Part shown: one piece after another, positions 1 to 64,000 of the stretch
Position numbering within the stretch: position 1 is the stretch's first letter
How the letters are laid out: each line of letters begins with the position of its first letter
Origin: a virus
Virus record (IMG/VR): IMGVR_UViG_3300020056_002272
Location: 20,662-84,661 of that record
Reading direction: 5' to 3' (one strand)
Length of the DNA: 64,000 bases
Translations under genes and position numbers: made by a program
The notes under the pieces: model-generated
The model's input: only the letters and a program-made list of their open reading frames with translations
What the model was told of the DNA's origin: nothing
The model's database searches: none

Positions 1-1
1 C

Positions 2-3000
2 GGCTATTATGAAACACCTCACAACTTTGAAAGAAATCCGTTAAACAATAATATAACTGAATTTACATATGGGCAGGTTGCAGATCATGTAGAAGGATTA
101 ATTGTAGAAGTTGATAACTTTGTAGGTTCGCAACCAGGCAGAAATAACCTAAGAGATTTAGGAAACGTGTATCAATATGGACGCAAATTTGTAAAACATA
201 GCGGACCATTAAATATACCGTTGGTGAATTTAGCACGTAAAGACAGTAATATTGTTAATGCTATAAGATATGCAAAAAAAGAATACAGTAAATTCAAGCG
301 TGACTTTGTCCAGATAGCAGAAACACTAGGTGTAGATACTGCTACAAATCAGCATGTGAATCTTATTCTAGCAGAAATAAAGAAAAACAAAAGAGACAAC
401 ATGCCATTCTACAATTCAGATATGATAGGATCTGGAGGGTATAAAAGACTAGAATATACAGTATTAGATATTGATATAAAATATTATGCACTTAGCACAC
501 CGTTTGCGTTTACAGTTGATAATAGAAAAGCAGTGTATGTCTATTTAAATGGTGAGCAATTGTGTTATGGTGTGGATTACACTTTAACCACAGAAGGTTT
601 TGCTTATATAACAAAAACTATTGCAGTTGATGATACAATAGAAATACATGAATACGAAACAACTGAAGCAAGTTACATTCCACCAACTCCTACAAAATTG
701 GGAATGTTTCCTGCATATAAACCAGAAAAATTTGTAGATTCTACTTATGCAGATCCTGTAAGTGTAATTAGAGGACATGATGGCAGTATTACTATTGCTT
801 ATGACGATTTTAGAGATGACTTGTTACTAGAATTAGAACGTAGAATTTACAACAATATAAAAGTTACGTATGACACAAGTATATTTGACATTCATGATTA
901 TGTAGGAGGTGAATATAGAGATACAGGCATCTCTAAAGAAGACCTTGATAATGTATTGATTACAGATTTTGTATCTTGGTTAACCACAGCGGGTAATGTT
1001 GATTATACAGACAATAGCTTTGTGCAGGAACGTTCTACCTTAACTTACAATTACAGCAGTAGTGTAAGTCCAAAAGGAAATAGATTACCGGGTTTTTGGA
1101 GAGGCGTCTACATTGATTCTTTAGATACAGATTCGCCAAATCTACGTCCATGGGAAATTTTAGGATTTAGTGTTCAGCCTAGCTGGTGGGAAACACAATA
1201 TGGACCAGCTCCTTATACTAAAGATAATCTTATACTTTGGAAAGATATTGAAGGCGGTATAGTTAGAGAGCCGGGTAAAGAAATTAAAATTAGAAAAAAA
1301 TATATACGTCCTGGATTGACTTCAAATATTCCAGTTGACGAATCAGGAAGAATACGTAGTCCATTAGATAGCAGCTATTCAAGAGAATTTAGTTTTGTAG
1401 TTCAAAGAGACAAATTGTTTAAGTTCGGAGATGTTGCACCAACTGAATCTGCATGGAGACGCAGTAGTGAATATCCTTTTGCATTAATAGTTGCTTTACT
1501 TGCAAACCGTCCGGCTGCTGTATCAGGGCTTTTATTTGATAGAAGTAGAATTACTAGGAACAAAGTAGGTAATTTAATTTACACTGATACAAAGAAAGCT
1601 ATTAATTTAGAAAACGTAGTATTTCCTTACACTGAACAAGACAGCGTGGTTAATTACACTGCTGGACTTATAAACTATATTGAGTCTTATATACGATCTA
1701 GTTTAACTGCTAGTTACGAAGAATATAGAAATACTGTAATTAATTTGGACAATAAATTAGGTTTTAAAGTAGGTGGATTTGCAGACAAGTCTAAACTAAA
1801 GTTAGTGCTTGACAGTAGAACGCCTTTGAATAAAGGAAATGTATTTGTTCCATTTGAAAACTATAGTATCTCGTTAAAAAAGTCTAGTCCAATTGACATT
1901 GTTTCTTATAGTGGTGTGATAATAGAAAAATTACCAAGCGGATATCGCGTGTCGGGTTACGACCAAGAAGATCCTTTTTTCCTAATTAATAAACATGCTA
2001 TTTCTGCAGGTGATCCTGTTGTAAATGTAGGCGGTATCAGCGAAAGTTTCTTGGTATGGGACAGTGCAAAAATATTTGATAAAGGACGTATAGTAGAATA
2101 TTTGAGTGCATATTATAGAGTAAATGAAACACATACTAGCAATGATACTTTTGATACCTCAAAGTTTTCAAAATTAGCAGAATTGCCTGTGGTAGGAGGT
2201 GTTAGTGCTGTATTTAGGAAAAATTTTACAAATACCATTGATAAAATTGATTATGGCACTGTGTTTCCGTCAGTGCAAGAAGTTGTAGACTTTCTTCTAA
2301 GTTATGATGCATATTTAAAATCTATAGGATTTACATTTGATTTTAATAACTCTCGTTTTGAAACAATAGAAAATTTTAATCTATTAGCTAGAGAGTTTAT
2401 GTTCTTTACGACAGAGAATTGGGCTAACAGCACAATCATTACACTAAGTCCAGGAGCAAACCAACTAAAATTTGATACAGAATATTCTACTGTAGATGAC
2501 ATTTACGATAACTTTCTTGGATATACAATAAAACAAATTGACGGAAGAATATTACAGAATAATTTTACAAATACAATCAGAGTTGATGGTAATAGTTTTG
2601 GTTTATTTCCTACGAACACTACTGAAGGAATATTCTTTGCAAAATTAGCACTGGTGCAAAAAGAACATGTAGTGCTAATCGATAACAATACAGTATTCAA
2701 TGATACGATTTATGATCCTGAATCAGGATATAGACAAGAAAGAATTAAGGTTGTAGGATATAGAACAGATGCATGGGACGGAAGTCTCAACATTCCTGGA
2801 TTTATATACGATCAAGCTAAATTTACAATCTGGGAAGCATGGCGAGATTATGATATAGCAGAAATTGTAAAATACAAAGAATTCTACTATACCGCAAAAT
2901 CAAAAATAAGCGGTAGTGCAACGTTTGATCCTGAAGAATGGAATTTGCTTGCAGAAAAACCTGAAGAAACAGTGAAACCAAACTTTGATTATAGAGCTAA

Positions 3001-6000
3001 TCAGTTTATAGATTTTTATGATTTAGATACTGATAATTTTGATAGCGAGCAGCAGCGTTTAGCGCAGCATTTAATCGGCTACCAAAAAAGAGATTATTTG
3101 TCAAATATTATTGTAGATGATGTAAGTCAGTATAAATTTTACCAAGGCTTTATACAAGACAAAGGCACAAAAAATTCCTTAACAAAATTATTTGATAAGT
3201 TAGGCAGTGCTGATAAAGACAGCTTAGAATTTTTTGAAGAATGGGCATTTAGAAACGGACAATATGGTGCTACCTCTGCGTATAAAGAAGTAGAGTATGC
3301 TCTTGATGAATCTAAATTTAGAATTGAGCCTCAGCTTGTAGAACTAGTCCAAACCGAAGATACAACACGCACAGATTTAGTATTCCAGTATCCTGTGAAA
3401 GATGTGTATATCAAAGAGCCGGGATATAATCATGCTCCGTTTCCTGTAAAATATACAGATGATGAAGTGGTAAAAACAGGAGGATATGTTTCTTTAGACC
3501 AAGCCGATATTATTGCAAAAACACCACAAGACATAATTAACTTAGATGTTAACACAACTGACATAGGTAATATAATATGGGTGCCAGAATATAAAAACTC
3601 TTGGAACATATATGAAGTTATAAACGCTCCACTGGGTGTAGAAAAAATCAGCAAAACTGATACAGGTTTTGAGGTTATTTTTGATAGAAACTGTAATTTT
3701 GTTGCTGGTGATATAATAGGTTTACGAAACGTTTCTACTGAAATTGATGGATATAGATTTGTAGCAAGTGTATCACAAAATCGTGCTACATTTAATGACA
3801 CAGTTAGTATTGAAGATGCATCTTTAGATTTGTCTGATAGCTCATTAGGATCAGTCTTACAACTTTTGAGTAAAAGAGTTGCCGACCTTGATGCAATGAA
3901 TAGTTTAATAAATCTTTATGGATTGCCCGCTAATAGTAAATTTTGGGTTGATAATATAGACGATAAATTTGCAGTTTATGAAAGCAGCAGAATATGGTCC
4001 GGACAAGAAAATTTAGTAAACAGAGAAGCAGGACCGACAAGTTGGGCAGAATCATTTGCTGTTAATGGATATAATACTGCATTAGCTGTTGCAGATAAAA
4101 ATTCTAAAGTCTATCTTTACAAGAGATTGTCCAGTGTTGTGCCATATGTATACAACCAAACTTTAGCACCAGAATCTACATTGTATGATGCTGATTCTAA
4201 TTTTGGCGAAAGCATAGAATATACAAAAGATGGCAATTGGTTAATTATAGGTGCACCTACTGCTACCAATGTAAAAACAAAATACAAAGGAGAAATTGCT
4301 CAAATTGCATACACAACTGGCGATATTGTGAGCGATGGCGGATTATTATTTAAAGCAATCAGAGATATAAATTTTGATAGCAGCACAATCAATACCCAAT
4401 CACAAGATTGGGAACAGGTTACAGCAATTGAAGCAGATGAAGAAGGAACAGGCAGCACATTTAACGATCAAGGTGCTATACACATTTATCGCAGGCAAAC
4501 AGATCAAAGTTTTGCTCTATATCAAACAATTGTATCACCGTATCCTCAAGCAGATGAAAAATTTGGTATTGCAATAAAAAGTTCGTTTGATCCGAATACA
4601 CTTTCAACAAGACTGTATGTGCGTAGTGAAAAGAACAACGGTAGATTATATTTCTTAGATTTGCCAAATATAAATGATACTTTTGGTTACAGCCGAGATC
4701 CGTTGTATCGTGGAAAATTCAATTCAGCTGTAAAGTATATTACAGGTGAAATTGTAGAGTATAATACTACAATTTACACAGCAAGTCAAACTGTGCCAGC
4801 TGGCAATGAATTTAATGTTACACAATGGAATACAACAGAATCTAATATAGATAGATTAGGATATGTTCCTATAATAGGCGACGATGCTGTTGCAGGTTTA
4901 GAAGACAGCACAGCCTTTGATAGTAATTTTAGAATTGCTGAAAACTTTGATGTAAGTGACAATGGAGAAGTATTGGTATTAACCAGTTTATTATCAACTG
5001 ACGAATATAAAATTGTTGTTTATAGAAAAACTGGCGATAGATTTGCTTTGCACCAAACTATAAATGCAGAAACTAACGATATTGATTTTGGACACAGTGT
5101 AGCAATTAACAGTATTGGAAATATTATTGCAATAGGTGCAACCTTAGCAGATGATCAAGGAACAGATACTGGTAAAGTATTTGTTTATGAATACAATACA
5201 TCTGCATTGGTTTTTGAAAAATCTCAAGAACTTGTTACACCACAGCCGTCCAAAAATGAAAGATTTGGCTGGCAAGTTGACTTCAGCGAAGATAAACTAG
5301 CGGTTACAGGTATAAATGGTGAAAACTCTTTTGCAACATTATTTGATACTAATGAAACTTACTTTGATTCAAGGTCAACTGAATTTGTAGAAAAATTTGC
5401 AAATCAGTTACAAATATATGTTTTTGAAAAATTGTTTACAAAATTTGTTTATGCAGAAACAGTAGATTATGCCTATTATTACACAGACCAAAATGGTAAT
5501 AGAGTAGCGGCAAAATTAAATGATACTTCAAATCCAAAAATTTTATTCAATAAGAATCATATTGTATTAGGACTGCCATTGGTATCCCTGGATGACACTG
5601 ATTCTATATTTGGTTTAGTTGCAGATTTAACAGCAACACAAAATGCAGATAGCTGGCAATTGTTAAGCAGAGCTAAAGATTTTGTTGATTACGAAAAACT
5701 CAAAGGTGTATTTTTATATGATAAAGTCAGCGGCGATCTTATCACCTATTTAGATGTAATTGATCCAATACAAGGAAAAATTGCTAATATTGCTGAACAA
5801 GAAATTTTTTATAAAACTCCGTATGATCCTGCTGTTTATAGTAATGGAAGCACTGATACCGGAATTAAAAATCCTTGGACAAATAATTATATAGGAAAAT
5901 TATGGTGGGATTTGAGCACTGTAAAATGGTTAAACCCTTACCAAGGAAATATTACAAGCCAAAATAACAAATGGAATAAAATTATTGAAGGATTTAGTGT

Positions 6001-9000
6001 AGATGTATACGAATGGGTAGAAAGTCCGTATCTACCAAGTAAATGGGATGAAATAGCGGATACTACTGAAGGGTTGTCTCAAAATATAAGTGGCACAACT
6101 TTATATGGAGATTCCAAGTATAGTGTAGCTCAAACATACGATGCGGTAGCAGGAAGATTTAACAATCGTTATTTCTTCTGGGTAAGAAACAGTAAATTGA
6201 TTCCAAATGTATCAGGTCGTAATGCAAGTTGTGAAACTGTTATAAACCTAATAGCAGATCCTAAAAACACTGGATATAGATTTATTTCGTTGTTTAACGA
6301 AAAAGAGTTTGCATTACATAATGTCAGAAGTTTGATAAGAGGAAAAGACACAATTATACATTTTGATTATGCAGATGGCCCTGTCAATTTAGGTAATGTG
6401 CATAGTGAATATTCTCTACTAACAGAAAATGATGAAACCAGCGAGCCTAACAATATACTTGTTGACAAATGGTTTGATAGTTTAGTTGGTTATGATGCTA
6501 ATCTTAACAAGTTACCCGACTTAGATGTAAGTCCAGCAAGACGCTATGGAATTTTAAATGAGCCATTACAAACTATGTTTGTAAACAAAACAGAGGCTTT
6601 GAAACAAATAGTTGAACGTGTAAATCTAGTTTTGTTACAAAATTTGATTGTTGATGATTTTGATTTGTCTCCTTTAGATGCGATAGATCCGCTACCGAGT
6701 GATGTTGCCGGTAAGTATGACGAAAAAATTGACAATGAAGGACTATTGAGATTTGTAGGCACCAGTAAAATTGAACAAGCTCAAATTAGTTTGACAACCA
6801 CAGATGGCCGCATTAGTTCAGTTACAATAGAAAACTCTGGTAGAGGTTACAAAGATCCTTCATATACAGCAGAATCCACTACAAGAAATGGACCAAGTGT
6901 AGAAATATTAGGCACAGGATCGGGGGCAGTTATTAAAACAGAAATCAATAACCTAGGCCAAATAACAAACGCTACTATAATAAATGCAGGCAACGGCTAC
7001 ACAGATGAAGTAATAGCTATTGTCAGACCTTTTACAGTTCTTGTAACCAATGACAGTTCAATTGGCGGTTTTTGGGCAACCTATAATTACAATAAAACCG
7101 AACAAGAATGGAATAGGCAAAGTATACAATCTTACGACACAACATTCTATTGGCAGTATAGAGATTGGTATAAAGAAGGATTTTCTTCTATTACAGCAGT
7201 AGATCATTTTATACCAGCAAGTTATGCATTAGATGGGCTAAATGCTAATATTAATGATATTGTAAAAATTGAAAATATTGGTTCAGGCGGCTGGTTATTA
7301 CTGCAAAAGATAAATGATATTCCTGAGGTTGATTATACTGTCAACTATCAAACAGTTGGCAGGCAGAACGGAACGATACAATTAAGCAAACTATTATACA
7401 ACAATACAGATAGCGGCTTCGATAATCAAATATACGATAGTGTATTGTATGATAGAGAACCAGTAAATGAAACTCGTATTATATTACGAGCTCTTCAAAC
7501 TAACATATTTGTTGACCAGCTTAAGATCGAATGGAATAAATTGTTTTTCAGCAGTATAAGATATGTTCTTGCAGAACAGCCCACAGTTGATTGGGTGTTC
7601 AAAAGTGCATTTATAAAAGCAAAGCACAATGTAGGTGAACTAGATCAACGTGTCACATTTAGAAACGATAATTTAGAAAATTATCAAGACTATGTAGCAG
7701 AAGTTAAACCATACAGCAGTAAAATTAGAGAGTATGTTAGCGGATATGAAAAAGTAGATCCTACAGAGACTAGTGTTACAGATTTTGACTTACAACCTAG
7801 ATACAGTGAATCTCAACGTCAAATAATACCTGAAAGTTTACAAATTAACCAAAATGTTGTAGGACCGCTTAACAGTTTTGTGCAAACCTATCCACAAAAA
7901 CACTGGTTAGATAATTTAGGTTTTGAGATAACTGAACTTGCAATTGCAAACGGTGGCACAGGTTGGAGTTCAGGACCGGTAGTTACAATTTCCGGCGGTG
8001 GCGGACCAACTATAGAAGGAAAAGGTATAATAGCTAGAGGTGTGCTTGTTGATATAGAAATTGATACCTCCAATGCTTTTTACACCAGCGCACCTGTTGT
8101 AACATTGAACGGCTCGCAAGCAGAAGACAGTGAAGATGCAAGTGTAATTGCAATCTTAGGTAACAGCAAAGTAAGAAGCACACATGTAGCAGTCAAGTTT
8201 GATAGAACTTATGGCACTGATATAAATGAAACACTATATGCAAATATAGATAAGACTGAAACATTTACAGGTAATGCCGGTATAAGCGCATTTGAACTTG
8301 AATGGCCTATGGATCTTACTGCTTCAAACGTAACGGTGACTGTAGACAATGTCGAAAGTTTATCAAGCGAATATACAATTAGTAATAAGTTAGATACAAC
8401 AAAAGGATTTACTAGGTATAAAGGAGTAATTACTTTCTTTGTAATACCACAACTTGGTGCTAATATTCAAGTTTCGTATAAAATTGCACCACAGCATTTA
8501 CATGCTGCCGATAGAATACGTTATCATTACAATCCTTCAACAGGTATGCTAGGCAAAGATCTATCGCAATTAATGGACGGGGTTGATTATTCAGGCGTTC
8601 AAATAGATACAATTGCACTAACTGGTAATCAAGGGTTTGAAACTACCACATTTGGTGTAGGCGGTTTTGATACATTTGATACAACATTTAACGATATAAA
8701 ATTCACCGCAGACGGTAGCACACAATTAATTGAATTAGACGAACCATTAGAAGCAGGTGTAATTTATACAGTTTATAAAAATAACGTAAGATTAGATGAT
8801 ATTAACTATGATGAATCTGTGGATCAAGCAAGTCAGACTGCGCTAGTCACTAATCCAAATGCTGTAATTAGAAGTATTACAGGCGATGGCATTCAAACTG
8901 TAATAAATCTTGCTGGTTACAATCCACCAATTGAAACTGTTGACGGAGATATAATTTATATTCGTCGTATTGATAGTGATGGAAGTTTTACACCTGGAGA

Positions 9001-11755
9001 TGCAGCATTTGATACACAATTAACTGGTGGCGATTTAGAAACTTTAAGCGGAGCATATACAACTGCAATCGGTCAAAATGCAGGCGAGATTGTTGTTGAT
9101 GGCGATGGATTTATAAGTATAAACAATAGAGGTCCGGAGGAACTAGTTCCAGGCACTATATTAGATACTTTAGATATACAAGTTTACAACGCTGTAGAAT
9201 CTGGACAAGGTATGATTAATGTTTATAATTTTGTAGCAGATGGAGAAACTGTAAGTTGGCAATTAGACGAATACCCACAGTCTAATTCAAATATAATAAT
9301 GAAGATAGATAATGTTGTGCAAGATAGCTCAGTTTATGAATTTGATTATCAAACAAAAACATTGAGCATATCTGACAGCTCACTTGTTCCGGCTAATTCT
9401 ATAGTAAGTATTTTAACTATTGGTAACAACGGTAATGATATTTTAGATAGTGATACTTTTATTGGCGATGGCTATACTACAGCATTCGAAACAGGAATTG
9501 CTTATCAAACTCCTATTTCAGCATTTATAACAGTTGATGGTATAGTATACGAAGAAGGTTACAATTTGATTGCATCAGACAACAATAGAATTACTATTGA
9601 CTTTGGCGGAGCATTAGGCGAAGGTAGCATAATCACATACACAATATATGCAGGAACAACTCAAAAATACAGTCAGATTGTAGTAGATAAAACTTTTGAT
9701 ATTACTGATGATAATCTAAGTCATACTTTCCAGTCGATAGGATTTCCTTTTAATGAAAGACCTGTTGCTGATAAAATACTTGTTAAGAAAGGCAATACCT
9801 TCCTAAATTCAATGTATACTATAACGTATACTGTTACATCCAGCAGGTCTTATGATTTAGAAGCCTGGGCTATTAGAGATGTAAATTCTATAAGGAAAGA
9901 GGACGTAGTTGTATATCTTAACGGCGAAGTTTTAAATAGAAATTATTGGATATATGATCCAATAAATTATAGAGTCAATTTATTACAATATAATATAGGT
10001 GTAGCCGGAGACGAATTACAAATTAATGTAATTAAAGACAGCGAGTATACTTTTATCACAACTCAAATTACTGTTGTAAGCGATCAAAATGTAAATGGAC
10101 CGACATATGAGATAGCACCAGGCGATTTTGTTAACTTTGAATTTGCAGACAGCACAAATGTAAGTGGTAGACTTTTAAACAAAAGCATTGGCAGTCGTAA
10201 TAAAGAAACAATTTTGCAACTGCAAGGATATGTAAGAGATTTTGTTTATCATTACCCAGAAACAGATGCTTTTGCAATTGATAATATTTCAAATGCAAAT
10301 CCTGCAGTTTTAACAACGACTGCTCCACACGGATTTACTACAGGTGATAAAGTTCAGATTGAAAATGTAGTAGGCATGACAGAAGTAAATGAGAAAGAAT
10401 ATTTTGTCTCTGTAGTTGATGCTTTAAATGTAGAGCTTTATTTAGATGAAAATCTTACAAATACTTTAAACAGTATAGGATTTACACCTTATACTCAGTA
10501 TGGTATTGTAAGCATTCTTACAGCGAACACTGTAAAAGTTAGTGCAATAGTAAACAGTCAAGTAGTTGAGTTTGATGGCGAGATTCAGTCTATTGAATAC
10601 TTGAATACAGATATTCTTTCTTTAAGAGATGCTCCAGATGATCAGCCGATTGAAATATTTGTATTTTCTAATCACGATGTAAATGATTTTTCCAGAATCA
10701 GTTATGACCTTGATTACAGTAGCAATAAGTTGCCGGTCGAAAGTCAACAGCATTTAGATAGAAATTTGCTATCTAGAGGTTATGTAAGGTTGCGCAAGCC
10801 TGCAATAGCACAGCAATACACATGGGTAATTTTAAATGGCGAACTGCTATCACCTGAAGTTGATTATAAACTTACAAATAATAATTCGGGGTTACAATTA
10901 AATCAGCCTTTACAGGATACAGATCATGTTGAAATACTACAATTTGGAGCAAATGTTTCAGAGCAAAAATTTGCATTTAGACAATTTAAAGACATTTTAA
11001 ATAGAACACATTTTAAACGCATAAATGAAGCTAAGTCATATAGTCTAGCAAGAGATTGTAATTATTATGATAAGTTCATCGAACTTACAAGCTCTGATGG
11101 AATTGACGAACCAAGTCCTAATAGATCACTTAATATTCCTGGTGTAATATGGGTTAACGGTGAACGTATTGAATACATGGTAAAAGATGGTAACTTCCTA
11201 CGTCAATTGACACGAGGAACTTTAGGAACAAGCATTAACAATCTTCTTACTGCTGGAACAAAAATTTATAGTCAAGGAATTGGTGAAAATATTCCATACA
11301 AAGATGAAATTATTAAAGATGTAAAAATTGGCGATGGTAGCACAAGAGATTTTGAATTAGACTTTGATTTGTGGAGTTTTGCTTTAGAATATTATACTAA
11401 ATTTGAAACTCTATACAGAGATCCAAGTAAGACTTTAGATGAAATTCTTGGCAACATCGCCTCGAACTTCATAGACGTTTTTGTAGCAGGAAGAAAATTA
11501 AGGAAAAATGAATTAGCAGTTTTTGATGTAACAAGAGCACAAGATAGCACAGAAGGAGATGTTATTGTAGAGCCCGAATTTACAGTCAGCAGTAATAATA
11601 TTATTACACTTGCTAATACGCCGCAAAACTTACAAACAATACAGATTGTGAGAAAAAAGGGCAAGGTTTGGAATGATCCAGATACGTCACTAGGCGATAG
11701 CGAAAATAGCATAGCAAAATTTATAACAGGTGCAACAAGTAAGTTACCCCGATAA
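2..11755 (+). CDS. Giant virion structural protein (baseplate wedge/tail-associated), 5'-truncated, >3,900 aa
   Basis: The frame is open from base 2 (GYYETPHNFERNP...), so GTG167 is not the true start. Contains FG-GAP-like propeller repeats (NFGESIEY..GNWLIIGAP, FGHSVAI..GNIIAIGA, FGWQVDF), repeated F.GDG.T..F beta modules and an FCCH-like module. Lies next to tail-fibre genes. Confidence 0.75.
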   Translation, partial: GYYETPHNFERNPLNNNITEFTYGQVADHVEGLIVEVDNFVGSQPGRNNLRDLGNVYQYGRKFVKHSGPLNIPLVNLARKDSNIVNAIRYAKKEYSKFKRDFVQIAETLGVDTATNQHVNLILAEIKKNKRDNMPFYNSDMIGSGGYKRLEYTVLDIDIKYYALSTPFAFTVDNRKAVYVYLNGEQLCYGVDYTLTTEGFAYITKTIAVDDTIEIHEYETTEASYIPPTPTKLGMFPAYKPEKFVDSTYADPVSVIRGHDGSITIAYDDFRDDLLLELERRIYNNIKVTYDTSIFDIHDYVGGEYRDTGISKEDLDNVLITDFVSWLTTAGNVDYTDNSFVQERSTLTYNYSSSVSPKGNRLPGFWRGVYIDSLDTDSPNLRPWEILGFSVQPSWWETQYGPAPYTKDNLILWKDIEGGIVREPGKEIKIRKKYIRPGLTSNIPVDESGRIRSPLDSSYSREFSFVVQRDKLFKFGDVAPTESAWRRSSEYPFALIVALLANRPAAVSGLLFDRSRITRNKVGNLIYTDTKKAINLENVVFPYTEQDSVVNYTAGLINYIESYIRSSLTASYEEYRNTVINLDNKLGFKVGGFADKSKLKLVLDSRTPLNKGNVFVPFENYSISLKKSSPIDIVSYSGVIIEKLPSGYRVSGYDQEDPFFLINKHAISAGDPVVNVGGISESFLVWDSAKIFDKGRIVEYLSAYYRVNETHTSNDTFDTSKFSKLAELPVVGGVSAVFRKNFTNTIDKIDYGTVFPSVQEVVDFLLSYDAYLKSIGFTFDFNNSRFETIENFNLLAREFMFFTTENWANSTIITLSPGANQLKFDTEYSTVDDIYDNFLGYTIKQIDGRILQNNFTNTIRVDGNSFGLFPTNTTEGIFFAKLALVQKEHVVLIDNNTVFNDTIYDPESGYRQERIKVVGYRTDAWDGSLNIPGFIYDQAKFTIWEAWRDYDIAEIVKYKEFYYTAKSKISGSATFDPEEWNLLAEKPEETVKPNFDYRANQFIDFYDLDTDNFDSEQQRLAQHLIGYQKRDYLSNIIVDDVSQYKFYQGFIQDKGTKNSLTKLFDKLGSADKDSLEFFEEWAFRNGQYGATSAYKEVEYALDESKFRIEPQLVELVQTEDTTRTDLVFQYPVKDVYIKEPGYNHAPFPVKYTDDEVVKTGGYVSLDQADIIAKTPQDIINLDVNTTDIGNIIWVPEYKNSWNIYEVINAPLGVEKISKTDTGFEVIFDRNCNFVAGDIIGLRNVSTEIDGYRFVASVSQNRATFNDTVSIEDASLDLSDSSLGSVLQLLSKRVADLDAMNSLINLYGLPANSKFWVDNIDDKFAVYESSRIWSGQENLVNREAGPTSWAESFAVNGYNTALAVADKNSKVYLYKRLSSVVPYVYNQTLAPESTLYDADSNFGESIEYTKDGNWLIIGAPTATNVKTKYKGEIAQIAYTTGDIVSDGGLLFKAIRDINFDSSTINTQSQDWEQVTAIEADEEGTGSTFNDQGAIHIYRRQTDQSFALYQTIVSPYPQADEKFGIAIKSSFDPNTLSTRLYVRSEKNNGRLYFLDLPNINDTFGYSRDPLYRGKFNSAVKYITGEIVEYNTTIYTASQTVPAGNEFNVTQWNTTESNIDRLGYVPIIGDDAVAGLEDSTAFDSNFRIAENFDVSDNGEVLVLTSLLSTDEYKIVVYRKTGDRFALHQTINAETNDIDFGHSVAINSIGNIIAIGATLADDQGTDTGKVFVYEYNTSALVFEKSQELVTPQPSKNERFGWQVDFSEDKLAVTGINGENSFATLFDTNETYFDSRSTEFVEKFANQLQIYVFEKLFTKFVYAETVDYAYYYTDQNGNRVAAKLNDTSNPKILFNKNHIVLGLPLVSLDDTDSIFGLVADLTATQNADSWQLLSRAKDFVDYEKLKGVFLYDKVSGDLITYLDVIDPIQGKIANIAEQEIFYKTPYDPAVYSNGSTDTGIKNPWTNNYIGKLWWDLSTVKWLNPYQGNITSQNNKWNKIIEGFSVDVYEWVESPYLPSKWDEIADTTEGLSQNISGTTLYGDSKYSVAQTYDAVAGRFNNRYFFWVRNSKLIPNVSGRNASCETVINLIADPKNTGYRFISLFNEKEFALHNVRSLIRGKDTIIHFDYADGPVNLGNVHSEYSLLTENDETSEPNNILVDKWFDSLVGYDANLNKLPDLDVSPARRYGILNEPLQTMFVNKTEALKQIVERVNLVLLQNLIVDDFDLSPLDAIDPLPSDVAGKYDEKIDNEGLLRFVGTSKIEQAQISLTTTDGRISSVTIENSGRGYKDPSYTAESTTRNGPSVEILGTGSGAVIKTEINNLGQITNATIINAGNGYTDEVIAIVRPFTVLVTNDSSIGGFWATYNYNKTEQEWNRQSIQSYDTTFYWQYRDWYKEGFSSITAVDHFIPASYALDGLNANINDIVKIENIGSGGWLLLQKINDIPEVDYTVNYQTVGRQNGTIQLSKLLYNNTDSGFDNQIYDSVLYDREPVNETRIILRALQTNIFVDQLKIEWNKLFFSSIRYVLAEQPTVDWVFKSAFIKAKHNVGELDQRVTFRNDNLENYQDYVAEVKPYSSKIREYVSGYEKVDPTETSVTDFDLQPRYSESQRQIIPESLQINQNVVGPLNSFVQTYPQKHWLDNLGFEITELAIANGGTGWSSGPVVTISGGGGPTIEGKGIIARGVLVDIEIDTSNAFYTSAPVVTLNGSQAEDSEDASVIAILGNSKVRSTHVAVKFDRTYGTDINETLYANIDKTETFTGNAGISAFELEWPMDLTASNVTVTVDNVESLSSEYTISNKLDTTKGFTRYKGVITFFVIPQLGANIQVSYKIAPQHLHAADRIRYHYNPSTGMLGKDLSQLMDGVDYSGVQIDTIALTGNQGFETTTFGVGGFDTFDTTFNDIKFTADGSTQLIELDEPLEAGVIYTVYKNNVRLDDINYDESVDQASQTALVTNPNAVIRSITGDGIQTVINLAGYNPPIETVDGDIIYIRRIDSDGSFTPGDAAFDTQLTGGDLETLSGAYTTAIGQNAGEIVVDGDGFISINNRGPEELVPGTILDTLDIQVYNAVESGQGMINVYNFVADGETVSWQLDEYPQSNSNIIMKIDNVVQDSSVYEFDYQTKTLSISDSSLVPANSIVSILTIGNNGNDILDSDTFIGDGYTTAFETGIAYQTPISAFITVDGIVYEEGYNLIASDNNRITIDFGGALGEGSIITYTIYAGTTQKYSQIVVDKTFDITDDNLSHTFQSIGFPFNERPVADKILVKKGNTFLNSMYTITYTVTSSRSYDLEAWAIRDVNSIRKEDVVVYLNGEVLNRNYWIYDPINYRVNLLQYNIGVAGDELQINVIKDSEYTFITTQITVVSDQNVNGPTYEIAPGDFVNFEFADSTNVSGRLLNKSIGSRNKETILQLQGYVRDFVYHYPETDAFAIDNISNANPAVLTTTAPHGFTTGDKVQIENVVGMTEVNEKEYFVSVVDALNVELYLDENLTNTLNSIGFTPYTQYGIVSILTANTVKVSAIVNSQVVEFDGEIQSIEYLNTDILSLRDAPDDQPIEIFVFSNHDVNDFSRISYDLDYSSNKLPVESQQHLDRNLLSRGYVRLRKPAIAQQYTWVILNGELLSPEVDYKLTNNNSGLQLNQPLQDTDHVEILQFGANVSEQKFAFRQFKDILNRTHFKRINEAKSYSLARDCNYYDKFIELTSSDGIDEPSPNRSLNIPGVIWVNGERIEYMVKDGNFLRQLTRGTLGTSINNLLTAGTKIYSQGIGENIPYKDEIIKDVKIGDGSTRDFELDFDLWSFALEYYTKFETLYRDPSKTLDEILGNIASNFIDVFVAGRKLRKNELAVFDVTRAQDSTEGDVIVEPEFTVSSNNIITLANTPQNLQTIQIVRKKGKVWNDPDTSLGDSENSIAKFITGATSKLPR

Positions 11756-11758
11756 ATA
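11751..11758 (+). promoter_or_regulatory. T4-late-like promoter motif GATAAATA
   Basis: Overlaps the stop of the giant ORF, just upstream of the next structural gene. The same octamer recurs in front of several genes. Confidence 0.55.
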
Positions 11759-11781
11759 CAGTATAGGTGAGACATAAAAAT

Positions 11782-12390
11782 ATGGAAAAAACAACAGATA
11801 TACAAGGAGTGCATGTTGAAGGACACATAAAAATACACAACCCCGAAACAGGGTTTGTATTTGTGGACAAACGCAATGCTATTCACTACGAAAATATGAG
11901 TATTGCTTTGGCCGAAAGTTTAGGCAATGCCGGTCAAGGATTTATATATGAAATGGCATTTGGTAATGGCGGAACAAGTGTAGACCCTACAGGTATTATT
12001 ACATACCTTACACCTAATAGCACAGGAACAAATGCAAGTCTTTATAACCAGACATATACAAAAGTAATTGATGATCGTAGTGTTAACAATGTGGATCCGA
12101 CAAGAAACAAAATAGAAACAAGACACCTAAGTGGAACTAATTATACTGATATTCTTGTAACATGTTTGTTAGATTATGGAGAACCCGACGGGCAAGATGC
12201 ATTTGATACTGCAAGTGATACTGAACAGCAATATGTTTTTGACGAATTAGGTCTTAAAAGTTACTCACCAACAGGCGAAGGCCGTTTAATAACACATGTT
12301 ATTTTTCATCCAGTGCAAAAATCGTTAAACAGATTGATTCAAATTGATTATACTGTGAGGGTTCAGAGTCTAAGCGGAGGTGTTAATTAA
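11782..12390 (+). CDS. Putative virion (baseplate/tail) structural protein
   Basis: ORF of about 202 aa (ATG11782; alternative GTG11767) with a C-terminal THVIFHPVQKSLNRLIQIDYTVR motif. Translationally coupled (TAATG) to the tail-fibre gene. Confidence 0.6.
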   Translation: MEKTTDIQGVHVEGHIKIHNPETGFVFVDKRNAIHYENMSIALAESLGNAGQGFIYEMAFGNGGTSVDPTGIITYLTPNSTGTNASLYNQTYTKVIDDRSVNNVDPTRNKIETRHLSGTNYTDILVTCLLDYGEPDGQDAFDTASDTEQQYVFDELGLKSYSPTGEGRLITHVIFHPVQKSLNRLIQIDYTVRVQSLSGGVN

Positions 12391-14447
12391 TGGCATACAA
12401 TGTTAGATTCAGCGACGAATTGAATAAGGGTGTAATTGTTGTTGAAGATTCAGAAATTAACACTGATACTAGTTTAGGACTAGTAGGTAGGCAAGTTGCT
12501 GATTACGGCGAAACCCTCAACATTAATTTCCTACACCTTTTAGAAAATTTTGCAAATTCTACCCCTCCAAGAAATCCTGTCGAAGGACAGTTATGGTATG
12601 ATACTAGAGAAGGTGTAGATCAATTAAAATTATATGACGGAACAGGCTGGGTAGCAGCAGGCGGTTTGAAAAAAAGCACCACAGAACCATCAAGCACAAA
12701 TAGTGTCAATGGCGATTTATGGGTGAATACATCGACAAGCCAATTGTATCTATACAGTGGCGGCTCCTGGATATTAATAGGACCTCAAAATACAAGTAAT
12801 ACAGGTATTATTGCAGCAACTATTGTAGATACACAAAACGCTGATCAATCAGTTTTACAAATACTTGTAGATAATGTTGTAATTGGTTTGATTGCAGATG
12901 ATAATTTTACTCCCAAAAGTCCTATAGCTGGATTTAACAAAGTTTGGGAAGATACATCTACAATAATTAGGAAAGGTATAAATTTAAGTAGAAGCATAGC
13001 CGGCGAGCAAGGAAGATTATCTGGCACAGCAGCATATGCTGAAAAACTTATATATGGTAACACCGAGATTCCTGCAGAAAATGTTCTACAAAGTAATATT
13101 GAAAATTTACTTACAAAAAAATTAAAGATACAAAATAATGGCGGTGTTGATATTGGCTCGCCAGCAAACATGCGTATTATTGTTGAAGGCACCGATAGTG
13201 TGATTCAACATTTAGGAAGCGGCACATTTGATATTAGAAATACTGATTATGCAACACCAGCGTTTAGGGTAAAGGCAGGTATTGCAGATAACAATATAGG
13301 TATAAACAATGCATCTCCTGATGCAACACTAGATATTATAGGTAATTTAAAAGTTTCTACAACAGCAGAAATTGGTGGCAATGTAAGTCTTAATGGAAAT
13401 TTATCAGTAACAAATGATATTACTGTAGGAGACAATGCAACTATTCAGGGAAATATAACTGGTTATAGTTTATTTCCGGATCAAACCAATAGTTATAACA
13501 TAGGATCTAACGGTCTTGTATATAATGGTGCGTATATAGAAACCATAAGAACAAACAACATTATTCCTTTAGATGCCGGAAATGTAATAACAGTTCAAGC
13601 AGAGCTACAAGGCAATGCAGATACAGCAACAAAACTTAAAACACCAGTGCAATTACAAATTGCCGGTGATATGGCAAGCAGTGTTGTGCAATTTGACGGT
13701 TCGGGCGTCCAATTAAAAACAATTACAACTAGTATATCGCCCGACGCTATCAATGCTCAAACATCAGGAGGAACAGCGTTATCCACTGATGAAGTATTAG
13801 CATTCAGATCTGGCACAGGTTTAGTAAAAATAACTCAAAATGATTTTATAGGCACTATACCGTTTTTTCCTTTAGGAACAATTCTACCTTATGCAGGAAC
13901 CACTGAACCATTAACTTTATGGAAATGGTGTAACGGACAAGCATTGCTATGGACAGAATTTAGAGATCTTGCAAATGCACTTGGCATGATAGAAGCAGAT
14001 TCAACTACATGGAAGTATGGCACTGATGCTAGTTTAGTAGGCAGTGGCTACTTTAGACTTCCTGATCTACGAGGAAGAAATGCTGTAGGAAATATGAGTA
14101 TGGCAGATGGAATTAATGTTTTACCTGCAGGCACAACAAATAGAATTTCAAATGCAAATATAGAAGGTTATGTAGCAGGCGATGAAACAAAAACAATTAC
14201 TGAAGCTAATTTACCTGATCATACACACGATTTGAACAGTCAAAATAGTGAGCAATTTTATGCCTTTACTGAAGCGGTTGCTGACGATACACCAACCGAA
14301 GTCTCGGCAGGAGGAGGCATTGATAACGCAACAGGATTCAAGTTAGACAATTCAGGAGGATTGTCAACAGTTACAAATGATCCAATGGATGTTATCAATC
14401 CGTATTTGACTACAAATTATATTATATATGTTGGAGAGGCAGCATGA
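12390..14447 (+). CDS. Tail fibre-like protein with C-terminal tail-collar domain
   Basis: N-terminal YGE.LN.NF.HLLENF..P.EGQLWYD module shared with the next two genes. The C-terminus (PLGTILPYAG/WCNGQ/FRLPDLRGR/NLPDHTH/NPYLTTNYIIY) matches the phage tail-collar signature. Confidence 0.8.
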   Translation: MAYNVRFSDELNKGVIVVEDSEINTDTSLGLVGRQVADYGETLNINFLHLLENFANSTPPRNPVEGQLWYDTREGVDQLKLYDGTGWVAAGGLKKSTTEPSSTNSVNGDLWVNTSTSQLYLYSGGSWILIGPQNTSNTGIIAATIVDTQNADQSVLQILVDNVVIGLIADDNFTPKSPIAGFNKVWEDTSTIIRKGINLSRSIAGEQGRLSGTAAYAEKLIYGNTEIPAENVLQSNIENLLTKKLKIQNNGGVDIGSPANMRIIVEGTDSVIQHLGSGTFDIRNTDYATPAFRVKAGIADNNIGINNASPDATLDIIGNLKVSTTAEIGGNVSLNGNLSVTNDITVGDNATIQGNITGYSLFPDQTNSYNIGSNGLVYNGAYIETIRTNNIIPLDAGNVITVQAELQGNADTATKLKTPVQLQIAGDMASSVVQFDGSGVQLKTITTSISPDAINAQTSGGTALSTDEVLAFRSGTGLVKITQNDFIGTIPFFPLGTILPYAGTTEPLTLWKWCNGQALLWTEFRDLANALGMIEADSTTWKYGTDASLVGSGYFRLPDLRGRNAVGNMSMADGINVLPAGTTNRISNANIEGYVAGDETKTITEANLPDHTHDLNSQNSEQFYAFTEAVADDTPTEVSAGGGIDNATGFKLDNSGGLSTVTNDPMDVINPYLTTNYIIYVGEAA

Positions 14448-16612
14448 GTTATAAACTAAATTTAACAGACGGATCTTTACTGCTAGAATTAATAGATGGT
14501 AAAATTGATAACACATCAACAGATTTAACATTTATAGGTAAGAATTATCAAGGCTTTGGCGAAGTATTAAATGAAAACTTTATTGCTCTGCTAGAAAATT
14601 TTAATAATACTGTTGCGCCTACAGCACCAATACAAGGGCAATTATGGTATGATAGGACAACAGGTAGATTAAAAATTTACGATGGCTCTGTTTTTAGAAA
14701 TACTGATAATACAGAGTATGCTAGTAGCCAGCCAACCGAAAAATTAGCAGGCGATCTCTGGATAAACAGTCAAACAGAGCAATTGTATTTTTATAATGGA
14801 TCTGAATATGTTTTAGTAGGACCAAAGTTTACAAAAGTAGAAGGTCAAAACGGATTATTTGCAGACACTGTTATTTCAAAAGAAGATGGTCAAAATAAGG
14901 TTATAAACAAATTATTTGTAAACGGTGCTCTTGTAGCTATTATTTCTAAGGATGAATTTACACCTATTCCAAGTATCACAGGATTTACAGGGTTATCAGT
15001 TGGGTATAACATAAGTCAACTTTATCCAAATTTTTATTGGAACGGCACAGCATCAACAGCTTTGAACATTCAGGATGCTGACGGAAATATATTTGATACT
15101 AATAGTTTTTTGAAAACTAGTCCTATAGGATTCAGTCAAACAACTGACGGATTATTACACATAAACAATGATAACGGATTGATTATAGGCACAGGACTAG
15201 AATTTAGACAAAGAGTAAATGCTTCTACGATTATACAAGAGCTTACAGGATTAAATTTAAATTACAAACTTGATTTCCGAGATGGCAATGGAGTTGTAAA
15301 CGGTATTTTCATTGATAATTCAGCAGATGATAAAAAATTAATGGGAATCTTTACAGATGGGCCACAGGACTTGTCTCCAACAACAGGCGATGCAAATGTT
15401 GTAGATATTGATGCAGATGTTAGAATACGAGGAGACTTAAGAATACAAGGTGATCAGCTTTACGTTGATACTACTGTGTTACGTGTAGAGGATTATCAGA
15501 TTGAGCTAGGAGTTAGCGAGGATAGCACTATTCAAGACGATTCTGCAATTGACGAAGCAGGTATTGTAGTAAAAAGTTCAGATGGCGATAAAGATTGGGT
15601 ATGGATTAACGCTAGCACAAGTTGGACATCAAGTGAGCACGTTGATTTAAAAACAGCAGATAAAGTTTATAAAATTGCCGGCACAGAAATACTCTCTCAA
15701 ACTGCACTAGGTGCAACAGTCACCAGCGCACCCGGAATAACACAATTAGGCACGTTAACAGAATTACAAGTTGATCAGCTTAATTTCAACGATGATACAA
15801 TTACAGCAAGTAATGATTTGAATATTAATGTGCCGGGTAATATTGTTATTAGCCCAGACAAAGTTATTACTGGAGTTTCTGCTCCTTCTCAAGATAATCA
15901 GGCAGCAAACAAGGCTTATGTAGATGATCAAATAGCAACACTACCAGTTTTACTTTCGGTTGACGTTACAGATTTAGGCGTGTCTTACGAAGTAGAATCC
16001 GTTGGAAGTTCAGATACTACATTGATAAACAATGTTGTTACCATGCTAGAACAAATGGCACCTCCAGGAGATTATTTGGAAGGAACAATAGCAAGAATAT
16101 TAGCAACACGTTATCAATATACTGCTTACTCGGTGGACCTAGTTGGAACAGTAGGAGCCACAAAAACTATGACAGCAGCTACTCAGGCTAATCCTGTTGT
16201 AGTAACAACCAGTGCTACACACGGATACAACGATGGAGATGAAATAATAATACTTAATGTTGTGGGCATGACAGCTTTGAATAATAATAGATATTACGTA
16301 AGAGTGGTTGATCCTACAAATATTGAACTATATTTAGATTCTACATTATCTACATCTTTAGACGGAACTGCTTTTGCAGCTTATGTTTCAGATGGTGAAA
16401 TAGCACCAGCAAGTCCGGTATTTGAAGTAACAACAGAACCGTTTGATGCAGGCGGAACACTTAACAAGAATGCAGTGACAAGTGCAGGACATATTGCTGA
16501 AACAGAAGTTGAAGTTACTCCAACGGTTAGTAGATTGCTTATATACTTTGAAGAAGAAGGTTCGCAATGGGTGCATAAACCATTACTATCACGGAACGAT
16601 ATACTTGCCTGA
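14444..16612 (+). CDS. Tail fibre/baseplate protein (paralog 2) with FCCH-like module
   Basis: Same N-terminal module (GKNYQGFGEVLNENFIALLENF..GQLWYD); AANKAYVD fibre motif; ATQANPVVVT..HGY..GD..I..VVGMT module. Confidence 0.75.
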   Translation: MSYKLNLTDGSLLLELIDGKIDNTSTDLTFIGKNYQGFGEVLNENFIALLENFNNTVAPTAPIQGQLWYDRTTGRLKIYDGSVFRNTDNTEYASSQPTEKLAGDLWINSQTEQLYFYNGSEYVLVGPKFTKVEGQNGLFADTVISKEDGQNKVINKLFVNGALVAIISKDEFTPIPSITGFTGLSVGYNISQLYPNFYWNGTASTALNIQDADGNIFDTNSFLKTSPIGFSQTTDGLLHINNDNGLIIGTGLEFRQRVNASTIIQELTGLNLNYKLDFRDGNGVVNGIFIDNSADDKKLMGIFTDGPQDLSPTTGDANVVDIDADVRIRGDLRIQGDQLYVDTTVLRVEDYQIELGVSEDSTIQDDSAIDEAGIVVKSSDGDKDWVWINASTSWTSSEHVDLKTADKVYKIAGTEILSQTALGATVTSAPGITQLGTLTELQVDQLNFNDDTITASNDLNINVPGNIVISPDKVITGVSAPSQDNQAANKAYVDDQIATLPVLLSVDVTDLGVSYEVESVGSSDTTLINNVVTMLEQMAPPGDYLEGTIARILATRYQYTAYSVDLVGTVGATKTMTAATQANPVVVTTSATHGYNDGDEIIILNVVGMTALNNNRYYVRVVDPTNIELYLDSTLSTSLDGTAFAAYVSDGEIAPASPVFEVTTEPFDAGGTLNKNAVTSAGHIAETEVEVTPTVSRLLIYFEEEGSQWVHKPLLSRNDILA

Positions 16613-16631
16613 TCGTATTATACATAAATGC

Positions 16632-16639
16632 GATAAATA
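16632..16639 (+). promoter_or_regulatory. T4-late-like promoter motif GATAAATA
   Basis: Intergenic, upstream of a GAGGAG RBS and ATG16662. Confidence 0.6.
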
Positions 16640-16661
16640 ACATAAAGCACGAGGAGCAGAT

Positions 16662-18197
16662 ATGGCATATATAATTAATAGGTTCGGCGGTGCTCAACTT
16701 ACCGCAGTTGAAGACGGCACTATTGATCAAACCACAGACCTTAAACTGGTAGGTAAAAACTACAGCGGTTATGGTGAAATACAAAACGAAAACTTTATTT
16801 TTCTATTAGAAAATTTTAGTGGATCTACACCCCCTACCAAAGCATTAGATGGACAGGTTTGGTATGATGCTGGCACTACAAAATTAAAGTTTTGGACAGG
16901 AACAGCATGGAAGAATGCTGGCGGTGCAGAAGTTGCTCCTACAGAACCGCCAGGGCTAGACGAAGGCGATTTATGGTGGAACACACAAACCAACCAATTA
17001 TACGGAAAAACTGAAGAAAATGAATTTGTTTTGATTGGTCCGCAAGCAGCTGGCGATGGAACTACACAACTAATTTCTGCACTTGTGCTTGATAATGCAG
17101 ATGTAAGCCATGCTTGTATTATAGCGGTTGTAAATGACGAACCTGTATATATTATTGCAGACGATCATTTTACACCTGCCGCAGACGGTTCTCAACCGGT
17201 TGATATTCAGCCTTATGCAATCTTGACAAACTTTCCTTATGTGTCAAAAGGTCTTACCCTTATAAAAACACCCGGAGATCAAGCAGCATTAGGAACTGGA
17301 AATGCTGGTATTACGCAAACAGATAGTGATGCTGAAGATACTTGGTTTTGGGGAACAGCAACCAACTCTAAATTATTTGACGGCCAGCCTATAGGCAATT
17401 TTGTTACTACAGGTGGACTATACTACGATTTTCCTATTGACAACGGAATAAGAATTGGAGACAATTTACCGTTAAGAATTTATATTGAAAATTCTAATAA
17501 AGGTGTAATAGAAAACACACAAGGCGACGAAATACGCTTCAAAGCTACAAGTGCTTCAACTAATGAAAGCATTGCTAAAATAATGCATAACGATACGAAT
17601 GGCAGCGGTTTCTTTCCAATGGCAGACGATACATATGCATTAGGATCAACAACATTAAAATGGAACAATGTTCATTCAACAACATTTACAGGACAAGCAA
17701 CCGCTGCTGATACAATAGCAGTGCCAGGGTTAGGCAATCGTGCCGCAACTACTCCGCAATCAACCACTGCTTATAGTGTTGTAGTAAGAGATGCAAATGG
17801 CGATGTTTGGGGACGCAAATTCCAAGGAACAGCAACCAGCGCACAATATGCCGACTTGGCTGAAAAATATACTACAGATAAAGAATATCCCGTTGGCACA
17901 GCAATGTGCGTTGGCGGCGATGCTGAAACTACAGCATGTGGTTCTAGCTGTTTAGCTATAGGTGTCATATCAGACGCTCCTGCATACTTAATGAACAGTG
18001 AATGTGACGGACAAGCAATTGGATTAAAAGGGCGTGTTCCTGTAAGAGTAAAAGGTGCAGTCCAAAAAGGCCAAGCAGTATATGCATGGCAAGATGGTAT
18101 ATGTAGCACAGTGGCAACTACGGCCTTAGTTGGAGTAGCACTAGAATCAAGCGATGAAGAATCTGAAAAATTAATCGAGTGTGTTTTAAAAGTGTAA
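16662..18197 (+). CDS. Tail fibre/spike protein (paralog 3) with C-terminal intramolecular-chaperone/peptidase G2-like domain
   Basis: Shared N-terminal module. C-terminal YADLAEKY...IGVISDAPAYLMNS...LKGRVPVRV..V.KG...VGVALE resembles autocleaving chaperone tails. Confidence 0.7.
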   Translation: MAYIINRFGGAQLTAVEDGTIDQTTDLKLVGKNYSGYGEIQNENFIFLLENFSGSTPPTKALDGQVWYDAGTTKLKFWTGTAWKNAGGAEVAPTEPPGLDEGDLWWNTQTNQLYGKTEENEFVLIGPQAAGDGTTQLISALVLDNADVSHACIIAVVNDEPVYIIADDHFTPAADGSQPVDIQPYAILTNFPYVSKGLTLIKTPGDQAALGTGNAGITQTDSDAEDTWFWGTATNSKLFDGQPIGNFVTTGGLYYDFPIDNGIRIGDNLPLRIYIENSNKGVIENTQGDEIRFKATSASTNESIAKIMHNDTNGSGFFPMADDTYALGSTTLKWNNVHSTTFTGQATAADTIAVPGLGNRAATTPQSTTAYSVVVRDANGDVWGRKFQGTATSAQYADLAEKYTTDKEYPVGTAMCVGGDAETTACGSSCLAIGVISDAPAYLMNSECDGQAIGLKGRVPVRVKGAVQKGQAVYAWQDGICSTVATTALVGVALESSDEESEKLIECVLKV

Positions 18198-18216
18198 ATA
18201 TAAAAAAGGATAAATC

Positions 18217-19644
18217 ATGGCAGTAGGCGATATAATTTCGGCAGCACGTTACAATGTCTTACAAGGAAGAATACAGGCTATAATGGCAACGCCATCGTCT
18301 AGTGGTGCGTTAGGTTATAACCAAGGAGTGTTTGGCACTTTTGCAAGTAGTCAAGTTGCTCAACAAGAAGTTGTAACAACTACACATATGAACAACCTAT
18401 ATACAGATGTTACTAATGCTCGATATCATCAAATAGGTAATGCGTTTGATCCTGGAGCAGCTGGACTATTCCAAGTCACAGATCAAGATCAAATCACAGA
18501 TGCACTGCATACTGCATATGAAACTGTTTTACTAGATGTAGAAGCAGACAAATATTTATTATCCACAACATTTGCAGAAACAAAAGTAGCAGGAGTGAAC
18601 AGTGTTAGGCCGGTATCAGAAGCATGGGGCGGTGCGGCAACTCCTCAAACAATTACGCACGAATTTACAGTAGACTTTCAAAATGCAAATCATAGAAAAG
18701 CATTTTTCAACGCTGGCGGAGAAATACGTTTAGATTTTTCCATGCAAGATTTGCCAGCAGGCGGAACAGCAAACTTTGCAAAAAGTCAAGATTGGAAAAA
18801 TTTATTAGAAGATATAGGTTTGGTAAAATTCAAATATAACCAAACTGTAAGTAGTGCCTACGAAGCAAATCCAGGAGACAGTCAAGCTGGGACAGGAAGC
18901 GCAATTGGAAACTATGAACTTACTGGCAGCTATCAAACTGTGTTTAACAAAACAGGCGGCGGCGCTCCTGTATATTCTAACAATTATATGAACATAAAGG
19001 CAAAAGAAAATAACAGCCAATCTATTAGTTTTAGAATTGATTTACAAGACGATGCAAACGTAGGGGCAGACGAAGTAGTAGAAGGCACAATAACAAGTGT
19101 TGTTATTCAGCACAGAGCTATAGGAGTTCATGTTGACGTGCCTACTGCTGCTTATACAAACAATCAAACTTTCGATCAAGCAACAGCGCCAATACCTACT
19201 ACTTCGGCAGCAACTTGTATTGGCGTATGTGATGAAAGTAGCAGTCAGACTGATGCTGGTATGGCAAGTAAGTGGACTAACTTTAGAAGTGCATGGCCAA
19301 ACAGACCTTTCTATTTGTTAGCACCAGGTGGTGCAAGTGTAGGCGATTTAAGAGTTCCTAGTGCCTTTACTAGTGATTCTATAGCAACAGGTCCTGTAAC
19401 AGTTAGTAGAGATAACGGTGATGCTGGTTCTGCAAGTGATTGGTTTGCAATTTGTGGATTAAACAGTTTATCTCCAGGATCTACAGTAGCATATAGTATT
19501 GATAACTCCGGAAGCATGAAAACTAGCACAGTGTCGGCAAGTATAGCACTCTTGCAAAGTTTATGTGCGCAAAATCAAATAAACTTAGTTGAAGTTGCAA
19601 TGCGCAGCGAGGATTGGATTTCTCCATTTGACAGAACCATATAA
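18217..19644 (+). CDS. Virion structural protein with C-terminal vWA/MIDAS-like extension
   Basis: The FFNAGG motif is shared with the next gene. The C-terminal domain contains IDNSGSM (DxSxS). AAGGA RBS. Confidence 0.6.
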   Translation: MAVGDIISAARYNVLQGRIQAIMATPSSSGALGYNQGVFGTFASSQVAQQEVVTTTHMNNLYTDVTNARYHQIGNAFDPGAAGLFQVTDQDQITDALHTAYETVLLDVEADKYLLSTTFAETKVAGVNSVRPVSEAWGGAATPQTITHEFTVDFQNANHRKAFFNAGGEIRLDFSMQDLPAGGTANFAKSQDWKNLLEDIGLVKFKYNQTVSSAYEANPGDSQAGTGSAIGNYELTGSYQTVFNKTGGGAPVYSNNYMNIKAKENNSQSISFRIDLQDDANVGADEVVEGTITSVVIQHRAIGVHVDVPTAAYTNNQTFDQATAPIPTTSAATCIGVCDESSSQTDAGMASKWTNFRSAWPNRPFYLLAPGGASVGDLRVPSAFTSDSIATGPVTVSRDNGDAGSASDWFAICGLNSLSPGSTVAYSIDNSGSMKTSTVSASIALLQSLCAQNQINLVEVAMRSEDWISPFDRTI

Positions 19645-19656
19645 CTTTGTTATAAT
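19628..19656 (+). promoter_or_regulatory. Sigma70-type promoter, perfect consensus with extended -10
   Basis: TTGACA(19628-33)-17 nt-TATAAT(19651-56), TG upstream of the -10, GAGGA RBS downstream. Confidence 0.8.
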
Positions 19657-19674
19657 ATACAGTGAGGAAATTTA

Positions 19675-20724
19675 ATGGCCCAAGGCGATCCAATTACAGC
19701 AATAGAACATAACAACCTTAGGGGCGTTATTCTACCTGTTGTAAATAAATATGGCAGAACTCCGACGAGTGCAGATGTTGTAGGCGGATCTACTCCTGGA
19801 GTAAGTGATACCGTTACCGAGCAACAATATATAGACCTATTTAAAGATGCTCAGGCATGCTATGTTCATCAAACTAATTCAGTTTCGACAGATGCTCTTA
19901 TTACTCAATTTGCTGAGGGCACACTTATTGAATATAGTGATATTACCGATTTGAATTTAATAGCATCAGATATAAGTGCCTTTAGTCCAAATGTATCGCA
20001 AGACTTTCCCACAGCAAGTTTTTCGCAAGCAACACTGTTAACAAATTTAGGTGTATCTACTGCTAGCACAAGAGATGGGTCTACTAACCCCTGGAGCACT
20101 AGAATACGACATCGTGTAACAGTAAATTTTGCATCATCAACTGCTTTTAATGCTTTTTTTAATGCAGGCGGTATGTTAAAATGGAGCGGAAGTCTTACAG
20201 GTGGCACTAGTGGAACTGTAACTTCAAAAGATGGCGATTGGGCAAGAATTTTAAATCTAGCAGGAGAAATACAAATAGGTGCTGATTTTACATCATCGCC
20301 TTTAACTTTTAGAACAATTAGTGCAAATAGCAATGGAACAGGTAGTAATGTTGCAATTACAAGCCTTAGCACAAACACAGCACAAGATGCCGGAACACTT
20401 ATCTATACTATATCTGGTGGATATGTAAGTGGCGGCGGCCAGAATATTTACGTGAACAATGAATTTGAAATAGGATTAGCAGTTAATAATGCTTCAAATC
20501 CAACTGCATTAACAATAGAAGCAAGATTCAACGACGACGATACAGGAACCGGATTCCAAATTGAACCTGGTGAAGCAGGCGCACCAGTTGATGAAAGTGT
20601 CACTGGATTATTAACCAGCACTTTTTATACATTTACGCCAGACAGTGAATTTACTATTAGTGCAACCACTTATCCTGCTATCCAGCAAACAGCTCCTGTA
20701 GGAACTGTAAACAGTAATCTTTAA
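19675..20724 (+). CDS. Virion structural protein (paralog of 18217 N-terminal part)
   Basis: MAQGDPITA start, FFNAGG and W..IL...G.I motifs match the 18217 gene; Ser/Thr/Gly-rich. Confidence 0.6.
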   Translation: MAQGDPITAIEHNNLRGVILPVVNKYGRTPTSADVVGGSTPGVSDTVTEQQYIDLFKDAQACYVHQTNSVSTDALITQFAEGTLIEYSDITDLNLIASDISAFSPNVSQDFPTASFSQATLLTNLGVSTASTRDGSTNPWSTRIRHRVTVNFASSTAFNAFFNAGGMLKWSGSLTGGTSGTVTSKDGDWARILNLAGEIQIGADFTSSPLTFRTISANSNGTGSNVAITSLSTNTAQDAGTLIYTISGGYVSGGGQNIYVNNEFEIGLAVNNASNPTALTIEARFNDDDTGTGFQIEPGEAGAPVDESVTGLLTSTFYTFTPDSEFTISATTYPAIQQTAPVGTVNSNL

Positions 20725-20735
20725 TCAGAACACTG

Positions 20736-20764
20736 TTGACAAAACAAATTTCTAAATATATAAT
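20736..20764 (+). promoter_or_regulatory. Sigma70-type promoter, perfect consensus
   Basis: TTGACA(20736-41)-17 nt-TATAAT(20759-64), followed by GGAGG and ATG20790. Confidence 0.85.
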
Positions 20765-20789
20765 ACTAGTATAATTCTCTGGAGGTTTT

Positions 20790-21137
20790 ATGGACGAGCG
20801 GCTAGAAAAAGCATTAGATATTAGTAACTATATGGTTACACTAAACAATCAAAAACGTTTGTTAAGCGAACAATACCATGAAAACTTAATCTATTATTAT
20901 AACGGCGGGCAATTTTCTGTTTCGCAGCAATTGATTAGTTTTTGTCAAACACTTGTAAATTTAGAACAAGATCAAACTGTGCTAATTGACGACAACGGAA
21001 TTCCTATTGAAATAGAAAGTTTAAAACCGTTTGTTGAAAATTTAGTTACAACTTACTTTGAAGCAGCAAATAGATATTTGTTAGAATATACCAAATTAAA
21101 AAATCAAAGATCAGTCGAGAGTATTATGGATCTATGA
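20790..21137 (+). CDS. Hypothetical protein (first gene of the modification island)
   Basis: 115-aa ORF with GGAGG RBS and an ATGA overlap with the next gene. Confidence 0.8.
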   Translation: MDERLEKALDISNYMVTLNNQKRLLSEQYHENLIYYYNGGQFSVSQQLISFCQTLVNLEQDQTVLIDDNGIPIEIESLKPFVENLVTTYFEAANRYLLEYTKLKNQRSVESIMDL

Positions 21138-21964
21138 GCAAAGGCGTATTACTGTTTGCATTCAATAATGATAGTCTAAATTATTTAAATCAAGCTAGGC
21201 ATGCTGCAGAGCGTATTAGCAAATTTATGGATTTGCCAACCAGTATTGTAACCGATGAAAAAGTAAACATAGAACAATATCCTCATTTTGACAAAATTAT
21301 TGAAGTAAAAAATGCAGCTATAAACAATACAAGAAAATATAATGATGGATCGTTATATAGTAAATCTTTAAATTTTCGTAATTTTGGTAGAGAGCATAGT
21401 TACCGTTTGTCTCCATATAAAGAAACTATTGTTATGGATACAGATTTTGTAATTTGCAATAACAAACTTAATAATTGTTTTTTGCAGCAAAATGATTTTT
21501 TACTTTACAAAAATTCTAGTCATGTTGGACATAGAAAAAATATTTACGAATTTGAACATATTAGCGATACTAGCATTGATTTTTATTGGGCAACTGTTTT
21601 TTTCTTTAGAAAAACAAAGCTGAATGAGATATTTTTTAATTTAGTTAGCCATATAAGAGAAAATTACATACACTACAGAAATGTATATCAATTTAAAAAC
21701 ACCATGTATAGAAATGATTTTGCATTTAGTATAGCTATTCATATCATGAACGGATTTCAAAAAGGAAATTTCGCAGCAGAACTTCCCGGAAAAAACTTTT
21801 TCAGTTTAGACAAAGACATTCTTACACGTATTACAAATGATATAGTGTATATGTTAGTAGAAAAAGAAAACAGCTTAGGCGAGTATACACCAGTAAAACT
21901 TAGTGGAAGTAATATACATATTATGAACAAATTTAGCTTGGAGCGTGTAATTAATGGCAACTAA
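21134..21964 (+). CDS. GT-A fold glycosyltransferase-like protein (GT8-like)
   Basis: SPYKETIVMDTD DxD motif, YWATVFFF and RNDFAFSIA motifs. Confidence 0.6.
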   Translation: MSKGVLLFAFNNDSLNYLNQARHAAERISKFMDLPTSIVTDEKVNIEQYPHFDKIIEVKNAAINNTRKYNDGSLYSKSLNFRNFGREHSYRLSPYKETIVMDTDFVICNNKLNNCFLQQNDFLLYKNSSHVGHRKNIYEFEHISDTSIDFYWATVFFFRKTKLNEIFFNLVSHIRENYIHYRNVYQFKNTMYRNDFAFSIAIHIMNGFQKGNFAAELPGKNFFSLDKDILTRITNDIVYMLVEKENSLGEYTPVKLSGSNIHIMNKFSLERVINGN

Positions 21965-22802
21965 AAATTTTACAATGCTAGCACAAAACAATGCTAATAA
22001 TTATGTTTTACAGGCGTGCCTTTCTGCAATGAGTATACATGCCTCTAACAAAGATGTTAGTATATGTTTAATAACAAATGATCCAGTCCCGTCTAAATAT
22101 AAAAAATTATTTGATCATATAGTTGAAATACCTTGGGGAGATCATGCAGAGCACGAGGATTGGAAAATAAGCAATCGTTGGAAAATATATCATGCAATAC
22201 CTTATGACGAAACTGTTGTAATTGATACAGATATGCTTGTGTTACAAGATATATCCAGCTGGTTTGATTTTTTGCAAAACTATGATTTATTTTACACTAG
22301 TAAGGTTTATTCATACAGAGGTGAGCTTGTCGACGATACAGTGTATAGACAAGCGTTTAATAAATTCAATTTACCAAACTTATATTCGGGATTTCATTAT
22401 TTCAAAAAAAGCAACTTAGCACATGAATTTTATACATGGCTTGAAATGATAACAAATAATTGGCAGCAATTTTATAAAGCTCATGCCGGCGGTAAAATTT
22501 ATCAAAAAGTTTGTAGTATGGATGTAAGTGCTGCTATTGCAGCAAAAATAATGAATATAGAAAACAAAATTACAAATTCTAATGTAAAATATCCTAGTTT
22601 TACACATATGAAACCTCGTATACAAAATTGGAAAACATATGTTTCTGATAGATGGCAAGATAGAGTTGAACCATATTTAAGTGACGATCTTACAATCAAG
22701 ATTGGTAACTATACACAAACTGGCATTCTACACTACACTGAAAAAGATTTTGTAAGTGAGGAAATTATTCAAGCCTATGAAAAGCATTTAGGAATAAGTT
22801 GA
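21954..22802 (+). CDS. GT-A fold glycosyltransferase-like protein (GT8-like), paralog of previous gene
   Basis: PYDETVVIDTD DxD motif, NLYSGFHYFKK and ILHY motifs. Confidence 0.65.
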   Translation: MATKNFTMLAQNNANNYVLQACLSAMSIHASNKDVSICLITNDPVPSKYKKLFDHIVEIPWGDHAEHEDWKISNRWKIYHAIPYDETVVIDTDMLVLQDISSWFDFLQNYDLFYTSKVYSYRGELVDDTVYRQAFNKFNLPNLYSGFHYFKKSNLAHEFYTWLEMITNNWQQFYKAHAGGKIYQKVCSMDVSAAIAAKIMNIENKITNSNVKYPSFTHMKPRIQNWKTYVSDRWQDRVEPYLSDDLTIKIGNYTQTGILHYTEKDFVSEEIIQAYEKHLGIS

Positions 22803-23365
22803 TGGAAACAGTAAGCATTGTGACTAAAAGATTTATAGTATACGATAACAACGGAACTATTTTATCAATACAGAATTCCGAAGATAAAAATAATAACAAT
22901 CTGGTAGTAGATTTAAAAGAAGTCACTAAGTTCTTAGATGGGTCAGATAGCTTTACAAAATACAGAGTTGAATATGATTTTATAGAAAAAGTTTTTAGAT
23001 TAGTTAGTATGAAGCAATATCAAGAAACCTTTATGCGCGAATCTTTTTTGTATAAAATTCCTACTATAGGAAATGAAAACCCGGATATAAAAGTAATTCA
23101 AGATAATGTAAATTTATGTTGGAAATTAGAAATTGATCCAGAACTTCCTCTTGAATTACAAGGAAAATCTATTAACATTGATCCAAAAACACAATTCTAT
23201 AGTGTAACAAAAAAGAATGATCCTAATGTTTTGTATACTATTCTAAATTTTGACGACTCTTTAGAAATACCGTTTGATTCTAATTTTCAATTTGACAACA
23301 AACAGGTAAGTGTTTATACTATGCGTAAGTTTAATCTATACAAACACGAGGTAATAAATGACTAA
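22802..23365 (+). CDS. Hypothetical protein
   Basis: ORF coupled to both neighbours (TGATG at 22800-22804). Confidence 0.7.
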   Translation: METVSIVTKRFIVYDNNGTILSIQNSEDKNNNNLVVDLKEVTKFLDGSDSFTKYRVEYDFIEKVFRLVSMKQYQETFMRESFLYKIPTIGNENPDIKVIQDNVNLCWKLEIDPELPLELQGKSINIDPKTQFYSVTKKNDPNVLYTILNFDDSLEIPFDSNFQFDNKQVSVYTMRKFNLYKHEVIND

Positions 23366-24278
23366 CACATTCCGTGTAATTGACTACGATATCATTTATT
23401 TAAGCTACGACGAGCCTAACGCTGAGCAAAACTATGCAGATTTGTGCAAAAAAGTTCCGTGGGCCGAACGTATTCACGGCGTAAAAGGCAGCGATAGCGC
23501 CCATAAAGCAGCCGCTGAAAAATCTACAACCGATAGATTTATTACAATTGATGGTGATAACCGTATACATGATTCTTTTTTGACACAGTCGATTGATTTT
23601 GACGAAAATACAGATTTAAGTAACAAAGTTATAAGTTGGACAGCTGATAATATTATTAATGGTTTGCAATACGGTAATGGAGGTATAAAATGCTGGCCGA
23701 AACAGCATGTGTTAAATATGCGCACACACGAAAACGCACCCGATGACAATCCACATGCACAAGTTGATTTTTGTTGGGATACCGAATATGTCCAAATGAA
23801 TGGAACCTTTAGCACTATATATAATAATGCAACACCGCATCAAGCATGGCGTGCCGGTTTCCGGGAAGGTGTAAAAATGGCACTAGATCGAGGTATGCGT
23901 GTTGATGTAGAAGACTTTTACAAAAATCATTGGAAAAACCTGCATCGTTTATACATCTGGCTTATGGTAGGTGCTGATGTTGAAAACGGACGTTGGGCTA
24001 TATACGGAGCGAGAGAAGGTTTGTATAAAACAATGTGCACCGATTGGGATTTTGTAAATGTGCGTGACTTTGACTGGTTAAACACCTTTTGGGATGGCAA
24101 AGATCTTAATGAAGATCAAATGGAAGAAGAAACAATAGAGCTTGGTTATAAATTAATAGAAGAGCTGGATTTGCCTATCGCTGCTGAATCATTAAATGCT
24201 AATCAAAGTGCTTTCTTTAAAACTGTCTATCAAAATCCAGCTCGAGACAATAGCAAAAAGTTTTTAGATAGAGAGTAA
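23358..24278 (+). CDS. Glycosyltransferase-like protein (GT-A, DGD motif)
   Basis: DIIYLSYDEPNA...HGVKG...FITIDGDN...YGNGGIK...WRAGFRE; paralogous to the C-terminus of the 29477 gene. Confidence 0.55.
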   Translation: MTNTFRVIDYDIIYLSYDEPNAEQNYADLCKKVPWAERIHGVKGSDSAHKAAAEKSTTDRFITIDGDNRIHDSFLTQSIDFDENTDLSNKVISWTADNIINGLQYGNGGIKCWPKQHVLNMRTHENAPDDNPHAQVDFCWDTEYVQMNGTFSTIYNNATPHQAWRAGFREGVKMALDRGMRVDVEDFYKNHWKNLHRLYIWLMVGADVENGRWAIYGAREGLYKTMCTDWDFVNVRDFDWLNTFWDGKDLNEDQMEEETIELGYKLIEELDLPIAAESLNANQSAFFKTVYQNPARDNSKKFLDRE

Positions 24279-24281
24279 AAA

Positions 24282-25655
24282 ATGAAACGTAGCGAAAGCG
24301 AAGAAATAAAGCGCATTGATGGTATAACAAAAGAAATATCACCTACGTTTTGTTTTGCAAAATGGTATCATGCCAACATATATTTTCAAACAGGTGAAAC
24401 ACATAGTTGTTATCACCCTGCTCCCCATAAGATTGATATCGAAGCATTAAAAGATAATCCTAGTGCAATTCACAATACAGCACAAAAGAAAGAAGAACGT
24501 GCTGCTATGTTACGTGGAGAACAACCAAAAGGCTGTCAGTATTGTTGGAATATAGAAAATATGGGAGCTGATTACATAAGCGATAGAAAACAACGCAATC
24601 AAAGTATATTTTTTAAAGACAGATTAGCAGCAGTAAAAGAAGGCGGTGCCGAATTTGATGTAAATCCTGAATATTTAGAAGTGTCGTTTGGCAACGAGTG
24701 TAACTTTCGTTGCGGATACTGCCATCCAAAAGCCAGCAGCAGATATTATCAAGAAATAAAACAACACGGCCCATATGATATGGTAAAAAATCATAGATGT
24801 GACATTGATTGGTTTAACATTTACCCAGAAGAAAACAATCCATATTTAGAAGCATTTTGGCGGTGGTGGCCCGAATTAAGTAAAGAACTTACCATTTTAC
24901 GTATTACAGGCGGCGAACCTACTATACAACAAAGCACTTATAGATTATTTGACATGCTGGATGCAGATCCTAAGCCAGACTTAGAACTTAATTGTAACAG
25001 CAACTTAGGTGGCAAACCAAAACAGTTAGAAAAGTTTACAAACCGTGTAAACGACTTGTTGACAAACAACAAGATTAGACGATTCAAAATGTTTACAAGT
25101 ATTGACACTTGGGGCAAACGTGCAGAGTATATACGTGACGGATTAGACATTGAAGTGTTTGAGCGTAATTTAGATTACTTTATGCGAAACACCAATGCTC
25201 CTATGACACTTATGATTACATTTAATATCTTTAGCGTCACTACATTTCGCACACTACTAGAAAAGATACTTGAATGGCGTGGAAAGTATAACGATATAGA
25301 AACATATCGTTGGCAGCGGTTAGGATTTGACACGCCTTATCTGAAAGAACCACTACAATACGATATCAACATATTGCCAAAAAGTTACATGACTTACATG
25401 CAAGACCATTTACAGTTTATTAAAGAAAATGTCGATGATAGTCGTAAAGATGCATTTAGCACTATTGAGTATGAAAAGTTTCGACGTGTAGTAGATTATA
25501 TGGAGACTACAGAATATCCATTACACAAAATTATACAAGGCAGAACAGATTTTTATAAATTTTTTACTGAACAAGATAAACGCCGTGGTAATAATTTTTC
25601 CACAGCGTTTCCTGAAATGTTTGAATTTTTTAAACTTTGTAAAGAATACACTTAA
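24282..25655 (+). CDS. Radical SAM protein with N-terminal auxiliary Fe-S (twitch-like) domain
   Basis: CNFRCGYC, ITGGEP, N-terminal FC..SC..CQYC. Confidence 0.9.
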   Translation: MKRSESEEIKRIDGITKEISPTFCFAKWYHANIYFQTGETHSCYHPAPHKIDIEALKDNPSAIHNTAQKKEERAAMLRGEQPKGCQYCWNIENMGADYISDRKQRNQSIFFKDRLAAVKEGGAEFDVNPEYLEVSFGNECNFRCGYCHPKASSRYYQEIKQHGPYDMVKNHRCDIDWFNIYPEENNPYLEAFWRWWPELSKELTILRITGGEPTIQQSTYRLFDMLDADPKPDLELNCNSNLGGKPKQLEKFTNRVNDLLTNNKIRRFKMFTSIDTWGKRAEYIRDGLDIEVFERNLDYFMRNTNAPMTLMITFNIFSVTTFRTLLEKILEWRGKYNDIETYRWQRLGFDTPYLKEPLQYDINILPKSYMTYMQDHLQFIKENVDDSRKDAFSTIEYEKFRRVVDYMETTEYPLHKIIQGRTDFYKFFTEQDKRRGNNFSTAFPEMFEFFKLCKEYT

Positions 25656-26257
25656 AGATTCAGAGGAAGTGCAGCTTCTGCCTCAGGCCAACGCTCATCT
25701 TCCATTTCTTTGTAATATGCGTCAACTTTAAATTTCCAAAAACTTTGAAACGTTCCTCTGTATTCTAATTCGATAGGATCTTCTAAAAAGCCTTGTTTTC
25801 GCCATTCTGGTGCCCATCGTGTATGCACTGCTCTTTGTTTAGCTATAGGACTTGCATGAGTGCTTATGTATAAGGGATTATCTCTGCCACAGTGTTCTAT
25901 ACATGCCGGAATTAAAAATTGAGCACTAGGATGGTCATGCGGCCTAGGAGCATTTCTAAGATTTCGCATTGAAGTGTGCAAACGATCACCTTGCACAAGA
26001 TGTGATAATACACAGATTCTTGCGCCTATACGGTAAGAATTTTTTCCTAATATTTCTAACCCTTTTAATCTATGACTTACTACTGTTCCTATTATATTGT
26101 TATTGTTGTAAAGCAAGAAAAGTGTTGCTTCTTCCTCGTTTTTTAAGGCAGAAAGCAACATGTTAGGATCACTATTATTGTAGTATCTTTTCTTTTCTGC
26201 TTCTGCCATAAAGTTTGTTAAATCTTGCGAGCCGTCATAGGTTTCAATTTTCCACAT
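25652..26257 (-). CDS. Hypothetical protein, possible GNAT-fold acyltransferase
   Basis: LFLLY....IIG..V....YRIGARICV strand pattern is compatible with GNAT, but there is no decisive motif. Confidence 0.4.
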   Translation of the reverse strand: MWKIETYDGSQDLTNFMAEAEKKRYYNNSDPNMLLSALKNEEEATLFLLYNNNNIIGTVVSHRLKGLEILGKNSYRIGARICVLSHLVQGDRLHTSMRNLRNAPRPHDHPSAQFLIPACIEHCGRDNPLYISTHASPIAKQRAVHTRWAPEWRKQGFLEDPIELEYRGTFQSFWKFKVDAYYKEMEDERWPEAEAALPLNL

Positions 26258-27326
26258 AATTTTCCTTTAGGGGTAATTTAAATTCTTTGTTTTGCATTGC
26301 ATTTACAACAAATGTAATACGGTCTATATAACTGTCGATAAAAGGCTGTTGCAAATAAGGCATCCAAGGATCCTCTTGCAAATGTGTGTAATCGTATTGA
26401 TAACGTAAACACAATCTATTATCGGTGCTGCCTAAGCGTCTATGCTGTGTAATGCTATTATCAAACAAACACAAATCGCCGTCTTGCTGATACCAATGGT
26501 CGTAAATATATTCATCTACTTCCAGTTCGTTTTTTATTTTTTCAAGCACTTTACGAGCTTCGTTATCGCTCATGCCTTTGATACCTGTAACGGTATTAAA
26601 ACTGTAATGTAACCCTTTGTGTCCACCTGGACTGCGTATTACCATAGGTATTTCTGCATCTGGGTCTGGAGCCATGTTTTTATACATCAAGTTATCTTGA
26701 GCACTGTTTAATCCAGGATTAATTTTACCTGGAGTAAAGTTATGCAACACAACCATTTCGTCTAATTCGCTGCGAAAACTTTCACTTACATTTTGATAGT
26801 AATCTACAGTTGTCAAAAATCCAGTTGCACTTGCAGTGGTGCCTTCCATGCCCAAAAGAGCAACGCCTGGAGCAAATGCAATGTTACCGCTTTCGTTGCT
26901 GTGCCATAATAATTCTCCTTCTGCAAACATGCCTATAGGATTACCGTATTCATCCTTTTTACCGCTAACACGTATAATGTTACCCATGTCCTGTCCCACA
27001 CCTTCTCTAACACGGAAGAATCCCCATATACTGTTACGATCGTCTTCGCTTACATCAGGATGTGTCATAATACTATCTAGCTTGCCATTCCACCATGGAT
27101 ACTTTTGAAAAAGCAAACCCCAAAAGGTCATACGATCCTTGCCCCATTTTCTCATCCATTTATAATAGTTGTTTTTGTCAAGATTGGCTCCTCGTATGAT
27201 AGTAACCATTTCTTGTAGATGTATTTTACCTATTTCCATCCACTGATCATCTGACATATTATTAAAGTCAACATCGTCTATGTATACGCCAAAACTTCCG
27301 CATCCTGGTATTTTACTTATTCTCAT
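26244..27326 (-). CDS. TauD/TfdA-family Fe(II)/2-oxoglutarate dioxygenase
   Basis: FGV.I..VD N-terminus, LLWHSN, H.Y..GDL.LFDN..TQHRR C-terminal motif. Confidence 0.85.
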   Translation of the reverse strand: MRISKIPGCGSFGVYIDDVDFNNMSDDQWMEIGKIHLQEMVTIIRGANLDKNNYYKWMRKWGKDRMTFWGLLFQKYPWWNGKLDSIMTHPDVSEDDRNSIWGFFRVREGVGQDMGNIIRVSGKKDEYGNPIGMFAEGELLWHSNESGNIAFAPGVALLGMEGTTASATGFLTTVDYYQNVSESFRSELDEMVVLHNFTPGKINPGLNSAQDNLMYKNMAPDPDAEIPMVIRSPGGHKGLHYSFNTVTGIKGMSDNEARKVLEKIKNELEVDEYIYDHWYQQDGDLCLFDNSITQHRRLGSTDNRLCLRYQYDYTHLQEDPWMPYLQQPFIDSYIDRITFVVNAMQNKEFKLPLKENYVEN

Positions 27327-27969
27327 TTAATCTCTCCTTTGTCCTGATCAGCCATTTGAAATAATATTCTAGTTGTTTTTCATTACGTGGCCCGTCTAGC
27401 AATTCTATAGAACCTATGTAATTATCTGGATTAAAGAAGTCTGCGATATCTATTGAGTAATCTGCTTCGGGTGTAAAGTTAACAGGAACCAACTTATCCC
27501 ATTTTTCTCTATTTGTATAATAACGTGTGTTAAATCCAATATTATACTTTTCCATATCTGTTTCGTTTGTTAGACCAGAATAATATGTAATGACATTTTC
27601 TAATAATAAATTTCTCATTACAGGCTTGTAAGTTATGCCTACAGTTTTTGCATAATCTCCAAAATGCTTTTTTATTATGCGGGCTTGTTTACTTTTAAAA
27701 TTTCCTATCCAAATCTTTTTATCTGATTTTTCTAATAATGACTCGATTTCGCCTAAGCGGTCAGTCCAATCTATATCTCTAAATGTCATTGGATTATTGT
27801 CTGTAAAATCTAATACATATTGTTCGTGATTATTATGTATTAGATGCCCGGTGCTAGTTATGTCAGGAGTGCATGGCTGCACCCAATCATCACTCCAACC
27901 TGCTAGTGTGTTTATGAAAACATCGCAAATTGTTCCGTAAGGGCATATGCCAAAATAAAGTTTACTCAT
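27313..27969 (-). CDS. Hypothetical protein
   Basis: 218-aa ORF with AAGGA RBS and its own promoter. Confidence 0.75.
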   Translation of the reverse strand: MSKLYFGICPYGTICDVFINTLAGWSDDWVQPCTPDITSTGHLIHNNHEQYVLDFTDNNPMTFRDIDWTDRLGEIESLLEKSDKKIWIGNFKSKQARIIKKHFGDYAKTVGITYKPVMRNLLLENVITYYSGLTNETDMEKYNIGFNTRYYTNREKWDKLVPVNFTPEADYSIDIADFFNPDNYIGSIELLDGPRNEKQLEYYFKWLIRTKERLNENK

Positions 27970-27987
27970 TGTTGATCCTTTTTATTC

Positions 27988-28016
27988 AGTATAGCATAAA
28001 AAAGATATATAAGCAA
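27988..28016 (-). promoter_or_regulatory. Sigma70-type promoter (TTGCTT-17-TATACT, extended -10)
   Basis: Minus-strand -35 at 28016-28011 and -10 at 27993-27988, with TG; drives the 27969-25652 inverted cassette. Confidence 0.65.
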
Positions 28017-28021
28017 CCTTT

Positions 28022-29401
28022 TTAGTGTAAATCAACCCATTCTATGCCAGTAAATCCCTGGAATTTTGAACTATTTACATTAAAAATTATCATTCCTGGC
28101 TCTGCTGCCATGCCGTCTCTTTGAGCAAATGTTGTTCCTTGTGCTTTAAAAATAGGAACTTCTAATACCCCGTCTGAACCAAAAACCAATCTATTTTCAT
28201 CAGTGAAACTAGGTATTTTATTGCCGTCACTTAAACTAATGCCAAATTTGCTAGGTATATATGGGTTGTCTTGGTTATGAGGTTTTGTAGAATCTACATA
28301 TACACCAAAAGCACCGCCTAGTTTTGTGTTAATACCATCATATCCGTTTGCTCCAAACACTGCTAATCCGTCATTGCCTGCAACTGGTTGCGGCGCATCC
28401 AAATATCCTTTGTGCGCATTTATATGTATCATAGCCTCATGCTGTTTTGTTTGCAAGTTAAATACAATATTTTTGCCAGTAACAGTCAATTCTTCATAAC
28501 CGTATTCGCCTATTTGTATCCAATTGTTTGTAGCAAGTAGATTAGTCTTGTTTTCTCCAGTTAGCATTATTTGGTTTAAACTATTACATACTTCACCTTG
28601 CAGTTTGCCTTTAAACGTAGCTTTATGATCTATTGTTTCAAGGGTGTTAATTTCAACTACTGTGGTGCCATCTGGATGAACAATATCTCCAAATATTTTT
28701 GCAGTCTGTGCCGCTACATCAATGATAGGTGTGCCGTCTTTTTGATCAGGATGAACTATACCTCCAATCCAAACAGGCTCGTCGTTTATGATAGCAGTAA
28801 GAGGAACGCCTTCTTCCCTATACAGAAATCCTTCTACATCGCCTATCATCTTACCATTGTGGATACCATGACTATCACCGATTAAATTACCATGAACTGT
28901 TCCTACAACATCGGCCTCTACACTACCTGTTATTACGCCCTGGAATGTTCCGCTAAAGTCGCCTTGCAGATGATTCCCTTCGGCTAAACTGCCATAAAAA
29001 TCTCCGTATAGATCGCCTTCAATACGTGCTGCGTATATTGAATAGTTCTCAATGTCAACTATCAAATCGCCAGCACTTCCTAGTATATTACCCTTTACAT
29101 CCCCGTGGATCAACCCTAGATGACTATCGACTAATATACTATCGTCAATGCCAATGACATCTCCTTTAAGATTTATTTCTGCTAATTTACCATCTATATC
29201 GATTATAGTGTCTGCAGATGCATTTTCAATGTTACCTATAAGAGGACCGTATAATTTACCCTCGCCTGTATCTACCATGACAAGTCCATCTACAGATACT
29301 ACATCTCCGCGTATTTGACTAGACCAACTATCAACAATAATGCTGCTATCGGCACCTACTATGTCAATTCTATATGCATCTCCTGGGGTAAAATCGGTCA
29401 T
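28022..29401 (-). CDS. Fibre-like virion protein with G-x-x-x-G repeats
   Basis: Start reassigned to ATG29401 (AGGAG RBS). Repeated GDV...D...+VD units. The C-terminal TTFAQRDGM.AEPGMIIFN...FQG..W motif is shared with the 51917 gene. Confidence 0.6.
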   Translation of the reverse strand: MTDFTPGDAYRIDIVGADSSIIVDSWSSQIRGDVVSVDGLVMVDTGEGKLYGPLIGNIENASADTIIDIDGKLAEINLKGDVIGIDDSILVDSHLGLIHGDVKGNILGSAGDLIVDIENYSIYAARIEGDLYGDFYGSLAEGNHLQGDFSGTFQGVITGSVEADVVGTVHGNLIGDSHGIHNGKMIGDVEGFLYREEGVPLTAIINDEPVWIGGIVHPDQKDGTPIIDVAAQTAKIFGDIVHPDGTTVVEINTLETIDHKATFKGKLQGEVCNSLNQIMLTGENKTNLLATNNWIQIGEYGYEELTVTGKNIVFNLQTKQHEAMIHINAHKGYLDAPQPVAGNDGLAVFGANGYDGINTKLGGAFGVYVDSTKPHNQDNPYIPSKFGISLSDGNKIPSFTDENRLVFGSDGVLEVPIFKAQGTTFAQRDGMAAEPGMIIFNVNSSKFQGFTGIEWVDLH

Positions 29402-29420
29402 TTTTATTCTCCTGTGCATA

Positions 29421-29428
29421 TATTTATC
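29421..29428 (-). promoter_or_regulatory. T4-late-like promoter motif GATAAATA
   Basis: Upstream of the fibre-like gene, back-to-back with a sigma70 promoter. Confidence 0.6.
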
Positions 29429-29440
29429 ATATTTCGAATC

Positions 29441-29469
29441 TTGACAAGAATAATATTTTCTACTATAAT
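29441..29469 (+). promoter_or_regulatory. Sigma70-type promoter, perfect consensus (leaderless transcript)
   Basis: TTGACA(29441-46)-17-TATAAT(29464-69); ATG at 29477 with no SD. Confidence 0.85.
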
Positions 29470-29476
29470 TACTAAT

Positions 29477-31126
29477 ATGTATGACGTTTATTTAATTGCA
29501 GATAAAAATTTCTATAAAGACGAATTTTTGCTGTTGAAAAATAAAATTCCAATGTTAAAATGTGTAAGTTCAGTTGAGCAAGCACAAAAGAGTTGTATTA
29601 CAAAGTTCTTTTGGGCAGTGTATCCTGACTTGGATATTTGTGAAGATTTTAATTTTGACTATGTTCCTGATGACTGGAGTCAGGATTATGTCCATGTTTT
29701 TTTAAACGGTGACAATTATGATGGTATTAGTTTAATACCAAAAAAAGCAGCGATATCTCAAAAGGAAATTGATTACAGGTTCTTTGTAAATAAAAAATTT
29801 ATTGAAGTTGTAGCTAGTAATCCAAAACCATATGATTGTTTCAAAATAGACAATTATGATGATTATTGCTATGCGCTAGAAAATTCAAAAACAGAAATGT
29901 TTTGGGGAACAAGTGCAAATATCGATACTAGTGGTTTTGCATTTGATATGTATTTTGCATACAACAATCAATATGACAGAAAAACAAATCATGCTTTTAT
30001 ACATTTGGTAAATGATAAAAAATTATTCAACGGAGTATTTCTATTTTCAAAAAAAGCAAAAGTCTCAAAGCGGGAAATAGAACATAGATTTATTGCTCGT
30101 AGAAAAGAATGGGATATTGTAGCAAGCACTCCAAAATTTTATGATAAATTCATAGTTGATACACACACAGAATATTTACATGCATTAGAAAATACTACAA
30201 CAGAATTGTTTTATACAATACCTACCACCGTAGAAGTAAATACCAATTTTAAATTTGACACATACTTTGAACATTCTAATGTATATGATAGAAATGCACA
30301 CCATGCTTATTTGAATGGCAAATATAATGATGGTATAATTTTGTGTAGCAAGCACACCACTATTACTGAAAGAGAATGGCAATACAGATTTTTTGCAGGC
30401 AAAAAAGACAACGATATAGTTGCTAGTCGTCCAAAGCCATATGATATAGTTTTTATAAGTTATCAAGAACCTAATGCAGATGAAAATTTTGAAAATCTTA
30501 TGAATAGATTTCCTCATCGTGTTATACACAGAGTGCATGGTATCAAAGGTATTCATCAAGCACATATTGAAGCAGCCAAAATATGTGACACTCCAATGGT
30601 ATGGATTGTGGATGGTGATGCTTGCATAGAGGAGGGGTTTAATTTTGAATACCAAGTTCCAGTTTGGCAATACAGCAATGTTCATGTTTGGCGTAGTAAA
30701 AATCCTATTAATGGGCTTGTTTACGGGTATGGAGGTGTAAAATTGTTTCCAAAACAGCTTACCATGGACATGGATACAAATGCACTAGATATGACAACAA
30801 GCATTAGTGATAAATTTATCGAAGTAAACGAAATTAGTAATACAACTAATTTTGCCACGGGAAAGTTTGAAACATGGAAAAGTGCGTTTAGAGAATGTTG
30901 TAAACTTTCTAGTAGATCAATTGATCGGCAAGAAGATATCGAAACACAGCAAAGATTAGAAATATGGACTACAGTAGGTGCTGATAAACCTTATGGCGAT
31001 GCAGCAATCAATGGTGCTATTCATGGAAAAAAATATGGCGAAAACAATAAAGGAAATACACAAGCATTGAAAAAAATTAATGACTTTGATTGGTTAGAGG
31101 AATATTACAATGATGCAAATTTATAA
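29477..31126 (+). CDS. Repeat-expanded glycosyltransferase-like protein
   Basis: Start reassigned from 29315 to 29477. Three degenerate ~100-aa repeats ending in VAS.PK.YD, then a DGD-motif domain paralogous to the 23358 gene. Confidence 0.6.
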   Translation: MYDVYLIADKNFYKDEFLLLKNKIPMLKCVSSVEQAQKSCITKFFWAVYPDLDICEDFNFDYVPDDWSQDYVHVFLNGDNYDGISLIPKKAAISQKEIDYRFFVNKKFIEVVASNPKPYDCFKIDNYDDYCYALENSKTEMFWGTSANIDTSGFAFDMYFAYNNQYDRKTNHAFIHLVNDKKLFNGVFLFSKKAKVSKREIEHRFIARRKEWDIVASTPKFYDKFIVDTHTEYLHALENTTTELFYTIPTTVEVNTNFKFDTYFEHSNVYDRNAHHAYLNGKYNDGIILCSKHTTITEREWQYRFFAGKKDNDIVASRPKPYDIVFISYQEPNADENFENLMNRFPHRVIHRVHGIKGIHQAHIEAAKICDTPMVWIVDGDACIEEGFNFEYQVPVWQYSNVHVWRSKNPINGLVYGYGGVKLFPKQLTMDMDTNALDMTTSISDKFIEVNEISNTTNFATGKFETWKSAFRECCKLSSRSIDRQEDIETQQRLEIWTTVGADKPYGDAAINGAIHGKKYGENNKGNTQALKKINDFDWLEEYYNDANL

Positions 31127-32156
31127 AATACTAGATAGGTTTGAATTACTTTATCCGGATGATGAGCGGGTAAGTAATTTACGCAGGGCTTATGTAGATA
31201 GAGATTTGTATACGATCTTTAAAATAGTAGATGCACCTGAAGATTTGCGTAAAGCCATACTAGAAAAAAATATGCACAGCCTTTTTAGAATTATTGGCGA
31301 CCAGCAAATTAGCGGCAGTGCCGATGACTTAAGAGCAGCAGTTATAGATCAAAATATGTATGCTATTTTTAGGTTATTGTCCGACGCAGATGATTTAAAA
31401 AAGGCTGTGTGTAATGATAATATACACAGTATCTATAGATTGATCAATGCCGGAGATATTGCAAAAATAATCGAATATGATAATTATTGGGTGCTTTTTG
31501 ATACTCTGCAGGAATATACAAAAAGCCAGTTTGTAGCTGCATTTAGATATATGTATAACGAAAAAATTGAGTTTGAAGAAGACTGTTTCAGTAGAGGACA
31601 GTTAGAAAGCAAACTTTGGCTTATTAATGAATTAGTTAAGGCTGATTTAGATCTAGGTGTAATATTTTTATGCGCAGGATGGTATGGCACATTGGCCACT
31701 ATGATGTTTGAAAATAATTTAAAATTTGAAAAAATAAGAAATTTTGATATTGATCCAACAACTGAAAAAATTGCAGAAATCTTTAATAGTCCGTGGGTTA
31801 TTGATGGTTGGAAATTTAAACACGTAGAGCAAGATATACATGATATCGACTTTGAAGAACATTGCTATACTGTTTCAAAGGGCGAAAATGACTTTGAAGC
31901 CTTATGGGATTCTCCAGACACAATTATAAATACTAGTTGTGAACATATTGAAAATTTTAGTGATTGGTATGGTAAAATTCCTAAAGGTAAGTTAGTTGTT
32001 TTACAGTCAAACGATTATATGGACATAGAGGAACATGTCAATTGTTCACCTTCATTAAAAGATTTTAGTATATCTACGCCAATGGAGACAGTAATTTATG
32101 AAGGAGAACTTGGGTTGCATAATTATACAAGGTTTATGAAAATTGGATACAAATAA
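31110..32156 (+). CDS. SAM-dependent methyltransferase-like protein with N-terminal helical repeats
   Basis: IFLCAGWYG motif-I-like, NFDIDP, INTSCEH; N-terminal DL+.A+...N+..+FR++ repeats. Confidence 0.6.
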   Translation: MMQIYKILDRFELLYPDDERVSNLRRAYVDRDLYTIFKIVDAPEDLRKAILEKNMHSLFRIIGDQQISGSADDLRAAVIDQNMYAIFRLLSDADDLKKAVCNDNIHSIYRLINAGDIAKIIEYDNYWVLFDTLQEYTKSQFVAAFRYMYNEKIEFEEDCFSRGQLESKLWLINELVKADLDLGVIFLCAGWYGTLATMMFENNLKFEKIRNFDIDPTTEKIAEIFNSPWVIDGWKFKHVEQDIHDIDFEEHCYTVSKGENDFEALWDSPDTIINTSCEHIENFSDWYGKIPKGKLVVLQSNDYMDIEEHVNCSPSLKDFSISTPMETVIYEGELGLHNYTRFMKIGYK

Positions 32157-32367
32157 TCTTAGTATTAGGGAATTGCAAAAAGAAAGTGCAAGGGCATTAA
32201 GCACAATGCAAGCAACTAATAATAATATTTGGCAATTCAATAAGAAAGCTCATCATAATAGTCATAAGTGGTATAAGGCCGTTATTGAATGGTATATAAA
32301 TGAATATGGAGATTTGCCAAGTAAAGTTGGACCGGGTAAGGATGTTAAGTTAGTATACGATGTATAA
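32143..32367 (+). CDS. Small hypothetical protein
   Basis: 74-aa ORF (TTG start) that fills the gap and overlaps both neighbours. Confidence 0.6.
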   Translation: MDTNNLSIRELQKESARALSTMQATNNNIWQFNKKAHHNSHKWYKAVIEWYINEYGDLPSKVGPGKDVKLVYDV

Positions 32368-33439
32368 GTATGAAGATATACGTGTAGTTCATTTAGAAAA
32401 TACACAAAATTGTCAGGCAAGTTGCCCAATGTGTGATCGTAATCAAAATGGCGGTGAAGTAAATCCACATATTGATTTAAGCGAACTAACACTTGAAGAT
32501 TGTAAACGTATATTCGAGCCTGAATTTATAAAACAGTTAAATACAATGTATATGTGCGGCAACTTAGGAGATCCTATTGTTGCACGAGATACACTAGAAA
32601 TATTTCGCTACTTTAGACAATACAATAATAATATGTGGCTGAGTATGAATACAAATGCGGGGGCAAGAGATGAATCGTGGTGGACGGAATTGGCCGAAAT
32701 ATTTGGCCGTATGGGTGCTGTTATTTTTAGTGTGGATGGGCTTAGAGATACTAATGATGCCTATAGACAGGGTGTATCTTGGGATTCCGTTAGACGATCA
32801 ATGACAAGTTTTATTGCAGCAGGCGGTAGAGCTCGCTGGGATTATTTAATCTTTGAGCACAATCAACATCAGGTTGAAGAAGCTAGACGGTTAAGTGAAG
32901 AATGGGGATTTGAAAAATTTGTAGCAAAAAAGACAGGAAGATTTGTTACAGCCACCAGTGAAAAGAAAGAATCCCATCAAGCAGTAAATCGTAAAGGCGA
33001 AAAAACTACACAGCTTAAAAAGCCTGTTGAAAAATATCAGAATGCAGCTATAAAACAATACGATAAAGTCAAAACAAAACATGGAACAATGGATGCATAT
33101 TATGACAGCGCAGAAATAAGTTGCAAAGTAAAAGATGAAGGAAGTCTTTTTATAACAGCAGAAGGACTAGCACTGCCATGTTGTTGGACCGCCGGGCGTA
33201 TGTATAAATGGTGGCATAAAGATCCTAAGGTTGAACAAGTTTGGAACTTTATTGATGACGTAGGCGGCAAAGATGCAATCAGTGCTAAAAAACATGGATT
33301 ACGTGCAGTATTTGACACAGGCATATTTGATAATATAGAACGCAGCTGGAACAAACCAAGTTGTGCAGATGGCAAGTTAAAAGTGTGTAGTATGAAGTGC
33401 GGTGCGGAGTTTGACCCTTTTGCAGCGCAGTTTAAATAA
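32360..33439 (+). CDS. Radical SAM protein with C-terminal SPASM/twitch domain
   Basis: CQASCPMC; FSVDG; C-terminal C...PCC...C..KC. Confidence 0.9.
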   Translation: MYKYEDIRVVHLENTQNCQASCPMCDRNQNGGEVNPHIDLSELTLEDCKRIFEPEFIKQLNTMYMCGNLGDPIVARDTLEIFRYFRQYNNNMWLSMNTNAGARDESWWTELAEIFGRMGAVIFSVDGLRDTNDAYRQGVSWDSVRRSMTSFIAAGGRARWDYLIFEHNQHQVEEARRLSEEWGFEKFVAKKTGRFVTATSEKKESHQAVNRKGEKTTQLKKPVEKYQNAAIKQYDKVKTKHGTMDAYYDSAEISCKVKDEGSLFITAEGLALPCCWTAGRMYKWWHKDPKVEQVWNFIDDVGGKDAISAKKHGLRAVFDTGIFDNIERSWNKPSCADGKLKVCSMKCGAEFDPFAAQFK

Positions 33440-34682
33440 GAGATTGCAATTCAGGAAATGTTTGCATAAAACTTGTTCCTCTTAAGTAATCAAATTTTTC
33501 TATGCTTTGTGTAAAACGTTTTTTATATATTTCAATTTTATCAGAAGGAATAGTATAATTTAAAAACTTTTTTATACTGTGCATTTTGTATGCCCAGGCA
33601 AAATCGTTCTTTTTATATTGCATACTATCTAAGATATTATTTGCTTTTTCAAATAAATCTTTATTTGTTTGTAGTATTCTGGCACTAAATGTAACCGGTT
33701 CGCTCCATTGACCTAGCACCAAATGATCGTCGGAATCTAATTCATATCTATAGAAATCGTATAACTCTTGCATATGCAATGCATTAAAAACATTATAACA
33801 TGTTTGTATATTGATTTCAACATTAGCAGATTTCAATCTATTATATGTGTGTTTCCATTTATCTTGTTTGAGTCCATACCTGATGTATTCTCCTCTTTCG
33901 CCGTGTAAGTCATGGCTGAGGGTAATGATAGCCTTTTTACCCCAGTTTGCCAAATATTGTTCAATTACATCTACGCTTTTGTATTTTGATATACTTCCAT
34001 TAGTATGGCTCCAAATACGAATGGTTTTATTTAACTGATTTTTAAGCAATACCTCTAGCAGTTCATGCACAGGTTCTTGCATAAATGGCTCGCCACCGTT
34101 TATATGTAGAGTTTGTATAGTATCTTTGTGCTGCAAGATGTAGTCAATAATTTTATCATTGTTGTTTTGCCATTCATTTATGACTTTGGTATCTTCTGGC
34201 TTGCCATGCAAAATATTATATGCACTTGAATATTTGCTAGCAATTGTGCTACTTAAATCGGCACTGCATCCCATACATGCAAAATTACATTTGTTGCTAT
34301 ATAAAATATCTAACCATACAGGTTTTTGTGAATGTATAAAACCGTTTGTGTCTGTATTTAATACAGCATCAGTAATTGTAGGGAGTCCTAGTCTATTGTT
34401 ATCATATCTTTCGTTAGCAATTTTACCTGTATTAGATTCTATGCCGGCACAATGCTTACATGCAGAATGAAATGTATTTTTAATTAAATTTTTCCTTATA
34501 TCTTGTGCTGTATTGCTATTAATTATTTCTTCTAAAGTTTTGTTTTCATCTAGATTACCAATTGCAGTAGGCGATGCACAACAAACTCGTATTTCATTAT
34601 ACTGACCTATATACACACTAGTAAAAGGCGCTGCACAAAATTTGTTTTGACCAATAATTTTCGGGTCTAAGAAGTTGCTCAT
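33432..34682 (-). CDS. Radical SAM protein with N-terminal twitch-like domain (inverted)
   Basis: FCAAPF..VCC..CKHC; CNFACMGC; NGGEP. Confidence 0.9.
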   Translation of the reverse strand: MSNFLDPKIIGQNKFCAAPFTSVYIGQYNEIRVCCASPTAIGNLDENKTLEEIINSNTAQDIRKNLIKNTFHSACKHCAGIESNTGKIANERYDNNRLGLPTITDAVLNTDTNGFIHSQKPVWLDILYSNKCNFACMGCSADLSSTIASKYSSAYNILHGKPEDTKVINEWQNNNDKIIDYILQHKDTIQTLHINGGEPFMQEPVHELLEVLLKNQLNKTIRIWSHTNGSISKYKSVDVIEQYLANWGKKAIITLSHDLHGERGEYIRYGLKQDKWKHTYNRLKSANVEINIQTCYNVFNALHMQELYDFYRYELDSDDHLVLGQWSEPVTFSARILQTNKDLFEKANNILDSMQYKKNDFAWAYKMHSIKKFLNYTIPSDKIEIYKKRFTQSIEKFDYLRGTSFMQTFPELQSLI

Positions 34683-34694
34683 AAATATATTTAT
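34681..34694. promoter_or_regulatory. Palindromic bidirectional late-type motif ATAAATATATTTAT
   Basis: A perfect 14-bp palindrome that places ATAAATA on both strands between two divergent radical SAM genes. Confidence 0.5.
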
Positions 34695-34708
34695 TAAATG
34701 CGTATATT

Positions 34709-35758
34709 ATGATAAAAAAAGTCGAACTAGAAATAACCAGTGATTGTAATGCTGCCTGTCCTGGCTGTGCAAGAACACTTAATAAAGATTTACTGAGAAT
34801 ACAAAGTTTTTCGCTGCAAGATTTGCAGAGGATATTTCCTGCTGACAGTTATGCAGGTGTTGAATTTAAATTTTGCGGAGTTCTCGGTGATCCTATAGTC
34901 AATCCAGATTGCCTTGAAATGACTCGTTATTTGGTTGACAAAGGCGGATATGTAGAATTTAGCACAAATGGGGGATATAATACAGCCGATTGGTGGCAAC
35001 AATTAGGAAATATTGCAACACAATACCCAGGCTTATTACATATCCATTTTTGCATAGATGGCCATGCAGAAACCAATCATATATATCGTGTAAATACCAA
35101 ATGGAATATAATAGAGCGAAACATAGAGGCTTTTTCAAAGTCGGCTCCTGCCCAACATGCAACATGGATTTATATTATATTTGACCATAACGAGCATGAA
35201 TTAGAAAATGCAAAAAAACATGCAAACAAATTGCAATTTCATTTTGCTACTCGCACAGGTATGCGTAACAGTTACCATCAGTGGATTTCGCAGATAGGAA
35301 AAAAGAATGACAAAATTACAAAAAAAATTACCACAACCGGAAATAAAGAACACAGTAAAAAATCCGTAGTAAAAGATCTAGATAAATTCATTCAGCAATA
35401 TAAAAGCAGTAAAGTTGACAAAATACAAACAGAAAATATTATAAATTCTATTGTATGTAAATACATACACGAAGGCGAGATTTTTATTGCTAGCGACCAG
35501 ACTATGTGGCCTTGTTGTTTTTTATGGGATAGTGCATTTAAAAACAAAGAAGACATTGTTACTAAATTAAATAATTTCGAACCTAATTGGAATAGTCTAA
35601 AGCATTATAGTATTGATGAAATAAGACAGCACCCTTGGTTTGCCAAACTTTTATCTGCTAGTTGGGATCCTAATCATGAACTGCATTTTACAAGATGTGT
35701 AAGGACCTGTGCAAAAAACAAAGCCTATCATAACGAAATAAACTACGTAGATAATTAG
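34709..35758 (+). CDS. Radical SAM protein with C-terminal SPASM/twitch domain
   Basis: CNAACPGC; FCIDG; FDHNEHE; WPCC..CVRTC. Confidence 0.9.
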   Translation: MIKKVELEITSDCNAACPGCARTLNKDLLRIQSFSLQDLQRIFPADSYAGVEFKFCGVLGDPIVNPDCLEMTRYLVDKGGYVEFSTNGGYNTADWWQQLGNIATQYPGLLHIHFCIDGHAETNHIYRVNTKWNIIERNIEAFSKSAPAQHATWIYIIFDHNEHELENAKKHANKLQFHFATRTGMRNSYHQWISQIGKKNDKITKKITTTGNKEHSKKSVVKDLDKFIQQYKSSKVDKIQTENIINSIVCKYIHEGEIFIASDQTMWPCCFLWDSAFKNKEDIVTKLNNFEPNWNSLKHYSIDEIRQHPWFAKLLSASWDPNHELHFTRCVRTCAKNKAYHNEINYVDN

Positions 35759-35770
35759 GTAAGTAATATT

Positions 35771-37165
35771 ATGAGCAGAGTTAGCGACACATTTTGCATT
35801 TTACCCTGGGTGCATTTAAGCACAAGGCCTGATGGAAGTATGCGGGTTTGTTGCACAGCAAATGCAAGCAGCGTCGGCCCTACAAACGATAAAGAACATG
35901 GTGGACAAGTTGGTATTCTTAAGACTGATGACGGCAAGCCAAACAATCTTAATGTAACAGATTTTCAAACTGCATGGAATAGCAAGTATATGAAAAATGT
36001 GCGCAAGCAAATGATGAATGGCGAAAAGCCTCCTAGTTGTTTGAAGTGCTACAAAGAAGAAGCAGCAGGCCATAATTCAAAACGCATGTGGGAAACTGCC
36101 TATTGGAGCCAGCGCACTGATGTAGACGAGCTTATTGCAAATACAACAGAGGATGGCGAAGTTCCACCTAATCTGGCATATATAGATTTGCGTTTCGGAA
36201 CAAAATGTCAACTGGCATGTGTGATGTGTAGTCCACATGATAGTTCAGGCTGGATCAAAGACTACAAAAAGATTTTTCCCTCTGTGCAGAATGAAAGTCT
36301 AAAAGAGACAATGCAATGGCAAGACAAAGGCAGCACAAACGGCAGTAGTTATAATTGGCACAAACAGAACCCTATGTTCTGGAATCAGTTTTATGAGCAG
36401 ATGCCAAGTATGCAGCAAATTTATTTTGCAGGCGGCGAAAGCCTAATTATAGAGGAACATTATGAAATACTTGAACATGCAATTAAAATGGGATATGCAA
36501 AAGATCTGGAAATTCGATATAACAGTAACGGAGTTGAGTGGAGAGAAGATTTATTTGATTTATGGAAAGAATTTAAACTTGTAAGGTTTCATTATAGTGT
36601 AGATAGCATACACGAGATGAATGACTATATACGTTACCCAAGTAAATGGAAACGCACAGAAGAAGTATTTCATAAATTAGACAAAGAAACAAGCAATAAT
36701 GTTGAGATTACCATTGCATGTGCAGTGCAAGCACTGAACATATATTACTTGCCAGATTTTATCAAATGGAAACTAGAACAAAAATTTAGTAAAATAAACA
36801 TGTGGCCTTTTGGTGCAGGAGGCATAAATTATCATTTTGTTTACCATCCACCGCACTTAAATGTAAAAGTGTTACCCGAATGGTTCAAAGCAAAAGTGCG
36901 TAAAAAGTATGAAGAGTTTTATCCTTGGTGGCAAGAAAACTGGGAGTTGGGTATTCCTAGTTGGCACAAAGGCAAAATAACCAAAGAAATGTTTGATGCT
37001 GCACCTTATGGTATAAAACGATTAAAAGGTATGTTATCATTCATGGAAAGCGAAGACTGGAGTATACGATTGCCTGAAATGAAAGAGTTTTTAGATTTAT
37101 GTGACAAACAGCGTGGTATAACTTTTGACGAAACTTTTCCTGAAATGAAGGATATATTCAAATGA
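35771..37165 (+). CDS. Radical SAM protein with N-terminal twitch-like domain
   Basis: FCILPW..VCC..CLKC; CQLACVMC; FAGGE. Confidence 0.9.
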   Translation: MSRVSDTFCILPWVHLSTRPDGSMRVCCTANASSVGPTNDKEHGGQVGILKTDDGKPNNLNVTDFQTAWNSKYMKNVRKQMMNGEKPPSCLKCYKEEAAGHNSKRMWETAYWSQRTDVDELIANTTEDGEVPPNLAYIDLRFGTKCQLACVMCSPHDSSGWIKDYKKIFPSVQNESLKETMQWQDKGSTNGSSYNWHKQNPMFWNQFYEQMPSMQQIYFAGGESLIIEEHYEILEHAIKMGYAKDLEIRYNSNGVEWREDLFDLWKEFKLVRFHYSVDSIHEMNDYIRYPSKWKRTEEVFHKLDKETSNNVEITIACAVQALNIYYLPDFIKWKLEQKFSKINMWPFGAGGINYHFVYHPPHLNVKVLPEWFKAKVRKKYEEFYPWWQENWELGIPSWHKGKITKEMFDAAPYGIKRLKGMLSFMESEDWSIRLPEMKEFLDLCDKQRGITFDETFPEMKDIFK

Positions 37166-37779
37166 AAATAGCAATATTTGGTTGTAGTTATACACACGGT
37201 GTTCCAGAAATAGATAATGGAATATCTTGGGTAAAAATACTCAGCACAAAATATCCAAATATACAATTCGATAATTATGCCTTTATGGGCTCTAGTGTTT
37301 TGTTCCAAATTAATTTGTTTAGGCAATTAAAATTTAAATATGATAAAATTATTTTTCAAATAACCACTCCTGGTAGAATCACTTATTGGCTATCGGATAA
37401 AAAAGAGTTTTTAAACAATAGGACAATTATTAACAATTATTCTTATTTTAATTACAGCTTAGAGGATATACAAGTTGTCACTCCGGCTATTTTAAATCAA
37501 TTTAAATTATCGTCACCTTTTTGGAAAACAGATAAAGGTAAAAGACAATATGCACAGCTACATTATGGTAAGCTAAACCATGAATTAATTGATTGCGAAC
37601 ATGAGATTTATCAAGATTATGTCAAAGCAAATACAGATTTTTGTTTTACCCAAAAAAATATTGTAGAAGAGTGTAACAAAGATTTTAAAAAAGACTGGGC
37701 CGGTCATTTTTATACAGATGGACATAAATGGCAGGCTGATTGGGTAGAAAGCCATTGCAAAGAAAAGGGCATATTATAA
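37162..37779 (+). CDS. SGNH/GDSL-like hydrolase or acyltransferase
   Basis: N-terminal IFGCSYTHG (block I-like), N.A..GSS, C-terminal D..GH...GH. Confidence 0.55.
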   Translation: MKIAIFGCSYTHGVPEIDNGISWVKILSTKYPNIQFDNYAFMGSSVLFQINLFRQLKFKYDKIIFQITTPGRITYWLSDKKEFLNNRTIINNYSYFNYSLEDIQVVTPAILNQFKLSSPFWKTDKGKRQYAQLHYGKLNHELIDCEHEIYQDYVKANTDFCFTQKNIVEECNKDFKKDWAGHFYTDGHKWQADWVESHCKEKGIL

Positions 37780-38630
37780 TGTTTGAGCTTGGAAACGGAA
37801 TAGATATATCAGCTGTAAAAAGCAAACGCTTTGGCCAAGTTATGGAGTTCTATAATCGTATAGGATTTTTTGATCGATTTCCCCATTTTACAGTAAATGG
37901 ATTTCCAATATACTTTGACATTACTAAAAAAAGAATTGGTATAAATTTAAGTTCGGGAGCAGATAGCACCTTGTTAGCATACTTGCTTTGCGAAGCTATC
38001 AAAAAAACAGATTGTGATATAAAAATATTTCCTATTACATTTGCACGCCACTGGGAACATAATAAATGGAACGAAGATGCTAAAACAGCAGTGTATGAAG
38101 ATCTTGCAGAGAGATATCCGCAGATTATACAACCTCAACTTTGGACAATGTTGCCAACTGCATATGAGTTTACACCTGTTAGCATGTTAATGTTCAACGA
38201 TGATTATACAAAACCAAGAGAATTAATTGAAATGGATGCAAAAATAGAATTGTTTCATTTTATGGAGTATAATACCTGGGCAGCAAGACATTATGAATTA
38301 GGAGTAATGTATAATGGTAGTAATGTTGTGCCTGAAGTAGAACTTTCGTCTATGCCTGTTCATAGAAAACACGAAACTTTGACAGCAGGTGATCAGCTAG
38401 AGGTAGTTGCGCCAATTGAAAAGTTTGGTGCAAATTTTGTGCAGGCAAATCCTTTTGGTTTGATTGAAAAGGATTGGGTTATTGCACATTATGATTATTT
38501 CGGTATCACAGATTTATTAGAAAAAACAGTGAGTTGCGAAGCAACACTTCATGGTTGCGGAGCATGTTTTCATTGTGATGAAAGGGCTTGGGCTATAAAA
38601 AATAAAAATAGGATTTTAGATGCATTATGA
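37779..38630 (+). CDS. QueC-like PP-loop ATPase (paralog 1)
   Basis: Start reassigned to ATG37779 (TAATG). LSSGADS PP-loop and a C-terminal SC....CGACFHC Zn motif. Confidence 0.7.
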   Translation: MFELGNGIDISAVKSKRFGQVMEFYNRIGFFDRFPHFTVNGFPIYFDITKKRIGINLSSGADSTLLAYLLCEAIKKTDCDIKIFPITFARHWEHNKWNEDAKTAVYEDLAERYPQIIQPQLWTMLPTAYEFTPVSMLMFNDDYTKPRELIEMDAKIELFHFMEYNTWAARHYELGVMYNGSNVVPEVELSSMPVHRKHETLTAGDQLEVVAPIEKFGANFVQANPFGLIEKDWVIAHYDYFGITDLLEKTVSCEATLHGCGACFHCDERAWAIKNKNRILDAL

Positions 38631-39199
38631 ACTCCAGCATTGTAACTGTCAATCTATATAGCGGTAGGAAATTACACGAATATTATAATCCGCATACTTG
38701 GGATACTTTCTGGAATACAATTAAACATTTAAAATATGCTGACAAAGTTCATTTAGTATGTTATATTGGTATTGTGCAATTAATGGAATTATCTGATTTA
38801 GTCAAAGCAGTAATAGATTTGGAGTGTGATACAGTGCAGTTTGTAATATTAGAAAAGGAACAAAATCCTGCATTGTTATATGAAAAATTTGAGTCACATG
38901 TCAACGGAGAAATTGCGATTGCAAAAAATATTGTAAAAAAATTTACAAACAAACGCTATCAAAATTTTAATGAAACAAAATTATTAAACACATATAACAA
39001 TAATACTTGGGATGATGTTGTAGCACTTAAAAATTTATTAATAAGTTTAGAAGAATTATTCCAAAATCCTGTAAAAAACAGTGACGAATATTGGAGACAA
39101 TTCACAGATATGTTAGTAAGCAATTTAGAAACTAAAAATATAAACGATTATGTAGATAGTTATAAACTAGTTGGAGGCGAAATATATTCAAATGTTTGA
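38627..39199 (+). CDS. Hypothetical protein
   Basis: 190-aa ORF with an ATGA overlap. Confidence 0.7.
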   Translation: MNSSIVTVNLYSGRKLHEYYNPHTWDTFWNTIKHLKYADKVHLVCYIGIVQLMELSDLVKAVIDLECDTVQFVILEKEQNPALLYEKFESHVNGEIAIAKNIVKKFTNKRYQNFNETKLLNTYNNNTWDDVVALKNLLISLEELFQNPVKNSDEYWRQFTDMLVSNLETKNINDYVDSYKLVGGEIYSNV

Positions 39200-40016
39200 A
39201 CAAAACAATAAACTATATGACAAATTGCACAAAGATTTGATACGAACAAATATAAATGGATTAGACATAATGTTTGATTCAAAATGGAAGCGTATTGGCG
39301 TAAATTTGAGCGGCGGCGCTGATAGTTGTTTGCTTACTTATTTGCTCTGTAAAATTATATCGGATAATAATTTAGATACAAAGATTGATGTAATTACATA
39401 TCAACGATGTTGGGAAACTAGACCATGGCAAGGGTATGTAAGTTTAGAAGTTTATAATTATCTATGTAATTTATTCCCAAATATATTAGCAAATAGATAT
39501 ACTACTTTTATACCTCCAGAATTGGAACACGGTGCTATTGGTCCTATAATAAACGGCAGAAGTGTGGACCAAGTAATTGTTGGTAGTTTTAATAAATTTG
39601 CATCATGGAATTATAACTTAGATGCAGTTTTTAATGCAACTAGTAAAAATCCAGATGATACTCGCAGTGATCGTATGCAAAATAGAGATAAAGATGCAGC
39701 AGACGGAAAGCTAATAGACTTGTGGATTTATGCAAATAAACTTAATACAGTATTTGCTCATCCTTTTAGATTTGTAAAAAAAGATTGGATTGTAGCTCAG
39801 TATCATATTTTTGAGATTTTAGATTTATATAATACAACACGCAGTTGTGAAGGAGATATAAATCATAATCATGCAGTATCTGATGTTTGCAAGGATTTTA
39901 CAGAATATTCAGACGGTATGCATATTCCAATATGTAACGAATGTTGGTGGTGCGAAGAAAGAACCTGGGCAGAATCGCAAGTTGAAAATGTAATTAAGGA
40001 AATATATGAGCTTTGA
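39192..40016 (+). CDS. QueC-like PP-loop ATPase (paralog 2)
   Basis: LSGGADS PP-loop; TRSCE...CNECWWC Zn motif. Start is ATG39192 or TTG39171. Confidence 0.7.
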   Translation: MFEQNNKLYDKLHKDLIRTNINGLDIMFDSKWKRIGVNLSGGADSCLLTYLLCKIISDNNLDTKIDVITYQRCWETRPWQGYVSLEVYNYLCNLFPNILANRYTTFIPPELEHGAIGPIINGRSVDQVIVGSFNKFASWNYNLDAVFNATSKNPDDTRSDRMQNRDKDAADGKLIDLWIYANKLNTVFAHPFRFVKKDWIVAQYHIFEILDLYNTTRSCEGDINHNHAVSDVCKDFTEYSDGMHIPICNECWWCEERTWAESQVENVIKEIYEL

Positions 40017-41181
40017 TACAATAGATTTACTTACCGGAAAGGTATTTCAAGTAACTTGGGACACAGGCAGACGCTGTAATTATGATTGCAGTTATTGTCC
40101 TGCGCATAGGCATGACAATTTTAGTAAACATGCTACACTTGAAGAACTTAAAAATAATGTTGATTTTCTATTTGAATATGTAGATTTGCATATGAACTAT
40201 CTAAAGATAAAAAAAGCAAGTTTTGGTTTTACAGGTGGCGAGCCCACAGTAAATCCAAACTTTATTCCATTCGCACAGTATTTAAAACAGCAGTATGAAG
40301 AAAAATATTCAGATAGTTGGTATGCAGGTTTCGCTCTTACTACTAATGGCGCAATGAGTGAAAAGATGGGCCAAGCAGTAATGGAAAATTTTGGACATGC
40401 TACTGTAAGTTATCATGCCGAAAGCGATAACAAACTGAAACAACAGGTTAAGGACCGTATAAAACAATTTTATTTACAAGGTCCATCACACGAATTTACT
40501 GTAAGTGTCAATGTAATGTTTCATGCTGCTTACTTTGACGAGTGTAAAGAGTTGTGTGATTATTTGCATGAGCTTGGAGTTAGCTACGTTCCTAGAATTA
40601 TAGGAGAAGAGCCAGATAGTAAAAGTAATTTTGCTCATCAATATACTGATGAACAATTAGATTACATGAAAAATTATTGGAAATACAAAAATGAAAAGTT
40701 AAATGAAACAGCTGAGGAAACAAATATTTTAAGTGCGGCAGGAAAAAAGACATCAGAAGGTAAAAAACTAGGATTAACAATAGGACGTCCGTGTTGCGGA
40801 AGTAGAGAAATGTGTCTTAGCAAAGATGGGGAAAGTAGAAATGCTACTTTTGTAGACTTTAGAGAATTCAAGGGCTGGAATTGCAGTGTAAACTGGTTCT
40901 TCCTACATTTAGAACAACAAACAGATAGCATTTACCATCATCAAACCTGTCAAGCTCGGTTTGATAAAACTAGAGGACCTATTGGTAAAATTAGTGAAGG
41001 TAAAAAATTAGTAGAAGATTTACGTAAAAAAATGGAATCCGGAACTTTGCCAACTGTTATTTGTCCGAAACAAACATGCGGTTGTGGACTGTGTGCTCCA
41101 AAAAGTTTATACAAAGATAAATTTTTAGAAGTTTTAGGAAATCATTTAGATTTAGGAGTGTTAGATGATTATAACAGGTAA
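40006..41181 (+). CDS. Radical SAM protein
   Basis: CNYDCSYC; FTGGEP; Cys-rich C-terminus (FKGWNC, CPKQTCGCGLC). Confidence 0.9.
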   Translation: MSFDTIDLLTGKVFQVTWDTGRRCNYDCSYCPAHRHDNFSKHATLEELKNNVDFLFEYVDLHMNYLKIKKASFGFTGGEPTVNPNFIPFAQYLKQQYEEKYSDSWYAGFALTTNGAMSEKMGQAVMENFGHATVSYHAESDNKLKQQVKDRIKQFYLQGPSHEFTVSVNVMFHAAYFDECKELCDYLHELGVSYVPRIIGEEPDSKSNFAHQYTDEQLDYMKNYWKYKNEKLNETAEETNILSAAGKKTSEGKKLGLTIGRPCCGSREMCLSKDGESRNATFVDFREFKGWNCSVNWFFLHLEQQTDSIYHHQTCQARFDKTRGPIGKISEGKKLVEDLRKKMESGTLPTVICPKQTCGCGLCAPKSLYKDKFLEVLGNHLDLGVLDDYNR

Positions 41182-41719
41182 CAAGACAGAAGGCGTTGCC
41201 GGCGCTTTAGCAAAATTATATCCTGATGCTGAATTTTGCAGTAGACAAAACGGGTTTGATTTCGGACGTAAAGCCGACCAAGAAAGGCTTGCTGACCTTG
41301 TGTGTCATCATGATATATTTGTAAATTGTGCTGCTTTGTTTAAATTTAATCAGACTACGCTTTTAAACATAGTATATCACAAATGTGTGTTAGAAAAGCA
41401 TAATTGTCACATAATAAATATAGGCAGCACAACGGATCGTGTTAAAAAAGGTGGCGCATGGTTGTATAATGCTGAAAAGAAAGCATTACAAGATTATTCA
41501 AATACATTAGGCTTGACAGGTGTTTGGGCAAGTGGACCAAAAGTAAGTTACATTAGTTTTGGAACATTGAGTAACAATGCAGAAAAGCATCCTGAGCGAA
41601 AATTACTAGATATTGACAAAGCAGCACAATATATAAAATGGATAGTTGAACAACCAAAAGATTTAGTAATTAATGAGCTAAGTATAGATCCTATGCAACC
41701 GGAGTTTTGGCACAAATGA
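41165..41719 (+). CDS. Short-chain dehydrogenase/reductase (compact)
   Basis: IITG...G Rossmann start, FVNCA, INIGS, YNAEK (YxxxK). Confidence 0.75.
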   Translation: MIITGNKTEGVAGALAKLYPDAEFCSRQNGFDFGRKADQERLADLVCHHDIFVNCAALFKFNQTTLLNIVYHKCVLEKHNCHIINIGSTTDRVKKGGAWLYNAEKKALQDYSNTLGLTGVWASGPKVSYISFGTLSNNAEKHPERKLLDIDKAAQYIKWIVEQPKDLVINELSIDPMQPEFWHK

Positions 41720-42939
41720 ATGACATAGACAAGGTATACTGCCCATTGCCCTTTAGGGCATTAGCATTTAAAGAATTTATAAATGGAAAATTATCAGGTG
41801 CTACGCCTTGCTGTATGATGCTTAACACGCTAGATGACGGATTTGAAGATACAACTAAAAGATTTGAAATACCTAATGTAGAAAATTTAACACCAGATGA
41901 AATTTTCAATAGCGAACGTATGAAAGAACTGCGACAAAACATACTTAATGGTAAAAGAGATTCGGCCTGTAAGGTATGTTGGCAAGCAGAAGACAGAGGC
42001 GTTAAAAGTTATAGAGAATATATGAAGGCCGATGAGGTAAATTTTGAACCTAAATTACGAGAAATAGATCTAAGTATTAGTAATGTTTGTAATTTAGCAT
42101 GTAGAATGTGTGCTCCTACAAATAGCAACTTGTTACAAAAAGATCATAAGTTTTTTAAAGACAATGGTAAGTATGGAGAAATATTAAAAGCAACAAATGG
42201 ACGTTGGTATACTAGTTTTCCATATGATGGCGCAAAATCAAAGCAATGGCACTGGATTGTTGAAAATATACAACACTTAGAAACATTAAAAATGTCAGGC
42301 GGCGAGCCATTTTACGATAGAAAAGTAATAGATCTTTTACAAATGTGTGTTGACAAAGGCTATGCAAAAGATATTTCGCTAGAATTTCACACCAATACTA
42401 TTTGTTTTGACGATAAAATTATTGGATTATTAAAAGAATTTAAAAATAGACACACTTTTAGTATAGACGGAGTTGGAAAAGTATATGAATACATCAGGCA
42501 TCCAGCAACATTTGAGCAGCTTGATGCAAGTTTACAATTATATGTCAAACACATGCCTCAAAAAATGTTGCACATAAATTATGTTGTTTCTATACTTAAT
42601 GTTTTTAGCACAATTGATTTTTTAGACTACATGGAAAGTTTAAATGTTGAATATCATGTGTTTTTCAGCGAGGTATTTCCTAATACCAGAGGCACAGGGT
42701 TGCGGCATTTAAGTTATGATTTACTTGAGCAAGCACACTGCCTTGTTTTAGACAATTTTGACAAATATGGCAAAGAAACTATGGTAAGATTAGAACAAGT
42801 TGTTAAAAATGCAAAAGAAAAATGCAATACAAACCAATCTCTGGCATTAAAAGAGGTAAAATTATTTGATGAAAGTCGTAATCAGTCTTATGAAGATTAT
42901 TTGGATAAAAGAATTTGCGAGTGGTTGAATGGAAAATAA
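41716..42939 (+). CDS. Radical SAM protein with N-terminal twitch-like domain
   Basis: YCPLPF..PCC..CKVC; CNLACRMC; SGGEP. Start taken as ATG41716 (ATGA overlap). Confidence 0.9.
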   Translation: MNDIDKVYCPLPFRALAFKEFINGKLSGATPCCMMLNTLDDGFEDTTKRFEIPNVENLTPDEIFNSERMKELRQNILNGKRDSACKVCWQAEDRGVKSYREYMKADEVNFEPKLREIDLSISNVCNLACRMCAPTNSNLLQKDHKFFKDNGKYGEILKATNGRWYTSFPYDGAKSKQWHWIVENIQHLETLKMSGGEPFYDRKVIDLLQMCVDKGYAKDISLEFHTNTICFDDKIIGLLKEFKNRHTFSIDGVGKVYEYIRHPATFEQLDASLQLYVKHMPQKMLHINYVVSILNVFSTIDFLDYMESLNVEYHVFFSEVFPNTRGTGLRHLSYDLLEQAHCLVLDNFDKYGKETMVRLEQVVKNAKEKCNTNQSLALKEVKLFDESRNQSYEDYLDKRICEWLNGK

Positions 42940-43894
42940 CGCTTGGTCTACTAAAACACTAGAATGGATAGATATAGAACTTACCAGTTTTTGCAATATC
43001 AGGTGTAAAGGCTGTTTTAGAGTCCTATCGGAACATGCAGATAAAATTTTAAACACAACCTACTTAGATTTAGAAACAATACAAAATAAATTTAAAAAAG
43101 AAATGTTTCCAAACATAAGAATAATTAATTTTTGCGGAAGTGTAGACGAACCTTGCAGCCATCCCCAATTTTTTGATATTGTAAAACACTTTGCAACATG
43201 GAATTGCCACATCAATATTGCCACCAATGGTAGTTTACGAACAACACAATGGTGGGAAACACTTGCAAAAATACTGCCTAAAAGTCATAGAGTAACTTGG
43301 GGCATTGATGGTAGTGATGAACTGTCTGAAGTGTATAGAGAAGGTAGTAATTTCAAAAAAGTCCAAGAAAATTTTAGGGCTTTTATTAAAGCAGGCGGAC
43401 AAAGTGTATGGCAATTTATTAGTTTTGAGCATAATGAACATCAACTTGAATCTGCAAAAAAACAAGCAAAAGACGAAGGGTTTAAAGATTTCAAAACTAT
43501 AATCAGTCATAGAGAAGATACAAAAGATATTAAACACAAAAGAGAAAAAAGAGATCCAAATCCTCAGCCTCGTCCTTGCATTAGTTGCAAGTATGCCAAT
43601 CAAAAAAGGATCTTTGTAAATCATATGGGCAATGTAATACCTTGTTGTCACTTAAACAGTAAAATGTTAGAGTTTCCTGTAAGCGGTGCTATACATGATA
43701 AATTTGAGAATTTATTGATTGAACATGATTACGAAAATGATATAAATTTAAAAAATGTTAGTATTGAGCAGGCAATGAACGGCAAAATATGGAATGACAT
43801 ACAATCTAGTTGGACAGATAATGAACGTATACCTCGTTGCGAGCATGTATGTGCAGAAAAGAAGAGAGATAAGTTTTTAAAAGAAAAACTTTGA
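42929..43894 (+). CDS. Radical SAM protein with C-terminal SPASM/twitch domain
   Basis: CNIRCKGC; WGIDG; FEHNEHQ; IPCC..CEHVC. Confidence 0.9.
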   Translation: MENNAWSTKTLEWIDIELTSFCNIRCKGCFRVLSEHADKILNTTYLDLETIQNKFKKEMFPNIRIINFCGSVDEPCSHPQFFDIVKHFATWNCHINIATNGSLRTTQWWETLAKILPKSHRVTWGIDGSDELSEVYREGSNFKKVQENFRAFIKAGGQSVWQFISFEHNEHQLESAKKQAKDEGFKDFKTIISHREDTKDIKHKREKRDPNPQPRPCISCKYANQKRIFVNHMGNVIPCCHLNSKMLEFPVSGAIHDKFENLLIEHDYENDINLKNVSIEQAMNGKIWNDIQSSWTDNERIPRCEHVCAEKKRDKFLKEKL

Positions 43895-43919
43895 CAAAAA
43901 TAGCATTGGTTAGTATAAT
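43891..43919 (+). promoter_or_regulatory. Sigma70-type promoter, perfect consensus (leaderless transcript)
   Basis: TTGACA(43891-96, overlapping the upstream TGA stop)-17-TATAAT(43914-19); ATG at 43925 with no SD. Confidence 0.85.
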
Positions 43920-43924
43920 ATAAT

Positions 43925-45043
43925 ATGAGCGAAGATCTAAAATGGAGTAACTATGATTTCACCAAAATCCCCTTTGACAATATTGTGTCTGTTGGGCAAC
44001 GCACTTTGCTGTATCGTGATATTTTTACTGTATCCTGGTTACTGGGCAGATTTTGCAACTACCGTTGCTCTTACTGCTGGCCCTACGCCAGAAGTGATCG
44101 TAAAGACCACCGACCTACCGAGCTCTGTTTACTCACAGTGGATGAAATTAAACGACAAGCCCGGAATAACGGATTTAATAGCTTTCATTTTAGCCTTAGT
44201 GGGGGTGAACCTACTTTTCATCCCGGTTATCTGGACATACTTAGCCACCTTGCTGAAGATGTAGATAACACTAATTATACCAGTGTTCATATGACATCAA
44301 ACTGTTCAAGAAATATGAAATGGTTTGAAACTTATGTAGAACGTGCAAAACCCTTTCATAGAGCAAGTATTACAGCAAGTTTGCACACAGAACATTTAGA
44401 TACAAAGGAGAAGATGCAGGACTTTGCAGACAAGTTAATCCTGTGTCAAGAGCATGATGTTCAAATTACAATTAACATGGTTATGGTGCCTGAATGGTTT
44501 GAAAGAGACTGGGAAAATGCACTGTTCTTTCATGAGCAAGGAATCAACGTTACCCTCAAACCACAATCGGATCCTACTGCATCACGTGTGGTCGACGGAT
44601 ATAAAGAAGAAGATTTAAAACGACTTTGGAATGGAATGCCACAACGTGCATACACAGAGAGCAAACGTAAATGGTCTGATCGTCCTAAGCCTAAATTTGA
44701 AATACCAAAAGATGTTATGCATAAGCCAGATGCTAGTGTGCCATGGCATTTTCAAGTAGAATTTAGAGATAGTGAAGGCAAGGCATGGTATATGGATCAA
44801 GCAGAACGTTTTAATGCATTTAACTTCAACAAATTCAAAGGATGGAATTGTAATGCAGGTTATCAAGGTATTATTATACGTGAACCTGATGGCAGTATAA
44901 AACGTTCCTATAGTTGTCATGACGTGCCTTTGGGAAATATAGAAACAGGATTTAAATTGTTTGATAAAGCAATGCCCTGTATTACAAATAGTTGTGTAAG
45001 TAGTGCAGATAGTAAGATACCTAAAAGGAAAGTAAATCAGTAA
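43925..45043 (+). CDS. Radical SAM protein (paralog of 40006)
   Basis: CNYRCSYC; LSGGEP; FKGWNC; C-terminal Cys cluster. Confidence 0.9.
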   Translation: MSEDLKWSNYDFTKIPFDNIVSVGQRTLLYRDIFTVSWLLGRFCNYRCSYCWPYARSDRKDHRPTELCLLTVDEIKRQARNNGFNSFHFSLSGGEPTFHPGYLDILSHLAEDVDNTNYTSVHMTSNCSRNMKWFETYVERAKPFHRASITASLHTEHLDTKEKMQDFADKLILCQEHDVQITINMVMVPEWFERDWENALFFHEQGINVTLKPQSDPTASRVVDGYKEEDLKRLWNGMPQRAYTESKRKWSDRPKPKFEIPKDVMHKPDASVPWHFQVEFRDSEGKAWYMDQAERFNAFNFNKFKGWNCNAGYQGIIIREPDGSIKRSYSCHDVPLGNIETGFKLFDKAMPCITNSCVSSADSKIPKRKVNQ

Positions 45044-45075
45044 AATCTAGGTATATATAATGAAAGGAATAAAAT

Positions 45076-45309
45076 ATGACTGACATAGCCGAAAGAGTAA
45101 AAAAAGTTATAAAGGAATCATTAGCTAAAGATTCAGTGACTGAATCATCTAATTTTATAGACGACTTAGGCGCCGATAGTCTTGATGTCGTAGAGATTGT
45201 AATGGATTTAGAAGAGGAATTTGGCATTACAATTGAAGATACTGATGCCGAACATATAAGAACTGTAGGCGATGCTATTGAATTTTTGGAAAAAATATTA
45301 AATACATAA
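45076..45309 (+). CDS. acpP: Acyl carrier protein
   Basis: 77-aa acidic protein with the DDLGADSLD phosphopantetheine site, EEEFGI.I.D and TVGD motifs; AAGGA RBS. Confidence 0.95.
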
Positions 45310-45322
45310 TATAGGACAATAA

Positions 45323-46048
45323 ATGATCAAATATTCTCATGCTATTTTTATTTTACAAATAATTGCTTATTGTAGTATTATACCAATGTTGTTATATGCA
45401 GATTGGTATCATTATATTATAGCAATTTTAATTTATTTTTTAAATGGTTGTTTAGGAATGATAATGGGATATCATAGACTTGTCACTCATAGAAGTTTTG
45501 AAGCACCGGTATGGTTTGAAAAAATGATTGTATTGTTTGCTACAATTGGTTTAACTGGACCTGCTATTGATTGGGTAGCAATACACAAAGCGCATCACAG
45601 ATATGCTGATACAGAAAAAGATCCACACTCCCCAGATTATTTAGGAAAATTTAGAGTGCATTTTTTGACTATGTTTGCAAACGTTAATCCAAAATATGCA
45701 GGCCGCATTCTCAAAAATACATTTTATAGGTTTCAGCGCAAATATTATTTTTTAATCAATATATTGTATGCTGTATGTCTTTATGCTGTTGACCCGTTTG
45801 CTGTAATTTATGCTTGGTTATTTCCTGCTGCATTAGTGATAGGGTTTGGCACAGCTATCTTGAGCACTTCGCACAGGAAAAACAAGCCGCATAATGATTT
45901 TATATTAGCAATATTGACTTGGGGTGATGCATTCCATGAGGAGCATCACGATCATCCTAATAAAGCAAGATTACACAAATGGGATATCACAGGAATAATT
46001 ATTGAAACTTTTTTCAAAACTAAATACACAACAAAAGATGCAAATTGA
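45323..46048 (+). CDS. Membrane-bound fatty-acid desaturase (delta-9-like)
   Basis: His boxes HRLVTH, HKAHH, HEEHH; DPHSP; hydrophobic segments. Confidence 0.9.
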   Translation: MIKYSHAIFILQIIAYCSIIPMLLYADWYHYIIAILIYFLNGCLGMIMGYHRLVTHRSFEAPVWFEKMIVLFATIGLTGPAIDWVAIHKAHHRYADTEKDPHSPDYLGKFRVHFLTMFANVNPKYAGRILKNTFYRFQRKYYFLINILYAVCLYAVDPFAVIYAWLFPAALVIGFGTAILSTSHRKNKPHNDFILAILTWGDAFHEEHHDHPNKARLHKWDITGIIIETFFKTKYTTKDAN

Positions 46049-46054
46049 GGATAT

Positions 46055-46207
46055 ATGGGCTGGAAAGGCATAGGAATCAAACCTAATCAGTTGTCTTTTT
46101 GGCAGATAGATTATGCAATAAGATACGGCATACTTTTTAAAAACTTAGAGGAATTAGATGAATACCTGGAAAAAAAGAACCGAATTACCTGTATACAAAC
46201 AGCTTAA
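46055..46207 (+). CDS. Small hypothetical protein (50 aa, not in ORF track)
   Basis: GAGG RBS and ATG46055; translates to MGWKGIGIKPNQLSFWQIDYAIRYGILFKNLEELDEYLEKKNRITCIQTA; fills an otherwise empty gap. Confidence 0.45.
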   Translation: MGWKGIGIKPNQLSFWQIDYAIRYGILFKNLEELDEYLEKKNRITCIQTA

Positions 46208-46883
46208 ACAATTTCAGTTTGATCCAAAACTGTTAGTGGAAGCATATGAAGAATTTACTTCAAATAAAGTCTGGGACGGGCTGGGTAACGAATATTCGAA
46301 CATGTGCAAAACATATACTAATTTACCAAGTATGTTTTTTCCAGAAGACGAGTTAAAGGGTGTAACTTGTATTACCGAATTAGATTTTGAACAAACAAGC
46401 TATAAGCAAATTAGTTTGGTAGGATTTGATGAGAATTACAATTTATCTCAACGCAAAGAAAAATCAGGAACACGATGGGATAATCAAATTGCAAAAAACA
46501 ACCCAAAAGCTGATGAAAGATTTTTTAGGAAGCGCAAAGATGATGTGCCAGAATATTTTAATTATGTATTAGACACTATTGGTAGAGATGTTGTTCACCG
46601 CACACGATTTGCAAATTTAATGCCCAAATCGTCAATTGATCCACATATTGATTATAATACAGAATATGGTGTTAGACTGCATATACCTATTATAACAAAT
46701 GATGGTTGCACTTTTGGAGGAATAGATCCAACTACTGGTGAAACAAAGGAAAGACATTTTCCAGCAGATGGTAGTGTATGGTTTATCAATCCAGGAGTAA
46801 AGCATTGGGCAACTAACGACGGTGATGAAGAAAGAATACATTTAATTGTAAGTGTAGATAGTCAGGAGATTTTAAATGATTAA
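46158..46883 (+). CDS. Fe(II)/2OG oxygenase, Asp/Asn beta-hydroxylase (LpxO-like) family
   Basis: PHID...RLHIPI.TN...H.ATN...RIHL. Confidence 0.8.
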   Translation: MNTWKKRTELPVYKQLKQFQFDPKLLVEAYEEFTSNKVWDGLGNEYSNMCKTYTNLPSMFFPEDELKGVTCITELDFEQTSYKQISLVGFDENYNLSQRKEKSGTRWDNQIAKNNPKADERFFRKRKDDVPEYFNYVLDTIGRDVVHRTRFANLMPKSSIDPHIDYNTEYGVRLHIPIITNDGCTFGGIDPTTGETKERHFPADGSVWFINPGVKHWATNDGDEERIHLIVSVDSQEILND

Positions 46884-47721
46884 AGGTGCAATAGGATCGG
46901 GAACAATGACGCCATTAGTTTGGCGCATAAAAGCATTGAATATAAGTTTTCTTATTGGAGTGTTAAGTATTCCTTTTTTCTTTTCTTGGAACTGGTTACT
47001 TATAGGATTGTTTGTAACATTTTGGTTTGAGGTCCTTGTAGGTAATGGATATTGTCACAGGTATTATGGCCATAAAACTTACGAGCCAAAACCTTGGTTG
47101 AAACCGATACTAGACTTTTTAGTGCATTACCAGGGATTTGGAAGTTTATTAACATGGAAAGCGTATCATATCAGACATCATGAGTTTAGTGATGAAGCAG
47201 AGGATAGTCATAATCCTCAACATGGAATAAAATATATCTTTAGTGGCGCTTGGGGACAGTTACCAAAAGAATACTACGCTGAACAATTAAAGGATCCTGT
47301 CTTAGTTTGGTATCATAGGAATTATTGGAAAATGCATGTGGCTATTAGTATATTCTGGTTAAGTTTAGGATCTATATTAGCTGGAGGATTTGATCCTAGA
47401 TTTTGGATTTTCTTGTATGCTATGCCTGGTTTATATGCTGTGGTAAGTGCATATGTTTTAATCTACGGACCTCACGTAGATGGAGAACCTGTTGACCGTT
47501 GGTGGCTAGATTTTTATACATTCGGCGAAGGTAATCATTTGTATCATCACATATATCCGTGGAGTTATCGCTTCGGTAAATGGGACATTACAGGCTTTTT
47601 AATAGAAAAATTAACTATGAAAAAAGATCCTGAAAAAATAGCAGCAGTGAGACAATCATGGATAGACCATTGGGGATATGAAAATGGATATGGACAAGCG
47701 TATAAAAAAGCACCTAAATGA
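46876..47721 (+). CDS. Membrane-bound fatty-acid desaturase (second copy)
   Basis: His boxes HRYYGH, HIRHH, HLYHH; DSHNP; GEG.H. Confidence 0.9.
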   Translation: MIKGAIGSGTMTPLVWRIKALNISFLIGVLSIPFFFSWNWLLIGLFVTFWFEVLVGNGYCHRYYGHKTYEPKPWLKPILDFLVHYQGFGSLLTWKAYHIRHHEFSDEAEDSHNPQHGIKYIFSGAWGQLPKEYYAEQLKDPVLVWYHRNYWKMHVAISIFWLSLGSILAGGFDPRFWIFLYAMPGLYAVVSAYVLIYGPHVDGEPVDRWWLDFYTFGEGNHLYHHIYPWSYRFGKWDITGFLIEKLTMKKDPEKIAAVRQSWIDHWGYENGYGQAYKKAPK

Positions 47722-48310
47722 TGTTTATACAAATTTAGAAGGCAACCCTACTGATTTTTTAATACCAGTTCCATCTTTAGATGCATACATAAGTTCAAAT
47801 GATTTTATATCTGTATACAATGAAGTGACTACAGATAAAAAAGACAGATACGCATATGGACACAAAATATATGCTGACGATTTTCCTGTGTTTGATAGAT
47901 TACGTGAAGCTTATCCTGCTTTTAAAGATTATTTCTTTTTTCTCAAAACAAATAGAGTAGTAAAAACATATCCTATACATATTGATGGTCCTGGCGAATT
48001 TGATTCTAAAGCAGGCGTAAACTGGCCTTTAATAAATTGCGATGAGCAAAGTGATACAGTGTGGTATGAGCCTGAGGAGCATGATTTTTACTATCATGAA
48101 GTCCAAAATAGTATATTTTTAAAAGATAATGTAAAAACAAAAGAAATATATAAATTTCATTTTGTTGATCATACACCTCATTTGTTTCGCGGCGATGTGT
48201 GGCATACTGGCATAAACCATAAACATCAAAGAGAATTTAGAGTAATGGTTAAGTGGGAGCTCACTGTAAATAATTGGCAAGAGGCGCAAAATGCACTTTT
48301 TATTGCCTAA
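47678..48310 (+). CDS. Putative cupin Fe(II)/2OG oxygenase
   Basis: IHIDG..NWPL...T.WY...WH..N....R pattern. Confidence 0.5.
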   Translation: MKMDMDKRIKKHLNDVYTNLEGNPTDFLIPVPSLDAYISSNDFISVYNEVTTDKKDRYAYGHKIYADDFPVFDRLREAYPAFKDYFFFLKTNRVVKTYPIHIDGPGEFDSKAGVNWPLINCDEQSDTVWYEPEEHDFYYHEVQNSIFLKDNVKTKEIYKFHFVDHTPHLFRGDVWHTGINHKHQREFRVMVKWELTVNNWQEAQNALFIA

Positions 48311-49508
48311 TGACAAAGAAGTAACTGATTTCCGTGCTAGACTATATGAAGAAGATTTTGGTATATCTGCATCGTATTTAAGCAAATTTCAATACAAGAG
48401 CGATTACGATGACGAATTTGCTGGGCATAAAGATTTAGAAGATATTTACAAATATAGTGATATAAAATATTTAAACAGTGGCATTGAACAAGTTTTGATG
48501 ACTGAAGATAGAACAATGATATCTGGCGGAACCTTCTTTGACGGAGAGTATTATCGTGCAGGACATTTAGTATACTGTTTGAAAAATTATCGAAAGCAAA
48601 ACTACAGTTGGATGTATCAGGACTTTGGTGCATTATACGGTCATATTAAAAGAGCAATAGAATTAAATATTCCTAAGGTAATAATGTGTCACTGGCCGCA
48701 TAACTCTCGTATAAGAGCAAACATAGAAAACCACAAAAGAAAACTTATTGGAAGGCACTTGCATTATTTTATGCAAATGGAGCATTTAGGTGCCTGGAAT
48801 GTTAATGAGGTAGAGCAAGAAGTTTTTGTTTATGATATTCCTAAACGTTTTAAGGAAATTGAAAAATTCACAATGACTGAAAATATTTTACCAATGGGAG
48901 AATATGAAACTTTACCGGTTACTTCTAAATATGGTAATACTCCCGAAAAATATGGATGTGTTGTAAAATTAAATATTGACCCAATTGATCATGAACAAAT
49001 TCGTCACGACATGCATACGTTTAAAGAAACAAAAAAACATTATTTTCAAGAACGGTTGGATATATATAAAGTTCCGCCTAGTGTAGCGGCGAATTACCTC
49101 AAATACGTAGGATTTTCGGGAGAAACCTATGATAGCACAGGTTTAAATATCACTGGCACAGCAGAGCTTGACCCTAATATACCTAATAGTATTTTAGAGG
49201 CATACAGTAAAGTTCAATCTAAATTGTTTAGGCAAAATTTTGTAGTTGCAATGAACGGATGGAATACAAAATGGCATAGAGATCATTCCACACCATTAAT
49301 GCATGGATTTAGATTAATGATACCGATTGATCCTGTTGTTATGTATTTTAGAACTGGAAAAGTAGAATTGCAGCCAGGACATTATTATTTTGTTAATAAT
49401 AGTTTAGAACACAAAGGATCATTGCCAGATGGATACGAAAGAAGAGCAAATCTAATGGCACAAATGGATAGCGATATTGATATTTTAAATGGTGATATTA
49501 TTTTATAA
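48291..49508 (+). CDS. Two-domain protein: N-terminal GNAT-like domain and C-terminal Asp/Asn beta-hydroxylase-like oxygenase
   Basis: C-terminal WHRD..RLMIPI..G..YF.N...H....R. The N-terminal YR...VY....YR..A.ELN pattern is only tentatively GNAT. Confidence 0.55.
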   Translation: MHFLLPNDKEVTDFRARLYEEDFGISASYLSKFQYKSDYDDEFAGHKDLEDIYKYSDIKYLNSGIEQVLMTEDRTMISGGTFFDGEYYRAGHLVYCLKNYRKQNYSWMYQDFGALYGHIKRAIELNIPKVIMCHWPHNSRIRANIENHKRKLIGRHLHYFMQMEHLGAWNVNEVEQEVFVYDIPKRFKEIEKFTMTENILPMGEYETLPVTSKYGNTPEKYGCVVKLNIDPIDHEQIRHDMHTFKETKKHYFQERLDIYKVPPSVAANYLKYVGFSGETYDSTGLNITGTAELDPNIPNSILEAYSKVQSKLFRQNFVVAMNGWNTKWHRDHSTPLMHGFRLMIPIDPVVMYFRTGKVELQPGHYYFVNNSLEHKGSLPDGYERRANLMAQMDSDIDILNGDIIL

Positions 49509-49510
49509 TA

Positions 49511-51907
49511 TCATCCACGATCAAATCTTTGTGCATTTTTAAAAGTGATTGCATTCTTAATAGTAATACCTTGTTTGACTGTGGTGTTTCTTCTCGGAAA
49601 AGTAGTTTGTTGGATTTTTGTTCCATCTTGATAGCCTACTTTTGCTGAGCCGCCTTCTAAACTATTATAATCATTCCAGTTACTATCTGTAGAACTAGTA
49701 GATTCTGTTCCTGGATAAAAATCGCTAGAGTCTTGATTATCTAAAGAGTTTATATATGAAAGAACATCAGTATAAGTCCAGTTTCTATTCAGGCCTACAA
49801 GAGTAGAAATAAAACCTGCTGCAACAGGACAGGCAGCACTTGTTCCGCTGAAAGCACAATCTTCTGGCACACCCGAACCACTACCACTGTCGGCTGTGAA
49901 GCCAGGGTATACATCAGGATAGCGTCCTTCGCTAGTATAAGCTCTGTTTGCAGCTAATGTTCCATCTGCAGGCATGTAAAAATCAATACCATTGCCTCTA
50001 TCACTGTAATTTACTTTACGCTCTCTATTACCTGAGCTAGTATCATAATCATCGTCTAGCGCACCTATGTTAATAGTTTTGTAAGAAACAGGAGCACTGA
50101 TAACAGTAATGGTTCCGTTCATGCCGTTATGCGCACTACATTGGTAATAGTAAATACCTACATCGGTAGGTGTCCAACTTATTGTTGCACCACTATTAGC
50201 ACCTTGCCCTGTTGCACCTGTAACTTGATCTCCTGTGCCAGTGCCTTGCACAGTTTTGAAATACATTGGATGACTTGCACTTGCATTGTTGGTAATAGCA
50301 ATTGTATCGCCAGCAGCTATCCTTATATCTGCATTATCGCCTGCAACAGAACCATCTCTATCATTGCCGTTACTCAATGTATATGCAACACTGCCGTTGT
50401 TTGTTGCATCAAGAGTGTATGATGCAGTAGGACCTGTGGTTTTGCCACCTTGTTGCGGAAAGCCTCGTCTGTTAGTAGATCCTGTTACTTCTACGCTAAA
50501 TTCTGTAAAACTACTTTCTTCTAGTGTGTCTGTATTATTACTTGCGATATAATTATCGAAATCTTGGTGTCCCCAGTTAGTTTGTTTCTGATTACTGTTT
50601 CCAGCAGCACATACGAATAACACACCACTATCTATGAGTTCATCTAGGGCTGTAGTTAGCGAGTTGGTTTTCATTTCGCTTTTCCAACGCCCTAAATCGC
50701 CTGTGACACCCATGTTAGAAATAAATTCTGGTTCGTCGCCTGTGCCGCCATATGCCACTGGATCAGCGCCTCTAAAGTGGTAATATACTCCACCTTTGTT
50801 TGCTCTATATCCCCAGCTATTTGAACTTACTGTAGGATCTTGTGTTTTGTATTTTGAATTAATTGGTTTTGACTGATGGAAGATTTTTTGCATATCAAAT
50901 CCGGGTTCAATATCAGCACCGCTGGCTCCATACAAGTTTAATACCCACTTATTAGCATTGTATGCCCATCCTTGCGTTCTGCCGTATGTAAGTGCCATAC
51001 AAGGGGTGCAGTGGGTGCCTACAGCGCTCTGTGCAGTGTTGCTACCGTTACAAGTAGATCTTGTATATGCAGAATCTATAGTCGCTGTAGTGCCTACGCT
51101 AGGATGTCTTGCATTAAATTCGCTACTGCGATTGCTTGTGCTACTCCACCATCCTCTTGCAAAACTTTCTACAGGAACAGTTGTGCCGTCCCAACGTGTT
51201 GTCAATCTATTGCCTGCATCAGCATCAAAGTATTCTGGATCTAAATAATATGGTGCATCTAAACACAAGTCTAATACATCGCACGTTCCGTTGCCTGGTA
51301 ATTTGTTTCCGCCTGTATAGTCCGCTGGTGCAACACTATTTGAACAATTGTTTTGAAATTCAGGATGCCCTATCCATCCACCCCCGTCGTCTGCAACAAT
51401 TACGTCTACATCTCTACCGTCAGCATATTGCGATATATTACTAGGGTAAACATAATTATCTGCTTGTGAATTATCTACCCACGGGTCTAGCTTTTGCATT
51501 GGACGAAGCAATTGATATCCTGTTCTGTTTATATCTGTTGCATCTGGTGTGCCTGGTAGTGTGTTTGATGTTTCAAACTCTCTATAGTTTTTGACTGTTC
51601 CTGCATATCGTTCTAAAATTTCTGCAGGAGTTGACTGTAACTCTTCTGGTGGCGGTTTATAAGTTTCGGGGTAACTTGTATAGTCGATGTTTATCCATTT
51701 TATACGTGCATCTGCTTTTAAAGCCGTTGCTTCTTCGTCTGTTAAAAGAAAAATACCTCTTGTAGGACTGCCTTCTTTATCGTCTGTGCAAGTGCAAGCT
51801 CTGTCGGGTATATTTGCTATTCCATCTGTTGCACCGCATAAATCGTCGTGTATTGCTTGCCATTGTTCGGCAGTGTGTGTTCCTAACTGGTAATATTTTT
51901 CAGCCAT
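49511..51907 (-). CDS. Subtilisin-like (S8) serine protease with cupredoxin-like insertion, probably virion-associated
   Basis: Catalytic D (VIVADDG), H (GTHCT), oxyanion AAGN and S (FSGTSAACP); inserted SHP...YYYQCSAHNGM module. Confidence 0.8.
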   Translation of the reverse strand: MAEKYYQLGTHTAEQWQAIHDDLCGATDGIANIPDRACTCTDDKEGSPTRGIFLLTDEEATALKADARIKWINIDYTSYPETYKPPPEELQSTPAEILERYAGTVKNYREFETSNTLPGTPDATDINRTGYQLLRPMQKLDPWVDNSQADNYVYPSNISQYADGRDVDVIVADDGGGWIGHPEFQNNCSNSVAPADYTGGNKLPGNGTCDVLDLCLDAPYYLDPEYFDADAGNRLTTRWDGTTVPVESFARGWWSSTSNRSSEFNARHPSVGTTATIDSAYTRSTCNGSNTAQSAVGTHCTPCMALTYGRTQGWAYNANKWVLNLYGASGADIEPGFDMQKIFHQSKPINSKYKTQDPTVSSNSWGYRANKGGVYYHFRGADPVAYGGTGDEPEFISNMGVTGDLGRWKSEMKTNSLTTALDELIDSGVLFVCAAGNSNQKQTNWGHQDFDNYIASNNTDTLEESSFTEFSVEVTGSTNRRGFPQQGGKTTGPTASYTLDATNNGSVAYTLSNGNDRDGSVAGDNADIRIAAGDTIAITNNASASHPMYFKTVQGTGTGDQVTGATGQGANSGATISWTPTDVGIYYYQCSAHNGMNGTITVISAPVSYKTINIGALDDDYDTSSGNRERKVNYSDRGNGIDFYMPADGTLAANRAYTSEGRYPDVYPGFTADSGSGSGVPEDCAFSGTSAACPVAAGFISTLVGLNRNWTYTDVLSYINSLDNQDSSDFYPGTESTSSTDSNWNDYNSLEGGSAKVGYQDGTKIQQTTFPRRNTTVKQGITIKNAITFKNAQRFDRG

Positions 51908-51916
51908 GCTGTTCCC

Positions 51917-53782
51917 TTAAACTATTGGACTTGTATCTAATCTTACCCAAGAACCGTTTTGGTATACTTGGTATCTGTTGTCATCTGTGTTGTATATCAT
52001 ATCACCATTTTCAGCACTTAATGCATCTCTTTGTGCATCTGTCAAGTTTGCTAATTTAAACGGTGATTGTGTAACTTCTACTCTTGTGCCTGCTGTAAGT
52101 AAAATATCTGTAGCTGACTCAAGTTCAGGAGTTCCTGCACCGGATGTGATAATGTTTTCTACTTCGATTGTATCTGCTGTAATTTTGTTTGTAACAGTAA
52201 GATTATTTTCGACTGTAAGATCACTACTGATCAGCATTGAAGGTGTAATGGTAATTTGGCTACTGTCACTTGTATCTAAGACACTGCCTGTAAATGTGAA
52301 CGACCCTACATCTGCTGTAGTAATTGCATCTGTAATTCCATATCCTGCTACAGTAGTAGGTGTTCCTGTAAGCGAACTAAATGCTCCGTCGAACAATGTA
52401 GGAGTTCCTGTAAGATCGCCATATGCACCACTTGTAGCCACTGCGGCTAGTGTAGGTGTGTTTGTATGGTTATTGTAATCTAAGTAGTATGATGGATATT
52501 GTCCATCAAGTGTAACTGCGTCACTGGCAGGAGCAGGTGCTGCACTACCTCCAGATACATATGCTGTATATGCTGTTCCGTCTACAGTGCTGGTCAAACC
52601 TGCATCACTGTAAAGTGCAAAGGTATCAAGTGTTAAAGTATCAACAAAATAGCTGTTACCGTTTAGCTCTGTCATACCAACAACATCAGTAATAGTTACT
52701 TTCTGTCCATCACCAAAACCGTGTGCTGCACTTGTTGTTACAACAACCGGATTTGCTTGTGTAGCGCCGCTAACCGTCGCTGCACTACCGCCTGAGCCTT
52801 GTAAATCTGCACTAGCAATCCAGCTAGCACCATCAAATTTTAACACATCGCCTACTGATGCAGTTCCTGCACCTAGCACTGCATATGGAATTTCGCCATT
52901 TACACCATCTACTAAAATTGTGCTATCATCTGCTACAAGTGTTCCTTTGTAATTTCCTACGAAACTAGGCGCTGTGACAGTGCCAGTAAATACTCCGCCG
53001 CCCCTTACATCTAGTGTCTGAGCTGGAGTCTGGGTGCCTAAACCTAATTTTTCATCTCTCCATATCATAGTTGATGATTCAGGAAAAGCACTAGTTGAAT
53101 CAGAATAAAAAACTATAAAATCATTACCACCATTTATACCTGCAGTGGTTACAGCACCATTTAAATCTTCTCTTCCAAAATATATACTACCATATTGTAG
53201 AGGATCTGCAGAAATATCGCCAGCCGATCTACGCATAAGATCAAGTGCTGCGAAGCCATCATCTGAATATACATTAATATTGTAGTTGCCTGTGTTAGCA
53301 TTATCTATTGATATGTCACCCTCGCCTTCCATAAAGGCTACGTTAAAATGTTTTGTTGCAGCATTTACAAGAACAGTAGTATCTGTAGCCACCAAATTAC
53401 CAACTACCTGTCCTTGAAATTCACCTGTAGCGATAACATTTACACCTTCAATATTGGATTCACTTGATATACTACCTGTAAGATCAATATCTCCAGGGCC
53501 GGCTAATATTGTTCCTGTATCTAGATATATGTCATTTGTAAATGTAGATTGTATATCAGTAAGTGATAGAACAGTTCCTGTTGCTGTAGATTCGATGCCT
53601 GTTATGCTGCCACCACCGCCGGAGCCGTTACCAACTGCTATTCCTCCTATAGAGCCGCCTTCGCTTTGTAGGCCATTACCTACAAATACTTGTTCAAGGT
53701 CTATATCATAGACTAGTTCGCCTTCTTCAAAGTAAAGCTGGGTTCTATCAGCTGTGCTTCCTCGTTTCAGTCGCAATGCCAT
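51917..53782 (-). CDS. Tail fibre-like protein (mosaic)
   Basis: N-terminal LRLKRG...GEL.YD.D...+.VG.G (Mtd/hyaluronidase-type N-cap), FCCH-like module, LAAVATSG.Y.DL and PTT.AGYGITDA fibre repeats. Confidence 0.75.
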   Translation of the reverse strand: MALRLKRGSTADRTQLYFEEGELVYDIDLEQVFVGNGLQSEGGSIGGIAVGNGSGGGGSITGIESTATGTVLSLTDIQSTFTNDIYLDTGTILAGPGDIDLTGSISSESNIEGVNVIATGEFQGQVVGNLVATDTTVLVNAATKHFNVAFMEGEGDISIDNANTGNYNINVYSDDGFAALDLMRRSAGDISADPLQYGSIYFGREDLNGAVTTAGINGGNDFIVFYSDSTSAFPESSTMIWRDEKLGLGTQTPAQTLDVRGGGVFTGTVTAPSFVGNYKGTLVADDSTILVDGVNGEIPYAVLGAGTASVGDVLKFDGASWIASADLQGSGGSAATVSGATQANPVVVTTSAAHGFGDGQKVTITDVVGMTELNGNSYFVDTLTLDTFALYSDAGLTSTVDGTAYTAYVSGGSAAPAPASDAVTLDGQYPSYYLDYNNHTNTPTLAAVATSGAYGDLTGTPTLFDGAFSSLTGTPTTVAGYGITDAITTADVGSFTFTGSVLDTSDSSQITITPSMLISSDLTVENNLTVTNKITADTIEVENIITSGAGTPELESATDILLTAGTRVEVTQSPFKLANLTDAQRDALSAENGDMIYNTDDNRYQVYQNGSWVRLDTSPIV

Positions 53783-53790
53783 ATCAAATT

Positions 53791-53831
53791 TCTCCTACAG
53801 TGGTGTTTTATATATTTATCACTATTAGAGA
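53791..53831 (-). promoter_or_regulatory. SD-sequestering hairpin with late motif GATAAATA (53820-53813) at the loop
   Basis: Minus-strand arms TCTCTAATAGTG and CACTGTAGGAGA pair at 11 of 12 positions (2 G.U) and cover AGGAG. Confidence 0.65.
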
Positions 53832-53835
53832 TTTA

Positions 53836-54402
53836 TCAAAACTTATCAATACAAAAAACAAGATGAACTCTATTGTTTTTGCTGGCATTGATAGCTGTAT
53901 GTGGTTGTCTAGTGTCAACTATATATGTTTTTCCAAAAGGCAATCTAAATACCTTATCTTTGATAACCATAAAGCAATCATCGTTTGTATATATAGGAAT
54001 ATGCAATCTTGGAGAAGGATCTTTGTGCATAGTCAAACAGGTTTTGTAAATACTTTTCATAAATCTGCCTCTATACACATTATAACCTGCGTTTTTAATT
54101 TTTTCTATAATGGTATCAAAATATGTGTTTTTGAAATAGTCGCAGGTTTGATTTATTTCAGTTTCAACAAGCATATCAGTGCGTAAAGGAACATCGCCAT
54201 TGCCGTCATAGTTTACCCAGTCGTAGTATAAACTTCCTGTAGATTCATATAGTTGATTTTCAATAGCACACTCGGATCTAGCTTGTATTGCGATTTGTTT
54301 TAGGTGGTCTGCTTCAACAAGTTTTTGATCTATATCTAATTTGTTATACTCGTCAAGCATGAGAGTATAGTCTATATCGATATCTATTTCTTTTATCAGC
54401 AT
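53836..54402 (-). CDS. Fe(II)/2OG oxygenase, Asp/Asn beta-hydroxylase family
   Basis: MHKD..RLHIPI.TN...HTAINA...RVHL. Confidence 0.8.
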   Translation of the reverse strand: MLIKEIDIDIDYTLMLDEYNKLDIDQKLVEADHLKQIAIQARSECAIENQLYESTGSLYYDWVNYDGNGDVPLRTDMLVETEINQTCDYFKNTYFDTIIEKIKNAGYNVYRGRFMKSIYKTCLTMHKDPSPRLHIPIYTNDDCFMVIKDKVFRLPFGKTYIVDTRQPHTAINASKNNRVHLVFCIDKF

Positions 54403-54406
54403 ACCA

Positions 54407-54706
54407 CTATTTATTGAGTTTTAAAAACCGATTGGTTCGCTTACTAATATCAGTTTTAAGTCGTTCTAAATCTAGTCTAAAATCTACAGTTGATATTGTT
54501 TCTTCGTATTCATTAAAAAATTCGTCTAGAACAGTTTCGGGATCGTCACCAAGATCCCGATTCATCATATCAATTTCCCAAATCGTTTTATCCTGAAATG
54601 TAACCACTAAAGTGTTAACATAGTCTAGCGGGATGTAGTCCATGTTAATTTCACGAAATATATTTTCCCAATAATCTTTTCCGTGCTGTGGTTTTCTATT
54701 AGGCAC
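54407..54706 (-). CDS. Hypothetical protein
   Basis: The ORF-track start (54853) overlaps the upstream gene. GTG54706 or ATG54643 is more plausible. Confidence 0.55.
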   Translation of the reverse strand: MPNRKPQHGKDYWENIFREINMDYIPLDYVNTLVVTFQDKTIWEIDMMNRDLGDDPETVLDEFFNEYEETISTVDFRLDLERLKTDISKRTNRFLKLNK

Positions 54707-55319
54707 TCTCTGTAGATTTCTTTGCTGCTGACTTTCTCTTTGTAGGAACCAGCTCTTCTGCTTGCTCTCTAAGGGCTTTTGCTTCTTTGAAAAGTGCGTC
54801 TGCCTGTGAACGGTATTGAGCAGCAAGGTCTGCATCACTAAGAATACCGTCATCTACTGGTGCTGTTTCAGTATAAGTAGCAACAGGATCTACATTTTCT
54901 TCGACTGGAGCAGGTTGTTTTGTTGTGCCATCTGGTCCCTTAAGAGCTAGATCTGCAACCGTAACGCCTTTCTGCTCTGCAACAATTTTATTTAAATCTG
55001 ATAGTTTTACACTTGACGTAGTGGTAGGAGTCATTTCGATCAATTCAGTTGATACTTTACTCATCTTTCCTGTGGTATGAAATCCAGCTAACATATTGCG
55101 TCCATCAGGCAAAGTTGTGCGTGACATTTGTTCCGCAAATTCGTAAGCCTGTTGACCTGAAGCTGATTCAACTGCTGTCATTAATGCATCATGTTCTCCA
55201 GAATCAAGAGACTCAGTAGGAATGATAAGACAATGTTCTGGCTCCCCAGGAACTACTCTGTATGCAACGATTACTTTTTTTTGATTAGAGGCTATTCTGC
55301 CTACATGTTTAAGCGCCAT
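54699..55319 (-). CDS. Hypothetical phage protein
   Basis: Start MALKHVGR at 55319 with a GGAG RBS; basic C-terminal tail. Confidence 0.75.
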   Translation of the reverse strand: MALKHVGRIASNQKKVIVAYRVVPGEPEHCLIIPTESLDSGEHDALMTAVESASGQQAYEFAEQMSRTTLPDGRNMLAGFHTTGKMSKVSTELIEMTPTTTSSVKLSDLNKIVAEQKGVTVADLALKGPDGTTKQPAPVEENVDPVATYTETAPVDDGILSDADLAAQYRSQADALFKEAKALREQAEELVPTKRKSAAKKSTESA

Positions 55320-55566
55320 TTGTCTCTCCATTTGTTTCAGCAGCAGCTTCAGCAGCAGCAGCTTCTTGAGCTTCTTTTGCAGCTTTAGCTTGCTCTTCTA
55401 CATCTTTTAAAAATGCATCTAATTTGTTGTAAAGTGAGCCTACATTGGCTAATTCGTTTGCTTTGAATGCACTACGTTCAGTAGCCAATTCAATAATTGC
55501 ACGTGCCAATGCAAGATCTTGAATATTTAATTCGTTGCTATTAGTTTGAGCTTGTGCTTCAGTCAT
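55309..55566 (-). CDS. Hypothetical protein
   Basis: 85 aa, AAGGAG RBS, Ala/Glu-rich tail. Confidence 0.75.
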   Translation of the reverse strand: MTEAQAQTNSNELNIQDLALARAIIELATERSAFKANELANVGSLYNKLDAFLKDVEEQAKAAKEAQEAAAAEAAAETNGETNGA

Positions 55567-55605
55567 TGATATAATTCTCCTTATGTTGTATATACCTAAA
55601 TCTAG

Positions 55606-55893
55606 TTATTCGTATTTTAAATGTGGACAAGCAAGTAGAAAGAAACTTAATTCTTTTTTTGATTCAAAACCAACTGTGTATACACTTTGTATACTGTGCA
55701 TTTGTTCGTCTTCTTTTAAACCTACATTTTGTCCAAAAAAGTAACGTCCGCTTAAATGATCCTCAATCCATTCGCAAATTGCTCTTTCTAAGTTATAACG
55801 CCTTGCAACATCAGTAGTTGCAAAGGTAGGAGGGCAAAATTTTACCCTCCTAAGTCGCAAGATATCTAAAGGATTGGGATCTTTTAACTTCAC
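55606..55893 (-). CDS. Hypothetical protein
   Basis: 95 aa, GGAGG RBS, GTGA overlap. Confidence 0.7.
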   Translation of the reverse strand: MKLKDPNPLDILRLRRVKFCPPTFATTDVARRYNLERAICEWIEDHLSGRYFFGQNVGLKEDEQMHSIQSVYTVGFESKKELSFFLLACPHLKYE

Positions 55894-57164
55894 GCAGCCT
55901 CCTCGTAGTGAGCAGTAACACCAAACGGTCCTTCAAGATTTTTATCGTGATTGCTGTGGATAATAAACACAGTGTCACAGTAATCAGGGTCGCCCCAGCT
56001 ATCCCAAGCGTAGCCGTCTGTAAACATGATGAATTTTTTAGGCTGAATATCGCGATCTTTCATGTATTTCCAGTTTGCCATAAAATCGGTGCCACCACCT
56101 CCGGCAATTTCGTATTCGCTAATATCACGGCCGTCGTCTGCAATAAAATCGTCCTCATTGTAAACGCTAGTGTCAAAACACCATACTTTAATTTTATAGT
56201 CTTGGTATTCTTCCATAATACCTTTTATTTCACCTAAGAAGTCAGCTGCCTGAGCATTGCCGATACTACCTGACATGTCAATACTTACACAAATGTCAAT
56301 AGTATCTTGGAAGTTCATGCCTGGCAAGATTGCACCGGTATGCCAGCCTTTGCGTGAAGGACGACTAAATGTGTAATCGCTTTTAATAGTGCTTTGGATT
56401 TGTTGACGTAGCAATTCACGCCAGTTCATTTTGGATTCAGTAAGGTCTTTGATAATACGTTGCACCCCTGCAGGAACATTGCCAGCGCCAGCAGTTTGTG
56501 CAGCATTGATCATTGCCTCTTTGATCTCGTCTTTAATTTGATCAAGTTCTTCTTTGGTGTATTTAGGACGCCCCTTGCCTTTACCTTCTTGATCACCGTC
56601 ACCTTCCAAGTCCAAATGTTCGTCTAGCATTTCTCCTAGTTCTTGCAAAAATTCTTCGCCATTCTTTTTGGCTTGATCAAACAGCTCGTCATAAACTTGC
56701 TCGCTGCTCCAGCCACGATATTTAAAGTCTTGGAAGCAATCTACAATCTTTGGTTTCGCACCAATGCCTTGATCTAACAGTTCGTTGTTTACAATATAAT
56801 CTGCTGCAATGTTATATAGCATCGGATTACGATCATGTCGCCTACCTAAGTGATCGTATACCATGTGAAAAATTTCATGGGCAATAACAAACTCAATTTC
56901 TTTATTATCCATTGCGTTGAAAAACTGAGTGTTGAAAAACAAATTACGTCCGTCTACGGCAGCAGTCATAAGCCATTCATCTGCTGCTTGGATGTTAAGT
57001 CTTGTAGCCATGTTGCCAAAGAATGGATGCCGTAGAAGCAGCCCAACACGAGCAGTTACAATACGATCCAACACTTCTACACGCATTGCTTCGAGTGCAT
57101 CGGGCGTAATGTCAGGATCTGGTTGCCATTGTTTCAGTTTACTTTGAGTGTCTTTAGCAGTCAT
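55890..57164 (-). CDS. Metallopeptidase-like (HEXXH) plus vWA domain protein (DUF2201-like), MoxR partner
   Basis: HEIFH; SIDMSGS MIDAS; GGGGT; FTDG. Confidence 0.85.
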   Translation of the reverse strand: MTAKDTQSKLKQWQPDPDITPDALEAMRVEVLDRIVTARVGLLLRHPFFGNMATRLNIQAADEWLMTAAVDGRNLFFNTQFFNAMDNKEIEFVIAHEIFHMVYDHLGRRHDRNPMLYNIAADYIVNNELLDQGIGAKPKIVDCFQDFKYRGWSSEQVYDELFDQAKKNGEEFLQELGEMLDEHLDLEGDGDQEGKGKGRPKYTKEELDQIKDEIKEAMINAAQTAGAGNVPAGVQRIIKDLTESKMNWRELLRQQIQSTIKSDYTFSRPSRKGWHTGAILPGMNFQDTIDICVSIDMSGSIGNAQAADFLGEIKGIMEEYQDYKIKVWCFDTSVYNEDDFIADDGRDISEYEIAGGGGTDFMANWKYMKDRDIQPKKFIMFTDGYAWDSWGDPDYCDTVFIIHSNHDKNLEGPFGVTAHYEEAA

Positions 57165-57194
57165 GATAACCTCTAATTTCAGTGCCTATGTTTC

Positions 57195-57223
57195 ATACTA
57201 GCAATATTTAAAAGATTTGTCAA
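57195..57223 (-). promoter_or_regulatory. Sigma70-type promoter TTGACA-17-TAGTAT
   Basis: Preceded by AGAGG and followed by ATAGGCACTGAAA, the same arrangement as at 58391-58419. Confidence 0.7.
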
Positions 57224-57234
57224 CCTCTAAATAG

Positions 57235-57261
57235 AAAAAGTGGACGGATTTCTCCGTCCAC
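57235..57261 (-). terminator. Rho-independent terminator after the AAA ATPase gene
   Basis: Minus strand GTGGACGGA-GAAA-TCCGTCCAC (9-bp stem) followed by TTTTT. Confidence 0.85.
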
Positions 57262-57273
57262 CTTATGGCTTCA

Positions 57274-58356
57274 TTAGGCCCCACGTGCAGCCTGGATATA
57301 CTTACCATAGCGATCGTGGAACTCATCAAAGCATTCAACTTCGTCCGGATCAATCGGAAGAGCATATTGTGTAAGAGCAAGTTTAATACCCATAACAACC
57401 AACTCTGTTTCAAAGTTGTCCATTGCAAAACGCAAAAAGTTGTTAACTTTATCGTCAAACTTTTTATCGTTTGCATCGCTGGCTTCTTTGAGTTCGTAGC
57501 AGAGAGACACAGTCAAGGAATACTTGGCACTGATTTCTTGCGTTTTCAACTCTTTTACTTTGCCTAACAAGATGTCCGAAGGATTAGGCATATTTGCAGC
57601 AACTTTACGGTGTGCCATAAACTTAACTGCAAGACCTTCACCAACAGCACCTGCCACAAGATCTGTTGTAGTATATTCGTCTAGATCATCTTCTAGCAAC
57701 TCACTTACAAACGACCAAGAACGAGGTGTAGCAAACGACCGGCTTGCACTTTTAGGATCGAAATCATAAAGATCCTGTTTAGCAAACTGCAAGTAACCTA
57801 CAACGTCTTGGTTGATCTTGTTGTTGACAGCCCATTCGAACCAGTCATCAAAGTTTACACCCATTTCAAGGTGCACAAAACGGTTAGCAAGTGGAGCAGG
57901 CATACGATATGTAACGCCTTTATCTGCTTCACGGTTACCAGCCGCAACAATGATAACATTATCGGGCAACTTGTATTGACCTACCCGGCGATTCAGAATC
58001 AACTGATATGCCGCAGCCTGCACTGCCGGTGCAGCACTGTTCATTTCGTCAAGGAAAAGAACAATGTGGTCATATTGTGCAGCCATTGCCTCGTCGGGCA
58101 ATTCTGCTGGCGCACCCCAAACCATTTTGCCTTGATTGGCATCAAAGTAGGGGATACCTTTGATGTCGGTGGGTTCCCACAACGACAGTCGAATATCAAT
58201 TAGATGTGCATTAGACAGACTATTTGTAATCTGTGCAACAATATCGGATTTACCGATACCTGGAGGACCCCAAAGGAAAATGGGGCGTTGTTTACGCATA
58301 GCAAATTGCAGTGCGTTTTTAGCTTTCTTCGGTGTAAGAACTCGTGCTTCTGACAT
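57274..58356 (-). CDS. MoxR-like AAA+ ATPase
   Basis: Walker A GPPGIGKS, Walker B LFLDE, AAGN, PLANRF, TPRSW. Confidence 0.9.
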   Translation of the reverse strand: MSEARVLTPKKAKNALQFAMRKQRPIFLWGPPGIGKSDIVAQITNSLSNAHLIDIRLSLWEPTDIKGIPYFDANQGKMVWGAPAELPDEAMAAQYDHIVLFLDEMNSAAPAVQAAAYQLILNRRVGQYKLPDNVIIVAAGNREADKGVTYRMPAPLANRFVHLEMGVNFDDWFEWAVNNKINQDVVGYLQFAKQDLYDFDPKSASRSFATPRSWSFVSELLEDDLDEYTTTDLVAGAVGEGLAVKFMAHRKVAANMPNPSDILLGKVKELKTQEISAKYSLTVSLCYELKEASDANDKKFDDKVNNFLRFAMDNFETELVVMGIKLALTQYALPIDPDEVECFDEFHDRYGKYIQAARGA

Positions 58357-58390
58357 AACGTATTCCTTTTGTTTCAGTGCCTATACAAAT

Positions 58391-58419
58391 AATATAGTGT
58401 ATAACACCTAAGAGGTCAA
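58391..58419 (-). promoter_or_regulatory. Sigma70-type promoter TTGACC-17-TATATT
   Basis: Same flanking cassette as at 57195-57223. Confidence 0.6.
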
Positions 58420-58646
58420 CCTCTTTTTTGTAATTTTATGCTGAAACTTCCAGGATTTTTTGGATTTTGTATGCACTCTCTTATATGGGGATGATTGTCT
58501 GCCCATATGTTCAATTCCTGCATCATCGCTCCTTGCCCTGTAATAACGTGACACTTTTTGTGTCCGCTATAATAAGCGGCTGTGACTTGACGATTGAAAT
58601 ATTGCCATGCTGTATGAATGTGCTGTCCGTGAAGATCTATGCGCAT
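58416..58646 (-). CDS. Stand-alone Smr-domain endonuclease
   Basis: IDLHG...VITGQG...NPGS. Confidence 0.8.
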   Translation of the reverse strand: MRIDLHGQHIHTAWQYFNRQVTAAYYSGHKKCHVITGQGAMMQELNIWADNHPHIRECIQNPKNPGSFSIKLQKRG

Positions 58647-58912
58647 CAGCCTATTTTGATGCCGGCTCCTGCTTTGCCTTCGCCTAAATGTAATATAATG
58701 TCATTTATAGTGTTTAGGTTTATTTGTTCAGACTCTGACATACCTGGAGTAATGCGATTCATTAAATCACTTAAATCTACCAAGAACCGGCGATAATCTT
58801 CAGATTGCTCGTCTAATGGAATGTATACTAATCTGAATAAAGGATTGTTAGCTTCGTCTATAGCTGTATCCTCTTTGAGGATGTTAATAAATTTTTTGAT
58901 ATCGTCTGACAT
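58646..58912 (-). CDS. Hypothetical protein
   Basis: 88 aa, GGAG RBS, GATAAATA upstream (58941-58934). Confidence 0.65.
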   Translation of the reverse strand: MSDDIKKFINILKEDTAIDEANNPLFRLVYIPLDEQSEDYRRFLVDLSDLMNRITPGMSESEQINLNTINDIILHLGEGKAGAGIKIG

Positions 58913-58932
58913 TATTGTTCTCCACGTTTATA

Positions 58933-59319
58933 TTATTTATCTGTTTTTTGCCTATTAAGAGCTTTTGTTATTCCGTATTTTCTTATATCGCCGCTAAAAA
59001 GAGTCAATTCAACTGCTCGTTTTTCGTGTGTAACCGTAAGGCTCCGATTGGTAAGATAATACGGACAATCTATAAATTGATCTAAAAAAATAATCACTTG
59101 AGTAGTTATAGTCATATCTCTTGGAAAAGGAATATCGTATGTAGTGATTTCAATTTGTTGAATTGTATCGTAGCCCTCTTCTGTTAATCTTAATCCGCCC
59201 TTATCTTTGTTGCGTGTATTATGCCACCATACAGGCAGCATTGCTTTAACATTACTTTCGTTTGTGCTTTGTCCTAACATACGTAAAAATAGTTTGGTGT
59301 ATGTTATTTTATCAGTCAT
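58933..59319 (-). CDS. Hypothetical phage protein
   Basis: 128-aa ORF with a GGLRLTEEG motif; overlaps its upstream neighbour. Confidence 0.75.
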   Translation of the reverse strand: MTDKITYTKLFLRMLGQSTNESNVKAMLPVWWHNTRNKDKGGLRLTEEGYDTIQQIEITTYDIPFPRDMTITTQVIIFLDQFIDCPYYLTNRSLTVTHEKRAVELTLFSGDIRKYGITKALNRQKTDK

Positions 59320-59605
59320 TGCTTTGTAAAATTGTGCCTTGAGTGAGTTTTACAACATCGAACTCATCCGACTTGAACATTTCGTTTAATTTTTTAGCAA
59401 GATTAAATGCATGTCCAGGGTTAGAAAAACTTGTTTTTTTATATTTAGGACCAGGATAATTTGTAATAGCATTGCTGCTTTTTAAATTAAATGGTTTTCC
59501 TTTATAGAATACTGCCCATATTGCTTCCGCATCTAGCACTTGTTCGCACTTATAGGTTGCACTATTGGTGTATTCTAATAAAACAGTAGGTTTAGGTCTA
59601 CTCAT
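59312..59605 (-). CDS. Hypothetical phage protein
   Basis: 97 aa, GGAG RBS, PGPKYKKTSFSNPGHA motif. Confidence 0.75.
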   Translation of the reverse strand: MSRPKPTVLLEYTNSATYKCEQVLDAEAIWAVFYKGKPFNLKSSNAITNYPGPKYKKTSFSNPGHAFNLAKKLNEMFKSDEFDVVKLTQGTILQSND

Positions 59606-59609
59606 ATCT

Positions 59610-59647
59610 TAACTCCATTATATACGTATTTATCATATTAGGAGTTA
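59610..59647 (-). promoter_or_regulatory. SD-sequestering hairpin with late motif GATAAATA (59634-59627) in the loop
   Basis: A TAACTCC/GGAGTTA 7-bp stem plus an inner ATATG/CGTAT stem closing an ATAAATA loop. Confidence 0.65.
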
Positions 59648-59662
59648 TATGGTAGTTTTTTA

Positions 59663-59905
59663 TTATGTCCAATCAGCGGAAGAACTGCCCATTGTTACAA
59701 TAATATCCTCGTTACTTCCGCCATTTTCTTTAATAAACTTTTCCATGTCGCCGTTCAATCTTGCCATTGCAATTCCCAAAGCAAAGGCAATATTTTTTGC
59801 CTGCTCAATAGGAATCTTAACCTCTTTAGCACGACTTGCATCAGCCTGCTTTACCATTGCAATCAACTGCTGTAATGGTTGAGTATTAAGAGGTTCGATT
59901 GACAT
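59663..59905 (-). CDS. Hypothetical protein
   Basis: 80-aa ORF in the co-directional block. Confidence 0.65.
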   Translation of the reverse strand: MSIEPLNTQPLQQLIAMVKQADASRAKEVKIPIEQAKNIAFALGIAMARLNGDMEKFIKENGGSNEDIIVTMGSSSADWT

Positions 59906-60362
59906 TACTTAATGCTGCTTTCATTTCAAATTCTGTTTTGAACGGACCTATAAATTCGTTACGCTCAATAGTAATTAGCTTTGGGCAAAAACTTTTCAAC
60001 CAATTGACATTGAATTTTACAAGATAGTAGCCTGCACAATATACACTCTTAGACTTTTCACTCTTAGTAAAGAGAGGTAGTTTTTGCTTGATATCGAACA
60101 TACTGTTGTATGGCTGTGTTCTAGTAGGATAGCCATGAACTTCTAGTTTATTTGCAGATTCAGGGCTTTCTTGAATGCTAGCAATCAGGAAATTTTTTCC
60201 AAATGTTTTACGAAGCTGGTTTTCACTTTTATAAAAGTCCGTTTTGCCACTTGTGGTAACAACAAATCCATCTTCGCTTTTGCTTAGAGTTCCTACTTTT
60301 TCACCTGCATTTTCTACAATCCAAAACTTGTCTTGTAAAATTGGTTTTGCTTTTAATGTCAT
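59886..60362 (-). CDS. Hypothetical phage protein
   Basis: 158 aa, ATGA overlap with the RNase H gene. Confidence 0.75.
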   Translation of the reverse strand: MTLKAKPILQDKFWIVENAGEKVGTLSKSEDGFVVTTSGKTDFYKSENQLRKTFGKNFLIASIQESPESANKLEVHGYPTRTQPYNSMFDIKQKLPLFTKSEKSKSVYCAGYYLVKFNVNWLKSFCPKLITIERNEFIGPFKTEFEMKAALSNVNRTS

Positions 60363-61342
60363 ACTTTATATCCTGCTTGTAAAGGCTCAGAAAATGCTGC
60401 TGCTTGATCTGCAATACGTTGCATATCCCAGCGAGCACAAAACTTCATAAGACGCATACCGACTTGACTAATTTGTTTTGTTTCTACATTGCGAACTGTA
60501 TTGTCAATTTCTTGTCGAATATCATCTGGCTGTGCAGTTAAGTCACACAGCGTAACATTTCGTGTGTAATCATCTAGCACACGATGTTCAACACCTTCAT
60601 GATCTACCCACCGCTGTAGCATCATGTTGTTCCAGTTGAATCCTTTAGTATCTTTGTCAGCAAATGCTTCTAGCAACCCCACCTTGTTCTTAGTGCCTTT
60701 CTTGCGAACACCTGGATATGCACTAAACACATTATCACTAGTATCGCCACGCATACACTTTTCAAATAGCAACCATTGTGGATCGGGGGCTGGCTTCTCT
60801 TCTTTAGTTTTCTTGTCAACAACAGGTCTACCTTTGTCATCAAAATAACCTTCGTGTGTAATAGTTGTGTTACTAACACCGTTGTATTGACGCACGTTAG
60901 GAGCAATTAATTGTGCAAAGTCGCCGTCGGTAGAAATTATAACATGATCGTCATTGGGATGATTTTGTATCCAGCCTGCAATAAGATCATCTGCTTCGAG
61001 AACTGTATTATGCATTACAGTGCAATTGGTCTTGGTGCTAACAAAATCTTTGAACTCGTCAAAGATTTCCCAAAACACTTTATCTTCTTCTGCTTCACGT
61101 GGAGTAAGAGCATCACGTGCTTCTTTACGGTTGCGCTTGTAAGGCTCGTAATAATCTTTACGCCAGCTACGTCCTTCTAAACAAAACACCACATGATCAC
61201 CTTTGAAGTCTTGCCAAGCCTTCTTAATGCTGTTAAGTGTAATATGCATTGCCATGCCTACTTTTGTGTCAATGTCGCCACGAACTACGTGACGAGCACG
61301 GAAAAAAGTATTTGCTGTATCAACTAGAATGTATGTTGCCAT
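60359..61342 (-). CDS. rnh: T4-type RNase H / 5'-3' exonuclease (FEN family)
   Basis: ILVD..N, SWRK..Y..YK.NR, EADD, STDGDF.QL, GDTSDNV..PG. Confidence 0.9.
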   Translation of the reverse strand: MATYILVDTANTFFRARHVVRGDIDTKVGMAMHITLNSIKKAWQDFKGDHVVFCLEGRSWRKDYYEPYKRNRKEARDALTPREAEEDKVFWEIFDEFKDFVSTKTNCTVMHNTVLEADDLIAGWIQNHPNDDHVIISTDGDFAQLIAPNVRQYNGVSNTTITHEGYFDDKGRPVVDKKTKEEKPAPDPQWLLFEKCMRGDTSDNVFSAYPGVRKKGTKNKVGLLEAFADKDTKGFNWNNMMLQRWVDHEGVEHRVLDDYTRNVTLCDLTAQPDDIRQEIDNTVRNVETKQISQVGMRLMKFCARWDMQRIADQAAAFSEPLQAGYKV

Positions 61343-61727
61343 GTAACTCTTCTTCTATATAGCGTTTCAGTTCATGATCACCGACGTTGTCGGGAATCTC
61401 GTTTTTGTAGAATAGGCGATAGCTGTCACTGCCATACTTACCAATTCCATATAATACTGTAGCATCTTTTCCGTCCCATGTCAAGTAATCTTTTGACATT
61501 TTCCTTAGCCTATTTTCACGAACATTTACCATGCCCAATGGCTGAATAATTTTCTTTACAGTATCCGGAGTGGTTGTTAAGTAGTGGATTGGTGTAGGAC
61601 AAACAGCAAATAAAGCAGGAAGAACACGCTTAACCTGCTTGCGATTTGTTTGATTAAGGCAAATCACGCCAACCATGTGTTGCCAAACACTTTTCACTTG
61701 CTGTTGGACCATAAGGTCATCACGCAT
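61320..61727 (-). CDS. HhH DNA glycosylase, MBD4-like
   Basis: ICLNQT, PLG, GIGKYGSDSY and DHEL..Y closely follow the MBD4 glycosylase-domain motifs (GIGKYGNDSY, DHKL). Confidence 0.8.
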   Translation of the reverse strand: MRDDLMVQQQVKSVWQHMVGVICLNQTNRKQVKRVLPALFAVCPTPIHYLTTTPDTVKKIIQPLGMVNVRENRLRKMSKDYLTWDGKDATVLYGIGKYGSDSYRLFYKNEIPDNVGDHELKRYIEEELHGNIHSS

Positions 61728-62131
61728 TACGACACCTCACTGCGTCCTTTATCAATAGGAATAACATTTATATATCCTGCTCCTCTACTGGTGTCCATAC
61801 CTTCTGCTTCTAACATATTATATACTATATCTCTGAACCATCTGTCAACCACTTCTTCTTCAGGATCAGCCGCTTCGCCGTATCCAGCTTCTAATAACTG
61901 TGCTATAAAATATTCGTTCCAATCTAATTCAAAAAATCCATTGCGCACATTTTCATCGTTAACTTTGATATCTAAAACATTTACCCAAGGCTCCTTACGG
62001 CGTGTCGCATATGCTTTTGGATCCTTCTTTTTAAGCAGTTTCATCTCGTCAGCTTCCACTTTTGCTTTTTCTTCTGCAATACGCTGTTCTTCTGCTTCAA
62101 TACCTGTAATTTTTTTAAGCCATTGTTTCAT
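61727..62131 (-). CDS. Hypothetical phage protein
   Basis: 134 aa with AAGGA RBS; EPWV..GFFELDWN motif. Confidence 0.75.
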   Translation of the reverse strand: MKQWLKKITGIEAEEQRIAEEKAKVEADEMKLLKKKDPKAYATRRKEPWVNVLDIKVNDENVRNGFFELDWNEYFIAQLLEAGYGEAADPEEEVVDRWFRDIVYNMLEAEGMDTSRGAGYINVIPIDKGRSEVS

Positions 62132-62197
62132 AATTGTTTCCTTATCTTTTCATATTGTTCTTCGGTATGAACGCCCTTGGAGTATTTTTTGATTTCG

Positions 62198-63091
62198 TCA
62201 TGTTCCCCAGGCATTTCCGAATAAGCTAATATGGAGTCTAGGTGTGAAGCGCCACCCTCTTTCCATGCAGAGGTCTGCAACTTCTTTGACGTTGAGCGTG
62301 TATTCTTCCGAACGACCACCGAGCGGCATAAGGTATACAGGGCACTCAACCCCTGCTTCGCGATACGCAGCAACAGCTTTGCTAACTTCGTTAACATCGT
62401 CCTTATCAGCAACAACGAACTTAAGATAAAGATCACTGCCATCCACAGTGGAATACTGAAGAGCAACGTCAGGCTTAATAGCATCATCCCAAGACTCGCC
62501 TGATACGGAGAGCTTTGGTGAGCAGCTGAAAGTGACTTGAATTCTTCTGTTATGTTCGAGATAATCGAGTAGATCTTTATGTAGCATCTGTGTAGTATTG
62601 GTTTCAAATGTAACATTTTTTAAATCTTTCATTTTAGGGTGTTCAAACAACTCAACATAAAGTCGTTGCCAAGCAAGAAGAGGCTCCCCGCCTGTCATAA
62701 TCAAGTGGATATCTTGACCGTTATCCATAGTCCATTTGCCTTCTGGCAACAAACTAATCAAATGTTCTACAACATCATCAACTTCTGCATTTTTGTTAAA
62801 ATGCTTAAATTCTGGATAGATACTTGCATACGTATCGCAACCTGTATGAATAATAGGCAAATCCTCAAATTTTTCTGTAGTTTCATGAATGCCTGCATCT
62901 AGCAATGCTTTTACTTCAGGATTGTAACGATTGCCTTCTGCATGTTGTTCCCAACGATTCTTATCCTTAGGAAGTCCAAAATTCATGCAACGAAAGTTAC
63001 AACCAAAAGTGCGTAGGAATACGCTGGGCACTCCTACATATTTACCTTCGCCTTGCACACTATAAAATGCTTCACTATAGCGTAACTTCAT
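62198..63091 (-). CDS. queE: 7-carboxy-7-deazaguanine synthase (QueE-type radical SAM)
   Basis: E.FYSVQGEG..VG.PSVFLRT.GCN..C...CDT; TGGEP; ETN; SPKL; RLH..LFG; adjacent to folE. Confidence 0.85.
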   Translation of the reverse strand: MKLRYSEAFYSVQGEGKYVGVPSVFLRTFGCNFRCMNFGLPKDKNRWEQHAEGNRYNPEVKALLDAGIHETTEKFEDLPIIHTGCDTYASIYPEFKHFNKNAEVDDVVEHLISLLPEGKWTMDNGQDIHLIMTGGEPLLAWQRLYVELFEHPKMKDLKNVTFETNTTQMLHKDLLDYLEHNRRIQVTFSCSPKLSVSGESWDDAIKPDVALQYSTVDGSDLYLKFVVADKDDVNEVSKAVAAYREAGVECPVYLMPLGGRSEEYTLNVKEVADLCMERGWRFTPRLHISLFGNAWGT

Positions 63092-63255
63092 TACAGTTCC
63101 TCCGCAATACCAAGTAGTTCAGCAACAAGAAAACCACTTGCTAACCAAACTACACTGCCTGTATACAAACATACAGCACATCCTGCTATACGCACGGCAC
63201 TCTTAACTAAACTAATATAAAAGTGTTTTTTACTTACATCTACTGGTTCTGTCAT
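63091..63255 (-). CDS. Small hydrophobic (membrane) protein, 54 aa, not in ORF track
   Basis: MTEPVDVSKKHFYISLVKSAVRIAGCAVCLYTGSVVWLASGFLVAELLGIAEEL; coupled to folE (ATGA) and queE (TAATG). Confidence 0.7.
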   Translation of the reverse strand: MTEPVDVSKKHFYISLVKSAVRIAGCAVCLYTGSVVWLASGFLVAELLGIAEEL

Positions 63256-63950
63256 CTTGGTGCATATCCTTGTTGTAATTTGATATTGTCCATGAATTCT
63301 TTTTTAACACCTGGATCGGATCTAAAGCAGCCTTTTAGCACAGTTGTTTGTGTTAGTGAACTATGTGCCATAATGCCTCTATTTTCGCAACATCCGTGTG
63401 TTGCTTGGATATAAACGGCAACATCTTCGCTACCTGTAGCGTTCATAATTTCTTTAGCAATATCCATAGCAAGTTCTTCTTGCAGTGTGCCACGTCTAGC
63501 ACACCATTGTGCAATACGTGTGTATTTGCTAAGTCCAATAAGTGTATCGGCTGCAATGATACCAATGTAGGCTACACCGCTAACCGGCTGATGGTGGTGT
63601 GAACAAACACTCTTTAGTTCACTTCGCACAACTAGCATACCATCATATCTATCATTTGTGTGATTAGGAAAGGCTGTAGCATTAGGCCTTTTGTAGTAAC
63701 GTCCACGCATTAGTTCATGTATATACATTTTTGCCAAACGCTTTGCAGTTTCGTTACTGTTAGGATCGTTTTCAGTGTCAATAATAAGTGTATCTAATAC
63801 ATCTTGAAACTTGTATGTAAGTTCGTTTTGTATTTCTTGCAGTTCCCATTCACTAATATGATCACTAATGTTGTCATTTGCGTAAAATCTTACGCCATTT
63901 TTTTGCAATCGTTCGCGGACGATTTCGCTTACTTTTACTTCTTCTGTCAT
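63252..63950 (-). CDS. folE: GTP cyclohydrolase I
   Basis: SVCSHH, IGLSK..RI, QE.L, ATHGC...RG motifs; GGAG RBS. Confidence 0.95.
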   Translation of the reverse strand: MTEEVKVSEIVRERLQKNGVRFYANDNISDHISEWELQEIQNELTYKFQDVLDTLIIDTENDPNSNETAKRLAKMYIHELMRGRYYKRPNATAFPNHTNDRYDGMLVVRSELKSVCSHHHQPVSGVAYIGIIAADTLIGLSKYTRIAQWCARRGTLQEELAMDIAKEIMNATGSEDVAVYIQATHGCCENRGIMAHSSLTQTTVLKGCFRSDPGVKKEFMDNIKLQQGYAPR

Positions 63951-64000
63951 TATATTCTCCGAGTTATTGACGAGGATGTCATAAAAAATGGTATACTCAT

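Follow-up and report, generated by a model that had tools for sequence, protein, structure and literature searches.

A fibre-flanked enzyme block and its conserved core

The window analysed here, a 64,000-nucleotide stretch of DNA, belongs to a lineage of uncultured jumbo myophages of 330-380 kb from salt-marsh and marine waters. At positions 20790-49508 it holds 32 tightly packed ORFs (~29 kb; genes are named below by their lower coordinate and lie on the plus strand unless marked as minus), for ~22 of which HMMs, profiles or folds supported a family, the other ten being orphans. Comparisons were made with 160 related loci (80 left and 80 right). Tail-fibre genes bracket the enzyme block on both sides, with matches to Collar and tail-fibre PHROGs at 12390-19644 and to Mtd_N at 51917-53782, and a further fibre-family gene just outside its start (19675-20724) is a paralogue of the fibre gene at 18217-19644 (24% identity over 340 aa, E 1e-8), with low-identity counterparts in 67 of 80 loci. 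The GC content of the island is below that of its flanks, and a sequence scan found hydrophobic segments in its desaturases only. The window yielded no gene for nucleotide-sugar synthesis and no initiating transferase, flippase or acceptor.

A conserved core is formed by the segments 20790-25655 and 29477-33439, joined by a single radical SAM gene as right anchor (43925). The first segment begins with a 115-aa protein matching no family (20790-21137; in 76/80 loci, median identity 69%; 34% identical to ORF354 of the Ralstonia phage RsoM2USA), followed by two paralogous GT8-like glycosyltransferase genes, 21134-21964 (68/80 loci; 37% to RsoM2USA) and 21954-22802 (76/80 loci, median 68%; 35% to RsoM2USA), whose joint profile matched glycogenin/GT8 (E 1.2e-4) and whose DxD motif is invariant. 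The next gene (22799-23365) encodes a 188-aa protein without a family match that is fixed in position, with a counterpart in 78 of 80 loci, and evolves at a rate equal to that of the fibres, identity reaching at least 50% in only one locus. The left anchor (23358-24278) is a GT-A fold glycosyltransferase with a DGD motif (residues D65/D67 invariant), the AF2 model of which (pLDDT 84) matched GT-A structures with Z scores of 8-10; it was found on 496 IMG/VR contigs, is 47% identical to RsoM2USA ORF350 and belongs to a family of >8000 clusters, none of them named. A radical SAM gene of the N-terminal twitch type (24282-25655; 72/80 loci, median 86%; 36% to ORF349) completes this segment.

The second segment opens with a protein that combines three ~95-aa N-terminal repeats, read from the sequence, with a second GT-A domain (29477-31126), which is 34% identical to 23358 in this C-terminal domain, has a weak Glyco_tranf_2_3 match and shares 39% identity with ORF348. 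It is followed by a helical-repeat domain joined to a class I SAM methyltransferase (31110-32156; AF2 pLDDT 91.6, at least 500 methyltransferase structure matches, NodS at TM 0.62; 46/80 loci; 30% to ORF347), by a 74-aa protein without cysteine that is conserved over its whole length (32143-32367; 52 loci, 77-84% identical), and by a radical SAM gene (32360-33439).

Perfect sigma-70 sites (TTGACA-N17-TATAAT) occur five times in the window, against 0.2 expected. One lies before 19675 (19628-19656) and one before the core operon (20736-20764), where a match of at least 11/12 is found at the same place in 61 of 73 relatives. The -10 element of the site before 29477 (29441-29469) ends 7 nt before the ATG, and that of the site before 43925 (43891-43919) 5 nt before it; matches of at least 11/12 recur in 20 of 36 relatives (always at a distance of 6 nt to the start codon) and in 56 of 80 relatives (spacing 5-6 nt in 51), respectively. 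Judged from the sequence, the operons starting at 29477 and 43925 are apparently leaderless, and the enzyme operons are probably transcribed early by host RNA polymerase.

Radical SAM enzymes and variable genes of the interior

All nine radical SAM proteins carry CX3CX2C together with a Pfam Radical_SAM match, and four of them exceed the 170-bit cut-off of NF033640, an uncharacterised N-terminal-twitch family: 24282 (314 bits), 33432-34682 on the minus strand (245 bits; only one orthologue at ≥50% in 160 loci), 35771-37165 (428 bits; a frequent cassette, in 36/80 right loci) and 41707-42939 (238 bits; no orthologue at ≥50% in the related loci). Among the other five, 32360 (CX3CX2C at residue 18; Radical_SAM 27.4 bits, below the cut-off; orthologues in 38 loci) has a Cys-rich, SPASM-like part; 34709-35758, which has a CATAAATA box 22 nt upstream, is SPASM-like; 40006-41181 (39.6 bits; 24/80 loci) has a GWNC twitch-like part; and 42929-43894 (36.7 bits) has a SPASM domain (E 6.6e-4). 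The lineage-conserved anchor 43925-45043 (56 bits) was found on 167 IMG/VR contigs at 83-94% identity, its clusters are virus-only, and an exact RNA-library contig covers positions 43977-44214 within it.

Between the two core segments lies a minus-strand cassette built around an embedded fibre-like gene (28022-29419), the C-terminal 47 aa of which are 38% identical to the fibre at 51917 (E 5e-5) and which has counterparts in 53 of 80 loci. It is driven by a late-type promoter (GATAAATA at 29421-29428, with AGGAG), and the same late operon includes a 218-aa passenger without a family match (27313-27969, absent from 160 loci), a TauD/TfdA-family Fe(II)/2OG oxygenase (26244-27326; PF02668 E 6.8e-16; no orthologue in 80 left loci) and, as its last gene, a 201-aa protein matching no family (25652-26257; low-identity counterparts in 59/80 loci). 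Oxygenase genes sit in late operons together with fibre genes.

The array further downstream includes two PP-loop ATPase genes, 37779-38630 (SSGADS motif, QueC-like C-terminal Cys motif; TilS_N E 0.003, QueC-like PHROG 2e-5) and its paralogue 39171-40016 (SGGADS; PP-loop E 0.046; paralogy E 5e-35), a short SDR-like gene (41165-41719; adh_short E 0.003; 14/80 loci), and genes for a 205-aa protein without a family at E≤5 (37162-37779) and a 190-aa protein matching no family (38627-39199). Behind the right anchor follow an acyl carrier protein (ACP; 45076-45309; PP-binding E 1.1e-12), two membrane desaturases, 45323-46048 (FA_desaturase 43.7 bits, three His boxes, five hydrophobic segments; 31% identical to a protein of pelagimyophage Mosig) and 46876-47721 (33.7 bits), an Asp/Asn beta-hydroxylase (LpxO) family oxygenase between them (46158-46883; Asp_Arg_Hydrox, PF05118 E 5.6e-12), a 210-aa protein matching no family (47678-48310) and a 405-aa protein, likewise without a family match, with a weakly LpxO-like C-terminus (48291-49508; E 0.035 to 46158). 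Since the ACP occurs in 0/160 related loci and desaturase/hydroxylase orthologues in 1/160, we regard this module as a rare passenger.

These results bear out part of the initial annotation, including its count of about 32 ORFs, the fibre flanks, the embedded fibre-like gene, four glycosyltransferases (two GT8-like, two GT-A), the methyltransferase, nine radical SAM enzymes, and the ACP with two desaturases. Its two PP-loop ATPases and its SDR are suggested by motifs, paralogy and weak matches. Two of its four Fe/2OG oxygenases (26244 and 46158) stand and a third is hinted at by the C-terminus of 48291, but the cupin label of 47678, the SGNH label of 37162 and both GNAT-like labels (25652 and the N-terminus of 48291) found no Pfam match even at E≤5.

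Mosaicism among relatives and bacterial counterparts

The core and 43925 are found in hundreds of IMG/VR contigs of the lineage. In the comparison set, genes of 20790-25655 were shared by 68-80 of 80 relatives, those of 29477-33439 by 24-46 of 80, and 43925 by all 80, so that only ~10 genes of the island are co-conserved. Between the anchors, which are 16.8-40.2 kb apart in 12 contigs, genes swap as cassettes of one to three (39171, 40006 and 41165 travel together in seven loci), and 12 of 71 relatives have none of the middle genes in common at ≥50% identity. The proposal of a single BGC-like pathway, and of an acylated glycan as its product, is therefore not upheld: the middle assorts independently while core and anchor remain together, which corresponds in part to the pattern named in the initial annotation as speaking against its proposal, and the acyl module is a rare passenger. 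The island is a real enzyme block, and not one fixed pathway.

Such mosaic presence and absence could also mean that there is no common product and that a hyperplastic site beside the fibre genes collects unrelated auxiliary genes or morons, with sugar transferases, radical SAMs, lipid desaturases and oxygenases influencing host metabolism independently of one another. The ACP/desaturase module, with similar genes scattered in other marine phages, the lowered GC and the ten orphan ORFs fit this explanation. However, the order of the core genes is kept from marine phages to the Ralstonia phage, the operons are tight and overlapping with conserved promoters, and near-complete relatives keep most radical SAM genes clustered next to the same transferases (13/14 within ~30 kb in G803 and ~21 kb in G804; 13/17 within ~44 kb in G805). 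As the same enzyme mix furthermore recurs in bacterial loci, we consider this explanation improbable, although the ACP/desaturase module may serve a purpose of its own, as perhaps may other cassettes.

Above its cut-off, NF033640 was absent from 14 control genomes. In two phyla it was present in 3/401 and 4/401 of the genomes sampled, and the positives of either sample include one MAG in which phage contigs are probably contained. Genomic context was inspected in six genomes, with a clear O-antigen locus in one only (G103), where four tandem N-twitch radical SAM genes lie inside an O-antigen ABC-transporter locus together with Wzm, RmlC, RmlD, TylF-type methyltransferases and a WbsX transferase, and where a single 854-aa frame (ABC_tran+Wzt_C+SPASM+Radical_SAM) fuses one of the four copies to Wzt. 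In G174 the gene lies near a GT2 and an NDP-sugar epimerase, and Bacteroidota neighbourhoods echo the phage toolkit with radical SAM, PhyH, methyltransferase, GDSL and carbamoyltransferase genes; none of the six genomes yielded a member of the phage GT-A family. The location in an O-antigen locus and the fusion to Wzt favour a sugar substrate.

All nine radical SAMs of the island are SPASM/twitch types. Such enzymes modify peptides more often than sugars, most of those characterised being peptide maturases, and we know of no NF033640 member with a known substrate. The array might thus act directly on protein in a RiPP-like manner, cross-linking, epimerising or hydroxylating fibre proteins or a small precursor, with sugars secondary or absent; the 74-aa protein directly preceding 32360 and the Asp/Asn-hydroxylase-family genes adjoining fibre genes would suit such a role. 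Yet the 74-aa protein is conserved throughout and lacks Cys, the contig is free of Cys-His-tail and other repeat peptides, the Pfam/HMM matches of the island include neither RRE/PqqD nor a leader-peptidase family, and the radical SAM fusion in G103 is to a glycan exporter, which makes RiPP-like chemistry quite unlikely.

Proposed glycan assembly, its possible acceptor and known systems

A phage-borne, fibre-linked enzyme island with glycan-type chemistry is supported, and we regard glycan assembly with combinatorial tailoring as the best reading (probability roughly 0.55); the sugar substrate, chemistry and target are those we infer from gene content and context. The core would form a first layer, from the 115-aa protein, two GT8-like transferases, 188-aa protein, GT-A transferase and N-terminal-twitch radical SAM to the second GT-A transferase, methyltransferase, 74-aa protein and radical SAM, under host-type sigma-70 promoters. 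Its soluble cytoplasmic transferases would use host nucleotide sugars to build a short glycan on an acceptor. The opposite-strand fibre cassette, with its late promoter and oxygenase passengers, would be a second layer; the third would be a swap array of seven SPASM/twitch radical SAMs, two QueC-like PP-loop ATPases and the SDR-like gene, ending at the lineage-conserved radical SAM; and the fourth the rare lipid-type passenger module of ACP, two desaturases and LpxO-type hydroxylase. Methyltransferase, radical SAM, PP-loop and oxygenase enzymes may then edit the sugars, possibly by epimerisation, deoxygenation, C-C chemistry, amidation or hydroxylation, and cassette turnover would make the product differ between strains. 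Counting against this reading are the mismatch in timing between sigma-70 (early-type) promoters and late fibre genes, the missing genes for sugar-nucleotide supply, initiation, flipping and an acceptor in the window, the family NF033640, for no member of which we know a substrate, the peptide bias of SPASM/twitch enzymes, the small bacterial sample (six genomes, one with a clear O-antigen locus, none with the phage GT-A family), the possibly separate roles of the ACP/desaturase module and other cassettes, and the ten orphan ORFs.

As acceptor we tentatively prefer fibre or virion proteins of the phage itself to a host envelope glycan. Points towards the virion are the fibre genes that also flank the core in relatives and in RsoM2USA, the embedded fibre gene, the shared late operons and the 188-aa protein that evolves as fast as fibres. 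GT8 enzymes are typical of LPS synthesis, and the conserved, probably early sigma-70-type promoters as well as the N-twitch radical SAMs of the bacterial O-antigen export locus, one fused to Wzt, would also agree with the same chemistry acting on the host envelope, where cytoplasmic O-chain or capsule intermediates would be intercepted early in infection. The altered cell surface could then block superinfection or keep progeny from adsorbing to infected cells and debris, and a host-envelope role has been proposed by Zaragoza-Solas et al. for pelagimyophage glycosyltransferases (PMC7029224). This acceptor nevertheless appears the less likely of the two, as all transferases are soluble and none is membrane-associated, with neither a flippase nor a Gtr-type component present, as the investment would be costly for a lytic phage, and as such a role would not need the strict fibre linkage seen across phages of unrelated hosts.

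Hypermodified DNA is the least likely of the three targets considered in the initial annotation. Glycosylated bases, or 7-deazaguanine derivatives made via the QueC-like ATPases, could counter restriction, and early-type promoters, the PP-loop genes and a GTP cyclohydrolase I gene with a weak QueE-like radical SAM gene at 62198-63950 are compatible with this. Against it, TGT/DpdA is absent from three large relatives (two ≥93% complete), the PP-loop genes are variable passengers, the GT-A/GT8 transferases lie in the fibre module and not the replication module, and in RsoM2USA, too, core and fibre genes are conserved together; the probability is very low.

No characterised pathway matched the composition of the island, in agreement with the initial annotation. 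Acyl-type genes are of a kind already known as marine-phage auxiliary genes (PMC7029224), and Prochlorococcus phages also carry ACPs. A comparable "host recognition cluster" has been described in the literature, in descriptive terms only (PMC7029224). The cultured phage RsoM2USA carries seven core genes in unchanged order, directly behind virion genes confirmed by MS.

Setting and conservation of the enzyme island

The window forms the final 64 kb of an 84.7-kb contig. This contig represents part of the genome of an uncultured jumbo myophage, because its AAA ATPase shares 50% identity with the counterpart in PA5oct-type jumbo phages, a megablast search with 21 kb of the window found no nucleotide-level relative among 50,697 deposited phage genomes, and IMG/VR holds hundreds of related contigs, 2 of which are 93% to 100% complete according to CheckV (330 and 382 kb). 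A tblastn search with the radical SAM gene 43925 (genes are named by their start coordinate in the window) likewise returned no match. Near-identical DNA was found in at least 11 salt-marsh metagenome runs as well as in wetland, freshwater, and marine runs.

The island (20790–49508) consists of 32 tightly packed ORFs and, as described in the initial annotation, has tail and fibre genes on both sides. On its left, a giant ORF of 4,880 aa (plus strand; window 2–11755, contig 17774–32416) stands directly upstream of the fibre genes, and tail-collar and tail-fibre genes with PHROG and Pfam matches follow it (12390–19644). On its right, a subtilase/plastocyanin-like (S8-type) protein (49511–51907), which shares 41% to 44% identity with its matches in the large cyanomyophages S-SSM7 and S-SCSM2R, precedes a fibre gene with an Mtd_N domain (51917–53782). 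A second gene of the Asp/Asn beta-hydroxylase family (53836–54402, minus strand) lies outside the island, heads the late operon of this fibre gene, and has counterparts in 40 of 80 related loci. The fibre-like gene reported within the island (28022–29419, minus strand) could be verified as well, since its C-terminal 47 residues are common to a flanking fibre (E 5e-5). The GC content is 0.32 to 0.36 in the island (window 20000–50000) and 0.37 to 0.42 in the structural flanks, the island being more AT-rich.

All 32 ORFs had been proposed to form a single BGC-like pathway producing an acylated glycan or another modified moiety. Comparison of every island protein with 160 related loci by tblastn yielded 3 conservation classes. 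The first is the core (20790–25655 and 29477–33439), within which 20790, 21134, 21954, 23358, and 24282 have orthologues in 68 to 80 of 80 loci (58% to 86% identity) and 29477, 31110, 32143, and 32360 in 24 to 46 of 80, a count limited by locus length. The 188-aa gene 22799 is always present and shows fibre-like divergence (27% to 45% identity). Furthermore, the radical SAM gene 43925, the right anchor of the island, was found in 80 of 80 loci with a median identity of 87%; its distance from the left anchor, the GT-A gene 23358, is 20.6 kb here and 16.8 to 40.2 kb in 12 contigs. Between the anchors, the middle genes display 27 presence/absence patterns in the 71 loci with a full 10 kb upstream of the right anchor; 12 of these loci share none of them, and 33432, 37162, 37740, 38627, and 41707 have no orthologue in this comparison. 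The PP-loop gene 39171, the radical SAM gene 40006, and the SDR-like gene 41165 travel together in 7 loci, sometimes re-ordered, and the middle positions are always occupied by other radical SAM and PP-loop paralogues. Near-complete relatives encode 14, 14, and 17 radical SAM proteins, 13 of them in each case within a single block of about 21 to 44 kb. The ACP/desaturase module is a rare passenger, since no counterpart of the ACP was found in the 160 related loci and orthologues of the desaturases and the hydroxylase occur in only 1 (L002). Co-occurrence is thus confined to the core and the anchor, with the middle and right genes being cassettes of 1 to 3 genes or unique, which does not agree with a single biosynthetic gene cluster. 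The island is real, lineage-wide, and biochemically uncharted, and it is a mosaic rather than one 29-kb pathway.

Among deposited phages, 23358 has a single match, in Ralstonia phage RsoM2USA (MG752970; 47% identity over 95% of its length). ORF354 to ORF347 of this phage correspond to 20790, 21134, 21954, a 184-aa gene, 23358, 24282, the GT-A domain of 29477, and the methyltransferase half of 31110, and are arranged contiguously in the order of the window. Identity is 30% to 47% for 7 core genes, and all 8 ORFs are annotated as hypothetical. They directly follow the genes of a giant virion protein and of structural proteins confirmed by mass spectrometry (PMC8504454), and in both phages, the gene before the core is a homologous fibre-type gene (18217-like). 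Since the order is the same and the genes are contiguous in RsoM2USA, the core of the window is one ancestral cassette, which in this lineage has been interrupted by a fibre cassette and enlarged by the variable array. RsoM2USA carries a minimal version: the 33-kb stretch examined contains 1 radical SAM gene and neither the variable array nor the anchor 43925 nor the lipid module. About 90 kb from it, there is a second, weak match of N-twitch type.

Enzyme families of the island

All 9 radical SAM assignments were confirmed, each protein having a Radical_SAM match and a CX3CX2C motif that occurs once in each of the 9 and in no other island protein. The gathering threshold of Pfam PF04055 (29.5 bits) is exceeded by 35771, 40006, 41707, 42929, and 43925, and the other 4 score 25.7 to 27.7 bits. 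The sub-threshold pair 24282 and 33432 instead passes the 170-bit cut-off of NF033640 (N_Twi_rSAM), to which 4 proteins align end to end (approximately positions 1–398 of 398): 24282 with 314 bits, 33432 (minus strand) with 245, 35771 with 428, and 41707 with 238. The remaining 5 reach at most 57 bits and are not members. In the 4 paralogues, invariant cysteines C9, C27, C90, and C93 precede C146/C150/C153, which puts an auxiliary Cys cluster on the N-terminal side of the radical SAM core; the Pfam SPASM match is likewise N-terminal of Radical_SAM. C-terminal SPASM-like parts were found in 32360, 34709, and 42929, and a C-terminal GWNC twitch-like part is common to 40006 and 43925. A weak BlsE match was obtained for 34709 (E 9.5e-7, far below the cut-off), and no island enzyme reaches the family cut-offs of BtrN, DesII, BlsE, or NeoN. 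A word-based search for longer, fused forms of 35771, for which a Wzt fusion would be too distant, revealed one protein of 879 aa, in which SPASM and Radical_SAM are the sole domains. Both 43925 and 20790 belong to unnamed protein clusters found only in viruses; the similarity of 20790 to DUF4376 is at chance level, and this assignment was rejected.

The 4 glycosyltransferase-like calls were borne out by a GT8-like profile match, the GT-A fold of 23358, and its paralogue domain in 29477. The joint profile of 21134 and 21954 matches glycogenin (GT8; E 1.2e-4) over positions 4–104 only, with invariant D91 and D93 (DxD), and neither protein matches Pfam Glyco_transf_8. For 23358, no sequence family was found. 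Its model (pLDDT 84) adopts a GT-A fold with invariant D65/D67 (DGD), and its best structural matches, which include PBCV-1 A064R (2p6w), SunS, and WrtF, all have GT-A or nucleotidyltransferase folds (Z 8.3 to 10.3, rmsd about 3 Å over 131 to 142 residues). The C-terminal domain of 29477 is a paralogue of 23358 (34% identity). Its N-terminal part (29477–30600, plus strand) contains 3 tandem repeats of about 95 aa (YDR..HA..NG..DGI...E..YRF...VAS.PKPYD), each similar to the opening strand-helix of the GT-A domain and absent from the RsoM2USA homologue.

The methyltransferase annotation of 31110 is well supported by a model (pLDDT 91.6) in which a helical-repeat domain accompanies a class I fold (residues ~180–348) with an invariant SAM loop, L187-C-A-G-W-Y192. 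Foldseek returned at least 500 matches at E ≤ 0.001, and the 50 listed are nearly all methyltransferases (probability 1.0), with NodS among the best. As searches of PDB sequences with the GT-A profile and the methyltransferase profile gave no match, both assignments required the folds. An ORF of 74 aa (32143–32367, plus strand) starts with TTG and overlaps the end of the methyltransferase gene. Its identity is 77% to 84% in 52 loci, and either a small protein of its own or a frameshift extension is conceivable.

Other labels fared unevenly. The 2 PP-loop ATPases share SGGADS and are clear paralogues of each other (E 5e-35), but despite a QueC-like Cys tail, they do not belong to the QueC family: there was no match to Pfam PF06508 and only a 56-residue QueC-like PHROG match (2e-5). 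For the proposed SDR (41165), only a weak match was obtained (E 0.003), and the SGNH, cupin, and 2 GNAT labels were not reproduced by Pfam even at E ≤ 5. Among the Fe/2OG oxygenases, TauD and the Asp/Asn hydroxylase (LpxO) have clear Pfam matches; 47678, the proposed cupin, has no similarity to the LpxO-type gene. The lipid-type annotations stood: the ACP (45076) scores 48.4 bits against PF00550 (cut-off 20.8) and contains the DSL serine in GADSLD, and the 2 membrane desaturases (45323 and 46876) score 43.7 and 33.7 bits against PF00487 (cut-off 29.7) and have hydrophobic segments, with the His boxes HRLVTH, HKAHHRY, and HEEHH in 45323. For 10 orphan ORFs, Pfam at E ≤ 5 gave nothing useful, as was the case with PHROGs for 17 of 20 island proteins.

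Candidate substrate, transcription, and acceptor

To our knowledge, NF033640 has no characterised member, and therefore, membership does not in itself indicate a substrate. Bacterial members over the cut-off were found in 0 of 14 reference genomes and, in samples of 2 phyla, in 3 of 401 and 4 of 401 genomes, with 1 genome per phylum sample being a MAG that probably holds phage contigs. One bacterial genome (G103) harbors 4 tandem N-twitch copies in an ABC-transporter-type O-antigen locus with Wzm, RmlD, RmlC, a TylF-type and another methyltransferase, and a WbsX transferase; in a single frame of 854 aa, one of these copies is joined to Wzt (ABC_tran, Wzt_C, SPASM, Radical_SAM). In another genome (G174), a GT2 and an NDP-sugar epimerase/dehydratase are encoded within a few kb of the N-twitch copy. 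The neighbourhoods in 4 Bacteroidota genomes mirror the phage island, with 12 radical SAM proteins, 6 PhyH oxygenases, 3 B12-radical SAM proteins, 1 GT2, methyltransferases, GDSL esterases, and 1 carbamoyltransferase. The GT-A profile A1 was not found in 5 bacterial genomes with N-twitch arrays, a search that had no positive control and shows little.

It should be noted that the MAGs JBDNIA01 (Crocinitomicaceae; loci L161, L163, and L165) and CANEUJ01 (Neisseriaceae; L162) contain N-twitch genes 75% to 85% identical to those of the phage. A single-protein genome scan returned only contigs of these 2 MAGs, one of which has N-twitch genes on at least 5 contigs. These contigs are probably phage DNA binned into the MAGs rather than a host signal.

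Together with the bacterial gene neighbourhoods described above, the 4 transferases and the NodS-like methyltransferase of the core, the solubility of every island enzyme except the desaturases, and the failure to find a peptide substrate make a glycan the most economical substrate, towards which we lean slightly, inferring it from a small bacterial sample of a family without a characterised member. The peptide search covered 6 frames of the 84.7-kb contig, in which a small protein ending in (Cys-His-x-Ser)x3-RGRR is absent. Hypermodified DNA had been named as a possible target, and a GTP cyclohydrolase I gene (63252–63950) and a weak QueE-like gene in the window would fit such a role; however, neither TGT/DpdA nor full-length QueC was found in 3 large relatives, 2 of them at least 93% complete, and the PP-loop genes are variable passengers, so that DNA modification by the island is unlikely. 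The GTP cyclohydrolase I gene adjoins the weak radical SAM gene 62198–63091, possibly QueE-like (62198–63950, minus strand).

The putative promoters fall into 2 types. Perfect TTGACA-N16-18-TATAAT sites occur 5 times in the window (0.2 expected), 4 of them in coding orientation directly ahead of the genes 19675, 20790, 29477, and 43925. In relatives, matches of at least 11/12 precede 61 of 73 orthologues of 20790, 20 of 36 of 29477, and 56 of 80 of 43925; an internal control gene never exceeded 8/12. These conserved promoters indicate that the enzyme operons are read by a sigma-70-type polymerase, probably with early timing. At 29441–29479 and 43891–43927, the -10 box ends 5 to 7 nt before the ATG and no Shine-Dalgarno sequence is present. 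This geometry is kept in 20 of 20 (29477) and 51 of 56 (43925) relatives with a promoter match of at least 11/12, and thus, both mRNAs are probably leaderless. The fifth perfect site (32014–32041, minus strand) lies antisense inside 31110–32156 with no minus-strand gene behind it and could be a chance product of coding constraints or an antisense promoter.

The second type, NATAAATA, is strongly depleted in the window (TATAAATA occurs once, with 11.7 expected), and 9 of its 13 copies are located a short distance before a gene start, chiefly in the form GATAAATA (for example at 11751, 16632, and, on the minus strand, 29428, 53820, 58941, and 59634). Copies precede the fibre genes 16662 and 51917 as well as the embedded fibre-like gene. 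From this placement, NATAAATA is probably the late promoter of the lineage, and the embedded fibre gene would be late, along with the 3 genes behind it, TauD among them. In one salt-marsh RNA library, short contigs match pieces of 5 island genes and of the S8-type gene, the majority perfectly. This evidence consists of contigs alone, with DNA carry-over possible, and cannot prove transcription; no start is readable from it, and uncovered parts carry no meaning.

As acceptor of the modification, we tentatively favor the virion, because homologous fibre genes accompany the core in phages whose hosts are unrelated, the island itself contains a fibre gene, oxygenase and fibre genes belong to common late operons, a core protein diverges as fast as the fibres do, and the transferases are soluble, like those that glycosylate PBCV-1 and mycobacteriophage virions. 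Modification of the host envelope, to which the early-type promoters and the ties of the bacterial homologues to O-antigen would point and which has been proposed for pelagimyophage transferases (PMC7029224), seems less probable. With the virion as acceptor, the island might serve to diversify the virion surface enzymatically, a reading to which we assign a probability of roughly 1 in 5. The fixed core of 4 transferases would glycosylate the tail fibres, and the rapidly swapped radical SAM, PP-loop, and oxygenase cassettes would rewrite the sugars through radical reactions as yet undescribed for glycans, so that close relatives would display different fibre coats. If so, this would parallel fibre-gene swapping or diversity-generating retroelements at the level of glycan chemistry, and the N-terminal-twitch radical SAM proteins would be a new glycan-editing class common to phages and bacterial O-antigen pathways. 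The island is the largest variable block beside the host-recognition genes of a widespread lineage, and it probably has a bearing on the range of hosts or on superinfection. Since the cultured phage RsoM2USA carries the minimal core, the question is accessible to experiment, and the conserved sigma-70, apparently leaderless promoters offer a handle on the transcription programme of these uncultured phages.

Comparison with known systems

Virus-encoded, cytoplasmic glycosylation of virions is established for PBCV-1 (A064R) and for mycobacteriophage capsids and tails. As in those systems, the island encodes soluble GT-A transferases, which would act without host secretory machinery; however, they do not have a radical SAM array, and attachment to the virion is a proposal here. 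The Wzm/Wzt O-antigen locus of G103, of the kind with chain-end modification, likewise unites tandem N-twitch radical SAM proteins, sugar methyltransferases, and transferases, whereas the phage island is devoid of the transporter and rhamnose genes, its transferases differ, and its GT-A family was not found in G103. Precedents for radical chemistry on sugars are BtrN, DesII, BlsE, and NeoN, twitch/SPASM enzymes that oxidise, deaminate, decarboxylate, or epimerise them. We know of almost no examples of 9 to 17 radical SAM paralogues in one locus, and of none in a virus. Should the enzymes edit sugars, glycan chemistry would gain a new branch, represented in abundant aquatic jumbo phages as well as in bacterial O-antigen loci.

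The lipid-type genes have parallels among the auxiliary genes of marine T4-like phages: 45323 is 31% identical to an FA_desaturase gene of pelagimyophage Mosig, and ACPs occur in Prochlorococcus phages P-HM1 and MED4-213. Furthermore, a stearoyl-CoA desaturase and fabF have been reported from freshwater pelagimyophages (PMC7029224). Here, the ACP, 2 desaturases, and an LpxO-type hydroxylase (46158) form 1 operon behind the anchor radical SAM gene, found in part only in L002.

Among published accounts, the one that comes closest is of the host recognition cluster (HRC) of pelagi- and cyanomyophages, a non-syntenic region of 34 to 45 kb on average inside the structural module, with tail fibres, GT8-type transferases, Asp/Asn hydroxylases, and radical SAM cassettes that differ between close relatives (PMC7029224). 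The island fits this description as a hypervariable region in a structural module with fibres, GT8-like transferases, radical SAM cassettes, and Asp/Asn hydroxylases, although it may not be the same unit. The HRC account is at annotation level and concerns T4-like phages of SAR11 and cyanobacteria of about 140 to 170 kb, whereas the island phage, at 330 to 380 kb, is nearer to PA5oct and RsoM2USA, and no match to the core was found among cultured pelagiphage genes. HRCs are bordered by VrlC and gp14; here, the C-terminal part of the giant ORF has no match to VrlC or pelagiphage proteins, only to the 90-aa domain common to PA5oct virion structural proteins, and the contig ends before any neck gene. 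Moreover, the HRC account defines no conserved core, anchor genes, or promoter architecture. As far as can be told, the Wzt fusion with its O-antigen context, the sigma-70/leaderless promoter architecture, the definition of the variable segment by 2 anchors, and the ACP/desaturase module as a passenger are new.

Follow-up and report, generated by a model that had tools for sequence, protein, structure and literature searches.

Gene content and organization of the locus

The window analyzed here, a 64,000-nt stretch of DNA, is part of an 84.6-kb contig that derives from an uncultured giant marine phage and represents approximately 23% of a genome estimated at 370 kb. All open reading frames (ORFs) between positions 43925 and 49508 lie on the plus strand and encode, in this order, a radical SAM enzyme, an acyl carrier protein (ACP), a desaturase, a small ORF product, an AspH-family hydroxylase, a second desaturase, a cupin, and a GNAT/AspH fusion protein (Table 1). 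Neighboring genes either leave gaps of 32, 13, and 109 nt or share 8 to 44 nt, a tight spacing that indicates an operon-like layout. They are preceded by the sole perfect sigma70 match in the 15.5 kb scanned (39000–54500), with only 5 nt between the end of the −10 box and the radical SAM start codon; because the N-terminus encoded from this ATG is kept in radical SAM orthologues, the transcript would carry no leader or almost none. The expression signals of the block thus comprise a strong promoter, tight spacing, and ribosome-binding sites. Gene content, order, and promoter are as listed in a first-pass annotation of this DNA, and its family calls, including the GNAT-like/hydroxylase fusion, are backed by Pfam, AlphaFold folds, Foldseek/VIA comparisons, and homologues.

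Table 1. Features of the tailoring island and its surroundings (positions in the window)
Feature	Position	Strand	Length	Basis
Upstream part of island	24282–43894	+		Pfam
Two QueC-like PP-loop genes	37740–38630, 39171–40016	in + island		Pfam
SDR-like gene	41165–41719	in + island		Pfam
Sigma70-type promoter, TTGACA-17-TATAAT	43891–43919	+		12/12 match
Radical SAM enzyme	43925–45043	+	372 aa	Radical_SAM, E 6.8e-15
ACP	45076–45309	+	77 aa	PP-binding PF00550, E 1.1e-12
Desaturase 1	45323–46048	+	241 aa	FA_desaturase PF00487, E 3.8e-11
Small ORF between desaturase 1 and hydroxylase	46055–46207	+	50 aa	conserved peptide
AspH-family 2OG/Fe(II) hydroxylase	46158–46883	+	241 aa	Asp_Arg_Hydrox PF05118, E 5.6e-12
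Desaturase 2, divergent paralogue	46876–47721	+	281 aa	PF00487, E 4.2e-8
2OG-oxygenase-like cupin (double-stranded beta-helix)	47678–48310	+	210 aa	predicted fold
GNAT-AspH fusion protein	48291–49508	+	405 aa	predicted fold
Fourth AspH-family hydroxylase, beside tail-fiber gene	53836–54402	−	188 aa	PF05118, E 7.1e-9

The block constitutes the distal, operon-like end of a tailoring island of approximately 30 kb located between virion and tail-fiber genes. In addition to the QueC-like and SDR-like genes, the upstream part of the island carries approximately 8 further radical SAM/SPASM genes, a glycosyltransferase-like gene, and an inverted TauD cassette, and an S8 peptidase gene neighbors the island. 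The upstream part is tied to the desaturase block by the protein P0155, which joins a GNAT-like N-domain to a QueC-like PP-loop ATPase instead of to a hydroxylase, and by gene co-occurrence (rSAM-A in 42, rSAM-C in 32, TauD in 19, and QueC-like genes in 18 of 157 desaturase loci). The first enzyme of the block contains a CNYRCSYC motif and conserved C-terminal cysteines, and its NCBIfam matches (N-terminal-twitch rSAM, viperin, and MoaA) are all partial and far below cut-off; orthologues with 63–77% identity are found 0–10 kb from a desaturase in 5 other loci (L008, L016, L018, L040, and L041).

Desaturases and hydroxylases

Desaturase 1 contains the boxes HRLVTH, HKAHH, and HEEHH and approximately 4 hydrophobic segments. 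Its family profile matches that of SCD1 (PDB 4ZYO; E 8e-20), and 9 His residues, including all di-iron ligands, are invariant in the family. Judged by sequence, it is an integral-membrane di-iron enzyme of the stearoyl-CoA desaturase (delta-9) type belonging to a virus-specific short family, of which 163 homologues of approximately 235–245 aa were found. The closest ones (L004–L007) are 70% identical, and the family appears virus-specific rather than host-like, the best cellular relative among 185,579 species genomes reaching 31% identity. Three His boxes plus an extra His and four membrane segments are shared with SCD1 (PDB 4ZYO and 4YMK), which, however, spans at least 320 aa versus approximately 240 aa here; moreover, a cytochrome b5 partner gene is absent here. 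Desaturase 2 displays the boxes HRYYGH, HIRHH, and HLYHH as well as transmembrane segments, and its start overlaps the stop of the hydroxylase gene by 8 nt; the same DES-AspH-DES order was found in L009. The small ORF, which overlaps the hydroxylase start, probably represents a real gene, as suggested by its conservation in L005 and L006, where the corresponding position encodes a matching peptide (48% over 44 aa, E 1e-9).

The hydroxylase following the small ORF has no transmembrane segment and is predicted to be soluble. Across 48 relatives, H163, D165, R173, and H216 never vary, whereas conservation of R226 reaches 98%, and the nearest Atlas clusters are 92–100% viral. PF05118 includes LpxO and OlsC, and likeness to LpxO had been proposed in the first-pass annotation, but membership was rejected (16.9 bits against an NCBIfam HMM cut-off of 500). 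The best PDB matches are Cpz10 (7V4F, E 2.4e-6) and proline cis-4-hydroxylase, placing the AspH-like proteins, by sequence similarity, nearer to small-molecule amino-acid hydroxylases than to LpxO. Genes of the same AspH cluster occur within 36 of 84 desaturase loci (22 of 40 dereplicated groups) and directly adjoin, on the same strand, 28 of 102 desaturase genes (15/40 dereplicated locus groups). HMM searches placed an AspH hydroxylase within 10 kb of the desaturase in 81 of 157 viral loci and in none of the 80 cellular desaturase loci. The evolutionary core of the block is thus an old, virus-specific pair of a desaturase and an AspH-family hydroxylase. The fourth AspH-family protein, encoded outside the block, falls into the same cluster and has homologues beside the desaturase in G006, L005, and L011.

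The remaining two oxygenases were recognized primarily from predicted structures. The cupin has no Pfam, NCBIfam, or PHROG match, and its AlphaFold model (pLDDT 85.7) retrieves KanJ, ALKBH5, and MINA53 in Foldseek (E 2e-4 to 5e-4, TM ~0.4). Its family retains invariant H101, H176, R188, and K192 and the ligand pattern H-x-D...H...R, with the Asp kept in all but one sequence, and the model identifies it as a 2OG-oxygenase-like cupin; homologues follow AspH in L005, L006, and L016. The fusion protein likewise has no Pfam match, PF05118 being matched by 14 of its 65 homologues, and was modeled with pLDDT 95.5 and pTM 0.91. Residues 1–186 adopt a GNAT fold (RimI, 2OH1, and others; VIA Z 9.8–9.9), and residues ~195–405 form an AspH/Cpz10-like 2OG hydroxylase beta-helix with an HRD...H...R pattern (Z 13.7 to Cpz10-like 7V4P and 12.0 to human AspH). 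Both halves also exist as stand-alone proteins of approximately 205–255 aa. The GNAT fold is matched best by ordinary acetyltransferases, including protein N-acetyltransferases; from its fold, this domain may transfer acyl groups. In all, the segment encodes three oxygenase domains of the soluble 2OG/Fe(II) kind that retain the iron/2OG ligands, with a fourth nearby.

Acyl carrier protein and carrier machinery

The ACP carries the phosphopantetheine serine in a DSL motif, and its gene has its own ribosome-binding site (AAAGGAA). It scores above the AcpP equivalog cut-offs (NF002151, 97.2 versus 92; TIGR00517, 89.3 versus 70.45), and AcpP 2N57 is its best match in the PDB (E 4e-22). Identity amounts to 63–68% with alphaproteobacterial AcpP, at most 58% with any IMG/VR ACP, and 30–36% with other desaturase-linked phage ACPs. 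These comparisons assign it to the housekeeping AcpP type rather than to dedicated JamC-like carriers, and it looks like a recently captured AcpP.

The first-pass annotation had envisaged an ACP-linked acyl module. Its acyl-chain theme is sustained by the two intact SCD-type desaturases with their retained di-iron His residues, and its ACP–desaturase adjacency recurs in at least 5 separate phage lineages. However, the ACP is not the conserved center of the module, because it lies within 10 kb of the desaturase in 5 of 157 viral loci, compared with 81 for AspH. The 152 loci without it include those of the closest desaturase 1 relatives (L004–L007, none within 10 kb). In L008, only 24 nt separate the radical SAM orthologue from the downstream desaturase, and no ACP intervenes. 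In the closest complete relative (G006), which has neither PPTase nor KS, the ACP gene adjoins a structural gene at a distance of 95 kb from the desaturase.

Where an ACP does adjoin a desaturase, a phage PPTase is usually present and KS plus FabA sometimes. The order in G030 (ACP-x-DES-AspH) matches that of the present block, the ACP and desaturase genes overlap by 4 nt in G018, G028, and G029, the arrangement in G037 is rSAM-DES-ACP, and in G036, a relative of the present phage, the ACP is beside the desaturase. All 5 records with an ACP-adjacent desaturase encode a PPTase, and the 107 proteins neighboring ACP–desaturase loci include PP-binding (6), KS (3), FabA (2), and ACPS (2) proteins. 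ACP-adjacent desaturases are scattered on the tree, their common ancestor being the root of 197 leaves; in unrelated giant phages, carrier machinery (ACP and PPTase, in some cases also KS and FabA) has repeatedly become associated with such desaturases. Loci L342, L343, L349, and L350 contain rSAM, ACP, Des, and AspH sets with GNAT-like and PP-loop partners; the present ACP, in contrast, is host-like and inserted in a module that has no ACP in its closest relatives. The annotated lack of an acyl-ACP ligase and a PPTase extends to the whole 84.6-kb contig (~23% of the genome), which has no PPTase, acyl-AMP (AMP-binding) ligase, or KS.

Relationship to other phage islands and desaturases

Pelagimyophages have AspH as a core gene and hypervariable islands, called host recognition clusters, with LPS-related genes (PMC7029224), and cyanomyophages P-HM1 and P-HM2 encode an S8 peptidase, two AspH proteins, ACP, ACPS, and TauD (PMC3037559), the P-HM1 ACP gene being located among baseplate genes. 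In Pelagibacter phage Mosig (MT647606), AspH is directly followed by FA_desaturase, and GNAT by AspH. Like the present island, these islands are large, non-syntenic, and situated among tail-fiber genes, with radical SAM cassettes, AspH-like, TauD, and GNAT proteins, and glycosyltransferases. However, the phages that carry them are T4-like and 140–180 kb in size, not a giant of ~370 kb, and neither island paper treats the desaturase–hydroxylase pair as a unit or ties it to an ACP.

The only tested phage desaturases are the cyanophage vFADs, which are delta-9 acyl-lipid enzymes (Roitman et al., ISME J, PMC5776448). As described, both they and the present enzymes are phage-encoded His-box membrane desaturases of the delta-9 kind from marine myophage-like genomes, and vFADs were read as host-lipid-changing auxiliary genes. 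Unlike the two copies of a virus-specific short family found here, vFADs are single, host-derived, and DesC-like. The present desaturases come with a set of partners, namely AspH-type hydroxylases, a GNAT domain, an ACP, and a radical SAM enzyme. The substrates of characterized relatives are acyl-CoA (SCD1) or acyl-lipids (vFADs, PMC5776448), not acyl-ACP, an observation that speaks against ACP-bound substrates.

Functional interpretation

The block probably edits fatty chains during infection. Oxidative tailoring of ACP-delivered fatty-acyl chains, followed by transfer to an acceptor, is the most likely reading, which we hold tentatively at a probability of roughly 0.4. During infection, chains made by host fatty-acid synthesis would be carried on the phage ACP, activated by host AcpS, or on host AcpP in relatives without an ACP gene. 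The two membrane desaturases would desaturate the chains and the soluble oxygenases would hydroxylate them. An acceptor bearing an amine would then receive the acyl group from the GNAT-type domain, perhaps aided by the PP-loop ligases encoded upstream, to give a modified lipid or lipidated envelope component, probably with an amide linkage, that might change the cell surface, exclude other phages, or stabilize the membrane. In ornithine-lipid synthesis, OlsB is a GNAT-type N-acyltransferase using acyl-ACP, OlsC belongs to the AspH family, and OlsE is a di-iron hydroxylase. Ornithine-lipid and LpxO systems accordingly resemble the block in combining ACP, a GNAT fold, AspH-family hydroxylases, and His-box di-iron membrane enzymes, but no OlsA-like gene was seen here, the ACP scores 16.9 bits against the cut-off of 130 for the OlsHI-type model, and fold comparison revealed no specific likeness of the phage GNAT domain to acyl-ACP-using GNATs.

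The ACP could, alternatively, simply boost host fatty-acid synthesis. Its housekeeping type and absence from most desaturase–AspH loci, the resemblance of the KS, FabA, and PPTase of other phages to general fatty-acid-synthesis parts, and the weak LpxO HMM matches within a Pfam family that includes LpxO and OlsC all fit a rather unlikely alternative without a dedicated product, namely that bulk lipids of the host envelope are remodeled: membrane glycerolipids would themselves be the desaturase substrates, the AspH-type enzymes would act like LpxO and OlsC, hydroxylating acyl chains of lipid A, aminolipids, or phospholipids, and the ACP would be an independent auxiliary copy of the host's AcpP that sustains fatty-acid and lipid A synthesis. 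The acyl-lipid specificity of vFADs (PMC5776448) and the LPS-related genes of comparable pelagimyophage islands (PMC7029224) point the same way. However, the desaturases are not host-like, the hydroxylases miss the LpxO cut-off by far and have no membrane segment, and the ACP–desaturase adjacency arose independently several times; moreover, fluidity control alone poorly explains the GNAT fusion, the PP-loop ligases, and the many radical SAM genes.

The location of the island between virion and tail-fiber genes, next to an S8 peptidase gene, raises the question of whether the AspH-type hydroxylases, GNAT domain, SPASM/twitch radical SAM enzymes, and S8 protease mature tail fibers, a 4880-aa giant protein, or a RiPP-like peptide, with the desaturases and ACP contributing at most a lipid tag or being unrelated neighbors. 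Peptide maturation is the usual role of SPASM-type radical SAM enzymes, protein N-acetyltransferases rank among the top fold matches of the GNAT domain, pelagimyophages share AspH as a core gene and their islands are regarded as host recognition clusters (PMC7029224), and peptide or tail-collar substrates have been predicted for such dioxygenases (Iyer et al., PMC2938197). We nevertheless consider this improbable: the hydroxylases' most constant neighbors, with translational overlap, are integral-membrane desaturases, which are unable to act on proteins; no precursor peptide was found; and the closest solved AspH-like relatives act on small molecules.

A JamABC/polyyne reading, in which desaturases/acetylenases would convert a short acyl chain on a dedicated ACP into an alkyne or polyyne, as in JamABC, TtuABC, or caryoynencin-type pathways, is very hard to maintain: the ACP directly upstream of a His-box membrane desaturase, with a second one in the same operon, does recall the JamABC/TtuABC and polyyne (cay, pgn) cassettes, but the ACP passes housekeeping AcpP cut-offs, the desaturases belong to the delta-9 SCD type, neither a JamA/CayA-type fatty acyl-AMP ligase on the contig nor a thioesterase in Pfam scans of island genes was found (absences that are not final, as the contig covers only 23% of the genome), and the constant desaturase partner is a hydroxylase rather than a ligase, a link those cassettes do not have. 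The desaturase block itself recurs in hundreds of aquatic phages and has no close bacterial counterpart, relatives of desaturase 1 being present on more than 570 IMG/VR contigs.

Genomic context and layout of the block

The window covers bases 20662-84661 of an 84.6-kb viral record (GC ~34%), for which CheckV estimates a completeness of 23%, implying a genome of ~370 kb; no tRNA genes were found within the window. All eight open reading frames (ORFs) of the first-pass annotation were recovered on the plus strand with the same boundaries, from the radical SAM gene to the 405-aa protein gene. They fill 5.6 kb, with intergenic gaps of 13-109 nt or overlaps of 8-44 nt, and ribosome-binding sites precede the acyl carrier protein (ACP) gene and the gene of the first desaturase (Des1). 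The layout of the block is thus operon-like, and the ACP gene resembles its neighbors in GC and GC3. The promoter in front of the block is the sole 12/12 match to TTGACA-17-TATAAT within 15.5 kb. The end of its -10 box lies 5 nt upstream of the radical SAM ATG (window 43914-43927), and the N-terminus beginning at this ATG is kept in orthologues, so that the radical SAM mRNA would be leaderless or near-leaderless. A blastn comparison of the block with 50,697 phage records gave no matches.

Features of the window, with strand and family assignment
Feature	Coordinates	Strand	Match or remark
Giant ORF	1-11755		4880 aa; contig 17774-32416
Large structural-looking genes	12390-19644
QueC-like PP-loop ATPase	37740-38630
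QueC-like PP-loop ATPase	39171-40016
Promoter	43891-43919		TTGACA-17-TATAAT
Radical SAM protein	43925-45043	+	Radical_SAM, Pfam E 6.8e-15
ACP	45076-45309	+	PP-binding, Pfam E 1.1e-12
Des1	45323-46048	+	FA_desaturase, Pfam E 3.8e-11
Small ORF	46055-46207	+	no family
AspH-type hydroxylase	46158-46883	+	Asp_Arg_Hydrox, Pfam E 5.6e-12
Des2	46876-47721	+	FA_desaturase, Pfam E 4.2e-8
210-aa protein	47678-48310	+	no Pfam match
405-aa protein	48291-49508	+	no Pfam match
Subtilase	49511-51907	-	Peptidase_S8
Tail-fibre-like protein	51917-53782	-	Mtd_N and E1_FCCH-like domains
Fourth AspH-like gene	53836-54402	-	PF05118, 36.1 bits
DUF2201 protein and MoxR-type AAA ATPase	55890-58356	-
GTP cyclohydrolase I and weak radical SAM match	62198-63091 and 63252-63950	-	GTP cyclohydrolase I, E 1e-39

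The small ORF, 50 codons long, lies in the Des1 frame, starts two codons past the Des1 stop and shares 50 nt with the start of the hydroxylase gene. Its peptide (…FW..DYA..YGI…L.ELDEYLEKKN) is kept at the same position in two other viral loci, L005 and L006 (48% identity over 44 aa), and the ORF probably represents a genuine small gene belonging to the module.

Desaturases and hydroxylases

On sequence grounds, Des1 and Des2 are assigned to the membrane fatty-acid desaturases of the stearoyl-CoA desaturase (SCD), or delta-9, type (PF00487; 43.7 bits for Des1 and 33.7 bits for Des2, with a cut-off of 29.7). Each has ~4 hydrophobic segments and three histidine boxes, HRLVTH, HKAHH, and HEEHH in Des1 and HRYYGH, HIRHH, and HLYHH in Des2. 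Nine histidines (H51, H56, H88, H91, H92, H184, H205, H208, and H209) are invariant across 23 members of the Des1 family, and all nine belong to the di-iron site, aligning with the ligands of SCD1 (boxes HX4H, HX2HH, and HX2HH plus an extra histidine); a profile built from the 23 relatives matches the human and mouse stearoyl-CoA desaturases (4ZYO, E 8e-20; 4YMK). The Des1 homologues (n=163, ~235-245 aa) come from aquatic metagenomes, and relatives of Des1 occur in more than 570 IMG/VR contigs, whereas the top cellular match, among 185,579 prokaryote species represented by one genome each, is merely 31% identical. A search for fused desaturase forms among longer proteins found none, which is weak evidence.

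The hydroxylase encoded between the two desaturases and the product of the fourth AspH-like gene are predicted 2OG oxygenases of the AspH/Asp_Arg_Hydrox family. The former, a soluble protein, scores 46.2 bits against PF05118 (cut-off 22.6); across 48 relatives, H163, D165, R173, and H216 never vary and R226 is retained in 98%. Its nearest Atlas clusters are 92-100% viral, and its closest solved relatives are Cpz10 (7V4F) and a proline hydroxylase. Cpz10 is a beta-hydroxylase of nucleoside-antibiotic biosynthesis (PMC9814697). The comparison with the lipid A hydroxylase LpxO did not hold at the level of family membership, the scores against NF033391 being 16.9 and 16.0 bits with a cut-off of 500 and confined to the catalytic core. 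LpxO has a membrane anchor, and a hydrophobic segment of this kind is absent from every hydroxylase of the block. The 210-aa protein is modeled as a 2OG-oxygenase-like beta-helix (pLDDT 85.7), and its family retains an H-x-D...H...R pattern in which H101, H176, and R188 are invariant and the aspartate is missing from one sequence alone.

A virus-specific desaturase-hydroxylase pair

Clustering of the neighbors in 83 viral loci from IMG/VR together with the window identified the AspH-like family as the single dominant partner of the desaturases, present in 36 of the 84 loci and in 22 of 40 dereplicated groups; an AspH gene directly adjoins 28 of the 102 desaturase genes on the same strand. A longer order, DES, AspH, cupin, x, AspH2, x, DES, TauD, recurs; L005 and L006, two T4-like marine myophages that encode UvsX, gp41, and ThyX, are examples. 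In Pelagibacter phage Mosig, AspH followed by a desaturase and GNAT followed by AspH lie beside the tail fibres. By contrast with the viral loci, none of the best 80 cellular desaturase loci had an AspH-like or ACP neighbor, and the desaturase-hydroxylase pair is virus-specific.

After a second sampling of the desaturase family, 157 viral desaturase loci were searched within a 10-kb radius with hidden Markov models (HMMs) built here. AspH was found near the desaturase in 81 loci, followed by the radical SAM groups rSAM-A (42) and rSAM-C (32), TauD (19), QueC-like ATPases (18), the N-terminal GNAT domain described below (10), and ACP (5).

The acyl carrier protein and its recurrence beside desaturases

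The ACP of the block is predicted to be of the housekeeping AcpP type. It exceeds the cut-offs of two AcpP equivalog models of NCBIfam (NF002151, 97.2 against 92; TIGR00517, 89.3 against 70.45), carries the GADSLD motif with the DSL serine, and finds AcpP (2N57, E 4e-22) as its best PDB match. Identity to alphaproteobacterial AcpP genes is 63-68%; the scan that found them was seeded by patterns derived from the query, so that this taxonomic bias is no proof of a host. There is no close viral relative, the nearest viral ACP being 58% identical, and identity to the ACPs of other desaturase-linked phage loci is 30-36%.

In the first sample, tblastn detected an ACP in none of the 83 loci, and none of the 12 nearest viral ACP loci contained a desaturase. 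In L008, a radical SAM orthologue (77% identical) is next to the desaturase, no ACP lying between them, and in G006, a relative with a complete genome of 358 kb, 95 kb separate the ACP from the desaturase; close relatives thus manage without an adjacent ACP of their own. As called in L008 (8921-9955), the radical SAM orthologue lacks its first 48 residues, CxxxCxxC included, which could reflect a truncation, a frameshift, or a wrongly chosen start. A restriction of the ACP link to the window's contig, as the first sample suggested, was overturned by the second desaturase sample and an ACP HMM, which revealed adjacency in other lineages. Sets comparable to the rSAM-ACP-Des-AspH order of the window occur in L342, L343, L349, and L350. 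The window's order recurs as ACP-x-DES-AspH in G030 (the genome of L350); G018, G028, and G029 have a 4-nt overlap between ACP and desaturase, G028 (L349) being a complete genome of 364 kb; G037 has the order rSAM-DES-ACP; and in G036 (L343), which has structural genes in common with the window phage (up to 59% identity), a desaturase adjoins the ACP.

All five records with an ACP ≤10 kb from a desaturase (G030, G036, G037, G038, and G039) also encode a phosphopantetheinyl transferase (PPTase), within ~2.5 kb of the ACP in four of them. Among 107 neighboring proteins at ACP-desaturase loci were 3 ketoacyl synthases (KS), 2 FabA, 2 ACPS, 4 Rieske, and 8 radical SAM proteins. As the first-pass annotation had noted for the window, PPTase (PF01648) and ligase (PF00501) genes are lacking, here across the whole 84.6-kb contig (~23% of the genome), and the same contig has no KS (PF00109). 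Among 197 viral desaturases placed in a tree, those adjacent to an ACP are scattered, with the root as their common ancestor. Because of this scatter, and because the ACPs are just 30-36% identical to that of the window, the ACP-desaturase link is rare and arose, or was refilled, independently, which argues for a functional tie.

KS, FabA-like dehydratase, PPTase, Rieske, and B12-radical SAM genes surround the ACP-desaturase pairs of L349 (G028), L350 (G030), L342, L343, L302, and L325, and G030 has four desaturase genes inside 20 kb. In several other phages, the ACP domain makes up the C-terminal end of an ORF of 158-176 aa (9496-10026 in L096, from G006; 9949-10476 in L098, from G005; 11905-12381 in L099, from P-HM1) that sits among structural/baseplate genes, suggesting a different use there.

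The 405-aa fusion protein and the upstream island

The proposal that the last gene of the block encodes a GNAT-like/hydroxylase fusion was borne out by its AlphaFold model (pLDDT 95.5), and each of the two halves is known as a stand-alone protein. Residues 1-186 adopt a predicted GNAT fold, with VIA Z scores of 9-9.9 to GNATs (several 9.8-9.9; rmsd 3.4-4.7 over 128-150 residues) and a Foldseek match to 3D8P (E 2.4e-5). The protein itself has no Pfam GNAT match, PF00583 is matched by 1 of 65 homologues (E 0.003), and the QxxGxG/A motif is not clear by eye. The GNATs in the fold search were all tied (Z ~9-10), and those using acyl-ACP were not singled out. Residues ~195-405 are modeled as an AspH/Cpz10-like beta-helix (Z 13.7); together with PF05118 matches in 14 of the 65 homologues, this fold makes the C-terminal half a probable member of the AspH family. 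Two upstream ORFs (37162-37779 and 38627-39199) considered as copies of the GNAT-like domain showed no link (hhalign probability ≤0.2%), and no relation to this domain was detectable for cluster 21, the gene preceding AspH2 in L005.

In the metagenome protein P0155, the GNAT-like domain and a QueC-like PP-loop ATPase are joined in one chain. This fusion and the QueC-like genes at 37740-40016 place the block at one end of an island spanning ~24282-49508, which contains about nine radical SAM genes, and suggest that the GNAT domain and the two QueC-like ATPases share a substrate, amide formation being one possibility.

Possible functions and alternatives

Our main reading, to which we assign a probability of roughly 40%, is that fatty-acyl chains are the common substrate of these enzymes. 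The chains would be handled on the ACP, which in this phage resembles host AcpP and could be activated by the host enzyme AcpS, and then passed to an amine acceptor by a GNAT-type transfer. More speculatively, and rather doubtfully, giant aquatic phages may have their own virus-specific pathway to an undescribed desaturated and hydroxylated amide-linked lipid made on a carrier protein, or one that adds lipid to a component of the envelope or the virion; by altering the surface of the infected cell or the virion, the product would affect host recognition or the exclusion of competitor phages, with ACP, PPTase, KS, and FabA swapped around a fixed desaturase-hydroxylase core.

Bulk remodeling of envelope lipids, with no dedicated product, is a less likely alternative; the lack of an adjacent ACP in close relatives speaks for it, and the independent recurrence of ACP-desaturase adjacency speaks against it. 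Protein or peptide modification appears improbable. A JamABC/polyyne-type pathway, which the first-pass annotation cited as a parallel, is very improbable, since its acyl-AMP ligase (JamA/CayA, PF00501) was not found in the 84.6-kb contig (~23% of the genome, a copy elsewhere being possible) and its dedicated non-FAS ACP is contradicted by an ACP that passes the housekeeping AcpP cut-offs.

To our knowledge, every phage lipid desaturase described so far is a lone gene of host origin that serves membrane fluidity. In the present case, the desaturase family is confined to viruses and goes closely with a hydroxylase family that is likewise virus-only; to this pair, carrier-protein machinery was added more than once, in different giant phages. 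Such a pattern points to a chemistry of lipids or acyl transfer, hitherto undescribed, that operates while abundant marine bacteria are infected; it would bear on the ways in which large phages remodel the envelope of the cell and would provide new oxygenases. Several components have precedents: phage desaturases (PMC5776448), phage ACPs (PHROG 5934), tandem dioxygenases in cyanophages (PMC2938197), hypervariable islands termed "host recognition clusters" (PMC7029224), and the S8 peptidase, AspH, ACP, ACPS, and TauD of P-HM1 and P-HM2 (PMC3037559). In the literature on phages, we found no paper on a desaturase-AspH unit or on the way it repeatedly became linked with ACP, PPTase, and FAS genes.

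Genes surrounding the block

Homologues of the giant ORF and of the structural-looking genes that follow it also border the desaturase/ACP island of L343 (G036). Downstream, convergent to the block, are the subtilase, which has an inserted plastocyanin-like copper-binding domain, and the adjoining tail-fibre-like gene (49511-53782). Further on, the GTP cyclohydrolase I gene adjoins a weak radical SAM match, and this pair may contribute to a 7-deazaguanine (queuosine-like) pathway separate from the QueC-like genes of the island. The top isolate matches of a gene neighboring the block are PA5oct-like and other jumbo phages, and the DUF2201 protein, metallopeptidase/VWA-like and encoded beside the MoxR-type AAA ATPase, is 46% identical to proteins of the PA5oct group of jumbo phages.
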